Shown here in pieces: positions 1 through 64,000 of a DNA stretch of 64,000 nucleotides. The notes below the pieces were generated by a model. It was not told the origin of the DNA and made no database searches. It saw nothing but the letters and a program-made list of their open reading frames with translations. The translations under genes were made by a program, and so were the position numbers. Source of the DNA: the human T2T-CHM13v2.0 reference genome, Homo sapiens; the NCBI GenBank assembly GCA_009914755.4, contig CP086569.2:23680001-23744000 (forward strand). The letters run 5' to 3'. Positions within the stretch are counted from its first letter, which is position 1. Every line of letters begins with the position of its first letter.

Positions 1-312
1 TCTTTTTTTTTTCTTTTTTTTTTTTTTTCTTGAGATGAACTCTCACTCTGTCACCCAGGCTGGAGTGCAGTGATGTGATCTCAGCTTACTGTGACATCTT
101 TCCTATGAGTTCAAGCGATTCTTTTGCCTCAGCTTCCAAAGTAGCTGGGATTAAAGGTGCCTGCCACCACATCTGGCCAATTTTTTGTATTTTTAGTAGA
201 TACGGGGTTTCACCATCTTGGTCAGATGGGTCTTGAACTCCTGACCTCGTGATCTACCCACCTCAGCCTCCCAAAGTGCTGGGATTACAGGCATGAGCCA
301 CCATACCTTGCC
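1..312 (-). mobile_element. Alu SINE, antisense (poly-T at 1-30 is the A tail)
   Basis: Reverse complement of the Alu consensus is readable: ...cctcagcctcccaaagtgctgggattacaggcatgagccacc... preceded by a poly-T run. About 300 bp, dimeric Alu length. Confidence 0.9.
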
Positions 313-399
313 TCTTCCTGCAGGTTTTATAAAGCCCTGAGATGTTGTACAGAGTTTCATATATTGACCCAGCTCACATGTTTCTAATATACACCCTCA

Positions 400-770
400 C
401 CTAAAAGTTAAAAGTGTCAACCTCAAAAATCATGAGATTGTGTCATGTCACTGGGCCTAATATCGAGGTGTTGTGAGATTGTGGCTTAATTTTTTTTTCC
501 ATGGGCGCATTCTTACATATCACTTGGTCAGAATAATAATAATGTTACTCTTTTGCAGGAGCCTTGTCAACAGGGGATATTATCACATATCGCTGGGCCT
601 ATCAGCTAGGTGATATGCCTCTCCAGCCCGTGCTCAACCCCCTGAGGACATTTAGAAATATCGCTGAAACTAGCATCTAGGAAGTGTAATTCTCTTCCCC
701 TGCCTGAGTATTGCTTGTCAAAGGAATTGTGACATATGATTGATTACAAAACCTAGGTGGTATTTCTCTC
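400..770 (+). repeat. Short patch (~5 units) of the ~71-bp satellite, in the same orientation as the 60.9-64 kb block (attgtgacatat motif)
   Basis: Repeated motifs attgtgtcatgtcactgggcc / tattatcacatatcgctgggcctatcagctaggtgatatgcctctcc / ggaattgtgacatatg recur at ~70-bp spacing. The first unit (catgagattgtgtcat...) is almost identical to the unit that starts the block at 60,895. Confidence 0.6.
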
Positions 771-1089
771 TTCTCCATTCAAGGGTTTATTTCCGTGCTG
801 CATTCTGTTTCATTACTTTAGTGTTCTACTTTTATACCAGTACCAAAATTCTTTGGTTACTGTAGGTTTTTGTGCGTGTTTGAAAATTGTTAAATGTAAG
901 GCTTCGAATATTTTTCTTCTTTTTCAAGATTGTCAGGCTTTTTATAGTCCTTTGAGATCTTACAGGTTTTTTTTTTCTATTTTTGAAAAATATAATTAAA
1001 ATTAAAAAGAGGTGTGTTGAGTATTGGGTCACTAAGCAGCATGGACATCTTCACAATATTATGTCTTCCAACCCTTGAAATAAAGCCTA

Positions 1090-1414
<325 letters not shown>

Positions 1415-2889
1415 CTGTGTATTTTAATATTTTTATTTTTTGAATTGTTCAGCTTTTCTTCTTTTACTAATTTCTAGTTTCATTCCATTTGGGCTGTAAA
1501 TAATTGTAAAATTTCAATTAAAAAATCGTAAAGGCTTCTTTTCTGGTGTTACAGGTTGTCTGTGTAGAAAAATGTTTTATAAGCTATTGAAAAGAATGTG
1601 TATTCTGTTGTCTGTATACATTTATTAAGTGTAATGATTGTATAGTGCATTCAATTATTTTGTTTCCTTATTGATATTCTGTCTTGTTTATTTTTTACTG
1701 AAAGTGAGATATTGATGTATGCATCCATTATTATATTGCTGTCTATTTTTGCATCAATTCTGTCAATGTTTGCTTCATGTGTTTGGGAAAAGTTTCATAT
1801 ATTTGCAGGTTGTCTGTTAATGAAACCTTTTACTATAATTGAATGTACTACTTTGTTTCTTGTGAAATTTGACTAAAAGTAACTTTTGTTAAATATTACA
1901 GTTGTCAACTTAATATATTTTTGCCTCTTCTCCTCTCATTTGGTGAACATTTGCATGGAATGTATTTTTCATCCTGGCATTTTCAGTTTATGTTTTTATT
2001 GGCTCTGAAGTGAGTCTCTTGAAGCCATGACAGAGATCTTGATATAGATCTTGATGTAGTTAGATTTTTTTTTATTTTGAAGGATACAGTATTCTTGCTT
2101 AGACTCTTTTTCCTATGTTTTGACTATGTCATTCTCCTCTCTTCTTGCCTGAAATATTTATGTTCATAAATTTTCTGGTAATCTTGCAGAACCATGCATA
2201 CAAATAACACATCTCTTTGCTTCGTGCATTTCAGATTCTCTTCAAGTCTTTGACTTACAAAAACTGGTTATGTTTTGTCTTGTTAGAAATCTCTTTTTGT
2301 TAAACTTAGTTAAAATTTTCTAAGATTCTTGATTTTCTTATTTTTTTACTAATGTCGAAGTGCATATTACTTTTTGGACTTATATGCCAAAATTTTTATT
2401 TCTTTCTGTGCTTTCCATTTTTTGTTGGCTTCATTTTTGTTCTTTTATTTTGTTTTCTTTATTTCCACTTTACTCACTGAGCATCTTTGAGATGATAATT
2501 TTGATTGTTAAGGTAATTTATTTTTTCTTTTCAAAAATAGATCTAGAATTTAAATCAAATTTTCTCGGGTAATTTTTCCATCTTCATTTCATAATAATTG
2601 ATTCCTGAATGTTTATTTTTAGTTTTGGTTTAATCATATTATCTGACGATTTGTATGTCTTGTAATCTTAGGTTACAATTTGTATAACAAAAAGCTATAT
2701 GTCAAAATCTTTACTAAGTGTCCTTTGTCTTAAAAACATGTTGCCAATTTTTTAGACTAGAGATTCTTGGAGTCTCTCAGTCTGTTCTATGAATGTTTTC
2801 TCTGTGCTTGAGTGTTTTTTAGTTAAAAAAGTTTCCCTACGTTTTTTCTTTTAAAATTTTTTATATTTATTTATTTATTTATTTTATAA

Positions 2890-5800
2890 TACAACAGTAT
2901 TTTTCTCTTTTTTTAATTACACTTTAAGTTTTAGGGTACATGTGTACAACATGCAGGTTAGTTATATATGTATATGTGTGCCATGTTGGTGTGCTGCATC
3001 CATTATCTCGTCATTTAACATTAGGTATATCTATCTCCTAATGCTATCCCTCCCCCCTCGCCCCACGCCACAACAGGCCATGGTGTGTGATGTTCCTCTT
3101 CCTGCGTCCATGTGTTCTCATTGTTCAATTCCCACCTATGAGTGAGAACTTGCGGTGTTTGGTTCAGTTCCCATCTATGAGTGAGAACTTGAGATAGTTT
3201 GCTGAGAATGATGGTTTCCAGTTTCATCCATGTCCCTGCAAAGGACATGAACTCATCCTGTTTTATGGCTGCGTAGTATTCCATGGGATATATGTGCCAC
3301 ACTTTCTTAATCCAGTCTATCATTGTTGGACATTTGGGTTGGTTCCCAGTCTTTGCTATTGTGCATAGTGCCTCAATAAGCATATGTGTGCATGTGTCTT
3401 TATAGCAGCATGATTTATAGTCCTTTGGGTATATACGCAGTAATGGGATGGCTGGGTCAAATGGTATTTCTAGTTCTAGTTCCCTGAGGAATCACCACAC
3501 TGACTTCCACAATGGTTGAACTATATTATGTCCCACCAACAGTGTAAAAGTGTTCCTATTCTCCACAACCTCTCCAGCATCTGTTGTTTCCTGACTTTTT
3601 AATGATCGCCATTCTAACTGGTGTGAGGTGGTATCTCATTGTGGTTTTGATTTGCATTTCTCTGATGGCCAGTGATGATGAGCATTTTTTCATGGTTTTT
3701 TGGCTGCGTAAATGTCTTCTTTTGAGAAGTGTCTGTTCATATTCTTCGCCCACATTTTGATGGGGTTGTTTGTTTTTTTCTTGTAAATTTGTTTGAGCTC
3801 ATTGTAGATTCTGGATATTAGTCCTTTTTCAGATGAGTAGATTGCAAAAATTTTCTCCCATTCTGTAGGTTGCCTGTTCTCTCTGATGGTAGTTTCTTTT
3901 GCTGTGCAGAAGCTCTTCAGTTTAATTAGATCCCATTTGTCAATTTTGTCTTTTGTTGCCATTGCTTTTGGTGTTTTAGACATGAAGTCCTTGCCCTTGC
4001 CTAGGTCCTGAATGGTATTGCCTAGGTTTTCTTCTAGGGATTTTATGGTTTTTGGTCTAACATTTAAGTCTTTAATCCATCTTAACTTAATTTTTGTATA
4101 AGGTGTAAGGAAGGAATCCAGTTTCAGCTTTCTACATATGGCTAGCCAGTTTTCCCAGCACCATTTATTGAATGCGGAATCCTTTCCCCATTTCTTGTCT
4201 TTGTCAGGTTTGTCAAAGATCAGATAGTTGTGGATGTGTGGTATTATTTCTGAGGGCTCTGATCTGTTCCAATGGCCTAGATCTCTGTTTTGGTACCAGT
4301 ACCATGCTGCTTTGGTTACTGTAGCCTTGTAGTATAGTTTGAAGACAGGTAGCATGATGTCTCCAGCTTTGTTCTTTTGGCTTAGGATTGACTGGGCAAT
4401 GCAGTCTCTTTTATGGTTCCATATGAACTTTAAAGTAGTTTTTTCCAATTCTGTGCAGGAAGTCATTGGTAGCTTCATGGGGATGGCATTGAATCTACAA
4501 ATTACCTTGGGCAGTATGGCCATTGTCACGATATTGATTCTTCCTATCCATGAGCATGGAATGTTCTTCCATTTGTTTGTGTCCTCTTTTATTTCACTGA
4601 GCAGTGGTTTGTAGTTCTACTTGAAGACGTCCTTCACATCCCTTGTAAGTTGGATTCCTAGGTATTTTATTCTCTTTGAAGCAATTGTGAATGACAGTTC
4701 ACTCATGATTTGGCTCTCTGTTTGTCTCTTATTGGTGTATAAGAATGCTTGTGATTTTTGCACATTTCTTTTGTGTCCTGAGACTTTGCTGAAGTTGCTG
4801 ATCAGCTTAAGGAGATTTTGGGCTGAGATAATGGGGTTTTCTAGATATACAATCATGTCATCTGCACACAGGGACAATTTGACTTCCTCTTTTCCTAATT
4901 GAAAATCCTTTATTTCCTTCTCCTGCCTAATTGCCCTGGCCAGAACTTCCAACACCATGTTGAATAGGAGTGGTGAGAGAGGGCATCCCTTTCTTGTGCC
5001 AGTTTTCAAAGGGAATGCTTCCAGTTTTTGCCCATTGAGTATAAGATTGGCTGTGGGTTTTTCATAATTAGCTCTTATTATTTTTAGATACGTCCTGTCA
5101 ATACCTAATTTATTGAGAGTTTTTAGCATGAAGTGCTGTTGAATTTTGTCAAAGACCTTTTCTGCATCTATTGAGATAATCATGTGGTTTTTGCCTTTGT
5201 TTCTTTTCTGTTTATATGCCGGATTACGTGTATTGATTTTCATATGTTGAAACAGCCTTGCATCCCAGGGATGAAGCCCACTTGATCATTGTGGATAAGC
5301 TTTTTGATGTGCTGTTGGATATGGTTTGCCAGTATTTTATTGAGGATTTTTGCATAGATATTCATCAGGGATATTGTTCTAAAATTCTCTTTTTTGGTTG
5401 TGTCTCTGCCAGGCTTTGGTGTTAGGGTGATGTTGGCCTCATAAAATGAGTTAGGGAGGATTTCCTCTTTTTCTATTGATTGGACTAGTTTCAGAAGGAA
5501 TGGTACCAGCTCCTCCTTGCACCTCTGGTAGAATTCGGCTGTGAATCCATCTGGTCCTGGACTTTTTTTTGTTGGTAAGCTGTTAATTATTGCCTCAAAT
5601 TCAGAGCCTATTATTGGTCTATTCAGAGATTCAACTTCTTCCCGGTTTAGTCTTGGGAGGGTGTATGTGTCAAGGAATTTATCAATTTCTTCTAGATTTT
5701 CTAGTTTATTTGCCTAGAGGTGTTTGTAGTATTCTCTGAAGGTAGTTTGTATTTCTGTGGGATCAGTTGTGATATCCCCTTTATCATTTTTTATTGCATC

Positions 5801-6468
5801 TATTTGATTCTTCTCTCTTTTCTTCTTTATTAGTCTTGCTAGTGGTCTATCAGTTTTGTTGATCTTTTCAGAAAACCAGCTCCTGGAATCATTGGTTTTT
5901 TGAAAGGCTTTTTATGTCTCTATCTCCTTCAATTCTGCTCTGACCTTAGTTATTTCTTGCCTTCTGCTAGTTTTTGAATGTGTTTGCTCTTGCTTCTCTA
6001 GTTCTTTTAATTGTGATGTTAGGGTGTCAATTTTAGATCTTTCCTGCTTTCTCTTGTGGGCATATAGTGCTATAAATATCCATCTACACACTGCTTTAAA
6101 TGTGTCCCAGAGATTCTGGTATGTTGTGTGTTTGTTCTCATTAGTCTCAAGGTACAACTTTATTTCTGACTTCATTTCGTTAGGTACCCAGTAGTCATTC
6201 AGGAGCAGGTTGTTCAGTTTCCATGTAATTGAGAGGTTTTGAGTGAGTTTCTTAATCCTGAGTTCTAGTTTGATTGCACTGTGGTCTGAGAGACATTTTG
6301 TTATAATTTCTGTTTTTTTACATTTGCTGAGGTGTGCTTTACTTCCAACTATATGGTTGATTTTGGAATGGTTGGGGTGTGGTTCTGAGAAGAACGTATA
6401 TTCTGTTGATTTGGGGTGGAGAGTTCTGTAGACATCTATTAGGTCCGCCTGGTGCAGAGCTGAATTCA
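2890..6468 (-). mobile_element. LINE-1 (L1PA-type) 3' portion: ORF2 from just after the EN domain through RT and the C-terminal domain, plus 3'UTR. 5'-truncated, ORFs disrupted
   Basis: The reverse complement of the L1 3' end (cactttaagttttagggtacatgtgtacaacatgcaggttagtta...) lies at 2910-2990 after a T-rich tail. Minus-strand ORF fragments 3690-4529, 4617-5243 and 5912-6469 translate to L1 ORF2 peptides (…[11 protein letters not shown]…, …YADDM-like [13 protein letters not shown]…, …[20 protein letters not shown]…). Confidence 0.9.
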
Positions 6469-6553
6469 ATTCCTACAATAATAACAGGAGACTTTAACAC
6501 CCCACTGTCAACATTAGGCAGATCAATGAGACAGAAAGTTAACAAGGATACCT
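6469..6553 (+). mobile_element. Inverted 5' segment of the same L1 insertion (ORF2 endonuclease-domain fragment). Twin-priming-type inversion
   Basis: The plus strand reads tacaataataacaggagactttaacaccccactgtcaacattaggcagatcaatgagacagaaagttaacaaggatacc = ...IITGDFNTPLSTLGRSMRQKVNKDT. In L1 this lies immediately upstream of the ELNSALHQ segment that ends the minus-strand body at 6468. Homology stops at 6553. Confidence 0.7.
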
Positions 6554-7689
6554 TCAATTTCTTTAATGATTTTATGGAATTGCTATTTTACATTCTCCTG
6601 TCTTTATCTCTACATGTTCAATTAGAAAATCCTCAGTGAATACTTTTCAGTATGATAGAGAAAATATTGTGCAATTAATTACTGATAGATACACAGTGAA
6701 GTAATTTCTGGTTTTCATTTGGTGCTCTCACACTGAGGATAGAAAAGTCTTGGTTGTAATCTTACATGCTGAGGAGTTCTACTATGCTGTTTTCTTTTGC
6801 TCTGTGATCTACTGTCACAGTTGTTTGAACTTGCCACTGAAAAAAGTGGGAAATTGTTTCCCTCATGTCTACTCATCTCCCTTTCATAGGTTTTCTGGTG
6901 GTGCATTGTCTAGATGGCTTAGTAGCTCATGATCACAGAGGTCATATTTGACAAGAGAAAGCTTTGTTGCTCCAGGACTAAGTGAAGGTGTTTACCACCT
7001 AGTGCCTAAGGTTTCTCCAGAGCCACGATGGAGCTTAAAAACCATTACTGAAACCAGAAAGTGATGGCAGACATTGAGGGCTGCCCAGAGTAGAAAGCAA
7101 AATGCTCCCTTTTGCTTTACAAGTGGTCACTGCTTATTTGGTCATTAATGTTGCTTCTGACCATGACGTGTTTCTTGTTCATCTTTCTTGGTATTCCACT
7201 GAAGGTGCATCTAAGGAAACGAGCCCTGTGTGATAGTGGTAAAGAGAACAACTGCATCCTTCTGTAGCTGATGCCTTGTTGAGCTTTGAAGCACATTGAG
7301 AAGAATCTGAAATCCTTCCTCATTATGGGGTAAGTTGTGTCAAATTTGACTCCCATGTAAATGGCAGCAGGTTCACGATGTCAAAGAAGAAACTCAGAAT
7401 CAGTAAATAGGATATGGAGTTTTACTGGCGACTTACATAGAGGGGAGAAAGTCCAGTGTCAGTGGGCTTAGCAGGATAACCACGTCCACTTGGAAAAAGC
7501 ATGCAGTGTGCATAGCATATTTATTAAGCACATTTTTTCTGAACAATCTTTTATCTGTTGTCCTTCATTTAACAAAAAATAAGGGCCTCAGTCCCCTGTG
7601 TGGCCTACTCCATACCACAGCATGGGAGAGAGCAAAGGCTCAGACTTTCCTCATAGATAAAGAGTAATCTCCAGGTTGGCCACTACTAG

Positions 7690-7998
7690 ATTTTTTTTTT
7701 TTTTTTTTTTGAAATGAAGTTTCACTCTTGTTGCCCAGGCTGGAGGGTGTTTGCACAATCTCAGCTCACCGAAACCTCCGCCTCACAGGTTCAAGTGATT
7801 CCTCTGCCTCAGCCTTCTGAGTAGCTAGGATGACAAGCATTTGCCATGATACCTGGCTAATTTTGTATTTTTAGTAGAGACCAGGATTCTTCATGTTGAT
7901 AAGGTGGTTCTTGAACTCCTGACCTCAGATGATCCATCTGATTTGGCCTCCCAAACTGCTGGGAGTACAGGCCTGACCCACTGCAGCTGGCCAGGCCA
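7690..7998 (-). mobile_element. Alu SINE, antisense
   Basis: Poly-T at 7690-7710, then gttgcccaggctggagg...gcctcagccttctgagtagctaggatgacaagc...ggcctcccaaactgctgggagtacaggcctgacccactgcagctggccaggc. Confidence 0.9.
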
Positions 7999-10900
7999 CT
8001 AGTAGATTTTTAGCTTGAAACTCTGAACACTCAGAAACATTTTTTATATAAGATCAGTCTTCAGGTATGTGCAAGACAAGTTACCACTGTCAGTTGCATC
8101 CATCATACAGGCTGGTCCAGGCAGTGGAGGTTCTTCTTCCTGAGAATCTAGATTCAAACTTTTTTTTTCCTTTTTCTTGAATCCTTGGATTAACAGGAGT
8201 TTATCTAAAAAGCCTGATGTGTGTGCACATTGCTGGTATGGTTTTCTAAGTAAATGAGATGGCTTCTTACTTGGTAGGGTTTGTTCCTGTTACAGGTGTG
8301 TTCAGGCTGCTGAGGTGCCCATTCTCAAGATTTTCACTGGACATTCTGGGGTCCCAGTTCAAGTATTTTCCAATGTGAGTCAAGGTGAACCAGAGCCTGA
8401 AATTTTGGTTCAGTGTGGCCAGGCTGAGGCTGCCCTTTTAAAGGGAGAAATGTCAGGTTTGTGTCTTATTTTCCTTGTCATTTTAACATATCTTTTGGAA
8501 TGGAGACCAGAAAAGAATCTGGATATTTGACAGCCCTCCTCCTAGATCTGGTACTATCTATACATGACTCTTAAGTGTCAACGTAGTTTGAGAGATCTCT
8601 CTTCCTGGAATAGCCTGAGTAGCCTAAAGAACAATGATCCTTGATGCTTGGCTCATGTGGTCTTCAGAGGAATTTCAAAAACCATAGAATTTGGAGGGTA
8701 GAGAAAGAGCTGTTACAAGTGATATGTTGCAGATGAAATAACTGGAGGCACGAAGTAAATGGGACCTGCTTGGAATGGTACACACACTGCCTGAGTGCAG
8801 TTGAACAGTCAAGCCAGTTCTCTGATTTGGGCCTACACTCACAATGAAGAGGAATATTTTTCCTCAAGGGAAGCCCAGGGGTTCTGAGGATTATGGGTGC
8901 CAGTGAAGAAAAAATGTGATGCCTCAGCCTAGTGCTTTTGCTGCTCCTGGCTTGTGACTTTGGGGATTCAATTTTCTCATTAGAGACATGGGCAATGGAA
9001 GTCACTCAGTGACTGGCTGCTCACCCAAGTTTTACCAGGCCACTACCCAGTGCGCACCCTGGAGTTCCAGGTACAGCTTGTGGTTCAAAAGGCTGGGGGA
9101 TCTCTTGGGTGAGTTGAGGGCTTTGAGGGGGTTCTCCCACTCAGGGACCACTCATACCTACCCTTGTGTGCCCATCTGACAGCTCAGCATGTCTGCTGTA
9201 TGCCACCCTTACTTTCTGCTCTGGCCAAGCCCATGTCTCCCCGGATTGGCTAGGGGCACTTGCTCACTAAGTCCCAGGTGACCTGTCCGTCCTTCCTCCA
9301 ATGCACATCTTCAGGCAGGTGTCACCCAAATTTCCTCCTAGAGTGTGATCTCTGTGGGTTAGAGCAGCACATTCTGCTACAGCTTATTGACGAGTTACTA
9401 AATCACTGAATTTTCCAAGAAGAATGTGATCCTTGACACTCTTGATCTCCTTCTAGGGGGGCTGCACTTGTGGTTGCCATCCTGATTTCTTTGTGGAAAT
9501 ACCTAGTGGGTGAGGAAGGACTCAAGGACCGGGAACATGACAGAGCACCTAGGCTGACCTACCACGTGGCCCTCTGAGATCACTGCTGGCAGGAGTGTTT
9601 CATGGAGCTCCAGGCCCCTATTCTAAGATGCTTGCCCATAGCCCCTTCCGTGACTTCCAGGAAAGGTCTACTCTTTTAGCAAGCTGCACCCACTGGTCTC
9701 TAGGAGACAAGTATTCATTTACCTTTGTGTAAGTCACCTTCTGCTTCATTTCTATTAAATGTTCTCCTGGAAAAAAATGCCTAAGGAATGCTGGGTCTGT
9801 GCTGGAGCTTCTCTAAGTGCCAAAATCAGTAAGACGGTCTCAAAGATATAATTAATAGCACTTTCTACACAATATCTCAGGTTACTTTTGACCAATAATG
9901 TGTAAAACTAATACTATCCTTTCATTCTTCATATTACTTTATTTAGGTCATCATACAAACATTTCATTTTCTTGAAATTTTTTATGCCAATTATTGTATT
10001 TTCTCTACTTTGTTCTAATTGCTACCATTTTAGATGCAAAATTTTAGTAATATAATATGCTGCATAAAGGCTAATAGGTGATCACAACTTATTTAAACTG
10101 TAATTAGATTTCTTAAGTAAATAATTTCAGAAAACTGAGTTTATATTATTTGTATGAATTATTTTACATCTTATCCTCTATCTTAAGAAAATTTTAGCTG
10201 CATATGCAATTCAAAATTGGCAGATTTTTTAAATAGGCAACTTTAAAACATTTCATTGAATATGTTTGGTAATACAATTCTAAAATATTTTATTTTAGAA
10301 ACCAACACACTTGACAGTTGATATTCATATTATCTATGAAAGTAACATTATGAACATGCTTTTATAGTTTCCCAAAAGAAGAAAAAAGTCTATTCTGGTC
10401 TTCAGTAGTAAAACTTAAAGATTATGGAAATGAGATTAAATTTATTCACTAAAATACTTACAAAAACTGAGATTCATTAACTTGTTCTTTATTATTTACT
10501 ATATGATAATGAACAGATTATAAGATGTTCAGAATTTGCTTCATTATAGAAATAAAGCCAAACATCTCTTTGAAAGAATCATTACAATTAAACAGAAGAA
10601 ACCTATCATTTATATTATTTTAAAAATCACTGGAGGAGCCAAGATGGCCGAATAGGAACAGCTCCGGTCTACAGCTCCCAGGGTGAGTGAAGCAGAAGAT
10701 GGTGATTTCTGCATTTCCATCTGAGGTACCCAGTTCATCTCACTAGGGAGTGCCAGACAGTGGGCGCAGGTCAGTGGGTGCGCGCACCATGTGCAAGCCG
10801 AAGCAGGGCCAGGCATTGCCTCACTTGGGAAGTACAAGGGGTCAGGGAGTTCTCTTTCTGAGTCAAAGAAAGGGGTGATGGACGCACCTGAAAACTCGGG

Positions 10901-11533
10901 TTACTCCCACCAGAATACTGCTCTTTTCTGACCGGCTTAAGAAACGGCACACCACGAGATTATATCCCACACCTGGCTCAGAGGGTCCTATGCCCACGGA
11001 GTCTTGCTGATTGCTAGCACAGCAGTCTGAGATCAAACTGCAAGGTGGCAGCGAGGCTGGAGGAGGGGCGCCCGACATTGCCCAGGCTTGCTTAGGTAAA
11101 CAAAGCAGCAGGGAAGCTCGAACTGGGTGGAGCCCACCACAGCTCAAGGAGGCCTGCCTGCCTCTGTAGGCTCCACCTCTAGGGGCAGGGCACAGACAAA
11201 CAAAAAGACAGCAGTAACCTCTGCAGACTTAAATGTCCCTGTCTGACAGCTTTGAAGAGAGCAGTGGTTCTCCCAGCAAGCAGCTGGAGATCTGAGAAGG
11301 GGCAGACTGCCTCCTCAAGTGGGTCCCTGACCCCTGACCCCTGAGCAGCCTAACTGGGAGGCACCCCCCAGCAGGGGCACACTGACACCTCACACGGCAG
11401 GGTATTCCAACAGAACTGCAGCTGAGGGTCCTGTCTGTTAGAAGGAAAACTAACAAACAGAAAGGACATCCACACCAAAAACCCATCTGTACATCACCAT
11501 CATCAAAGACCAAAAGTAGATAAAACCACAAAG

Positions 11534-12541
11534 ATGGGGAAAAAACAGAACAGAAAAACTGGAAACTCTAAAAAGCAGAGCGCCTCTCCTCCTCCAAAGG
11601 AACGCAGTTCCTCACCAGCAACGGAACAAAGCTGGATGGAGAATGACTTTGACGAGCTGAGAGAAGAAGGCTTCAGACGATCAAATTAATCTGAGCTACA
11701 GGAGGACATTCAAACCAAAGGCAAAGAAGTTGAAAACTTGAAAAAAAATTAGGAGAATGTATAACTAGAATAACCAATACAGAGAAGTGCTTAAAGGAGC
11801 TGATGGAGCTGAAAACCAAGGCTCAAGAACTACATGAAGAATGCAGAAGCCTCAGGAGCCGGTGCGATCAACTGAAAGAAAGGGTATCAGCGATGGAAGA
11901 TGAAATGACTGAAATGAAGTGAGAAGGGAAGTTTAGAGAAAAAAGAATAAAAAGAAATGAACAAAGCCTCCAAGAAATATGCGACTATATGAAAAGACCA
12001 AATCTATGTCTGATTGGTGTACCTGAAAGTGACAGGGAGAATGGAACCAAGCTGGAAAACACTCTGCAGGATATTATCCAGGAGAACTTCCCCAATCTAG
12101 CAAGGCAGGCCAATGTTCAGATTCAGGAAATACAGAGAACACCACAAAGATACTCCTCAAGAAGAGCAAGACACATAATTGTCAGATTCACCAAAGTTGA
12201 AACAAAGGAAAAAATGTTAAGGGCAGCCAGAGAGAAAGGTCGGGTTACCCTCAAAGGGAAGCCCATCAGACCAAGAGTGGATCTCTCGGCAGAAACCCTA
12301 CAAGCCAGAAGATAGTGAGGGCCAATATTCAACATTCTTAAAGAAAAGAATTTACAAACCAGAATTTCATATCCAGCCAAACTAAGCTTCATAAGCGAAG
12401 GAGAAATAAAATACTTTACAGACAAGCAAATGCTGAAAGATTTTGTCACCACTAGACCTGCCCTAAAAGAGCTCCTGAAGGAAGCGCTAAACATTCAAAG
12501 GAACAACAAGAACCAGCCACTGGAAAATCATGTCAAAATGT
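11534..12541 (+). pseudogene. L1 ORF1 remnant (premature stop at ~11688 after ...RRSN; C-terminal half readable at 11989-12315)
   Basis: ATG at 11534 in the expected L1 context aaagatggggaaaaaacagaacag. In-frame taa at ~11688. Track ORF 11989..12315 (…MKRPNLCLIGVPESDRENGTKLENTLQDIIQENFPNLARQANVQIQEIQRTPQRYSSRRA…) is canonical ORF1p. Confidence 0.85.
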
Positions 12542-12606
12542 AAAGACCATCAAGACTAGGAAGAAACTGTATCGACTAACGAGCAAAATAACCAGCTAAC
12601 ATCATA

Positions 12607-16432
<3,826 letters not shown>

Positions 16433-16957
16433 ACAATGAGATCACATGGACACAGGAAGGGGAATATCACAGTCTGGGGACTGTGGTGGGGTGGGGGGAG
16501 GGGGGAGGGATAGCATTGGGAGATATACCTAATGCTAGATGACGAGTTAGTGGGTGCAGTGCACCAGCATGGCATATGTATACATATGTAACTAACCTGC
16601 ACAATGTGCACATGGACCCTAAAACTTAAAGTATAATAAAAAAAAATCACCAATTTATATTAAAAAAAAAAAAACTTACTGGATTTTACTTCTGGCAGAA
16701 GCAGGTTTTCTTAGTACCTGGTGCAATGAAACCAGCCTTCATATGTCACATAATTGCCCAAAATTTACCCTGAACAGAAGGCTGATTCTGCCAGTTTCTA
16801 AGAAGAGCTATGATTCTAAGAGGCCAGGACAGCAGGGCAGAAATAAAATATCCTTTGTTTATAACAAATGTTTGGTATTATTATTCCATATCACACAGTT
16901 TTTCTATCCTCAGAGAAATTAAGTTGAGGATAGGATGTGTCAAGATCTAGAATCAAG

Positions 16958-17248
16958 GCTTGGCGTGGTGGCTGACACGTGTAATCCCAGCAGTTTGGGA
17001 GGCTGAGATGGGCAAATCAGAAGGTCAGGAGATCAACCATTTTGTCTAACAATGGTGAAACCCCGTCTCTACTAAAAACACAAAAAAATTAGCCAGGCAT
17101 GGCAGTGGGCACATGTAGTCCCATCTACTTAGGAGGCTGATGCAGAAGAATCAATTTAACCCAGGAGGTGGAGGTTGTAGTGCACTGAGATCACACCACT
17201 GTACTCCAGTGTGGGTGGCAGAGCAAGACTCCATTAAAAAAAAAAATC
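16958..17248 (+). mobile_element. Alu SINE, sense
   Basis: ggcttggcgtggtggctgacacgtgtaatcccagcagtttgggaggctgagatgggcaaatcagaaggtcaggagatcaacc ... ccagtgtgggtggcagagcaagactccattaaaaaaaaaaa. Confidence 0.9.
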
Positions 17249-19189
17249 CAGAATCAAATGTAAAAAAAATGGCCTAGTAATTTTGTCTAAGACACAATAT
17301 AGAGTTGGGAGATTAAAATCATATTTTGCTAATCTAAAGGGAAAGGGTTTCGGGAATTTTAGGTTTTGATACCTGTGGTGCACAGTATTGACATGTATTA
17401 GCCATTCCAGGTTTGATTAAATAGACATGCCCTCTACCTCACTCAGTAGATGTTTAAAGGTAGAAATGCAATTTAAAAATTTTACAAGATTTTAACTTAG
17501 TTTTTATAGTATGTCCAACTCTATAATTTGTTTCAATTGTGAGAGTCAACTGTGCAGCAGTGGTACAATTTTGTTCACTTCATATGCAGAATTCATGTCA
17601 TACTATAGACATTTTTATTTTCATCTGAGTCTACTGGCTAATTTCAAGAAGAATATTTATTTCTAATTATGTAGCTTCTATTATATAGCTAGTATTATCT
17701 TGTTTACTTCATGTATATGCCAAAAGGACCTCATGACTTAATAAATGTTCAACTATTAATTTGAATAAATTGGCCTAATAAGTTTAATAAACTCAATTAT
17801 ATCAAGTTCATAATGTAAAATGAACAATAAATAAAAATTGGATTAAATAGCATTCTCAAATTGAAATAAAATAAAAAATGTACTAAATAAATAGCATACA
17901 ATAATACACACACCATGAAATTACATGTAAAAATTATTTTGTGAAGATCATTAAATTTTATCAAAGTCACATTCATCATCTCTGAGAAAATTATACAAGG
18001 AATGCTTTATGAAATTAGACTAAAATAAATGTATATATTATGTCTATAGTGAGCAACAAGCAAACAGACAAAAAAAGGAGAATGTGCACAAGATGTTTCT
18101 AAGACAAGAGCAATAACATTTTTGGTAAACGGGATTAATACAAGGCAGAGAAAATAGATTTGCTTTCAAAATCTTTGAAGTTTCCGGTTTGCTGGTAAGT
18201 TATCAAGACATGTAAAATTATGTGTTTTATTCTAATATTTTTCTTTGCTTCTCAAAGTAGGTACACAATCACAAACAAATATGAGTATTCTCTATAGAGC
18301 TGTTACATACAAAGTTTATTTTACAGTGATTTGTCTGTATATTTACATCCATTTAAATAAAAAATAAAGGTATGAATATGTTTAGCAGACCAGAGAAGTC
18401 ATCAGTTAAAAAAAAGAAGTAGGATAAAATTTTGCAAATAGTTGTTCAGAATTCAGAATTAAAGCATATAGGTCTATTATATTCCAAATCTTCATAACAA
18501 CCATCACAATAATCTGTAGTTACAAGAAAAACAAAAATATAAATTGTAGGAACCATATTCTTCAAATTATTTTAAGTTAAAGACCACTGACAAAGGAATC
18601 ATGAGAGATATTATTTCAGTGTAATTCTATAGAATATAGTTACCATCTGTTACCTACAACCATGGGTAAAATGGGATAAGTAACATCAGTGGCAAGATAA
18701 AAATTCAATGTAAAGTAGCATTATTACATTCACAAATATTTTCTTCAATTAAAAAAATTAAGTTTACACATTGCCATTAAAAAGGCATTTTGAAATTCAC
18801 TGTATTTTAATTATCTTAATCTGCAAATGGTAAAGCAATTTCCTTCTAAAATCCAAATTGTTTCTCTTACTATGCAGAATATTATTCTGGTTACTTTTCA
18901 CACTCCTATCATCCTGTCACTTATGATACTGCACTTATGATACCCAACCACTAAGTAGACTTTCCACTTAGAATTTCTTCATGTATCTTAGATTTCAGTT
19001 TTCTTAATCTTCCATATGAAAGTATATAAATCTGTCAATCTAATATAGAAGAACCTCTCTTAAATCTAGTGCAGGGACCATTGACCATGCTCTTTCACAT
19101 AAATTCTAGAAATGAACACACAGCTTCAAATATAAGACTTAAATTCCATCAATAGTTGCTTTTGAAAAAATATTAAATTTTTATTTGTT

Positions 19190-19492
19190 TGTTATGAGAG
19201 AAAGTTTCACCCTGTTGCCATGCTGGACTGCAGTGTGTGATCTTGGCTCACTGCAACCTCCACTTCCTGCATTCAAGCAATCCTCCTGCCTTAGACTCCT
19301 GAGTACCTGGAACTACAGGTGTGCACCACCATGCTCAAAAGTTTTTTTTGTTTTGTTTTGTTTTTGTTTGTTTTTTGTAGATATGGGGTTTCACCATGTT
19401 GGCCAGAATGGTTTTGATTTCTTGACCTCATGATCTATCCACCTTGACCTCCCCAAATCCTGGGATTACACACATGAGCCTCTGTGCCCAGC
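19190..19492 (-). mobile_element. Alu SINE, antisense, with internal (TTTTG)n in the middle A-rich linker
   Basis: gagagaaagtttcaccctgttgccatgctggactgcagtgtgtgatcttggctcactgcaacctcc ... gggtttcaccatgttggccagaatggttttgatttcttgacctcatgatctatccaccttgacctccccaaatcctgggattacacacatgagcc. Confidence 0.88.
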
Positions 19493-19529
19493 TTAAATTA
19501 TTTTCATATAAAAAAGTAGGTTTCTTTTA

Positions 19530-22140
19530 GAGGAAAGAGACCAACATTGCAGATTAGGAGCAGCTAGACCCTGTAGTTCTCACAGAGAAAAATGCAAGGC
19601 GTGCATAAATACAGCACCTTCAAATGAAATATCCAGGTATTTGCCTTCAGAATAATCAAATAAACAACTTGTGGAGAGTAGAGCAAGGCCGAACAATGGG
19701 CCACCCAGAAAAGACATAGAGCCAAGAGAACCTCCCCATCCAGTAAAGCAGTAAGTGCATGTGTGACCCTGGGAACCTACAATTCTCCCACACATCTTTT
19801 TAATCCTCAGATGGGGAGACTCCCTGAGGAACCTACTTTACCAAGGCCTTTAGTCTAACACATAGAGCTACTTGGAGTCTCAGCATAGCAACTGCACTGG
19901 CGTGTTGCAGAGCCACAGATACTCTGGCTTTCCAGGATTCCCAGAAAAAGTAGCTGCAACGCCAGCAAAGCAGGAGGTTATACCCATATACATACCTATA
20001 GGAAATAGGCAGAATCCAGGGACCTGAGCAGTGACAGTCTGTAGGACCCACTTCCACAGTGCCTCATAGAGTAAGATCTACTGGCTTAGAATTCCAGCCA
20101 ATCATTGGCAGCAGCGCTGTATCTCTCTGAATTGGAGCTACCAGAAACAGGAGTGGACCTCCATCTTTGCTGTTTCAACAACATAGCCATCCCAGCCTTC
20201 AGGCTTTGAAAAGCCTAAGCTGACTGGGGCAGCAAGGATCTATAGCACCGTACAGGTGCTCTAAAATGACACCACCAGTCTGCCTGGTAAAGCACGTCCC
20301 CAAACTCTTCCTCCTCACTGAAAAGAACTTCCCAAACAGGGTGTCCAGCTACCACCACCAGTGTTATTTGATTTGTGGAATTTTGAAACCTCTTCGGGGT
20401 ATAGTTCCTAGAGTGAAGAGTGAGCTGCCACTTTTGCTGTTTTTGTGACTTAGCTGTTCCAGCTTTCTGGCTTTGGAGAATCCAAATAAACAAGGGATGA
20501 AAGTGATACCTCTGCACAGCAGAGCTCTCCTACAAAAATGTGGCTAGACTGCTATCTTAAGTGGGTCCCGAATTATGTTTTCCTCACTGGGTAAGACATT
20601 TGAAGAGGGGTTCCAGCTATCTCCTTCAGGTGCTTTTGGGCTGGAAACAGGTCTATACCTGCCTGGGATGGAGCTTCCAGAGAATGGGGCATACTGCCTT
20701 TGTTGCTGTTTTTCAGCATTCAGTGGGACAGCTTCAGATTCTGTAAAACCTGAGGTGACCAGAAACTGCAGTGGACACAAAACATACTGCAGCAGCCCTT
20801 TAGAAAAGTGGCCATACTGTTACATGAGCACCTGTTCTCACACATTCTCACTGTGCAGACTCTCCAGGTCTCGGCCATTAGCCAATCATTGGCAGGGATA
20901 TTGAGCCTGCAGCAACCTAGCAACTTCCTGGACACAGCCTCTAGGAGTAACTGAAAATATTTCTGCCACTATCTCTGTGTTAGAACTGTCCTTGCTATGC
21001 TTCTCAGACTAATGAAAAATTCAAAACCCAGGTACCTTATTTACACCTCAAACAAGCTGCATTTTACCCAAAGAGTGAGGGCCAGTCCACCCTCCATGGG
21101 TTCCACAAGCTACCTATTGCTCCTCACAAGACAGTAAACACCAAACTTGGCCAAAAGCAGAGATCCTCCATCCTGGGCTGTCTGTAGTAAGGGATTGCTG
21201 ACCTACATCTCTCTGAGATGCAGCCCCTAGAAGCCAAGCAAAGAAGGGGCAGCAAGCCACCTCATGTGGTGTCAAGAGTGTTGGTGCAAGAGCATCTGTA
21301 GTAATATGTTGCCAGTGATGGCCACTTCTCTAGGTTCAACTTTCTCCCATAAGAGGCTTTAGCCCTAGAAAAATTGTTGGACCTAATTTTTGCAGGATGG
21401 TCTTGCAAATCAGAAGAAATTGTTCCAATTGAATACCCCTTGGTCTCCTGGCCTCTTATAGGGACCTATTCTGGCCACAGGTTCTTACAGGGCAGTCTCA
21501 GTTACCCTGGGATCCCATACCATAGCATCGGTACTGGTGGGCCATGCCTGATCCCTGAAGAGCTTCAGCAATACAGCCCCTATGACTCCACCAGTCCACA
21601 TGTTTCTTCCCCATACTGCAGCTTCCCACGAGACCAAAGTAAGCTTATATCCAACCAAAGGGAGCTTCAGAAGTGAAAAAAATTAATATGATCCTATTCA
21701 CATAAGCAAACGCTGAAGAAATCTGTTACCCAAGACCTGTCTTACAAGGGCTTCTGAAGAAAACACTAAATAAAAAAAAACCCTGTAATTAGTCACTTCA
21801 AAAACACACCAAAGTAAATAAACTGCTGACACTCTAAAGCGACCACAAAACAAATGTGCAAAATAGCCAGCTAAAATCGTGGTGGCAGAATCAAATCAAC
21901 ACATATGAATACTAACCATAACTGTAAATGGGCTAAATGCCCCAATTAAAAAACAGTGTGGCAAGTTGAGTAAAGAATCAAGATCTAATGGTATTCTGTA
22001 ATCTAGACACTCATCTCAATTAAGCTAAATATAAAGAAAAAAGAGAAATCTACCAAATAGATGGAAAACAGAAAAAAGGAGGTGATGCAATCCTAGTTTC
22101 TAGCAAAGCAAACTTAAAATCCACGTAGTTTTTTTTTAAG
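19530..22140 (+). mobile_element. Older L1 (L1PB/L1MA-like) 5' portion: long 5'UTR-like region, ORF1 C-terminus and the first ~70 codons of ORF2. Ends abruptly at ~22140
   Basis: 21700-22140 reads as the ORF1 end, inter-ORF spacer and ORF2 start of a diverged L1: the ...kqtlkksvtqdlsykgf / taaatgggctaaatgccccaattaaaaaac (VNGLNAPIK) / QDLMVFCNLDTHL / KIYQIDGKQKKGGDAILVSSKANLKST series parallels L1 ORF2p residues 1-70. The upstream 2 kb has the repetitive block structure of old L1 5'UTRs (for example ccagccaatcattggcag occurs twice). The 5' boundary is approximate. Confidence 0.6.
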
Positions 22141-22189
22141 AGAAAGAAGGCATTCCATAATAGTAAAATGCAATAGACAAACCCAACCC

Positions 22190-23230
<1,041 letters not shown>

Positions 23231-24015
23231 TTTTTCTCTGGGTAGTTGATAAACATTGAAGAAAGAAATTATAACTGCTTTTCTTTCTGTCCCTTGTAGT
23301 AATTCACACTTTGCTAGTCTTTTTTAAATGTAAATGGTTAAGGTCACAGGTTCCATATTTTCTCAGAATCACTTTTTGAAATGAATGTTTTATAATATGT
23401 TCCCACCATATGTCTGCAGTAATATGAAAAGAGCCAGCTGAAAAACAAAAACAAAAGGAACAACAAAATTTCTCCCACATTAGGCTCATGTGAATACATT
23501 TTACAAATATTAGTTACACAAAGCACATTAACAAGGTGACAATAAAATACCACAGGCTGTAATTCCTTTATAGACATGTAAACTTAACACAATTATAATG
23601 AACAAAATTCCTGTGTGAGAAGACTAAGAATCAGTTAAGAATTTATAGCACTTCAAGGGAGCAAAATGTCAAGAACTACATAGAAGTGTAATAAAAGTGT
23701 TTTATATTTACCCACCGCAGCCATTCTTCATCCTATGATGACTTCAAATATAGACTCCCAACTCATGTCTTCCCCCTTCAAAAATAAATAAAATAGTGGC
23801 ACCTGTGTTCAGGCTTCTTGTTTTGTGAGACCTTACTAAAGACTAATTTCTATATTATATGACAGTGTTTAAAGGAAAAGTGGTATTCTTTGACAGTTTG
23901 GGGCTGGTGAGACCAAAGGTAAATGACTGTTACAAAAAAAGACTTCAGTGTCATAGACAGAAAATGGGTATAGCAATTGACTGTAGTCAGAATCTCAATA
24001 GGAAACATAGGGAAT

Positions 24016-24296
24016 GTCCATGAGTGGTGGCCCACACCTGTAATCCCAGCACTTTGGGAGTCTGAGGCAGGCTGTTCACCTGTGGTCAAAAGTTCAACAC
24101 CAGCCGGGTCAACATGGTGAAACCCCATCTCTACTAAAAATACAACAATTACACAGGCATGGTGGCGGGCACCTCTAATCTCAGCTACTCTGGTGACTGA
24201 GCCAGGAGAATCACTGGAAAGTAGGAGTTGATTCTTGCAGTGAGCCAAGACCATGCCATCACATTGCAGCATGGACAACAAGAGTAAAATGTTCAC
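24016..24296 (+). mobile_element. Alu SINE, sense
   Basis: ggtggcccacacctgtaatcccagcactttgggagtctgaggcaggc ... catgccatcacattgcagcatggacaacaagagtaaaatgttcactcaaaa. Confidence 0.88.
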
Positions 24297-24352
24297 TCAA
24301 AATAAAATAAAATAAAATAAATATAAAATAAAATAAAATATAATAAATAATT
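24297..24352. repeat. (AAAAT)n-type simple repeat grown from the Alu A tail
   Basis: aataaaataaaataaaataaatataaaataaaataaaatataataaataa. Confidence 0.85.
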
Positions 24353-25899
24353 GGAAATATTTTTTAATGAAAAAACACAAGCCCAGATAAAACTTGTATA
24401 GAACAGAAGTGAGAGACGTCAAGAATCTCTAGCCCAAAAGTTGGTTCATATTTCCCAAGAAAAAATCACTTAATAAGCATTTTCACATGTGGTGATTTAT
24501 TATACAAATTGCAACATAAGACTACAACATATACAAAACATTAAGATAATATGTCTCACTCAAAGATAAAAATAAATATTCAGAAATCAATGATACAAAA
24601 CAGAGATGTAAAACTTACCTAAGAAAATTTCAATTAAAGTCTGCATTTATTTTTGAAAGAAAAAATAAATTGACCTGAGAAATTAACTTACCATCTGAAT
24701 GATGCTTAATGAGTTAAATGGAAATAAATAAAACAAAATGAAATAACAAAAATGAAATTAAGAAAACGATAAAAAGCACAAAAAAGTGTAGAAGTACAAA
24801 AAAGTCTCATACGCACTTCAATATTATTTAAAAATATGAGAAAATCAAGAAGCTCAGTAAATTTCAACTAACACAAATAAATTTCTAACAAGACCCCAAA
24901 TAAGCAATGTTTTGAAAGTCACACACAAAAAGAGAATCTGGAATGCAGGAAGAAAAAAGAGTTATGTTATTTATATGCATGCTTCTGTAAGATTACCAGT
25001 AAGTTTATGAACATAAACCTTTCAGGAAAAAAGGAGTAGGATAACATACTTAAAACACCGAAAAAAAAATTATGTTAGAAAATCCTATTCCTCAGAGCCA
25101 AAAAATAGAACTAATACTCAGACAAGGAATCTTCTCAGCAAGGCAATTTTACTTTCTGCAGAAAGGGTGCTGCTCATCAGCAATCCTACCCTGAGAGCAC
25201 AATGAAAAAGAAAGGCAGGAATATTTACCCGTATGCATTGAGTCCTTACTTCTGTGTCCTATCTCCATTAGTTGGAACTAGGCATCACAGTCTAAGCTAA
25301 ACCTGATTGGCTAACAACCTGAAACTTCCCTAAATAGGTAAAGGCAATGGAGAACAAAGAAAAAGGGAAAGTTTTTGCAAAAATACTTAGAGAAGTAATA
25401 AGATTTCCAAATAAGAAAGGGGACATAAGCTGCAACCTGGGACATGCCTGAGCATGTACAGAAGAAATGTTCTGGTGAAAGTACAAGGCCATAGAATGTA
25501 CTTATTCCCTTATGTATAACAGCTACATAGAGTAGGGCTTAACAAAGAGTTATTAGCACAAAACAAGAAGGCTTTGAAGAAATTTTATCTTTAAAAGAAA
25601 ATCTTATTTCTAACATTTAGTATTTTTCTTTAAAAGAAGGGAAACTTGATGAGAAACATTTTACAAAGTCTAAGTGAGAATACAATATCCAGCAAAAGTA
25701 TCCTTCAACAGGAAAAAGAATAAAACTAACTATATTATGACCTGTATCAAGATGTATCGATGTCATGTCTTCAAGAGACTCACTTCAGACCTAATTTAAA
25801 AAAATAGACTGAAAATGGCAGGATAAAAAATACATGCCATGCAAGTGTTAACCAAATCATAAGAGAAAAGGCAACAATTTATTAAGTTGAAAACTGTCA

Positions 25900-26200
25900 T
25901 ATTTTATGAAGTTTGCTTTAAGTCAAAATTCACAAGAGACAAAGTAGGACATTCAATTATATTAAGAGAGTTCATTCACTGAAATTCCGTGAATATGTGA
26001 GAGTTTTCCCAAACACATAAAACAAACATTGACAGAATTGAAGCAAAAATAGATAGCAATACAATAATGGAAGGATACATTTGTATCCCACTTTCAGTAA
26101 TAAATAAAGACAGAATATCAACAAGGGAACAAAAAGTTTGAATACACTATACAATATATTTACCTAACAAATGTATACCGGTAAAAGAATACACTTTTTT
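25900..26200 (+). mobile_element. Ancient L1 (L1M-like) ORF2 endonuclease-region fragment
   Basis: Weak but recognisable collinearity with the L1 EN segment (…acactatacaatatatttacctaacaaatgtataccggtaaaagaatacactttttt ~ [15 protein letters not shown]). Very diverged and AT-rich. The boundaries are a guess. Confidence 0.3.
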
Positions 26201-26399
26201 TTTTTTTTTTGCAATAGCTCATAAAACATTTTCCTAGGTGGATTACCTGTGATGCCATGAAAGAAGTCTTAATAGTTTTTTTAATTGAAATTTAGCAGAC
26301 AATTTTTTATAGCACAAATGAAATGAAACTAGAAATCAGTAATGGGAGAAAAGCTGAAAAAATATATGAAAATTAACTGTTAACATAGTTTTACTTTTT

Positions 26400-26692
26400 T
26401 TCTTTCCTTTTTTTTTAGATACAGCCTCACTCTGTCACTAGGAGGAAATACAGTGGCACAATCTCGGCTCACTGTAACCTTAACTTCCACGTACAAGCAA
26501 TTCCCCTGACTCAGCTTCTCCAGTAGCTGGCATTACAGGCATGCCCAACCACACTTAGCTAATTTTGTGCATTTTAGTAGAGATGGGATTTCATCATGTT
26601 GGCCAAAATGGTCTTGATCTCCTGATCTGGCTATGTACCCTCCTCAGCCTTCCAAAGTGCTGGGATTACAGGTATGAGTCACCATGCCTGGC
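26400..26692 (-). mobile_element. Alu SINE, antisense
   Basis: Poly-T, then agatacagcctcactctgtcactaggaggaaatacagtggcacaatctcggctcactgtaacc ... cctcagccttccaaagtgctgggattacaggtatgagtcaccatgcctggcc. Confidence 0.9.
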
Positions 26693-26709
26693 CAGTAACA
26701 CACTTTTGA

Positions 26710-27110
<401 letters not shown>

Positions 27111-27214
27111 CCAATTTTCAATTTTAAATTAAACTTTCCCAAAAATAGAAATTACAAAACCCACAAATTACATGAAAATCCTGGCAATCTTTAAAAACAA
27201 GAAAAATATTAGAA

Positions 27215-27343
27215 GCATTTTTCCAAGTTTTTAACTTCTTTCCCATTGGTTTGAATTTCCTCCTGTAGCTCAGAGTAGTTTGATCATCTGAAGTCTTCTC
27301 TCAACTCGTCAAAGTCATTCTTGGTCCAGTTTGTTCCATTGCT
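27215..27343 (-). mobile_element. Inverted 5' piece of the next L1 (5'UTR end and ORF1 N-terminus in antisense). Twin-priming-type inversion
   Basis: agtttgatcatctgaagtcttctctcaactcgtcaaagtcattcttggtccagtttgttccattgctgg is the reverse complement of the L1 ORF1 start region (ccagcaa[tc]ggaacaaa...gatggagaatgactttgacgag[ct]tgagagaag...). The same antisense sequence appears in the minus-strand L1 at 56650-56740. Confidence 0.75.
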
Positions 27344-32160
<4,817 letters not shown>

Positions 32161-32642
32161 TGGAAGCATTACACTTAACAATTTCCAAATACAAAATAAA
32201 CCTAAAGTAATCAAAGCACTTTGGTACCAGTATAAAAGTAGAAAAAGAAATTAATGAAGCTGAATGCAGCACAGAAATAAACTTTTGAATAGAGAGGAGA
32301 GACATACCACCTAGATTTTTCATTCAACTATATGTCATAATTCCTTTGGTAAGCAGGACCCACGCAGGAGAGGAGAGTTACACCATTTAGATGCTAATTT
32401 CTGTGATATTTCAAATTTTTTCTGGATGCAGAGAACAATCTGGAGAGACACATAACCTAGCTGATAGGCCAAGAGATATGTGATATTATACCCTCTTGAT
32501 AGAGCTCAAGCAGAAAAATCACATTATTTTGATTCTAACCCAGTGATAAGTAGCAATGCACCCATGGAAAGAAATTTGAGCCAAAAAGTCTCAACACCTG
32601 GGTACTAGACCCAGGGATACGACACAATCTCATCATCTTTGA

Positions 32643-35600
32643 GGGTGACAACTTTAACTTTTAGCTAAACTTGTATATTAGAGTGACAATCTCACATGTT
32701 TGCTGGGACAATGCATGACCCTCTGCAACATCCAAGTGATTTATAAAACCTGCATAAGAGTTGCAAAGCTGTGTGAGGCCTATGTGGTGGTATGGGCTCA
32801 CAATCTTACATATTAACCTAAACCCAGGTTTGATAGTCAAGATCTCTCCTTTAGGCAGGGTTAAGGAAGAAGACCCATTATTATTCCTGTGGGCTGGGTC
32901 TAGAAATGAGTGACCATCCCACTTGTGGCCAGGACCACATATAAATGTCACAATTCCAACTTTGTGCTGCATTCCCTTATTAGACTCATGATCTCGACAG
33001 TGGCATTGTAAATGTGGGATGGTGATAACTTTTAATTTCACCTGGGTATGTAACATAGAGTCCCAATCTGAAGGTTTGGCTGGGCCCTGTTATGAAATTT
33101 TATATCAACAAAGAGTTTATATACTACAGGTTAGTGTTGGAAGCTTCTGTGAGGTTGTTACATATTTGCAACCGAGGACATTGTCTATTGCCCCAAGCCT
33201 AACAGTGAAAGGCAAAATATCTTCTATTGGCTGAATCCCAATATAAGTTTGAACATCATGTCTGTGAACTGAAGCAGGGTATATGTTATAATCCCATATG
33301 TGGACAAAAAGCTAGGCAGGAGGGTAACATCACTTAGATGTTGTGCCAAGCAATATTTCACAATGTCTTCTCTAGGCAGGGCATAGGGAATTTGGTCATA
33401 TTAACTGCATGCTGGACCCAGCAATATGACAACATCCCACATGTGGAAAAAACCCAGCCAAGTTATGAGAACCAAAACACCTGCATGAAGAGACCAAGAT
33501 ATGTCAAAATACGTTAGGTGGCTGCAGCACAGGAGGAAAGTCACATAACAATGGTCCTGGGCCGAGCAATATGCAATATTCCATAAGTTCCTCTATATGC
33601 AGAAGCAAGGCAGAAGAGTAACATCATCTGGGTGCCGGGCCCTGCTGTAGGCCAAAATTCCTGTTTTGCAGGAATGGCTTGGGAAAATGAGGAGAGTCAC
33701 ATAACCTGAGTGCTGGGCTCAGTAATGTGCCAAAATCCTCCTATTGTGAAGGTCCAGGCTGAAAAAGAGAGTCACATCATTTAGGTCATGGGCTCAGAGA
33801 TACGTCCCAATGTCCCCAGTAGTCAGGGCTTAGGCAAACAAGGAGAGTCATATCACCTATGTGCTTCCCTAGAAATATGTCACAGGGTAAAATATGGGCA
33901 GAACTTATGCAGAAGAGCCACAACCCCAGAGTGCTGGGTTCTGAGATATTTCACAAGGTTCTCTTAGGGCAGCACCCAGCAAAGATAGTTAGGTGCGGGT
34001 TCTCTGTTTATGCCACAATGCTCCGTGTGGCCTCCATGTACACAGGGCCCAAGGAGGGAGTCACTTCACCTAGATGATAGGCCCAGAGATATGTCACAAT
34101 GACCTCTATGAAGCATAGCCCTGGCAAAAGTGTACCATCACCTGTGTGTATGGCCTAAAATATATCATTGTCAAGGTTGGCAGGGCCCAAGCAGAAAAGC
34201 CACATAACCCAAAGATAGACCCAGAGACATGTCACAATATCCTTTTGTGGACATGTCTCAGACAAAAGAGTACCCTTCCCTGTGTCCGTGGCCTTGCAAT
34301 GTGTCACTATCTTTCCTTTGTTCAGGGCTCATTTTAGAGAAGAGAGTTACATAACTTATGAGATGGACACAGAAATATGTTACAATATGTTATTATTCAA
34401 GTGGGCGGATCCCGGGAGAGGAGCCATATCATCTCCATAATAGGCCTTTATGGTATGTCAAAATTCCCTCTTTTGGGCATGGCCCTGGAAAAAAACTCAT
34501 CACTTCTGTGCCTGGCCTAGGAATAAGTCACTATTCTGCCCTGTGTGCAGGGTCCATAAAAAAGAGGAGAGTATTGTCTTCTAAGTGATAGGCACAGAGA
34601 TATGTCACAAGAATATGACATCACCTGGGTGGGGATTCAGTGATGTCACAATCTTACTGAGAGCAGGGCCTCAGTACAATAGTGTGTACAATAGTCACAT
34701 TACTTCAAGTTTGACTCAGGTAGATATTAAAATTCCATATGTAGGCTGGAAACTGTCTGAAGAGTGAAATCACACAGGTGCTTGGCAAGATTTTATGCCA
34801 GAATAACGATGGAATTAAATTCTAGGGATGAGATGTAAAATAACACACGTGTCCTGTTTACCTGTAGGAGAGCTGCTTTCATCCATCTGTTATGATGATA
34901 GTCCTTACTGTCAACTGAGGGTGCATACAAGATTCACAATTTTCTCTGTGGGCTAGGACCTGTTATGACACTCTTTATACAAACCAAAGGTGGGATATCA
35001 TGTGTGGGTGTTGTCATGATCTGTGACCTTTTTACCAGAAGGTAAACCTGAACAACACTCATGTCCCAAAAATAGTTATTAGAGTCAAAATTTCTCCTAT
35101 TGTTTCCATTCACATATGAGAGTCATTATCATGCCTGTTAGCTGTGCCTAGGTATAGGTCACAATCCTCTCTCTGGTTATTAAACTGGCAGGACAAACAC
35201 CTCACCTAAATCCTGAGCCAGAAATATTTCAATATTTTCTTTAAAGGTAAGACCCTAACAGAAACTTCACAAAACTTGGGTGCTAGGCAAAGTTCTATGG
35301 CAAAATGGCCCTTGAGGAAAAAGTCCAGGCAGGAGAGGAGAGTCATATAACAAATGATTGACCCAATGATATGTCACAATGCCTCCTGTTGAAAGGCCCA
35401 GGCCAGAGAGTCATGTCATTTGGATGCCATGTTTAGAAATTCTACAGTCTTCACTGGATGCAGGGTTCAGGCAGGAGAGGAGAGTCACATAACCTGGATG
35501 ATGGGTACAGATATATGTTACAATCCCCTCTGAGGTCACTTTTAGACAGGGGAATCAAATCACCAAGGTTCTTGGCATAGGTTTACGTCAAAATGTAATC

Positions 35601-37644
35601 TGTGGGCTATAAGTAGGCATGGTTATTAAATCACATAGGAGCTGGACAATGGCATATGTCACAAAAACAACTGTGGAAAGGTTAAGAAATGAAAGTCACC
35701 ACCTTGCATGTGTCCTGGCTCCAGGTACAATTGTCATTATTAGGGTTTCGGTCTGGTCTCAGGTATATGGAACAGTATCACCTCTGGCAGGGAGAAGAAA
35801 GGAAAGTCACATCATTTGTGTGGGTGCTGGTCCAGTGAAATGTCACAATCCTACCTGTGGGCAGGACTGTGGGAGAAGAGTCTCTTCACCTGGATGCTGG
35901 TTTCAGTGATATATGCAAATCCCCCTTGTGGGCAAGGCTTAGGAAGAACAGTAGACAAACTTCACCTTGGTAATTGGCATGAATATGTGTCACAGTGGCC
36001 ACTATGTGAAGAACCAAGGCAGAAGTGTCACCTAATCTTGGTGCTGCATTCAGCAATATGTCACAATCTCTTTGGTGTTCAGGGCCCAGGCAAGAGAGAA
36101 GAAACATTACCCAGGTGCTGAGCCATGGGATATGTTAAAAAGCCCCCACAAAAAAGAGTCACATCACCTGGGTGCAGTGCCCAGTTATGTTTCACAATGC
36201 ATTGCGAGTTCAGGGCCAAGGTAGTAGAAGGAAGTTACATCACTTATGCAATGCACCTAGGCAGGCAGATCACGAGGTCAGGAAATCGAGGCCATCCTGG
36301 CTAACACAGTGAAACCCCATCTCCATTAAAATACAAAACAAAACAAAAAAATAGCCAGGTGTGGTTGTGGGCACCTGTAGTCCCAGCTACTTGGGAGGCT
36401 GAGGCAGGAGAATGACGTGAACCTGGGAGGCAGAGCTTTCAGTGAGCTGAGATCGCTCCACCGTGCTCCAGCCTGGGCAGCAGAGTGAGACTCCATCTCA
36501 AAAAAAAATAAGCAAAACATAAAAGAAAACAAAAAAGCCACAGTACTCTTCTTAGGCAGGGGTCAGGATAAGATCTCACATCAGCTGTGTGATGGTCGCA
36601 GTGACATGTAAAAGTGCCTTTGTCACATGGCCAAAGAAAGTGTCATCCATTGCATAAGTGTGTGCTGCATGTGTGTCACAATTTCAACCGTGCCCTGGAT
36701 GTAGAAAGTCAGAACACTCAGATATTGACAAAAGTCCACCCTTCTTATCAGTTGGGTCTAAGTACAAGAGTCATAATCTCAACAATGAGCAAGATCCATG
36801 TATAAGAGCCCCAGTCCCACTTGAAGATGGTGTTCCAGTAGGAGACTCACAGCACCACAGTTCACTGAATCATGGTTCAAAAGTCACCAAACAACCTGTG
36901 GATCAGATTCATGTATGGAAGTAACAATTTCAAGCTTCCATTGATTATATCTGTGAGATTTAGTACCTCATATGTAGATGCTGTTAATGTGTGAGAATAA
37001 CAATCATGTCAGCTGGGTGTGAATCCAAGAGTCACAGTAACACCTGGTTTCTGGGGACTGTTATCACACCCTTTGTACCACTCAGGCTTTATGTGATATG
37101 CCTAAATAACATACTTTCCTGTGAATTATTACAGGTGGGTGATCTTGGACTTTACCTTTGTTGATAAGACTGGCTATGAGAGTTGAAACACCTCCCATGG
37201 CTGTGTCTAGTTATAAGAGTTATTATTGGGCATATGAGCTGAATCCAGGTGTATGTCCCAATTTCACCTTTGGACAGAGACAAGACAGAAGAGTCTCATC
37301 ATCTGGGTTCTGATCCAGGGACTCAGTGGTACGTCACAATTTCTTCAGAGAGCAGGATCCAGACAGGAGAGGAGATTCACATTACCTAATGCAATATCAA
37401 GAGCTATGTCCCAGTATTCCCAGTGGACAGGGAACTGGCAGGAGAGACACATGACCTAGCTGATAGAACTAAAGATATGTGACAATATCTGCTGTTTGGC
37501 AGGGTCCAAGCAGAAGAGTGACATTATTATAAATCTAACCCAGAGATATTTCACAATGCACCCATGGAAAAGAATGTAAGCCAAAAGTTCTCAACACCTA
37601 GAGGTACTAGGCCTAGTGATATGACACAATCTCTTCATGTGTTA
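32643..37644. repeat. Higher-order repeat copy 1 (5.0 kb; A-B-D-C landmark order)
   Basis: Landmarks at 32643 (A), 34900 (B), 36690 (D) and 37000 (C). Contains the Alu insertion at 36261-36537. Confidence 0.7.
36261..36537 (+). mobile_element. 5'-truncated Alu (starts ~40 nt into the left monomer) inserted in the satellite
   Basis: ggcaggcagatcacgaggtcaggaaatcgaggccatcctggctaacacagtgaaaccccatctc ... ccagcctgggcagcagagtgagactccatctcaaaaaaaaataagcaaaacataaaag. Confidence 0.88.
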
Positions 37645-40600
37645 GGGTGACACCTTTGACTGTTAGCTAGGTGTGTGTATATAAGAGTCACAATGTCACG
37701 TGTGTTCCGGGTCATCATATGACACACTCTATCATATCTGAAGGCTTGGTATGCATGAGACTTGCAATCTACTATGAGAACTACATGCTGATATTAACTC
37801 ACAATTTTACATATTGCTTTAAATCCAGTTATGATAGTCCACATCTCTCTTATTAGCTGGATTTAGACAGGGGACCCATTATTATGCCCCTGATCTGGGT
37901 CCAGAAATAAGTCACCATCTCACCTGTAACAACATCCACATATGAAACTCACGATTCCATCTTTTTACTTTATTTACATTTTAAACTCAGGGCTTCAGCA
38001 GTGGGATTTGTAAACATGAGATGGGGACAACATTGGCTCCACCTGCATGTGTAATCAAGAATCATGATTTTAACCATCTCCTGGGCCCTTTTATAAAGCT
38101 CTGTGTACCACGCAAGGATTTTATAGAATATGAGTCAGTGTTTTACACTTCTGTTAGCTTTGTTCAGATTTGCAACTCTTAATTGTAATTTAATAGGTAA
38201 ATAGTAATTTACCTATTACTCTAAGTGTAGAAATGAGAGGCAAAATATCTGCTATTGGTGGAATTCCAATTTCAGTTTGATAGTCACACTTCTGAATTGA
38301 AGCAATGTAAATTTCATAATCTCATTTGTAGAAAAAAATTAGCAGCAGAGTAGCACAACTTACATTCTGTGCCAAGCAATAAGTCACATTGCCCTCTCTA
38401 CACAGGGTCTGAAATGCGGGTTACAATATCTGGGTGCTGAACCCAGCAACATGACACAATCCCAAACGTGGATAAATCAAACCCAGACAAATGATGAGAG
38501 CAAATCACCTACAGAATTGGCCCAAGATATGTAAAAATACTTTCTGTTGCTCCAGCAGAGGCAGGAGAGTTACATCATCAGAGTGTGTGTCCTAGCAATA
38601 TGCCATAATTATATCTTTATGCAGAACCCAGTCAGAAAAGGAACACCATCTCAGTGCTGGGCCCAGCAATAGGTCAAAATTCCTTTTTACGGTCATGGTT
38701 CGGGAAAAAAAAGAAGAGTCATATTACATAATTATTGGGCTTAGCAATAGGTCACATTGACCAATTGTAAAAAAAAATAAAAATAAAAAAAATAAAACCT
38801 GCAGAAGAAAAGAGTCACATTACATAAGACACAGGCTCAGATATATGGTCCAATGTCCCAGGTAGGTAGGACTCAGGCATAAGAGAAGAGTCATATCACG
38901 TAGATGCTTCCCTAGGTTTATGAAATAATCTAACGTGTTAGGTGAAACCATGCAGAAGAGTCACATCACTTTGATGCTGGTCTAGAGATATGTCACAAGC
39001 CTCCCTTAAGACAGGACCCTAGCTAGAGAATTACAACAAATGAGTTCAGGTTCTACCCTTATGTTCAATGTGGGCAGAACCCAAGCAGGGAGTCACATTA
39101 TCTAGCTGATAGGTGCAGAGCTATGTCACAATGTCCTCCTTAAGTTATGGTCCTAGTGAAAGGGCACCATCACCTGTGTGACTGGCCTAGCAATATGTCA
39201 CTATTTGAGTAAGCAGGACCCAAGCAGGAGAGCAAATTCACCTAGGTGATAGGTCCAGAGATTTGTCAAATGTCATCTTAAGGACAGGGCCCTCGCAAAA
39301 GAGTGCTGTCACCTCTTTGCCTGACACAGCCATATGTTACTATCCCCCACTGTGTGCAGGGTCCATTCTAGTGTGTAGAGTTATGTCACCTAAGTGGTTG
39401 ACACAGTGATAAGTGCCAGTGATATCTGTGCACATGACTCAGGCAAAAATGTAACATGACCTGAGTGCTGGATCCAGTGATACGTCACAATTCTTACTGA
39501 GAGCAGGGATTGAGCAAAAACATCGCATCACCTAGAGGTTGGCCCAGGTAGATTTCACAATAACATATTGATCTGGAACAAGTCTGAAGAGTCAAATCAC
39601 ACAAGTGCTTGGCCAGCAAGCACAAGATTTATATCACAGACACAGTGGCAGAAAATTACCAGGATGAGATTTAAAATACCACACATGTCCTATTTTCATG
39701 AGTGACATTTGACTTCAGATATGTGAGACAGTGACAGTCCTTACTGTCAGCTGGGTGTGCATATGAGACTCACACTTTCACCTTCCTACTGGGTTCCATT
39801 ATATATACACTCTCAGTACAAGCCAAGGGCTGTTAAAGTCTTCTTTGTCCTTTTTTAAAAGAAAGTGATTTATTCACTCCTGTTTCTGAACGAAGTTATG
39901 AAACTTAAAATTACTCCAATTTCTGGGGTCCACATATGAGGGTTATTATCATGCCTGTGAGTTGTGCCTAGGTATGTGTAACAATTTAATCAGTGGCAAT
40001 GAAATAGGCACAACAGTCAAGTACAACAAATGCTGAGCCAGAAATATTCCAATATTCTCCTTGTTGGCAAGTTTCTGTCAGCAAAGTTGCATAACTTGGG
40101 AGTTACACCCAGATGTATGGCACAATGCCCCTTGTTGGCAGTGTCCAGACACAAAAAGAGACTCATATCACTTAAATGCTAGGCCCAGAGATATGACACA
40201 ATGTCGCATGTTGAAAGGACCAGGCAAAAGAGTCAGATCACTTGGATGCAGTGCTTAGAAATGGTACAATCCCCATTGGAAGCAGTATCCAGGCAGGAAA
40301 GGAGAATTAGATAACTAGATGATGGGTCCAGAGCCATGTTACAATCCTTCTTGAGGATACCGTAAATATAGGAGAGTCAAATCACCAAGGTGCTCAGCCA
40401 AGGTATATATCCAAATCTAATTTGTGGGCCACACGTAGGCAGGATTATTTAGTCTCTTGGGAACTGGGAAATAGTTTATGTCACAATGACACAGGTGGAA
40501 AGTTTCAGGAATGAGAATCACCCTCTTGTATATGACCTGGCTTAAGGTTTAAGAGTCATGATTAGTACTCTTATTTGGCCTCAGGTATATGGCACAGTAT

Positions 40601-42487
40601 CATCTGTGGGCAGAGAGCAAGCAAAAATATCGCATCACCTGGATGGGTGCTGATCCAGTGAGATGTCACAATCTTTCTTGTGTCCAGGACTCTGGAAGAA
40701 GAGTCACTTCACCTGGCTACTGGTTTTAGTGATATATCAAAATTCCTTGTGTGAGCAGGCCTTAAGAAGTTGAGGAGACTTATTTCACCTAGGCAATTGG
40801 CTATATATATGTGTCTCAATGGCTGCTGGTGCAAAACCAAGGTATGAAACTGACCTCACTTTGGTGCTGGGTTTATTAATATGTCACAATCTCCCCTGCT
40901 GTCAGGGTGAGGCAAGAGAGGAGAAACATGACCTATGTGCTGAGCCAAGTGATACTTTACAAAGCTTCCTGTTGACAGAACCCAAAATGGAGAGTCACAT
41001 CACCTGGGTACAGTACCCAGTTTTGTGTCACAATGCACCATAAGTGGAGGGCCAAGGAAGTAGAAGTGACATCACTTACATGATAGACCTAGATATGAGC
41101 CACAATGCCTTTTATAGGCAGAGATAAGGCAAATAATTTACCTCACCTGGGTGCTGGTCCCAGTGATAAGTAAATGTGCAATTTGTAGGCAGGTCCAGGC
41201 ACCTTTGCTTAGTTGTATGTTCCACATATGTCACAAGTTCATCCGTCCTCATGGCCAAAAAAGGAGAGTTAAATTATTCAGGAGTGGGGATAACTTTTAT
41301 GTCCTAATCACACACTAGGAAATATTCAGAAATACATTTCCCAGTCCCACACAAGTCTTGGCTTTGCGTGTGTGAGTCAACACATCCAGTGGCTTGGATC
41401 AAAACAGAGGAGTCACAATCTCAACAATGCACAAGATCCATGTATAAGATGCCAATTCCACTTGAAGATTGTGTTCTAAGAGGAGAGTCACAGCTTCACA
41501 GGTCTGCTGATTCATGCATCACAAAAGGATCCTTGGGTCAGATTTATTTATGAGAGAAAAAATTTCAAACTTCGACTGCTTTTTTTCATGAGATCTAGTA
41601 CGTTATTTGTAGGCCCTATTCTTGTGAGAGAATGACAATCAGGTCATCTGGGTGTGCATCCAATAGTGACAATAGCATCTGATTGTTGTTCCCTGTTATG
41701 ACACTCTTTGTACCACTCACGCTTTACATGATATGCCTGAGTGTCATAATCCTCTGTGAAATGTACACAATTAGGAGACTGATTACTTTACTTATGGCCA
41801 TAAGACTGGCTATGAGAATCAAAATGTCTCCCTTTCTGGGTCGAGGTATGATAGTTATATTTGTGCATGGTAGCTGAATGCAGCTATATGTCACAATTTC
41901 ACCTGTGGGCAGAAATATCACAGGAGAGTCTCAACACATGGATGCCAAGCTCAGGAAACATTATAATCTCCTTTGCAAGCAGGGCCAAGTCAGAAAAGTC
42001 ACATCACCTGGGTACAGCCACAAGTAATATGGTCCCATGTCCACTGTAGACAGGGTTGAAGAAAAAGAGGATAGTAACACCATCTTGGTGCTGGGCTCAG
42101 CAATATGTAACAATCCCCTGTTTTGGCCAACTTCAGAATACAGAGAAGAGTTGCACTGCCTAGGTTTTCCACTCATCGGTATGTCACAATTCCTTTAGTG
42201 GGTAGGACGTAGGCAGGAGAGAAGAGTGACATTTCCTAGATGTTACCCCGATGATGTCACAATGTTCCCTGGGGGCAAATCAGAGGCAAAATAGAAAAAT
42301 CACCTATCAGATAGGCTCAGAGATATGTGATATTATCCCTACTTGGCAGGACCCCAGCAGAAGAGTCACATTATTATGATTCTGTCCCAATGATATGTCA
42401 CAATGCACACATGGAAAACAATTGGAGCCAAAGTTTTAACACCTGGGTACTAGGCCTAATGATATGACAAAATCTCCTCATATTTTA
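37645..42487. repeat. Higher-order repeat copy 2 (4.84 kb)
   Basis: Landmarks at 37645 (A), 39740 (B), 41350 (D) and 41630 (C). Collinear with copy 1. Confidence 0.7.
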
Positions 42488-45400
42488 GGGTGACACCTTG
42501 AACAGTGATCTTGGTGTGTATATGAGTCACATTGTCATGTGTGTGCTGCATCATTTTATGATGCCCTCTACAACATCGGAGGGCCTTACATAGTATGCAT
42601 GAGAGTTGCAAACTACACTGAGGCCCACACACTCATATAGACTCTCAAACTTATATAGTGCCTTAAACTCAGGTGTGATAGTCAACATCTCTCATTTAGG
42701 CTGAGCTCAGGAATGAGACTTATTTTTATGCTTTGAGCTGGCTCTGAAAATGAGACACGATCGAACCTGTGGCCAGATCCACAAATAAGAGTCACAATTC
42801 CATATTTGAAGTGTTTTTACCTGTTGAACTCAGTTCCTCAACAATGGGCTTTGTAAAAGTGGGATGGTGACAACTTTTACTTTCACCTGGGTGTCTAATT
42901 GAGAGTTACAATCTTAACTTTTTGCTAGGCCTTGTTATGAAACTCTCTGTACCACCAAAGGAGTTTGTACAATACTAATTAGTGTTGTAAACTACTCTGA
43001 GTTTGGTACAAATATGCAAACCAGGATTTTACCTATTGCTCTAAGCCTTGTGATTAGAGGCAAAATATCTTCTATTGGTTGAATCCCAATATAAGTTTGA
43101 CCATCATGCCTGCGAAGTGGAGCAAAGTATATGTCATAATCTCATTTGTGGACAAAAAAATTAGGAAAAATAATAACATCACTTAGGTTATGTGGTAAGC
43201 AACTTGTCACAATGCCTTCCCTAGGAAGAATATAGGGGGAGGGTCATATTAACTGGGAGCTGGGCCCAACAATATTACACAATTTTTCTTGAGAAAAAGA
43301 TTAACCAAGGGATGAGAGCCAAAACACCTAGAGAATAAGCTGAAGACCTGTAAAAATTGTGTCTGTGGCTCTGGAACCAGCAGGACAGTAGCATCATCAG
43401 GGTTCTGGGGCCACCATTCTGCAATAATTCTCATTTTATTCAGGACAGTAGCAGAAGAGTAACATCACCTGAGTGCAATAGGTCAAAATTGCTCTTTGTG
43501 TGCATGGTTCAGAATAAAGAGTAGAATCATATGACCTAAATGCTGGTCTCAGCAATATGTTCACAACCACCACCACCCCCACCATTTTGAAGGGTGACAG
43601 GAGAAGAGAGTCATATCACTTAGGTCATGGGGTCAGAGATAGGTCCCAAAGTCCTCAGTAGGCAGAACTAAGAAAGAAAAGGAGAGTAGTATCTCCTATG
43701 TGCTTCTTTATGTATAAGTCACAATCTAACACATGGGCAGAAACCAGGCAGAAGAGCCACATTACCTAGGTGCTGGGTGCTAAGATGTGTCACAGGTCCC
43801 CCTTAGAAGAGAAACAAAGTGAAAGAGTTACATCACCTTGGTGCAGGTTTCACTTTCGTATCACAATGCTCTCTGTGGGTGAGGCCCAAACATTGAGTCA
43901 TATCAACTAGGTGATAGGGCCAGAGATATGTCACAATGTCCTTTTTGAAGCATAGCCCTGGGGAAAGAGTACCATCATCTGTGTGCCTGGCCTAGAAATA
44001 TGTCACTCTCCAGGTTGGCAGGGACCAAGTAGAAGAGCGGCATAACCTAAGTGATACTACCAGAGATATGTCACAATACCCTCCTTTGGGCATGGCTCTG
44101 GCAAAAAAATATCCCCACCTGTGTGCCTGGCTTTGCAATATGTCACTATCCTTCCTTTGTGCAAGACCTATACCAGAAAGGAGAGTTACATCACCCAATG
44201 TGGTTGACCTAAAAGCTAAACCCAAAAATATGTCAAAATTCCTCTTGTTGAGAAGGTTCAGAAGAGAGTGTCATGTCATTTGGATGCAATGTTTAGAAAT
44301 GCTACAATTACTAAAGTAAGCTGGGTACATGCCAAAAAGGAGAGTCATATACCCCAGATAATGGGTCCAGAAATATGTGGCTAGTCCCCCTGAAAACATT
44401 GGTAAGGTAGCACCGTCAAATCACCAATGTCCGTGACCCAAGTTTTGTCAAAATCTCATTTGTGGGACGTACCTAGGTGGAAGTGTTAAATTTCACAGGC
44501 ACTAGACAAAGGTGTACATACAATTACACTTGTGGAAAGGTTTGAAAATAAGGCTCACCATCCTATACATGTCCTGGCTCCAGACATATGAGTTTTTATT
44601 AGTCTTTTATTATGGTCTCAGGTATATGACACCATATCTCCTGTAGTAAGAGAGAAGGCAAGAAAGTCACACCACCTATGTGGGTGCAGTTCCAGTGAGA
44701 TGTGACAATCCACCTGGTGGTCAGGACCCTGGAAGAAGAGTCACATCACCTGGAAGTTCCTTTTAGTGACATATGAAAAACCCGCCTGTGAGGGTTTTAA
44801 ACTCAGAACCTCAACAGTGGGTTTTCTAAATGTGGGATGGTTGCAACTTCTAATTTCACCCGGGGGTGTAGTAGAGACTTCCAATCTGAACTTTTTGCTG
44901 GCTCATGTTATGAAAATTTCTACCACAAAAGAGTTTATACAATGTAATTTAGTGGTGTAAGCTTCCTTGAGCTTGGTATAAACATGCAACCCAGGACCTT
45001 ACCTATTTCCACAAGCCTAACAATGAAAGGCAAAATATTTTCTATTGGCTGAATCCCAATATAAGTTTGATCATCATGGCTGTGAACTGAAGCAGTTATA
45101 TATTATAATTACATACGTGTGAAAAACACTAGGCAGGAGGGTAATGACATTTTGATGCTGTGCCAGGAAATACTTCACAATGTCTTCTCTAGGCAGGGTA
45201 TAGGAAATTGAGTCACATTAGCTGAATGCTGGACCCAGCAATATGATACAATCCTGCATATGGGAAAAGACTCAGCCAAGTTATGAGAGCCAAAATACCA
45301 GCACAGTATGCCCAAGATACATCAACATATCTTAGTAGCTCCAGCACAAGCAGGAAAGTCACATCATAAGGGTACTGGGACCAGCAATATGTAATATATC

Positions 45401-48400
45401 ATAATTAGCTCTTTATGCAGATTCCAGGTAGATGGTTAACATCATCTGGGTGCTGGGCAATGCAATAAGTCAAACTTTCTTTCCTGTGGGCATGGTTTGG
45501 GTAAAAGGAGAGAGTCACATATCCTAAGTACTGGGCTCAGCCATGTGCCAAAATCCTCCTATTGTGAATGATCGGGCAGAAAAGGAGAGTCACATCACTT
45601 AGGTCATGGGTTCAGAGATATGTCCTAATGTCCCCAGTAGGCAGGGCTCATGTAGAAGAGGAGAGGCCCATCACCTACGTGCTTCCCTAGGAATATGTCA
45701 CTTTGTGACTTGTGGGCAAAAACCAGGCAGAATAGCCACATCACTTGGGTGGTGGGTCCCGAGATACATCAAAGGCTCTCTTAATGCAGCACCCAGCCAA
45801 GAGAGAAACATCATACTAGGTGTATGTTTTCTGATTATACCACAATGCTCCATACGTGTAGGGCTCAAGGAGGGGATCATTTCACCTAGGTGATAGGCCC
45901 AGAGATAGGTCACCATGTCCACTATGAGGCAGAGCCCTGGCAAAAGAATACCATCACCTGTGTGCCTTGCCTAGAAATATGTAACTCTCAAGTTTGGAAG
46001 GGCCCAAGCAGTAAAGCCACATAACCTAGATGATAGGCCCAGAGATATGTCACAATGCCCTCCTTTGGGGATCCTCTGCAAAGGAATATCCTTGCCTGTG
46101 TGCCTGTTCTTGCAGTGTGTCACTATCCTTCTGTTGTACAGTGCCCATTTCAGAGAGAAGACTTACATCAACTATGAAGTGCACAGAGAAATATGTCACA
46201 ATAATTTTAGTGAGCCTGGCACAGGCAACTATGTAACATCACCAGGGTGCTAGATCCAGTGATATCTCACAATCTTTACTGAGAGATATGACCAGGTAGG
46301 AGAGTCATATCACCTCGATGTTGGCCTCGGTAGGAATCATAATCCCATATATGGGCTGGAACAAGTCTGGTGAGTCAAATTACACAAGTGCTTGGCAAAC
46401 ATTTATATCACAATCACACTGTCATAAAATTCCAAAGATGAGATTTACAATACCACACATGTCCTGTTTTCATGTGTGACAGTTGCCTTCATCCATGTGA
46501 GATGATAACAGTCCTTACCTTCAGCTGGGTGGGTATACAAGACTCAAAATTTCACCTGGGTGCTTAGCTCCAATTTGACTCTGACTGTATAGTCCAAAGA
46601 CTTTGTAAAATGTATGTGAGTGTTGTAATATTTTGTGACCTTTGTACAAGGAGGAGATCCAGGACATCAAACGTGTCCCTAAACTTAGTTATAAGGGTGA
46701 AAATATTCTCTATTTTCTGAGTCCACATATGAGAGTCATTATCATGCCTGTGAGCCATGCCTAGGTATATGTTACAATTCCCTCTGTGGTTATGAAGCAG
46801 GCAGAACAACCACATCACCTAAATGCTGGGCTAGAATTATTTCAAAAATTTTTTTTGTATTCTGTGCCCTATCAGAAATCTCACAAAACTTGTGTGATAG
46901 ATCCAGCTGTGTGGCACAATGTGCCTTGTGGGCAGTGTCCAGGCAGGAGAGGAGAGTAATATCACCTAAATGATGGGCACAAAAATATGTCAAAATGCCT
47001 ATTGTTGACAGGGCCCAGGCAAGGGGTCATATCATTTGGATGCAGTGTTTAGAAGAGCTACAATTACCAAAGGAAGCAGGGTACAGGCAAAAGAGGAGAG
47101 TCATGTAGATGAAGCATCCAAGAATCAGTTACAATCTCCCCTGAGGACATTTCTAAGGTACCTCAGTCAAACTACCAAAGTGCTTGGCCAATGTGTTTGT
47201 CAAAATCCCATTTATGGGCTATACTTTGGCAGAATTATTAAATAAGTCAGTAGTTGGGCAAAGGTATATGTCACAATTACACCTGTGGAAAGGCTTAATA
47301 GTAACAGCCACCATCCTGCACAAGTCCTAGGCTCCAGGCATATTAATTGTTATTAGGTTTCTGTTATAATCATTGCTTTATGGCACAATACCACTTGTGG
47401 CAAGAGAAAAAAAAAAAGCAAGCTTCATCACCTACGTGGGTGCAGTTCCAGTGAGATGTCACAATCCACCTTGTGGGAAGGACCTGGTGGAAGAGTCACA
47501 TCACCTGGATGCTAATTTCACGGACATATCAAAACCCCCTCTCTTGGCAGGACTTTGGTAAGAGAGGAGCCTCACTTCACCAAGGCCATTGGCCTAGATA
47601 TATGTCACAATGTCTGTTCAGTGCAGTACAGAAGCCAGAGAGTGGCCTCACATTAGTGCTGGGCCCAGCTTTATGTCACAATCTCCCTGTGGTCAAGGTA
47701 CAGGCAAAAGCCAAGAAACACCACCTAGGTTCTGATCCAAGTGACATGTTACAATGCTTCCTGTTAGCAGAACCCAAAAAGAAGAATTACATCAACTGGG
47801 TACAGTACATGGTTATGTGTCACAATGCACTGTAAGTGAAGGGCCAAAACAGTAGCAGGGAGCCACAACACTTATGTGATGGATCTAGATATAAAACACA
47901 ATTTTTTTGTAGGTAGTTTTATGAGTTTTATGCAGATAATGCACATCACCTGGGTGATGGTCCCAATGATATATAACAGTTCCCATTGTAGGCAGAGCCA
48001 TGAAACAAGGGATCTATTGCTTAGTCGCTTGTTCCACATATGGCCCAATTTCTTCCATGGTCTGGGCCTAGAAAAGAGTCATATTAGTCATGTGTTGGGA
48101 AAGTTATCTTGTTCCAATCACACTATCAGAAAGGTTCAGAAATAAATTTCACATCCCACACAAGTCCTGGTTTTGTTTATGTGAGTCAACTGTTCCTATG
48201 CATTGGGTTGAAGTAGAAGAGTCACAGTCTCAGCCTGGAACCAGATCCATGTATAAGATCCCCAATCCCACTTGAACACTGTGTTCCAGCAGGGGAGTCA
48301 GAGCACCACAGTGTGCTGAATCATGGTTCAAATGTTACAAAACCACCAGTGAATCAGATTCCTGAATTAGAGTAATTATTTCAACCTTCAACTGCTTTTT

Positions 48401-50265
48401 ATGTGTGAGATTTAGTGCCTCATTCCTAGGCCCTGTTCTGTGTGAGAATGACAATCATGCCAGCTAGATGTGCATACAAGAGTCCCATCTGCCCCTTGTT
48501 TCTGTTCTCTGTTTGACACTTTTTGTCATTAAGACTTCATATGATATATCTGAGTGTTATAATCCTTCATGAAGTTTATAAAAGTGAAAAATCCAGGACT
48601 TTACCCATGGCTCTGAGAGTCAAAATATTTCTACTGTGTGAGTCCAAGTATGAGGGTTATTATTTTGTGCACGTGTGCTTAACTAAGATATATGTTAAAA
48701 TTTCACCTGAGAGCAGGGAAAAGGTGTAGGGGTGGGTTGCCCCTACACACCTGTGGGTGTTTCTCGTAAGGTGGGACGAGAGATTTGGAAAAGAAAAAGA
48801 CACAGAGACAAAGTATAGAGAAAGAAATAAGGGGACCCGGGGAACCAGCGTTCAGCATATGGAGGATCCCGCCAGCCTCTGAGTTCCCTTAGTATTTATT
48901 GATCATCTGTGGGTGTTTCTCAAAGAGGGGGATGTGTCAGGGTCACAAGACAATTGTGGGGAGAGGGTCAGCAGACAAACACGTGAACAAAGGTCTTGGC
49001 ATCATAGACAATGTAAAGGATTAAGTGCTGTGCTTTTAGATATGCATACACATAAACATCTCAGTGCTTTACAAAGCAGTATTGCTGCCCGCAGGTCCCA
49101 CCTCCAGCCCTAAGGCGGTTTTTCCCTATCTCAGTAGATGGAGCATACAATCGGGTTTTATACCGAGACATTCCATTGCCCAGGGACAGGCAGGAGACAG
49201 ATGCCTTCCTCTTGTCTCAACTGCAAGAGGCATTCCTTCCTCTTTTACTAATCCTCCTCAGCACAGACCCTTTACGGGTGTCGGGCTGGGGGACGGTCAG
49301 GTCTTTCCCTTCCCACGAGGCCATATTTCAGACTATCACATGGGGAGAAACCTTGGACAATACCTGGCTTTCCTAGGCAGAGGTCCCTGCGGCCTTCCGC
49401 AGTTTTTGTGTCCCTGGGTACTTGAGATTAGGGAGTGGTGATGACTCTTAAGGAGCATGCTGCCTTCAAGCATCTGTTTAACAAAGCACATCCTGCACCG
49501 CCCTTAATCCATTCAACTCTGAGTTGACACAGCACATGTTTCAGAGAGCATGGGGTTGGGGGTAAGGTCATAGATTAACAGAATCTCAAGGCAGAAGAAT
49601 TTTTCTTAGTACATAACAAAATGGAGTCTCCTATGTCTACTTCTTTCTACACAGACACAGTAACAATCTGATCTCTCTTGCTTTTCCCCACAAAAAGGCA
49701 GGAGAGACATCACCTGGGTGCTGAGCTGCTGATACATTATAATCTCATTAATAGGGTGGGCCTATTTAGAAGAGTCACATCACCTGGATATAGCCTCAAA
49801 TAATATGTCCCCAAGCCCACTATAGAAAGGGAATAAGAAAAAGAGGAGTTACTCCACATAGGTGCTGTGCTCTGCAGTGTGTAATAATCCACTTTCTTGG
49901 CAGGGCCTAGCATATGAAGAAGAGTCACATCACATAGTTTCTGCAATAAGCAGTACATCAAAACTTTTTTGGTGAGCAGGACACAGGCAGGGGAGGAAAT
50001 CACATAACCTAGATGTTAAGCCAAACAATATTTCACAATGTGTTCTGATGGCAGTGCACAGGGAGGGGAGAAAAATCACCTAGCTTATAGGCCCAGAGAT
50101 ATGAGATAATTTGCCCTGTTGGCAGGGCTCAGGCAGAACAGTCACATTATTATAATTCTAACCCAGTGATATGTCACAATGCACCCAACAGAAAAAAAAT
50201 GTAATCCAAAAACTCACAACACCTGGTTACTAGGCCTAGTAATATGCCAAATCTTTTTGTCTTTG
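42488..50265. repeat. Higher-order repeat copy 3 (7.8 kb: expanded by a partial internal duplication of block A at ~44760-45190 and by the LTR5 insertion)
   Basis: Landmarks at 42488 (A), a second partial A at ~44760, 46510 (B), 48160 (D) and 48460 (C), then the LTR at 48725-49692. Confidence 0.65.
48725..49692 (-). mobile_element. Solo LTR of HERV-K (HML-2), LTR5-type (LTR5_Hs-like), 968 bp, antisense, flanked by a 6-bp target-site duplication AAAAGG (48719-48724 and 49693-49698)
   Basis: The sequence is TG...CA bounded (tgtaggggtgggttgcccctacacacctgtgggtgtttctcgtaaggtgggacgagagatttggaaaag ... ctcttgcttttccccaca). Its reverse complement matches what I recall of the LTR5 consensus (tgtggggaaaagcaagagag...gggcaacccacccctaca; internal gatcctccatatgctgaacgctggttccc, aataaatactaag). 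The satellite unit resumes immediately after the second AAAAGG. A 6-bp TSD is the ERVK integrase signature. Confidence 0.85.
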
Positions 50266-53200
50266 ATGTTGACACCATTGAATGTGAGCTGGGTTTGTAT
50301 ATGAGAGTCACAATTTTCCATGTTTCCTGGGCTGTTGTATGACACTCTACAACATTTTAAGGGTTTATACAGCACGTGTGAGAGTGGCAAACCACTCTGA
50401 CCCCTACATGGTAGTATAGATTCACGATCTTAACATATTGCCCTAAACCCAAGTTTTATAGTCAACATCTCTTCTGCAGGCTGGGTTAAGGAATGAGATC
50501 CATTGTCATGCCTGTGAGCTAGATGTAAAAATGAGTCGCTATCCCATCTGTGGTCAGATCCACATAGGAAGGTCAAAATTCCAACTTTCTACTGTATTTA
50601 CTTTTTAGACTCAGGACCTTAACAGTGGGCTTTGGCCATGTGGGATGGAAACATTTACTTTCACTTGGGTGCATAACCAAGAATCCCAATCTGAACATTT
50701 TGCTGGTTCTTGTCTTGAAACTCTCTGTACCACCCAAGGAGGTTATACACTATGAGTTAGTGCTGTAAAGCTCTGTGAGCTTCATACAAATATGCAACCC
50801 AGGGCCTTACCCATTGCCCAAAGCCTAGTGATGAGAGGCAAAATATCTCCTATTGGCTGACTCCAATATAAGTCTGATCACCAGGCCTGTGATCTCAACT
50901 AAGGCATATGTTGAGATCAAGGTATATGTCAGAGTCCCATTTGTGGGCAAAATGTATGCAGGAGGGTAACATCTCTTTGGTGCTGTGCCAAGCAACTTGT
51001 CACTATGTCCTCCCTTGCTTGGCAGGGTATAGGAATTAGAGTCATATTAAATTGGTGCTGGACTGAGCAAAACAAAACCATCCTACCTGTGGAAGAAACC
51101 CAGGCAAAAGATATCAGAACACCCACATGATGGGCCCAGGATGTGTCAAAATACCTTCTGTGGCTCCAGGACAGTCATGAGTCATGAGATAATGTCCTGC
51201 TCTCAACAGGAAATTATCAGAGTTTTGGCCCCAGCAATATGCCATACTTCTATCTGTATGCAGGACCCAGGCAAAAGAGAAACATCGCCTGGGTGCTGGA
51301 CCTTGCAATAGGCCAAAAATTCGGGTGGTGGGAATGGTTCCAGAAAATAAGGAGTGACAAATAACCTGACTTCTGACCTCTACGATATGTCACAATCCCT
51401 TCTTGTAAAGACCAGGCAGAAGCTGAAAGTCACTTCACTTCAGTCTTGGGCTCAGAGATACATCCCAGTGTCCTCATTATGAAGGGCCCACAAAGAAAAG
51501 TCATATCAACTAGGTGCTTCCCTAGTTATATGTCACAATCTAACATGTGGGCAGAAACCAGGCAGCAGAGCCACACCACCTGGGTACAGCCTCAAGTAAT
51601 ATGTCACTATGCCCAATGTAGACAGTTTACAGTAAAAAAAGAAAATCACACCACCTGGGTGCTGGGCTCAGCAATATGTAATAATTTCCTTTCTTGGTAG
51701 AGTTCAGGACAAAGAGAACATTAATGTCACCTAGGTTTTGCACTCAGTGGTATGTCACAATTTCTTCAGTGGGCAGGATCTGGCCAGGAGAGCAGAGACA
51801 CATTACCTAGATGCTGTATCTAACAATATGACACAGCTGGATATGGGAAGGCCATTGGCAAGAGAGATATATTACCTAGTCAATAGGCCCAGAGATATGT
51901 GAAAATATCCACTGTTTGCAGTTCCCAGGCAGAAAAGTCACATTATTATGATTCTGAACCATTTCTGAACCATGTAGCATTATGGCTCTGAACCATTTCT
52001 GAACCATGTAACATTATTATGATTCTGAACCATTTCTGAACCGTGTAAGAATGCCCTTCTGGAAAAGAATTTATTTTTATTGTTTTTATTTTTATTATTA
52101 TACTTTAAGTTCTAGGGTACATGTGCACAATGTGCAGGTTAGTTACATATGTCTACATGTGCCATGTTGGTGTGCTGCACCCATTAACTCATCATTTGCA
52201 TTAGGTATATCTCCTAATGCTATCCCTCCCCTCTCCCCCTACTCTATGACAGGCCCCAGTGTGTGATGTTCCCCACCCTGTGTCCAAGTGTTCTCATTGT
52301 TCAATTCCCACCTATGAGTGAAAATATGCTGTGTCTGCTTTTCTGTCCTTGTGATAGTTTGCTGAGAATGATGGTTTCCAGCTTCATCCATGTCCCTACA
52401 AAGGACATGAACTCATCCTTTTTAATGTCAGCATAGTATTCCATGGCATATATGTGCTACATTTTCTTAATCCAGCCTGTCATTGATGGACATTTGGTTG
52501 GTTCCAAGTCTTTGCTATTATCGGTAGTGCCACACTAAACATATCTGTGCATGTGTCTTTATAGCAGCATGATTTATAGTCCTTTGGGTATATGCCCAGT
52601 AACGGAATGGCTGAGTCACATGGCATTTCTTGTTCTACATCCTTGAGGTACTGCCAAACTGTCTTCCACAATGGCTGAACTAGTTTATGTCCCACCAACA
52701 GTGTAAGAAACTCTGATGACAGCTTCTTTTGCTGTGCAGAAGCTCTTTCATTTAATTAGCTCCTATTTGTCAATTTTGGCTTTTGTTGCCATTACTGTTG
52801 GTGTTTTAGTCATGAATCCTTGCCCATGCCTATGGCTTGAATGGTATTGCCTAAGTTTTCTTCTAGGGTTTTTATGGTTTTAGGTCTAACATTTAAGTCT
52901 TTAATCCATCTTGAATTAATTTTTGTATAAGGTGTAAAGAAGAGATCCAGTTTCAGCTTTCTACATATGGTTAGCCAGTTTTCCCAGCACCATTTATTAA
53001 ATAGGTAATCCTTTCCCCATTTCTTGTTTTTGTTAGGTTTGTCACAGATCAGATGGTTGTTGATGTGTGGCATTATTTTTGAGGGCCCTATTCTGTTCCA
53101 TTGGTCTATATCTCTGTTTTTGTACCAATACCAAGCTGTTTTGGTTGCTGTAGCCTTGTAGTGTAATTTGAAGTCAGGTAGCATGATGCTTCCAGCTTTG

Positions 53201-56200
53201 TTCTTTTGGCTTAGAATTGTCTTGGCAATGCAGGATCTTTTTTGGTTCCATATGAACTTTAAAGTAGGTTTTTCCAGTTCTGTGAAGAAAGTCATTGGTA
53301 GCTTGATGGAGATGGCATTGAATCTATGAGTCACCTTGGGCAGTATGGCCATTTTCCACAATATTGATTCTTCCTATCCATGAGCATGGAATATTCTTCC
53401 ATTTGTTCATGTCCTCTTTCATTTTGTTTAGCAGTGGTTTGTAGTTCTCCTTGAAGAGGTCCTTCACATCCCTTGTAAGTTGGATTCCTAGGCATTTTAT
53501 TCTCTTTGAAGCAATTGTGAATGGGAGTTCACTCATGATTTGGCTCTCTGTTTGTTATTGGTGTATAGGTCTGCTTGTGATTTTTGCACATTGCTTTTGT
53601 ATCCTGAGACTTTGCTGAAGTTGCTTATCAGCTTAAGGAGATTTTGGGCTGAGACGATGGGGTTTTCTAAATATACAATCATGTCATTTGCAAACAGGGA
53701 CAATTTGAGTTCCTCTTTTACTAATTGAATACCTTTATTTATTTCTCTTGCCTGATTGCCCTGGCCAGAACTTCCAACATTATGTTGAATGGGAGTGGTG
53801 AGAGAGGCCATCCCTGTCTTGTGCCAGTTTTCAAAGGGAATGCATCCATTTTTTGCCCATTCAGTATGATATTAGCTGTGGGTTTGTCATAAATAGCTCT
53901 TATTATTTTGAGATATGTCCCATCAATACCTAATTTATTGAGAGTTTTTAGCATGAAGTGCTGTTCTGTTTATATGATGGATAATGTTTATTTATTGGTG
54001 TATATTGAACCAGCCTTACTTCCAAAGGATGAAGCCGATTTGATCATGATGGATAAACTTTTTGATGTGCTGCAGTATTTTATTGAGGATTTTTGCATCG
54101 ATGTTTATCAGGGATATTGGTCTAAAATTATTTTTTGTTTTTCTGTCTTTGCCAGGCTTTGATATCAGTATGTTGTTGGCCTCATAAAATGAATTAGGGA
54201 GGATTCCCTCTTTTTCTGTTGATTGGAATAGTTTCAGAAGGAATTGTATCAGCTTTTCTTTGTACCTATGGTAGAATTTGGCTGTGAATCCATCTGGTCC
54301 TGGACTTTTTTTGGTTGATAGGCTATTGATTGCTGCCTCAATTTCAGAGTCTGTTATTGTTCTATTCAGAGATTCAACTCCTTCCTGGTTTAGTCTTGGG
54401 AGGGAGTGTGTGTCAAGGAATTTATCCATTTTTTCTAGATTTTCTAGTTTATTTGCCTAGAGGTGTTTCTAGTAGTCTCTGATGGTAGTTTCTATTTCTG
54501 TGGGATCAGTCATGATCTCCCCTTTGTCATTTTTATTGTGTCTCTTTGATTCTTCTCTCTTTTCTTCGTTATTAGTCTTGCTAGCAGTCTATCAATTTTG
54601 TTGATCTTTCCAAAGAACCAGCTCCTGGATTCACTGATTTTTTGAAGGGTTTTTTTGTGTCTCTAACTCCTTCAGTTCTGCTCTGATCTTAGTTATTTCT
54701 TACCTACTGCTAACTTTTGAATGTGTTTGCTTTTGCTTCTCTAGTTCTTTTAACTGTGATGTTAGGCTGTCGATTTTTGATCTTTTCTGCTTTCTCTTGT
54801 GGGCATTTAGTGCTATAAATTTCCCTCTACACACTGCCTTAAATGTATCCCCAAGATTCTGGTATGTTGTGTCTTTGTTCTCACTGGTTTCAAAGAACAT
54901 TTCATTTCTGCCTTCATTTCGTTATGTACCCAGTAGTCATTCATAAGCAGGTTGTTCAGTTTCCATGTAGTTGAGCGGTTTTGAGTGAGTTTCTTAATCT
55001 TGACTTCTTGCTTGATTGCACTGTGGTCTGAGAGACAGTTGGTTATAATTTGTGTTCTTTTACATTTGCTGAGGAGTGCTTTACTTAAAACTGTGTGGTC
55101 AATTTTGGATTAAGTTTGATGTGGTGCTGAGAAGAATATATATCTGTTGATTTGGAGTGGAGAGTTCTGTAGATGTCTATTAGGTCCACTTGGTGCAGAG
55201 CTAAGTTCTATTCCTAGATATCCTTTTAACTTTCTGTCTCGATCTGTTTAATGTTGATAGTGGGGTGTTAAGGTCTCCCATTATTACTGTGTGGGAGTCT
55301 AAGTATGTTTGTAGGTTTCTAAGGACTTGCTTTATGAATCCGACTGCTCCTGTATTTGATGCATATATATTTAGTAAAGTTAGCTCTTCTTATTGAATTG
55401 ATCCCTTTACCGTTATGTATTGGTCGTCTTTGTCTCTTTTGATCTTTGTTGGTTTAAAGTCTGTTTTATCAGAAACTAGGATTGCAACCCCTGTTTTTGT
55501 TTTTGTTTTCTTTTTCTTTTTTTTTCATTTGCTTGGTAAATCTTTCTCCATCCCTTTATTTTGAGCCTATGTGTGTCACTGCACGTCAGATGGGTCTCCT
55601 GAATACAGCACACTGATGGGTCTTGACTCTTTATCCAATTTGCCAGTCTGTGTCTTTTAATTGGAACATTTACCCCATTTACACTTAAGGTTAATATTGT
55701 TATGTGTGAATTTGATCCTGTCATTATGATGTTAGCTTGTTATTTTGCTCATTAGTTGATGCAGTTTCTTTGTAGCATTGATGGTCTTTACAATTTGACA
55801 TGTTTTTGCAGTGGCTTGTACCAGTTGTTCCTTTCCATGTTTAGTGCTTCCTTCAGGAACTCTTGTAAGGCAGACCTGGTGGTGACAAAATTTCTCAGCA
55901 TTTGTTTGTCTGTAAAGGATTTCATTTCTCCTTCACTTATGAAGCTTTATTTGGCTGGATATGAAATTCTGGGTTGAATATTATTTTCCTTAAGGATGTT
56001 GAATATTAGCCCCCACTATCTTCTGGCTTGTAGAGTTTCTGCCAATAGATCCACTGTTAGTCGGATGGGCTTGCCTTTCTGGGTAACCTGACCTTTCCTT
56101 TGGCTCCCTTAACATTTTTTCCTTCATTTCAACTCTGGTGAATCTGACAATTATTTGTCTTGTTGTTGCTCTCCTCGAGGAGTATCTTTTAGGCATTCTC

Positions 56201-57876
56201 TGTATGTTTTTGAATTTTAATGTTGGTCTGCCTCACTACATTGGGGAAATTCTCCTGGATAATATCCTGCAGAGTGTTTTCCAACTTGGCTCCATTCTCC
56301 CCATCTCTTTCAGGTACACCAATCAGATGTATATTTGGTCTTTTCATGTAGTGCCATATTTCTTGGAGGCTTTGTTCATTTCTTTTTACTCTTTTTTCTC
56401 TAAACATCTCTTCTTGCTTTATTTCATTCATTTGATCTTCAATCACTGATATCCTTTCTTCCACTTGACAGAATTGGCTACTGAAGCTTGTACATGCATC
56501 ACATAGTTTTCATGTCATGGTTTTCAGCTCCATCAGGTCATTTAGGGACGTCTCTACACTGTTTATTTTAGTAGACATACATCTAATCTTTTTTTCAAAG
56601 TTTTTAGCTTCTTTGCGATGGGTTCGAACATCCTCCTTTAGCTCAGAGAAATTTGTTATTACCAATCATCTGAAGCCTTCTTCTCTTGACTCGTCAAAGT
56701 CATTCTCCATCCTGCTTTGTTCCATTGCTGGTGAGGAACTGCATTCCTTTGGAGGAGAACAGGCACTCTGATTTCTAGAATTTTCAGCTATTCTGCTCTG
56801 GTGTCTCCCCATCTTTGTGGTTTTATCTACTTTTGTTCTTCGATGCTGATGTATAGATGGGGTTTTTGTGTGGATGTCCTTTCTGTTTGTTAATTTTCCT
56901 TCTAACAATTAGGACCCTCAGTTGCAGGACTGTTGGAGTTTTCTGGAGGCCCACTCCACACCCTGTTTGCCTTGGTATCACCAGCAGAAGCTGCAGAACA
57001 GCAAATATTGCCGAACAGCAAGTATTGCTGCCTGATCATTCCTCTGGAAGCTTCAACTCAGAGGGGCACCCAGTTGTGTGAGGTGTCAGGTGGCCCCTAC
57101 TGGGAGGTGTCTTCCACTTAGGCTACTCGGGGTTCAGGTACCAGTCTGTCCATTCTCAAATCTCAAACTCTGTGCTGGGAGAACCACTACTCTCTTCAAA
57201 GCTGTCAGACAACAATGTTTAAGTCTGCAGAAGTTTCTGCTACCTTTTGTTCATCTATGCCCTGCCCCCAGGGGTGGAGTCTACATAGGCAGGCAGGCCT
57301 CCTTGAGGTGAGGTGGGATCCACCCAGTCCAAGCTTCCTTGCCACTTTGTTTACCTAGTGAATCCTCAGTAATGGCAGATCACCCTCCCCCAGCATTGTT
57401 ACCACCTTGCAGCTCAATCTCAGACTGCTATGCTAGCAGTGAGTGAGGCTCCATGGGCAGGGGACCCTCTGAGCCAGGCACGGGATGTAATCCCCTGGTG
57501 TGCCATTTGCTAAGGCCAGTGGAAAAATGTAGTTTTAGGGTGGGCATGACCCAATTTTCTGGGTACCATCAGTCACGGCTTCCCTTTGCTGGGAAAGGGA
57601 ATTCCCCAATCCCTTGCATTTCCCAGGTGAGGCAATGCCCCTCCCTGCTCTGTGGGCTGCACCCACTGTCTGACAAGCCCCAGTGAGATGAACTTAGTAC
57701 CTCAGTTGGAAATGCAGAAGTCACCCACCTTCTGCATTCCTCACACTGGTAGCTGCAGACTGGAGCTGTTCCTATTCTGCCATCTTGGAAGCTCCTCCCT
57801 GGAAAAGAATTTAAACCAAAAAGTCTCAACACTGGGGTGCCAGGTGAAGGATATGACACAGTCTCCTCAACTATAA
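50266..57876. repeat. Higher-order repeat copy 4. Only ~1.87 kb of native sequence (A block plus ~14 basic units), lacking B, D and C, and split by the 5.7-kb L1 insertion
   Basis: A at 50266. Native sequence runs to 52073 and resumes at 57799. The 80 bp after the L1 (…aaccaaaaagtctcaacactggggtgccaggtgaaggatatgacacagtctcctcaactataa) is the pre-A segment seen at 32590, 37600 and 42440. Confidence 0.65.
52074..57798 (-). mobile_element. Full-length older L1 (L1PA-type; 5' end gggaggagcttccaagatggcagaatag), 5.7 kb, inserted in the satellite with a ~15-bp TSD (C)TGGAAAAGAATTTA at 52059-52073 and 57799-57813. ORFs heavily degraded
   Basis: 3' end in antisense at 52074-52200 (t-rich tail, then ctttaagttctagggtacatgtgcacaatgtgcaggttagttacatatg). 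5' end in antisense at 57770-57798 (ctattctgccatcttggaagctcctccc). Minus-strand ORF fragments 52810-53361, 53533-53811, 53739-53954, 54016-54429, 55476-55724 and 56189-56464 are ORF2 and ORF1 pieces. Uninserted HOR copies carry the undisrupted target c(c/a)tggaaa(g/a)(a/c)aatt..agccaaaa at 32570, 37575 and 42415. Confidence 0.9.
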
Positions 57877-60800
57877 GGGTGACACCATTAACTATTACCT
57901 AGTTGTGTATATGTCAGTCACAAACTCACATGGGTGCTGGCCATAGTATGACACTCTATACAACATCTGAGAACTTTATATAACATGCATGAGAGTTGAA
58001 ACCTCACTGAGGCCTACATGCTTATATGGACTCACGATCTTACATATTGCACTAAACTCAGATATGACAGTCAACATCTCTCTTATATGCTGGCTTCAAG
58101 GATGACAGCATTATTGGGTTTGTGAGCTGGGTCCAGAACTGAGTGACCATCCCACCTGTGGCCAGATTCTTTGATAAAAATTACAATTTCATCTTTGTGC
58201 TGTGTTTACTTATTAGATTGAGGACCTCAACAATGAACGTTGTAAACGCAGGATGGTAATAACTTTTACTTTCACATGAACGTGTTGTGTAAAATCATGA
58301 TACTAACATTTTTCTGGACCCTGTTATAAAATTCTCTACCACCTAAAAAGTTTTTGTGAGATGAGTTATTGTTGTAAAATTCTGTGAGCTTGTTCACATA
58401 TGCAATTAAAGGCTTTACCTACTGACTTAAACCTAGTCATGAAAGGCAAAACGTCTCGTACTGGCTGAATCCCAATAGAAGCATGATCATCATGCTTTTG
58501 AACTGAAGAAAGGTATATGTTATAATCAAATTTGTGGGCAAAAAAAATCGGCAGGAGGTTGATATCACTTAGGTGTTGTGGCAAGAAGTATGACACAATG
58601 CCTTGTCTATGCAGGTCTTAGGAAAGAGGGTCACAATAATTGGGCTCTGGAGCCAGCAATATAACACAACTTCACATAGAAGAAACCCAGCAAAATAAGG
58701 AGACTCAAAACACCTATGGAAATGGGCCAAAGGTATATCAAAATACCTGCTCTGGCTCTGGCACAGGCTGGAGAGTCACATCATTAGTGTGCTAGGCCCA
58801 GAAATATGCTGAAATTCCCTCTTTATGCACGACCTAGGAATAAGTGTAACAGAATCCAGGTGTGGGGCCCTGAACTACAGCAAAAGTCCTGTTTGTAGGC
58901 AATTTTTGGCAACATGATGAGAGTCACATTACCTAATTGCTGGGCTCATCAACACATCACAATCTTCTCATTGTAAAGGCTTAGACAGAATAAGAGACTC
59001 ACATCACTTAGGTCATGGGCTCAAAGATATGGCCCAATGCCACAAGTAGGCAATACTCAGGCAGAAATAAAGAGTCATAACACCTAGATGCTTTTTCAGG
59101 TATATGTCACAATTTCACCTGTGTCCAGTCCTTCCATCCAGTCCTTTCTGTCAGCTGGGTGTGCATACAAGACTCACAATTTCAGCTGTGTGCTGAGCCC
59201 TGCTTTGACTCTGTCTGTATAACCCAAAGACTTTGGAAAATACATGTGAATGTTGTAATCTTTTGTGACCTTTGTAGAAGAAGGCGATACAGGACATCAT
59301 GCATGTCCCTAAATCTAGTTATAAGTGTCAAAATATTCTCTATAGGCTGAGTACACATATGAGAGTCATTATCACTCCTGTGAGTCATGCCTAGGTATCT
59401 GTTACAATATTCTCTGTGGTTATAAAGCAGGAAGAATAGTCATATCACCTAAATGCTGGACTGTACATATTCCAATATTCTCTTTGTAGGCAGGGTCCTG
59501 TCAGAAATCTCACATAATTTCTGTGCTAAATCCAGCTCTGTGGCACAATGTCCCTTGTGGGTAGTGTCCAGACAGAAGAGGAGAGTCATATCACCTAAAT
59601 GTTGGCCCCAAAAATATGTCACAATGACTAATGTTGACAGGGCCCAGAAAAACGAGTCATATCATTTGGATATAGTGTTTAGAAATGCTACAATTACCAA
59701 AGCGAGCTGGGTACAGGCAGGAGAGGGGAGTCATGTAACCTAGGTGATGTGTCCAGAAATATGTTACAATATCCCCTGAGGACATTGTTAAGACAGCAAG
59801 AGTCAAATCACCAAGGTGCTTGGCCCAGGCATTTGACAAAACCTCATTTGTGGGTGATACCTAGGCAGAATTATTAAATCACTCAGGAGCAGTGCAAAGG
59901 TTTATGTCATGATTACACTTGCGGAAACGTTTAAGAATAAGAATAACTCTCCTGAACATATCCTGGCTTCAGGTATATAAGCTGTTACTAGGCTTTTGTT
60001 ATGGTTTCAGGTATATGGCACAATATCACCTCTGGTCAGAGAGAATGCAAGAAAGTCACATCACATAAGTGGCTGTGGCTCCAGTGAGATATCACAATCC
60101 ACCTTGTGGACAGGACCTTTGCAGAAGAGTCACATCACCTGGATGCTGGTTTCAGTGACAAAAACCTCCTTGTAAACATGACTTTGGAAATAGAGGAGAC
60201 TCAATTAACCTAGGCAATTGGCCTAGACATATGTCACAATGGCCCTTATGTACAGTGCCAAGGCTGGAGAGTTACCTTACGTTGGTCAGTGGGTTTGGCA
60301 ATATGTCACAATCTCCCTGTGGCTGGGGCACAGGCAAAAGTGAAGAAACATCACCTTAGGTTCTGAGCCAAGTGATACGTTACAAGGTTTCCTGTTGACA
60401 GAATGCAAAAAGGAGAATCCCATCCCCTGGATGAAGTTCCCAGTTATGTGACACAATGCACTGTAACTGCAGGGCCAAGGCAGTACAAGGGAGTCACATC
60501 ACTTACCTGATGGACCTAGATATAGAACACAATTGTCTTTGTAAGCAGGCTTCAGGCAGATAATTCACATGACCTGGGTGATGGTCTCAGTAATATATTA
60601 AAGTGACCTTTGTAGGCAGAGTCAAGGAAGATATCATATATTGCTTTCATGTTTGTTCCACATATGGCACAATTTCATCTGTGGTCTGAGCCTAGAAAAG
60701 AGAGTCCCGCTATTTATGTGCTGGGCAAAGTTACCTGTCCCAATCACATGCTAAGAAAGGTTTGGAAATAATTTCACATCACACACAAGTCCTGGTTTCA

Positions 60801-60890
60801 CATATGTGAATCAATCCTATTTATGTTAGGCTAAACTAGAGGACTCACAATCTCAACAGTGGACAGGATCCATGTATAAGAGCTCCGATA
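57877..60890. repeat. Higher-order repeat copy 5 (3.0 kb, truncated at the orientation switch)
   Basis: Landmarks at 57877 (A), 59140 (B) and 60780 (D). The ggatccatgtataagag segment that elsewhere continues into cccacttgaagatggtg is cut at ~60890 and joined to the opposite-orientation block. Confidence 0.65.
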
Positions 60891-60894
60891 ACAT

Positions 60895-63800
60895 ATTATG
60901 TCAATGAGATTGTGTCATATCACTGGACCTAGTAACCAGGTGTTAAAACTTTTGCTTAAATTGTTTCCCGTGTGTGCATTGTGAGACTCTTCTGCCAGGG
61001 CACTGCCTAAAGGAGATATTGTCACATATCTATGAGCCTATCCACTAGGTGATTTGTCAATTTTACCTGTGCTTTGCTCCCAAAGAACATTATGACATCT
61101 TTTAATGTATCATTTAGGAAATGTGACTTCTCTCTCCTGCCTAGGTCCTGTGCTCTAAAGAAATAGGTACATAGTGCTGAATGCAAAATTTAAATAATGC
61201 AACTCTGCTCTTTATTCTGGAGTCTGCCAACAGAGGACATTTTTAAATATTGTTGAGTCTAACACCTTGAAGCTGCACCCAGATGATATGACTCTTCTGA
61301 CTTGGCACTACCTGCAGAAGAGATTATAATGTATTCTCAGCTCAGAATCCTGGTGATGAGAGTCTCCTACCTTGGTTCTGCCCACAGGAGAAATAGTGAC
61401 ATATACCTGGGTTCAGCTCACATGCACAAATACAGCTGTTATATCTAGACCCAGAAAGAAGAGATATTTTGACATTCTTAACCAGTCTTATGGCCATAAG
61501 TAAAGCAATGGGTCTACTAATTGTATAAAGTTCACAGAGGACTATGACACTCAGGCATATGATATACAGCCTGAATGGTACAAAGGATGTCCTAACAGGG
61601 ACAGTAACCCAGTGCTATTGTGACTCATGTACATACGATCAGCTGATCCTACTGTCATTCTCTCACAAGAATAGCCCCTACAAATAAGGTACTAAATCTC
61701 ACACAAAACAGCTGTCCCTGGTTGAAACTGTTCCTCTCATACATGTGTCTGGTCCACGGGTCTTTTGGTGATGCATGATTCAGCACACCTGTGAAGCTGT
61801 GACTCCCCTCCTGGAACACAATCTTAAAGTGGAATTGGGCATCTTATGCATGGATCATGCTCACTGTTGAGACTGTGACTCCTCTACTTTGGCCCAAGTC
61901 ATAGGGGGTGTTGACTCACATACACAAAGCTGGGATTTGTGTGGGACTGTGAAACTTATATCTGAATATATCCTAGTGTGTGATTAGGACATAAAAGTTA
62001 GCCCAGCTTCTGAATAACTTGACTCTCATTTTTAGGCCATAACCACAGATAAAATTGTGACATGCCTGGACCATGCCCCTAAGCATAGGTGCCTGGGCCT
62101 GCCTACAAATTACACTTTTACATATCACTGGGACCAGCACCAAGGTGATTTGAATTATCTGCCTGAGTGCTGCCCAAGAAGAGCACTGTGGCTGATATCT
62201 AGGTCCATCAGGTAAGTGATGTGACTCCCTTCTCCTGCCTTGGCCCTGCACTTATGGAGCATTGCAACACACAACTGGGTTCTGCACCCAAGTGATGTGA
62301 CTCTCCCTTTTGGGTTCTGCCAATGAGAAGCTTTGTAACATATCACTTTGCTCATCACCTAGGTCATGTTTCTCCTCTCTTCTCTCGACCTGATCACAGG
62401 GGAGATTGTGACATATTGATAAACTCAGCACCAAGGTGTAGTCACTTTCTTACCTTGGTTTTGCACACAGCAGCCATTGTGACATATACCTATGCCAACT
62501 GCCTTGGTTAAGTGAGCCTCCTCTCTTTCTTAAGCCCTTCCCACAGGTGGGATTTTGATATATCACCAAAAACAGTATCCAGTTGATGTGATTCTTCTTT
62601 CAGAGTCCTGCCCACAAGATGGATTGTGACATCTCACAGGACCAGCACCCACCCAGGTGATGTGACCTTCCCACTTGCTCTCCACTCACAGCCGATGTTG
62701 TGACATATACCTGAGATGAGATAAGAGGACTGACTAATCATGACTCTTAAATATGGAGCCAGGTCATATGCTATATGGTGACTCCCATTCCTGAAGCATT
62801 TCACTAATGTTATTGCGACATACACAATTGTCCAGCTCCTGAGTGATTTAATAATCCTGCCAAGGTGTAGTCCACAAGTGAGATTCACCTATATATTTCA
62901 GCTGCTCACCTTGGTGATTTGACTCTCCTGTCTTAACAATATCCCCAGGAAGAATTGTAACATGTCTCTGAATCCATCTTCTAGGTTACCTGTCTCCCTG
63001 CCTTGCCTCCTCTGCCTGGACTCTGCTTCCACAGGGATTGTAGCATTTTTTTCTTTTCTTTTCTTTTCTTTCTTTTTTTGTTACCTAGGCTGGAGTGCAG
63101 TGGTGTGATCTTAGCTCATTGCAACCTCTGCCTTGGGGATTGTAGCATTTCTAAGCACTGCATGCAAATGACATGACTCTCCTGACTGGTTCCTTCAACA
63201 GAAGGCATTGTTGCACATCTCTCGGCCAATAATTTAAGTTATATGACTCTCCTCTTCTGCCTAGACACTGCTTAAAAGGGGCATTGTGTCATACATCTGG
63301 TTGACACCCCCAAGTTATGCAACTTTTCGTCCAGGAACTTTTCTACAAGTAGAATATTTGAAAAATTCTTGTTCAATAGTTAGGTGACTTGGCAGTCACA
63401 CCTGCTTCATTACCACAGAGTAAATTGTGATATATAACTAGGCACAACTCACAGGCATAATAATGACTCTCATACCCCACAAATAGGAGTAATTTTGACT
63501 CTCACTACTTGCTTTAGAAACATGAGTGATTGAATCTCTCTGCTTTAAAAAAAGGCCACAGAAGATTATAATAGCCTCAGAAATTTTATAAAGCCCTTGG
63601 CTTGTACAGAGAGTGCAATAACAGAATACAACAGAGAGTGTGATAACAGAATACAGAGAGTGCATGGTGAGTCTCATACACACACTCAGCTGGCAGTAAA
63701 GACTGTCACCATCTCATATATATGAAGCCACATGTCACTCCTGAAAACAGGATATGTGTGGGATTGTAAATCTCATCCTGGGAATTTTCTGTAAGTGTGA

Positions 63801-64000
63801 GATAAATATTTGCCGAGTACCTTGTGATTGGACTCTCCAAACTTTTTTCATCCCACATATGTAATTGTGATATGTACCTTGAATAACCTCCAGGTGATGT
63901 GACTGTCCTGCCTGAGCCTTGCTGTCAGTAAGAATCATGACATACCACTAGATCCAGCACCCTGGTCATGTTACATTTTTGCCTGAGCCCTGCCTACAGA
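60895..64000 (+). repeat. Same ~71-bp satellite family in the opposite orientation (attgtgacatat...caccaaggtgatgtgactctcct...ctgcc.acag), continuing past the window end
   Basis: attgtgacatat-type cores at 61016, 61090, 62044, 62115, 62331, 62403, 62474, 62546, 62616 and 62696, with spacing of 70-80 bp. The units are reverse complements of the 32.3-60.9 kb units: ccagcacccaggtgatgtgac against gtcacatcacctgggtgctgg. Confidence 0.85.
63049..63135 (-). mobile_element. Very short Alu 3'-terminal fragment (~55 bp) with a (TTTTC)n/T tail, flanked by a 15-bp TSD GGGATTGTAGCATTT (63034-63048 and 63136-63150)
   Basis: The insert is ttttcttttcttttcttttctttctttttttgttacctaggctggagtgcagtggtgtgatcttagctcattgcaacctctgcctt, which is the antisense of the last ~55 nt of an Alu plus its tail. 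Identical 15-mers flank the insert. Confidence 0.7.

What the first reader, a model, noticed from the sequence alone, without database searches (positions are those of the whole stretch)
32290..60890. 28.6-kb satellite array with ~71-bp units arranged in ~4.8-kb higher-order repeats of very unequal length
The right half of the window is a single tandem-repeat family.
- A ~71-bp monomer (…gagtcacatcacctgggtgctgggcccagcaatatgtcacaatgcc…ggcagggcccaggcagaagag) is iterated hundreds of times.
- Superimposed on it is a higher-order pattern defined by four diverged landmark blocks (A, B, D, C) that recur in fixed order.
- Native lengths of the five higher-order copies are 5.0, 4.84, ~6.8, ~1.9 and 3.0 kb after removing the insertions. 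The array is being reshaped by unequal exchange between monomers, not by clean copy-number change of the higher-order unit.
- Unit length and motif remind me of the Sau3A beta-satellite family (~68 bp) that accompanies ZNF clusters, but the units here are longer and GATC is not periodic.
- A macrosatellite-like higher-order structure of this size, with three dated insertions inside it, is uncommon and may be incompletely described.
Basis: seen in the sequence. Interest (0 to 1): 0.6.

Follow-up and report, generated by a model that had tools for sequence, protein, structure and literature searches.

The report
Old, diverged beta-satellite block beside ZNF genes

Summary
From 32,290 to the window end there are about 239 head-to-tail monomers, spaced mostly 71 or 76 bp apart. 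They form higher-order units of about 4.8 kb (about 66 monomers). Monomers inside a unit are about 56% alike. Their positional partners in other units are about 80% alike and always more than 1 kb away.

- At about 60,890 the array does not end. It flips strand and continues inverted to 64,000.
- A further inverted copy of the array edge plus its unique flank lies at 303-924.
- The family is a diverged beta-satellite.

On the last point, a profile built only from window monomers finds 184 monomers in independently fetched canonical 68-bp beta-satellite, where the canonical profile itself finds 188. The two consensuses share 52 of 68 positions. The canonical GATCAGTGC (Sau3A) block is replaced here by GCTGGGCCC.

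A decayed ZNF91-type zinc-finger pseudogene lies 9 kb upstream. At least 8 paralogous copies elsewhere are closer to one window unit (9-21% divergence) than its own neighbouring unit is (29%). The units therefore diverged first, and the whole block was copied later.

This matches the beta-satellite blocks of the 19p12 ZNF cluster (Eichler et al. 1998). It is already known and of low interest.

The parts
303..775 (-). Inverted fragment of the same satellite, corresponding to unit coordinates about 465 down to 3. It is cut on its left by an Alu (1-302) and by the window start.
   Evidence: 5 monomer hits on '-' at 432-763. 76-78% identity to 32292-32754.
776..924 (-). Non-satellite flank of the array edge, homologous in inverted orientation to 32144-32289.
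   Evidence: One alignment covers 924-319 (reverse-complemented) against 32144-32754: 77.6% over 616 bp, E 5e-136.
22300..23200 (-). Context: decayed KRAB-ZNF zinc-finger pseudogene of ZNF91 type, with many stops and frameshifts.
   Evidence: 84-bp period. Translation shows YKCEECGKAF...HTGEKP fingers with stops. The highest-identity named hits are ZNF429-like (56%), ZNF722-like, ZNF726-like and ZNF723-like.
32144..32289 (+). Unique flank of the array's left edge. The poly-A tail of the upstream L1 runs up to about 32170.
32290..37320 (+). Higher-order unit 1 (5.03 kb; 4.75 kb without its Alu), used as the reference unit.
36259..36534 (+). 5'-truncated AluY-like insertion, present in unit 1 only.
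   Evidence: It matches the window's other Alus at 68-79% and is absent from the other units. The subfamily call rests on my own knowledge of Alu consensus sequences.
37330..42158 (+). Higher-order unit 2 (4.83 kb), collinear with unit 1 at coordinates 42-5012.
   Evidence: 68-74% identity
42159..44790 (+). Unit 3, internally deleted. It holds unit coordinates 21-2066 joined to 3072-3641.
44797..48724 (+). Unit 4, holding unit coordinates 691-4810. It restarts out of register, a signature of unequal exchange.
   Evidence: 71-78% identity
48725..49692 (-). Solo LTR of HERV-K(HML-2) inserted into unit 4, with a 6-bp target duplication AAAAGG.
   Evidence: 95-96% identity to a published human HML-2 solo LTR from bioRxiv 10.1101/382630. 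Flanks read.
49918..51700 (+). Unit 5, truncated (unit coordinates 6-1633, about 1.8 kb).
51700..52060 (+). Start of unit 6 (unit coordinates about 30-270), including a 34-bp x3 local tandem at 51940-52048.
52061..57796 (-). Full-length but dead L1 inserted into unit 6, with target duplication CTGGAAAAGAATTTA.
   Evidence: Flanks read. 85-90% identity to the other L1s of the window. No ORF longer than 183 aa.
57797..60890 (+). Rest of unit 6 (unit coordinates 273-1595, then 2611 to about 4340).
60874..60903 (.). Strand-switch (inversion) junction of the array.
   Evidence: The last '+' monomer ends at 60873 and the first '-' monomer starts at 60904. Sequence read.
60904..64000 (-). Inverted arm of the same array. 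Reading left to right it covers unit coordinates about 450 to 1, 5024 to 4444, 3971 to 3148 and 3160 to 2319. It runs off the window.
   Evidence: 29 '-' monomers. 61266-63048 against 40259-42024 reversed is 80% identical over 1.8 kb. Unit map; the ~450-to-1 stretch is inferred from matches of 60904-61142 to the left-end fragment. Dot plot.

Best explanation
This is a block of old, diverged beta-satellite (Sau3A family) DNA of the type that separates ZNF91-family zinc-finger gene duplicons in the pericentromeric 19p12 cluster. It is non-coding repeat DNA, and its structure records a history, not a working mechanism.

The history I infer has five steps:
1. A monomer of about 70 bp was amplified in tandem. 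The monomer itself looks like an old dimer of a ~36-38-bp unit.
2. A stretch of about 66 monomers (about 4.8 kb) was amplified as a higher-order unit by unequal crossing-over.
3. Homogenisation stopped, and the units drifted to about 70-75% identity. GC content fell to about 42%. The array has no canonical GATCAGTGC/Sau3A block; whether that block was lost or never present is open.
4. The already-diverged block, with its flank, was copied to other places and orientations together with ZNF cassettes by segmental duplication. Out-of-register exchanges and an inversion produced truncated or rearranged units and the strand switch at about 60.89 kb.
5. An AluY-like element, a HERV-K solo LTR and an L1 inserted later.

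Shown here: monomer homology to beta-satellite, the fossil higher-order structure, the inversions, the order 'units diverge, then the block duplicates', and the insertions.

Inferred: the 19p12 location, unequal crossing-over as the process, and any present-day role. The most likely role is passive heterochromatic spacer and substrate for non-allelic recombination.
For: - Monomer and periodicity.
- Homology to beta-satellite. 17 contaminant contigs fetched with a beta-satellite motif are 68-bp arrays, and the pool contains 103 exact GATCAGTGC blocks among about 188 monomers. This fits the literature definition (PMC2671837; bioRxiv 2021.07.12.452052; PMC8125562).
- The window-only profile finds 184 monomers in those contigs, against 188 found by the canonical profile, at the same median score (29 bits) as its own monomers. 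The canonical profile hits 93 window monomers, all inside the array or the left fragment. The consensuses agree at 52 of 68 positions.
- Fossil higher-order repeat: all-against-all monomer identity is 55.7% and adjacent monomers 55.4%. The best partner averages 80%, against 72.7% in a column-shuffled null, and is never within 300 bp. Collinear unit map; dot plot.
- Inversions.
- Block duplication after unit divergence: 26 of 27 metagenome-contaminant contigs are the same monomer family, and 12 align collinearly with window units over 0.5-2.3 kb at 77-92%. In the tree of the 45860-46830 segment, 8 external contigs sit 9-21% from window unit 4. Window unit 2 sits 29% away and pairs with a different external contig at 17%.
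- ZNF context.
- From my memory of the Eichler 1998 abstract, which I could not read here: blocks of about 25-30 kb of inverted beta-satellite with symmetrical higher-order structure bound each duplicon.
Against: - Three textbook features of canonical beta-satellite are not met. Monomers are 71/76 bp, not 68. There is no GATCAGTGC at all, and GATC is at background frequency (2.1/kb against 14.8/kb). GC is about 42%, not 52%.
- The chromosomal location could not be tested, because no human reference is available. The ZNF pseudogene is too decayed to assign to a named gene; its best hits are only 41-56% identical.
- The host species of the external contigs is unknown. Some of the 'paralogues' could be orthologues from another primate.
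- The key paper (Eichler 1998) was not readable here.
Confidence: 0.85

Rival explanations
1. It is a previously undescribed satellite or macrosatellite family that only superficially resembles beta-satellite.
For: - Unit length is 71/76 bp instead of 68.
- There is no Sau3A site and no GATCAGTGC block, and GC is lower.
- TRF does not recognise it.
Against: - The two profiles detect each other's monomers, with the window profile scoring canonical monomers as high as its own.
- The consensuses are 76% identical over the whole monomer.
- The literature already places beta-satellite blocks in a ZNF cluster.
- Highly divergent Sau3A repeats are a recognised category (title of Agresti 1989, listed).
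Confidence: 0.05
2. It is a live macrosatellite, like D4Z4 or DXZ4, still being homogenised and varying in unit number between people.
For: Units are of unequal length and out of register, which shows that unequal exchange happened at some time.
Against: - Units are only 67-79% identical.
- Copies at other loci are closer than neighbouring units.
- An Alu, an LTR and an L1 each sit in a single unit without having spread.
Confidence: 0.04
3. Beyond being a relic, the block has a present function for the ZNF cluster, for example nucleating or bounding H3K9me3/HP1 heterochromatin, or serving as an array of binding sites for a KRAB-ZNF protein.
For: - It sits next to ZNF genes.
- The 19p12 cluster is described as lying in pericentric heterochromatin (PMC7062049). 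It loses methylation and accessibility in HELLS knock-outs (PMC12273238).
- A core of the monomer (AGATATGTCACAAT, CATCACCT) is still the best-conserved part after long decay.
Against:
- Overall decay to about 56% between monomers, and the absence of the proposed protein-binding block GATCAGTGC, argue against strong constraint.
- There is no Rfam family and no ORF longer than 131 aa in native array sequence.
Confidence: 0.15
4. The 'landmark' blocks inside each unit are fragments of ancient transposable elements captured into the repeating unit, so the unit is a composite satellite.
For: - About 26% of the native array (6.5 kb) is not recognised by the monomer profile.
- Beta-satellite units are reported often to include old TE fragments.
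Against: These blocks carry their own 38-bp periodicity (z about 4.5 in two of three block classes) and contain monomer-like motifs. This points to degenerate or half-length monomers, not TE pieces. No TE library was available to test it directly.
Confidence: 0.1

Closest known systems
Beta-satellite blocks of the 19p12 KRAB-ZNF (ZNF91 family) cluster (Eichler et al. 1998, Genome Res 8:791)
   Same: - A diverged beta-satellite block of about 25-30 kb lies beside a ZNF91-type zinc-finger gene relic.
- It has higher-order structure and inverted arms.
- Many paralogous copies exist, and it is of ancient (early primate) age.
   Different: Nothing was found that differs. I could not read the paper to compare the reported unit size with the 4.8-kb, 71/76-bp organisation measured here. 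I also could not prove the chromosomal location.
Canonical beta-satellite (Sau3A family, BSR/Beta; pB3/pB4 arrays on chromosome 9 and the acrocentrics; distal to D4Z4)
   Same: - The monomer is homologous, with 52 of 68 consensus positions shared, including the AGAGATATGTCACAAT and ACATCACCT cores.
- It is arranged in tandem with multimeric higher-order repeats.
   Different: - Monomers are 71 or 76 bp, not 68.
- The conserved GATCAGTGC/Sau3A block is replaced by GCTGGGCCC.
- GC is 42% against 52%.
- Units are 67-79% identical instead of near-identical.
- There are no LSau elements.
Macrosatellites (D4Z4 3.3 kb, DXZ4 3 kb, RS447 4.7 kb, SST1 arrays flanking the 19q13 ZNF cluster)
   Same: Kilobase-scale tandem units. 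SST1 arrays likewise neighbour ZNF clusters.
   Different: Macrosatellite units are highly similar to one another and polymorphic in number, and several carry genes. Here the units are fossil, built of about 66 satellite monomers, and carry no ORF.

Membership tests
Beta-satellite (Sau3A family, BSR/Beta) | Monomer sequence homologous to the beta-satellite monomer | tested here: met
   The window-only profile finds 184 monomers in the canonical contigs, where the canonical profile finds 188. The canonical profile hits 93 window monomers, only in the array. Consensus identity is 52/68. The canonical set was obtained independently and fits the published definition.
Beta-satellite (Sau3A family, BSR/Beta) | Head-to-tail tandem monomers of about 68 bp | tested here: inconclusive
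   The arrangement is tandem and head-to-tail. The spacing modes are 70-71 and 76 bp (median 71), not 68. The 68 profile positions align, with an extra 3-8-bp linker.
Beta-satellite (Sau3A family, BSR/Beta) | Conserved GATCAGTGC block / one Sau3A (GATC) site per monomer | tested here: not met
   There are no GATCAGTGC in 26 kb of array, against 103 in 12.5 kb of canonical sequence. GATC is 2.1/kb against 14.8/kb, no higher than the rest of the window at 2.7/kb. The block reads GCTGGGCCC here.
Beta-satellite (Sau3A family, BSR/Beta) | Multimeric higher-order repeat organisation | tested here: met
   There is a unit of about 4.8 kb (about 66 monomers). Positional partners are about 80% identical against about 56% for neighbours. 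The units are old (67-79% identical), not homogeneous.
Beta-satellite (Sau3A family, BSR/Beta) | GC-rich (about 52%) | tested here: not met
   The array is 40-44% GC against 52% reported for beta-satellite. This is consistent with long decay.
19p12 ZNF-cluster beta-satellite blocks | Lies between or next to ZNF91-family KRAB-ZNF genes or pseudogenes | tested here: met
   A ZNF pseudogene lies at about 22.3-23.2 kb, 9 kb from the array. The highest-identity named hits are ZNF429-, 722-, 726- and 723-like. That ZNF429, ZNF726 and ZNF723 are 19p12 genes is my own knowledge.
19p12 ZNF-cluster beta-satellite blocks | Large block (about 25-30 kb) with inverted arms and higher-order structure. This feature is recalled from the 1998 abstract and was not read here. 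| tested here: met
   There are 24.7 kb of native satellite in the window (31.7 kb with insertions), cut by the window end. The strand switches at about 60.89 kb. An inverted edge copy lies at 303-924.
19p12 ZNF-cluster beta-satellite blocks | Many paralogous blocks in the genome | tested here: met
   At least 8 distinct external contigs are collinear with one window segment at 9-21% divergence. The host species of those contigs is unknown.
19p12 ZNF-cluster beta-satellite blocks | Maps to human chromosome band 19p12 | not testable with these tools
Macrosatellite (D4Z4/DXZ4 type) | Kilobase units highly similar to each other, with unit number polymorphic | tested here: not met
   Units are 67-79% identical, and single-unit TE insertions have not spread. 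Polymorphism was not testable.

The most novel reading that the evidence does not exclude
The 19p12-type repeat may be an older sister lineage of canonical beta-satellite, not merely a decayed copy of it. It has 71/76-bp monomers, GCTGGGCCC in place of the GATCAGTGC block, a clearer internal half-repeat, and 38-bp-periodic landmark blocks. On this reading it keeps the ancestral ~36-38-bp dimer structure. That would date the origin of the family to before the ZNF91 cluster expansion, and would suggest the Sau3A/GATCAGTGC block is a later innovation of the pericentromeric and acrocentric arrays.
Probability: 0.25. Interest if true: 0.35.

Novelty: already known. Interest (0 to 1): 0.12.

Why it matters
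It matters little for discovery. It confirms that the window lies in a ZNF gene cluster interspersed with beta-satellite, and it gives a clean worked example of a fossil higher-order repeat. The units diverged first, the block was then duplicated with its flank, and retroelements arrived last.

In practice, the interval should be masked or annotated as diverged BSR/Beta. Its inverted arms and multi-copy paralogues make it a likely source of mis-assembly and non-allelic recombination in the ZNF cluster.

Tried and rejected
- TRF on the whole window found only one 139-bp row in the array. The copies are below its identity limit, so I replaced it with autocorrelation and an iterated nhmmer profile.
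- The Eichler 1998 paper could not be read by DOI or PubMed id. Waye & Willard 1989 (PMC297815) and the Altemose 2022 PMC copy are also not held. I used citing papers and the bioRxiv version instead.
- Full-text searches for a printed beta-satellite consensus found only primers. I therefore derived canonical beta-satellite from contaminant contigs.
- The protein search with the ZNF pseudogene translation gave over 1000 generic KRAB-ZNF hits ranked by multi-finger score. Only the percent-identity column was informative.
- Rfam found no family in the window.
- ORF listing found nothing coding in the array.
- A TE origin for the landmark blocks could not be tested without a repeat library.
- Absolute dating from divergences was rejected as unreliable. 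Unit-to-unit distance (JC about 0.37) would give an age above 90 Myr at usual primate rates, older than the family is thought to be. I therefore use only the relative order of events.
Full report

Yes.

- Base-match autocorrelation in 32290-52000 peaks at lag 71 (0.294 against a median of 0.255, sd 0.008). There are further peaks at 76 and 70 and at the half-period 36-38.
- The same peaks are present in 57800-60890 and also in 61200-64000. They are absent from two control stretches of the window.
- I started from one monomer read in the sequence and iterated an nhmmer profile to convergence. It found 244 monomers.
- Of these, 210 are on the + strand between 32300 and 60873, 29 are on the - strand between 60904 and 63974, and 5 are on the - strand at 432-763. 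None lies in the 31.5 kb between.
- Start-to-start spacing is bimodal, at 70-71 bp (the mode) and 76 bp.
- The profile consensus is AGTCACATCACCTAGGTGCTGGGCCCAGAGATATGTCACAATCTCCTCTGTGGGCAGGACCAGGCAGA.
- TRF reports only one 139-bp row, as expected for copies below about 70% identity.

**2. Higher-order structure**

Self-BLAST gives collinear alignments of 0.5-2 kb at offsets of 4.8-5.0, 6.8, 9.85, 12.6 kb and more, with 67-79% identity.

I mapped everything onto unit 1 (32290-37320):

| Unit | Window coordinates | Unit-1 coordinates covered |
|---|---|---|
| 2 | 37330-42158 | 42-5012 |
| 3 | 42159-44790 | 21-2066 joined to 3072-3641 |
| 4 | 44797-48547 | 691-4810 |
| 5 | 49918-51575 | 6-1633 |
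| 6 | about 51700-52060 and 57797-60890 | about 30-270, 273-1595, 2611 to about 4340 |

The ancestral unit is about 4.75-4.85 kb, or about 66 monomers.

At monomer level the pattern is the classical higher-order signature:
- All-against-all identity is 55.7%, and adjacent monomers are 55.4% identical.
- Each monomer's best partner averages 80%, against 72.7% after column shuffling.
- That best partner is never within 300 bp and is usually 4-25 kb away.

**3.

- The coordinate 60890 is not the end of the array. The last + monomer ends at 60873 and the first - monomer starts at 60904.
- From there the same array runs inverted to the window end. For example, 61266-63048 is 80% identical to 40259-42024 reversed; the unit map is.
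- At the far left of the window, 319-924 on the - strand aligns at 77.6% to 32144-32754. That stretch is the first 460 bp of the array plus about 150 bp of its non-satellite flank.
- So the 31-kb stretch holding L1s, Alus and a zinc-finger pseudogene is bracketed by inverted copies of the array edge.

**4. Insertions**

- A 5'-truncated AluY-like element sits at 36259-36534, in unit 1 only.
- A solo HERV-K(HML-2) LTR sits at 48725-49692 on the - strand. It is 95-96% identical to a published human HML-2 solo LTR and is flanked by AAAAGG.
- A full-length but dead L1 sits at 52061-57796 on the - strand. It is flanked by CTGGAAAAGAATTTA and has no ORF above 183 aa.
- Native satellite in the window amounts to 24.7 kb.

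**5. What family is it?**

My recollection of the beta-satellite monomer suggested homology. Primers known to lie in beta-satellite contain the shared core: a D4Z4/pLAM distal primer and ROCK1P1 primers.

To test this independently I scanned the bacterial-genome collection for GATCAGTGCAGAGATATGTCACAAT.
- This returned 17 short, low-coverage contaminant contigs.
- All are tandem arrays with a 68-bp (67-69) period, and the pool holds 103 exact GATCAGTGC blocks among about 188 monomers.
- That fits the published description of beta-satellite: a 68-bp monomer, originally the Sau3A family, with a conserved GATCAGTGC block in most monomers (PMC2671837; bioRxiv 10.1101/2021.07.12.452052; PMC8125562).

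Results of the comparison:
- The profile built only from window monomers detects 184 monomers in these contigs, where the canonical profile detects 188. Its median score of 29 bits is the same as it gives its own monomers.
- The canonical profile hits 93 window monomers, all within the array or the left fragment.
- The two consensuses agree at 52 of 68 positions.
- The main difference is that GATCAGTGC is replaced by GCTGGGCCC. The array contains no GATCAGTGC at all, and GATC is at background frequency (2.1/kb against 14.8/kb in canonical arrays).
- GC is 40-44% against the 52% reported for beta-satellite.

This is a diverged beta-satellite.

**6. Context and relatives**

- On the - strand at about 22.3-23.2 kb lies a zinc-finger pseudogene with YKCEECGKAF...HTGEKP fingers, stops and frameshifts.
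- Among more than 1000 KRAB-ZNF hits, the highest identities are to proteins named ZNF429-like (56%), ZNF722-like, ZNF726-like and ZNF723-like. ZNF429, ZNF726 and ZNF723 are 19p12 genes of the ZNF91 family by my own knowledge.
- A scan of metagenome contigs for a window-type 21-mer returned 27 low-coverage contigs. Of these, 26 consist of the same diverged monomers. Twelve align collinearly with the window's units over 0.5-2.3 kb at 77-92% identity, and none is identical.
- In a tree of the segment 45860-46830, eight external contigs lie 9-21% from the window's unit 4. Two of them are identical to each other, so this is at least seven other loci for that clade.
- The window's own unit 2 is 29% away and pairs with a different external contig at 17%.
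- The units had therefore already diverged when whole blocks were copied to other loci.
- Caveat: the host species of these contigs is unknown.

**7. Comparison with what is known**

- It states that beta-satellite occurs on chromosome 19 (PMC8125562).
- It states that the cluster lies in pericentric heterochromatin and arose about 50 Myr ago.
- All of these papers cite Eichler et al. [quoted passage not shown] I could not open that paper.
- From memory, its abstract describes blocks of about 25-30 kb of inverted beta-satellite repeats with a symmetrical higher-order structure bounding each ZNF duplicon. That is what this window shows.
- The finding is therefore an instance of a known feature. 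It is not a macrosatellite in the D4Z4/DXZ4 sense, because the units are 67-79% identical and single-unit insertions have not spread.

**8. Mechanism**

The best-supported account is historical:
1. A monomer of about 70 bp was amplified.
2. A 66-monomer unit was amplified by unequal crossing-over.
3. Homogenisation was lost and the sequence decayed.
4. The block was duplicated segmentally, in part inverted, together with its flank and ZNF cassettes. Out-of-register exchanges produced the truncated and rearranged units 3-6.
5. Retroelements inserted.

A present-day role in heterochromatin or as a recombination substrate is plausible but untested here. There is no Rfam family and no ORF longer than 131 aa in native array sequence.

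**9. Side observation**

- The parts of each unit that the monomer profile does not recognise lie at unit coordinates about 340-1000, 2510-2850 and 4250-4940. They make up about 26% of the native array.
- They recur in fixed order and carry a 38-bp periodicity.
- The window consensus is itself an internal half-repeat (22 of 2000 shuffles score as well).
- Canonical arrays show weaker bumps at lags 33 and 35.
- This suggests the beta-satellite monomer is an old dimer, and that the 19p12 form may be closer to the ancestral state. This is the only mildly novel reading, and I give it low probability and modest interest.

**10. Verdict**

Novelty: already known. Interest: about 0.12.

Noticed in passing
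window 32640-33261, 34805-35134, 36540-37232 and their homologues in the other units: The 'landmark' blocks of each unit are not recognised by the monomer profile but show a 38-bp periodicity (z about 4.5 in two of three block classes). The 71-bp consensus is itself an internal half-repeat (GTCACATCACCT... / GTCACAATCTCCT...). Canonical beta-satellite contigs show weaker bumps at lags 33 and 35. The monomer may be an ancient dimer of a ~36-38-bp unit.
   Followed up: partly
window 48725-49692 (-): Solo LTR of HERV-K(HML-2), 95-96% identical to a published human HML-2 solo LTR, with a 6-bp target duplication AAAAGG. It points to a hominoid, probably human, source for the window.
   Followed up: yes
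window 52061-57796 (-): Full-length L1 with an intact 15-bp target-site duplication (CTGGAAAAGAATTTA) but no ORF above 183 aa. A 34-bp x3 local tandem (51940-52048) lies immediately beside its insertion site.
   Followed up: partly
window 22300-23200 (-): Decayed C2H2 zinc-finger pseudogene (84-bp finger period, many stops and frameshifts). The highest-identity named relatives are ZNF429-like, ZNF722-like, ZNF726-like and ZNF723-like. KRAB exons were not looked for.
   Followed up: partly
window 11731-16509 and 27343-32103 (+); 2908-6474 (-): Two L1 copies in direct orientation are 91% identical over 4.8 kb. A third, inverted copy is about 90% identical. The second copy ends with its poly-A tail almost exactly at the left edge of the satellite block.
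   Followed up: no
window 1-302, 7691-7981, 16965-17269, 19178-19480, 24024-24333, 26389-26693, 26795-27099: Seven Alu copies in the non-satellite half, against a single truncated one in about 25 kb of native satellite. Retroelement density looks lower inside the array.
   Followed up: no
loci L001-L017 (bacterial genome assemblies) and L018-L044 (metagenome assemblies): Short, low-coverage contigs deposited as bacterial, archaeal or metagenome sequence are primate beta-satellite, that is, host contamination. L037 and L042, from different assemblies, are identical over the compared segment.
   Followed up: partly

What the first reader, a model, noticed from the sequence alone, without database searches (positions are those of the whole stretch)
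60850..60960. Abrupt orientation switch of the satellite: the array meets a reverse-complement copy of its own family at ~60,890
Up to 60,890 the units read gtcacatcacctgggtgctgg...atatgtcacaat. From 60,895 to the window end they read attgtgacatat...ccagcacccaggtgatgtgac, which is the exact reverse complement. The switch truncates higher-order copy 5 inside block D (…ggatccatgtataagagctccgataac | atattatgtcaatgagattgtgtcatatcactggacc…). The window therefore contains a very large imperfect inverted repeat: 28.6 kb in one orientation against at least 3.1 kb in the other, plus a 0.37-kb patch at 400-770. This is the footprint of an inversion breakpoint inside a satellite. Such junctions can extrude hairpins or cruciforms and are candidate fragile or rearrangement-prone sites.
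Basis: seen in the sequence. Interest (0 to 1): 0.6.

Follow-up and report, generated by a model that had tools for sequence, protein, structure and literature searches.

The report
Old strand switch in beta satellite
A decayed ~71-bp satellite array next to a zinc-finger pseudogene really does flip orientation at about 60,890, but this is an ancient, asymmetric rearrangement scar of a kind already described for human beta satellite, and it cannot form a hairpin or cruciform.

Summary
Monomers of a ~71-bp satellite lie on the + strand from 32,290 to 60,884. That run is interrupted only by an Alu, a solo LTR and a full-length L1. Monomers lie on the - strand from 60,922 to the window end. Paralogue alignments put the join at 60,889-60,893.

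The satellite looks like highly diverged beta satellite arranged in ~4.8-5.1 kb higher-order units. It sits beside a ZNF91-type zinc-finger pseudogene. This matches the published picture of the 19p12 ZNF cluster, which is interspersed with beta-satellite blocks, and T2T work already counts strand switches in beta satellite.

- The arms are 67-83% identical, not "exact".
- The join is asymmetric. It is about 1 kb out of register in the higher-order unit, and the nearest inverted arms are 926 nt or more apart.
- The inverted block is sister to unit B, 18-20 kb away (K2P 0.247), not to the adjacent unit F (0.371).
- DNA folding across the join equals that of one-orientation controls: -126.5 kcal/mol against -647 for a perfect palindrome.

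So this is an old inverted duplication or inversion, joined non-homologously and now inert. It is not a plausible cruciform or fragile site. Interest is low.

The parts
32290..52059 (+). Satellite array in + orientation. Monomers are about 71 bp, arranged in higher-order units A 32,280-37,320, B 37,321-42,128, C 42,129-44,796 (partial), D 44,797-49,917, E 49,918-41,741-equivalent end at 51,741 (short), and the start of F from 51,742.
   Evidence: Monomer HMM hits. Modal monomer spacing is 70-72 bp. Self-BLAST shows collinear units at 67-78% identity.
57800..60892 (+). Continuation of unit F after the L1 insertion. It is cut off by the junction at higher-order phase about 4,136 of 4,808 (coordinates of unit B).
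   Evidence: 57,797-59,111 matches 32,562-33,884, and 59,139-60,889 matches 46,509-48,266 at 78%. The phase is continuous across the L1. '+' homology ends at '...ccgataa'.
60889..60893 (.). Head-to-head junction (strand switch). The homology from the two sides overlaps by 4 bp or less ('taac'). An extra 6 bp, 'tatgtc', lies just inside the - arm at 60,897-60,902.
   Evidence: Alignments A1 and A2 against paralogous units. A '+' monomer at about position 53 is joined to a '-' monomer at about position 26-32.
60889..64000 (-). Inverted satellite block R, cut by the window end. It is collinear with the reverse complement of 42,476-39,425 (start of unit C plus the end of unit B).
   Evidence: 60,906-61,266 matches 42,476-42,087 (72%), 61,266-63,048 matches 42,024-40,259 (79.6%) and 63,134-64,000 matches 40,275-39,425 (73%). 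K2P B-R is 0.247, against 0.32-0.39 for other pairs.
319..924 (-). Reverse-oriented copy of the left edge of the array (monomers at 449-772) plus about 140 bp of its non-satellite flank.
   Evidence: 319-924 matches 32,754-32,144 on the minus strand at 77%. '-' monomer hits lie at 449-772.
898..2887 (-). Left arm of the non-satellite inverted repeat that continues from the satellite edge.
   Evidence: 898-1,014 matches 27,219-27,109, 1,025-2,087 matches 26,777-25,698 and 2,107-2,887 matches 25,066-24,302, all minus strand at 75-77% and collinear.
24302..32289 (+). Right arm of that inverted repeat (24,302-27,219 and 32,144-32,289). It is split by a later Alu (about 26,795-27,100) and an L1 (27,343-32,103).
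22200..23210 (-). Degenerate C2H2 zinc-finger exon (pseudogene with stops and a frameshift, 84-bp finger period). No KRAB exon was found in the window.
   Evidence: TRF period 84. Translation. Pfam zf-H2C2_2 at 1.8e-24 and zf-C2H2 at 2.3e-11. No KRAB by tblastn. The hits with the highest identity carry ZNF91-subfamily names.
52074..57799 (-). Full-length L1 inserted into the + array, flanked by the 14-bp target-site duplication TGGAAAAGAATTTA.
   Evidence: Self-BLAST to the other L1 copies. Target-site duplication at 52,060-52,073 and 57,800-57,813.
48725..49692 (-). Solo LTR (968 bp) inserted into unit D. Its termini match HERV-K LTR5 ends as I remember them. It is flanked by AAAAGG on both sides.
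   Evidence: No paralogue in the window. Terminal matches and flanks. The family assignment rests on memory.

Best explanation
The junction at 60,889-60,893 is an old structural scar. It lies inside a decayed beta-satellite-like block next to a ZNF91-type zinc-finger pseudogene.

Proposed history:
1. A ~4.8-5.1 kb higher-order unit of ~71-bp monomers was first amplified in one orientation. Units differ by K2P of about 0.32-0.39.
2. Segmental duplications then reshuffled the block. Two were measured at K2P of about 0.25, and other pairs show similar BLAST identity. Some were direct (D to F; part of A to the start of D). At least two were inverted: B to R, and [2 kb of flank plus the array edge] to 319-2,887.
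3. The inverted copy R was joined to the truncated unit F by a non-homologous or microhomology join, with 4 bp or less of overlap. The join is out of register at both the monomer and the higher-order level.
4. Since then both arms have decayed (CpG observed/expected about 0.1) and taken up an Alu, a solo LTR and an L1.

Today the junction does nothing mechanical. The arms are too diverged and too far out of register to pair.

Shown directly: the strand switch, its position, the asymmetry, the sister relationships, the flank inverted repeat and the absence of fold potential. Inferred: the order and number of events, the joining mechanism and the age. K/2mu gives tens of millions of years. The chromosomal address 19p12 is also inferred.
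For: - Strand switch and position.
- Higher-order collinearity of R with units B/C over 3.1 kb.
- K2P B-R 0.247 and D-F 0.246, against 0.32-0.39 for all other pairs. Best-paralogue painting.
- A collinear inverted repeat of non-satellite flank plus array edge, with later Alu and L1 insertions in one arm only.
- The junction is out of register by about 1 kb of higher-order phase and about 20-27 monomer positions.
- No hairpin potential.
- ZNF pseudogene with ZNF91-subfamily affinities.
- Literature. Beta satellite has a 68-bp monomer, forms higher-order repeats and occurs on chromosome 19 (PMC8125562). The 19p12 ZNF cluster is interspersed with beta-satellite blocks (PMC3018141 citing Eichler 1998). 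[quoted passage not shown]
Against: - The window ends 3.1 kb into the inverted arm. Its full length, its far end, and whether it mirrors the + arm are unknown.
- A direct duplication followed by a conservative inversion would produce the same sister relationship.
- Gene conversion between units could distort the distances.
- The beta-satellite assignment rests on monomer length, higher-order organisation and a consensus recalled from memory (55/71 identical). The classical Sau3A site is mostly absent.
- The 19p12 address could not be tested. Some of the closest ZNF names (ZNF92, ZNF138, ZNF679) belong, to my knowledge, to the related 7q11.21 cluster.
- Eichler 1998 could not be read. I cite its content only from its title, from citing papers and from memory of its abstract.
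Confidence: 0.6

Rival explanations
1. Simple conservative two-break inversion of a stretch of a once uniformly oriented array. 60,890 is one of its two breakpoints and the other lies beyond the window end.
For: The strand switch cuts a higher-order unit out of register, with little or no homology at the join. This is what an inversion by non-homologous breakage and rejoining would give. Strand switches in satellites are routinely called inversion breakpoints.
Against: Block R has a retained + copy (unit B) that is distinctly closer to it (K2P 0.247) than any other unit (0.37-0.39), including its neighbour F. Another inverted pair in the window, 75-81% identical by BLAST, carries non-satellite flank and is plainly a duplication. 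Neither observation excludes a direct duplication followed by an inversion.
Confidence: 0.25
2. Fold-back (hairpin-capped break or breakage-fusion-bridge type) inverted duplication centred on 60,890. This would have created a true palindrome that has since decayed.
For: It produces head-to-head satellite blocks. From my memory of the Eichler 1998 abstract, the 19p12 blocks are described as inverted with a symmetrical higher-order structure.
Against: - The sequences flanking the join are not each other's closest relatives: F-R K2P is 0.371 against B-R 0.247.
- Higher-order phase differs by about 1 kb across the join.
- No symmetric centre exists anywhere in 60,700-61,500.
Confidence: 0.05
3. 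The junction is a currently active non-B DNA (hairpin or cruciform) element and a fragile or rearrangement-prone site.
For: Opposite-oriented monomers give a slight excess of long-range pairing in a 1-kb fold. The z-score is -2.83 with only 20 shuffles, and 132 of 324 pairs cross the join.
Against: - The 1-kb minimum free energy of -126.5 kcal/mol lies inside the range of single-orientation array controls (-118 to -132.5). A perfect palindrome of the same left arm gives -647.
- The 301-nt fold has z = 0.07.
- The nearest arms are 73 nt at 77% with a 926-nt spacer.
- Arms at 67-83% identity are also, from general knowledge, poor substrates for homologous recombination between them.
- The review literature requires high arm similarity and a short spacer.
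Confidence: 0.03
4. Assembly artefact: a mis-join of two satellite contigs in opposite orientation.
For: Satellite regions are classic sites of misassembly, and no read data are available here.
Against: Units differ by 20-33%, so the sequence is effectively unique at read length. Transposon insertions have intact target-site duplications. Each arm is internally collinear with the paralogous units right up to the join. A second, independent inverted copy of the array edge lies at the other end of the window.
Confidence: 0.03

Closest known systems
Inverted beta-satellite blocks bounding ZNF91-family duplicons in human 19p12 (Eichler et al. 1998, Genome Res 8:791, PMID 9724325)
   Same: - A block of diverged ~70-bp satellite about 29 kb long, with kilobase-scale higher-order structure.
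- It lies next to a ZNF91-type zinc-finger (pseudo)gene.
- It meets a block of the opposite orientation.
- The cassette is bracketed by inverted satellite edges.
- Citing papers confirm that 19p12 is interspersed with beta-satellite blocks.
   Different: I could not read the paper or map the window, so identity with the published locus is unproven. The part of the - arm visible here is not a mirror image of the adjacent + arm. Whether the block as a whole is 'symmetrical' cannot be seen from this window.
Strand switches ('inversion breakpoints') catalogued in human satellite arrays by the T2T consortium (Altemose et al., bioRxiv 10.1101/2021.07.12.452052)
   Same: It is a change of monomer strand inside a beta-satellite-type array. 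Like other diverged arrays, it is accompanied by transposon insertions.
   Different: [quoted passage not shown] The present array is much more diverged (67-83% between units) and is embedded in a gene-family cluster rather than in a large homogeneous pericentromeric array.
Cruciform-forming palindromes and closely spaced inverted repeats that act as fragile sites (e.g. inverted Alu pairs, palindromic AT-rich repeats; reviewed in PMC7999016)
   Same: Only the formal property of being an inverted repeat.
   Different: The arms are 67-83% identical rather than near-identical. The spacer is 926 nt or more rather than 0 to tens of nt. There is no symmetric centre and no excess folding energy.

Membership tests
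Beta satellite (Sau3A / BSR family) | Tandem monomers of about 68 bp | tested here: met
   Modal anchor spacing is 70-72 bp and the HMM consensus is 71 bp. There are 242 monomer hits. The literature gives 68 bp.
Beta satellite (Sau3A / BSR family) | Sequence similarity to the family consensus | tested here: inconclusive
   55 of 71 positions are identical to a consensus I recalled from memory. The alignment score is 75, against -11 +/- 7 for shuffles. No reference sequence was available in any tool or held paper.
Beta satellite (Sau3A / BSR family) | One Sau3A (GATC) site per monomer, giving a 68-bp ladder | tested here: not met
   There are only 0.07-0.16 GATC sites per 71 bp, no more than in non-satellite DNA of the window. 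This fits a highly diverged, CpG-depleted old array. The feature defines the historical assay rather than the homology.
Beta satellite (Sau3A / BSR family) | Multimeric higher-order repeat organisation | tested here: met
   Units of about 4.8-5.1 kb are collinear over kilobases at 67-83% identity.
19p12 ZNF / beta-satellite duplicon architecture | A ZNF91-subfamily gene or pseudogene adjacent to the satellite block | tested here: met
   A degenerate finger exon lies at 22.2-23.2 kb. The highest-identity hits are primate proteins named ZNF429-like, ZNF431, ZNF726-like, ZNF506, ZNF92 and ZNF138. That these names belong to the ZNF91 subfamily is my own knowledge.
19p12 ZNF / beta-satellite duplicon architecture | Satellite blocks of about 25-30 kb in inverted orientation | tested here: met
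   The + arm spans 32.3-60.9 kb (28.6 kb including about 7 kb of insertions) and abuts a - arm of at least 3.1 kb. An inverted array edge lies at 319-924. The block size quoted from Eichler 1998 is from memory of the abstract.
19p12 ZNF / beta-satellite duplicon architecture | Chromosomal location 19p12 and symmetry of the whole block | not testable with these tools
   No human reference genome is available. The - arm is cut by the window end.
Cruciform / hairpin-forming palindrome (fragile site) | Near-identical arms | tested here: not met
   Identity is 67-83%.
Cruciform / hairpin-forming palindrome (fragile site) | Short or absent spacer with a centre of symmetry | tested here: not met
   The nearest arms are 926 and 1,479 nt apart. 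The best symmetric centre gives 39% complementarity against a 26% background.
Cruciform / hairpin-forming palindrome (fragile site) | Folding energy well above composition-matched or one-orientation sequence | tested here: not met
   z = 0.07 at 301 nt. At 1 kb the energy is -126.5, against -118 to -132.5 for controls and -647 for a perfect palindrome.
Fold-back inverted duplication | Junction-proximal arms are each other's closest relatives and in register | tested here: not met
   F-R K2P is 0.371 against B-R 0.247. The phase offset is about 1 kb.

The most novel reading that the evidence does not exclude
The + / - junction could be the exact seam at which neighbouring ZNF duplicons were joined. 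The same non-homologous join would then be copied into many paralogous 19p12 units, making it a datable marker for the order of ZNF91-family expansion. Alternatively, despite its decay, it could be a site of recurrent structural polymorphism in human populations. Nothing in the window excludes either reading, because the paralogous loci and other haplotypes could not be examined.
Probability: 0.08. Interest if true: 0.4.

Novelty: already known. Interest (0 to 1): 0.12.

Why it matters
It matters little on its own. The junction is a correct structural annotation, useful for satellite strand tracks and for reconstructing how ZNF cassettes and their satellite borders were duplicated.

The practical value is negative. 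This strand switch should not be listed as a candidate non-B DNA or fragile site, because the arms are too diverged and too far out of register. The sister relationships (B-R, D-F, left patch to array edge) do give a small, testable handle on the order of duplication events in the block.

Tried and rejected
- Eichler 1998 could not be read by DOI or PubMed id, and Waye & Willard 1989 could not be read by PMC id. None is held.
- I searched papers for monomer sequence strings to obtain an independent beta-satellite reference. The only hit was one unrelated paper. The FSHD beta-satellite paper prints no sequence in its text.
- I scanned metagenome contigs and genome contigs for a 33-mer spanning the junction, hoping for an independent assembly of the locus. 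There were no hits.
- TRF with default settings detects almost none of the array, because the monomers are too diverged. A custom monomer HMM was needed instead.
- A tblastn search for KRAB A and B boxes, using remembered sequences, found nothing. The zinc-finger remnant is therefore an isolated finger exon within this window.
- Independent seeding of two arrays was considered and rejected, because the - block is collinear with the + higher-order unit over 3.1 kb.
- Fold-back origin, active cruciform and misassembly were also considered and rejected. See the rival explanations.
Full report
**What the window is.** The window is primate-type DNA. It carries four L1 copies (about 2.9-6.5 kb on -, 10.6-16.6 kb on +, 27.3-32.1 kb on + and 52.1-57.8 kb on -) and several Alus. 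A degenerate C2H2 zinc-finger exon lies on the - strand at 22.2-23.2 kb. It has an 84-bp finger period, stops and a frameshift, and Pfam matches to zf-H2C2_2 (1.8e-24) and zf-C2H2 (2.3e-11). No KRAB exon was found. The database hits with the highest identity are primate proteins named ZNF429-like (53%), ZNF431 (50%), ZNF726-like (49%), ZNF506 (47%), ZNF92 and ZNF138. To my knowledge these are members of the ZNF91 subfamily.

**The observation.** BLAST of 60,891-64,000 against the rest of the window gave 48 minus-strand and 4 plus-strand alignments. The best was 61,266-63,048 against 42,024-40,259, at 79.6% over 1,786 bp. The four plus-strand hits fall in the reverse-oriented patch at the window start or come from an Alu fragment.

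Its consensus is ATATGTCACAATGCCTCCTGTGGGCAGGGCCCAGGCAAAAGAGTCACATCACCTAGGTGCTGGGCCCAGCA (71 bp). The HMM found 208 '+' and 34 '-' monomers.
- '+' monomers run from 32,290 to 51,956 and from 57,797 to 60,884.
- '-' monomers run from 60,922 to 63,999 and from 449 to 772.

The strand switch is therefore real and far beyond chance.

**Position and anatomy of the join.** Aligned with paralogous + units (48,160-48,340 and 41,360-41,540), the left side stays homologous up to '...ggatccatgtataagagctccgataa' at about 60,892, and then diverges. Aligned with the reverse complements of 42,400-42,580, 32,520-32,700 and 37,560-37,740, the right side is homologous from 'taacatat' at about 60,889. It carries an extra 'tatgtc' at 60,897-60,902.

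The join therefore lies within 60,889-60,893, with at most 4 bp of overlap. It connects a + monomer at about model position 53 to a - monomer at about position 26-32. There is no shared homology at the join, as expected for a non-homologous or microhomology-mediated event. That mechanism is an inference.

**Higher-order structure.** Self-alignment shows units of about 4.8-5.1 kb:
- A: 32,280-37,320
- B: 37,321-42,128
- C: 42,129-44,796 (partial)
- D: 44,797-49,917
- E: 49,918-51,741 (short)
- F: 51,742-60,889

Unit F is interrupted by a full-length L1 at 52,074-57,799. The L1 has a 14-bp target-site duplication, and the array phase is continuous across it.

The inverted block R is collinear with the reverse complement of 42,476-39,425. 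In unit-B coordinates, the + arm stops at phase about 4,136 of 4,808, while the - arm starts at phase about 360 of the next unit. The two sides are thus about 1 kb out of register. This is why the nearest inverted arms are 926 nt apart (73 nt at 77%) and 1,479 nt apart (263 nt at 79%).

**Relationships between units.** K2P distances were computed on a MAFFT alignment of the segment shared by A, B, D, F and R.

| Pair | K2P |
|---|---|
| B-R | 0.247 |
| D-F | 0.246 |
| F-R | 0.371 |
| All other pairs | 0.32-0.39 |

Tile-by-tile painting agrees. R at 61.3-63.3 kb is 77-83% identical to B and 67-77% to every other unit. The start of D is sister to part of A (76-83%). The left patch is sister to the start of A (75-81%).

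The inverted homology at the left of the window also extends beyond satellite. Segments 319-924, 898-1,014, 1,025-2,087 and 2,107-2,887 match, in order and on the minus strand, 32,754-32,144, 27,219-27,109, 26,777-25,698 and 25,066-24,302, at 75-77%. An Alu and the 27.3-32.1 kb L1 are inserted in the right arm only. The zinc-finger cassette is therefore bracketed by an inverted segmental duplication made of 2 kb of flank plus the array edge.

These data favour duplications on top of an older higher-order array, with the two measured sister pairs at K2P of about 0.25. Some duplications were direct and at least two were inverted. A single conservative inversion is less likely, but a direct duplication followed by an inversion cannot be excluded. 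Independent seeding of two arrays is excluded by the 3.1-kb higher-order collinearity. A fold-back origin is disfavoured, because the two sides of the join are neither in register nor closest relatives.

**Age.** Several features mark the structure as old:
- divergence of 17-33% between units;
- CpG observed/expected of 0.06-0.13;
- insertions of an Alu (about 36,259-36,534), a solo LTR (48,725-49,692, with termini matching HERV-K LTR5 from memory), an L1 and an Alu fragment (63,045-63,134).

K/2mu, with K = 0.25 and mu = 1.2-2.2e-9 per site per year, gives roughly 55-100 million years. This is a rough inference, probably inflated by CpG decay.

**Hairpin, cruciform or fragility.** None of the tests supports this reading.
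- The 301 nt centred on the join fold no better than shuffles: -28.4 against -28.6 +/- 3.7 kcal/mol, z = 0.07.
- The 1 kb centred on the join gives -126.5 kcal/mol (z = -2.83 with only 20 shuffles).
- That value lies inside the range of four 1-kb controls taken from single-orientation array (-118.1 to -132.5). A synthetic perfect palindrome of the same left arm gives -647.1.
- No centre between 60,700 and 61,500 gives more than 39% complementarity over 300-bp arms, against a background of 26 +/- 2.7%.

The review PMC7999016 states that risk rises with arm length and similarity and with short or absent spacers. It also reports that in eukaryotic cells inverted Alus stall replication with a 12-bp spacer but not frequently with a 52-bp spacer. 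The fragile-site reading is therefore not supported.

**Comparison with what is known.** The monomer length, the higher-order organisation and a 55/71 match to the beta-satellite consensus as I remember it point to a highly diverged beta satellite. The reference was not independently available, and the classical Sau3A site is mostly lost.

Reviews state that beta satellite has 68-bp monomers arranged in higher-order repeats and occurs on chromosome 19, citing Eichler 1998. Another paper states that the 19p12 Kruppel-type ZNF cluster is interspersed with beta-satellite blocks. As I remember the abstract, which I could not read here, Eichler 1998 describes ~25-30 kb inverted beta-satellite blocks bounding ZNF duplicons.

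The T2T centromere paper annotates satellite strand genome-wide and counts inversion breakpoints per family. [quoted passage not shown] The feature is thus a member of a known and common class.

**Verdict.** It is a real rearrangement junction, more likely an inverted duplication than a plain inversion. It is ancient, asymmetric and structurally inert. Novelty: already known. Interest: low.

Noticed in passing
window 319-2,887 vs 24,302-32,754: A large, collinear inverted segmental duplication at 75-77% identity. It is made of the satellite array edge plus about 2 kb of non-satellite flank, and it brackets the zinc-finger pseudogene cassette. The right arm was later split by an Alu and a 4.8-kb L1.
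   Followed up: yes
window 22,200-23,210 (- strand): A degenerate C2H2 zinc-finger exon of about 11 fingers with stops and a frameshift. Several fingers carry 'CEEC', and the best-identity hits are primate ZNF91-subfamily proteins. No KRAB exon is present in the window.
   Followed up: partly
window 52,074-57,799 (- strand): A full-length L1 inserted cleanly into the satellite, with the 14-bp target-site duplication TGGAAAAGAATTTA (52,060-52,073 and 57,800-57,813). A 34-bp tandem repeat (51,940-52,048) lies just before it.
   Followed up: partly
window 48,725-49,692 (- strand): A 968-bp insertion with no paralogue in the window. Its ends match HERV-K LTR5 termini as remembered, and AAAAGG flanks both sides. 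It is probably a solo LTR, which would imply a hominoid genome.
   Followed up: partly
window 63,045-63,134: A truncated Alu fragment preceded by a T-rich tract (its poly-A tail on the - strand) interrupts the inverted satellite block. It accounts for two of the four plus-strand BLAST hits.
   Followed up: partly
window 36,259-36,534: An Alu-like insertion inside higher-order unit A of the + array.
   Followed up: no
window 46,509-48,266 vs 59,139-60,889, and 32,980-34,387 vs 44,797-46,203: Direct sister segments at about 78% identity lie inside an array whose other units are about 70% identical. Unit D is a mosaic: its start is related to A and its later part to F. This shows that segmental duplications were layered on an older higher-order array.
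   Followed up: partly
window 10,632-16,645 and 27,343-32,103: Two + strand L1 copies are 91% identical over 4.8 kb. I could not tell whether they are independent insertions of one subfamily or part of a duplicated segment.
   Followed up: no
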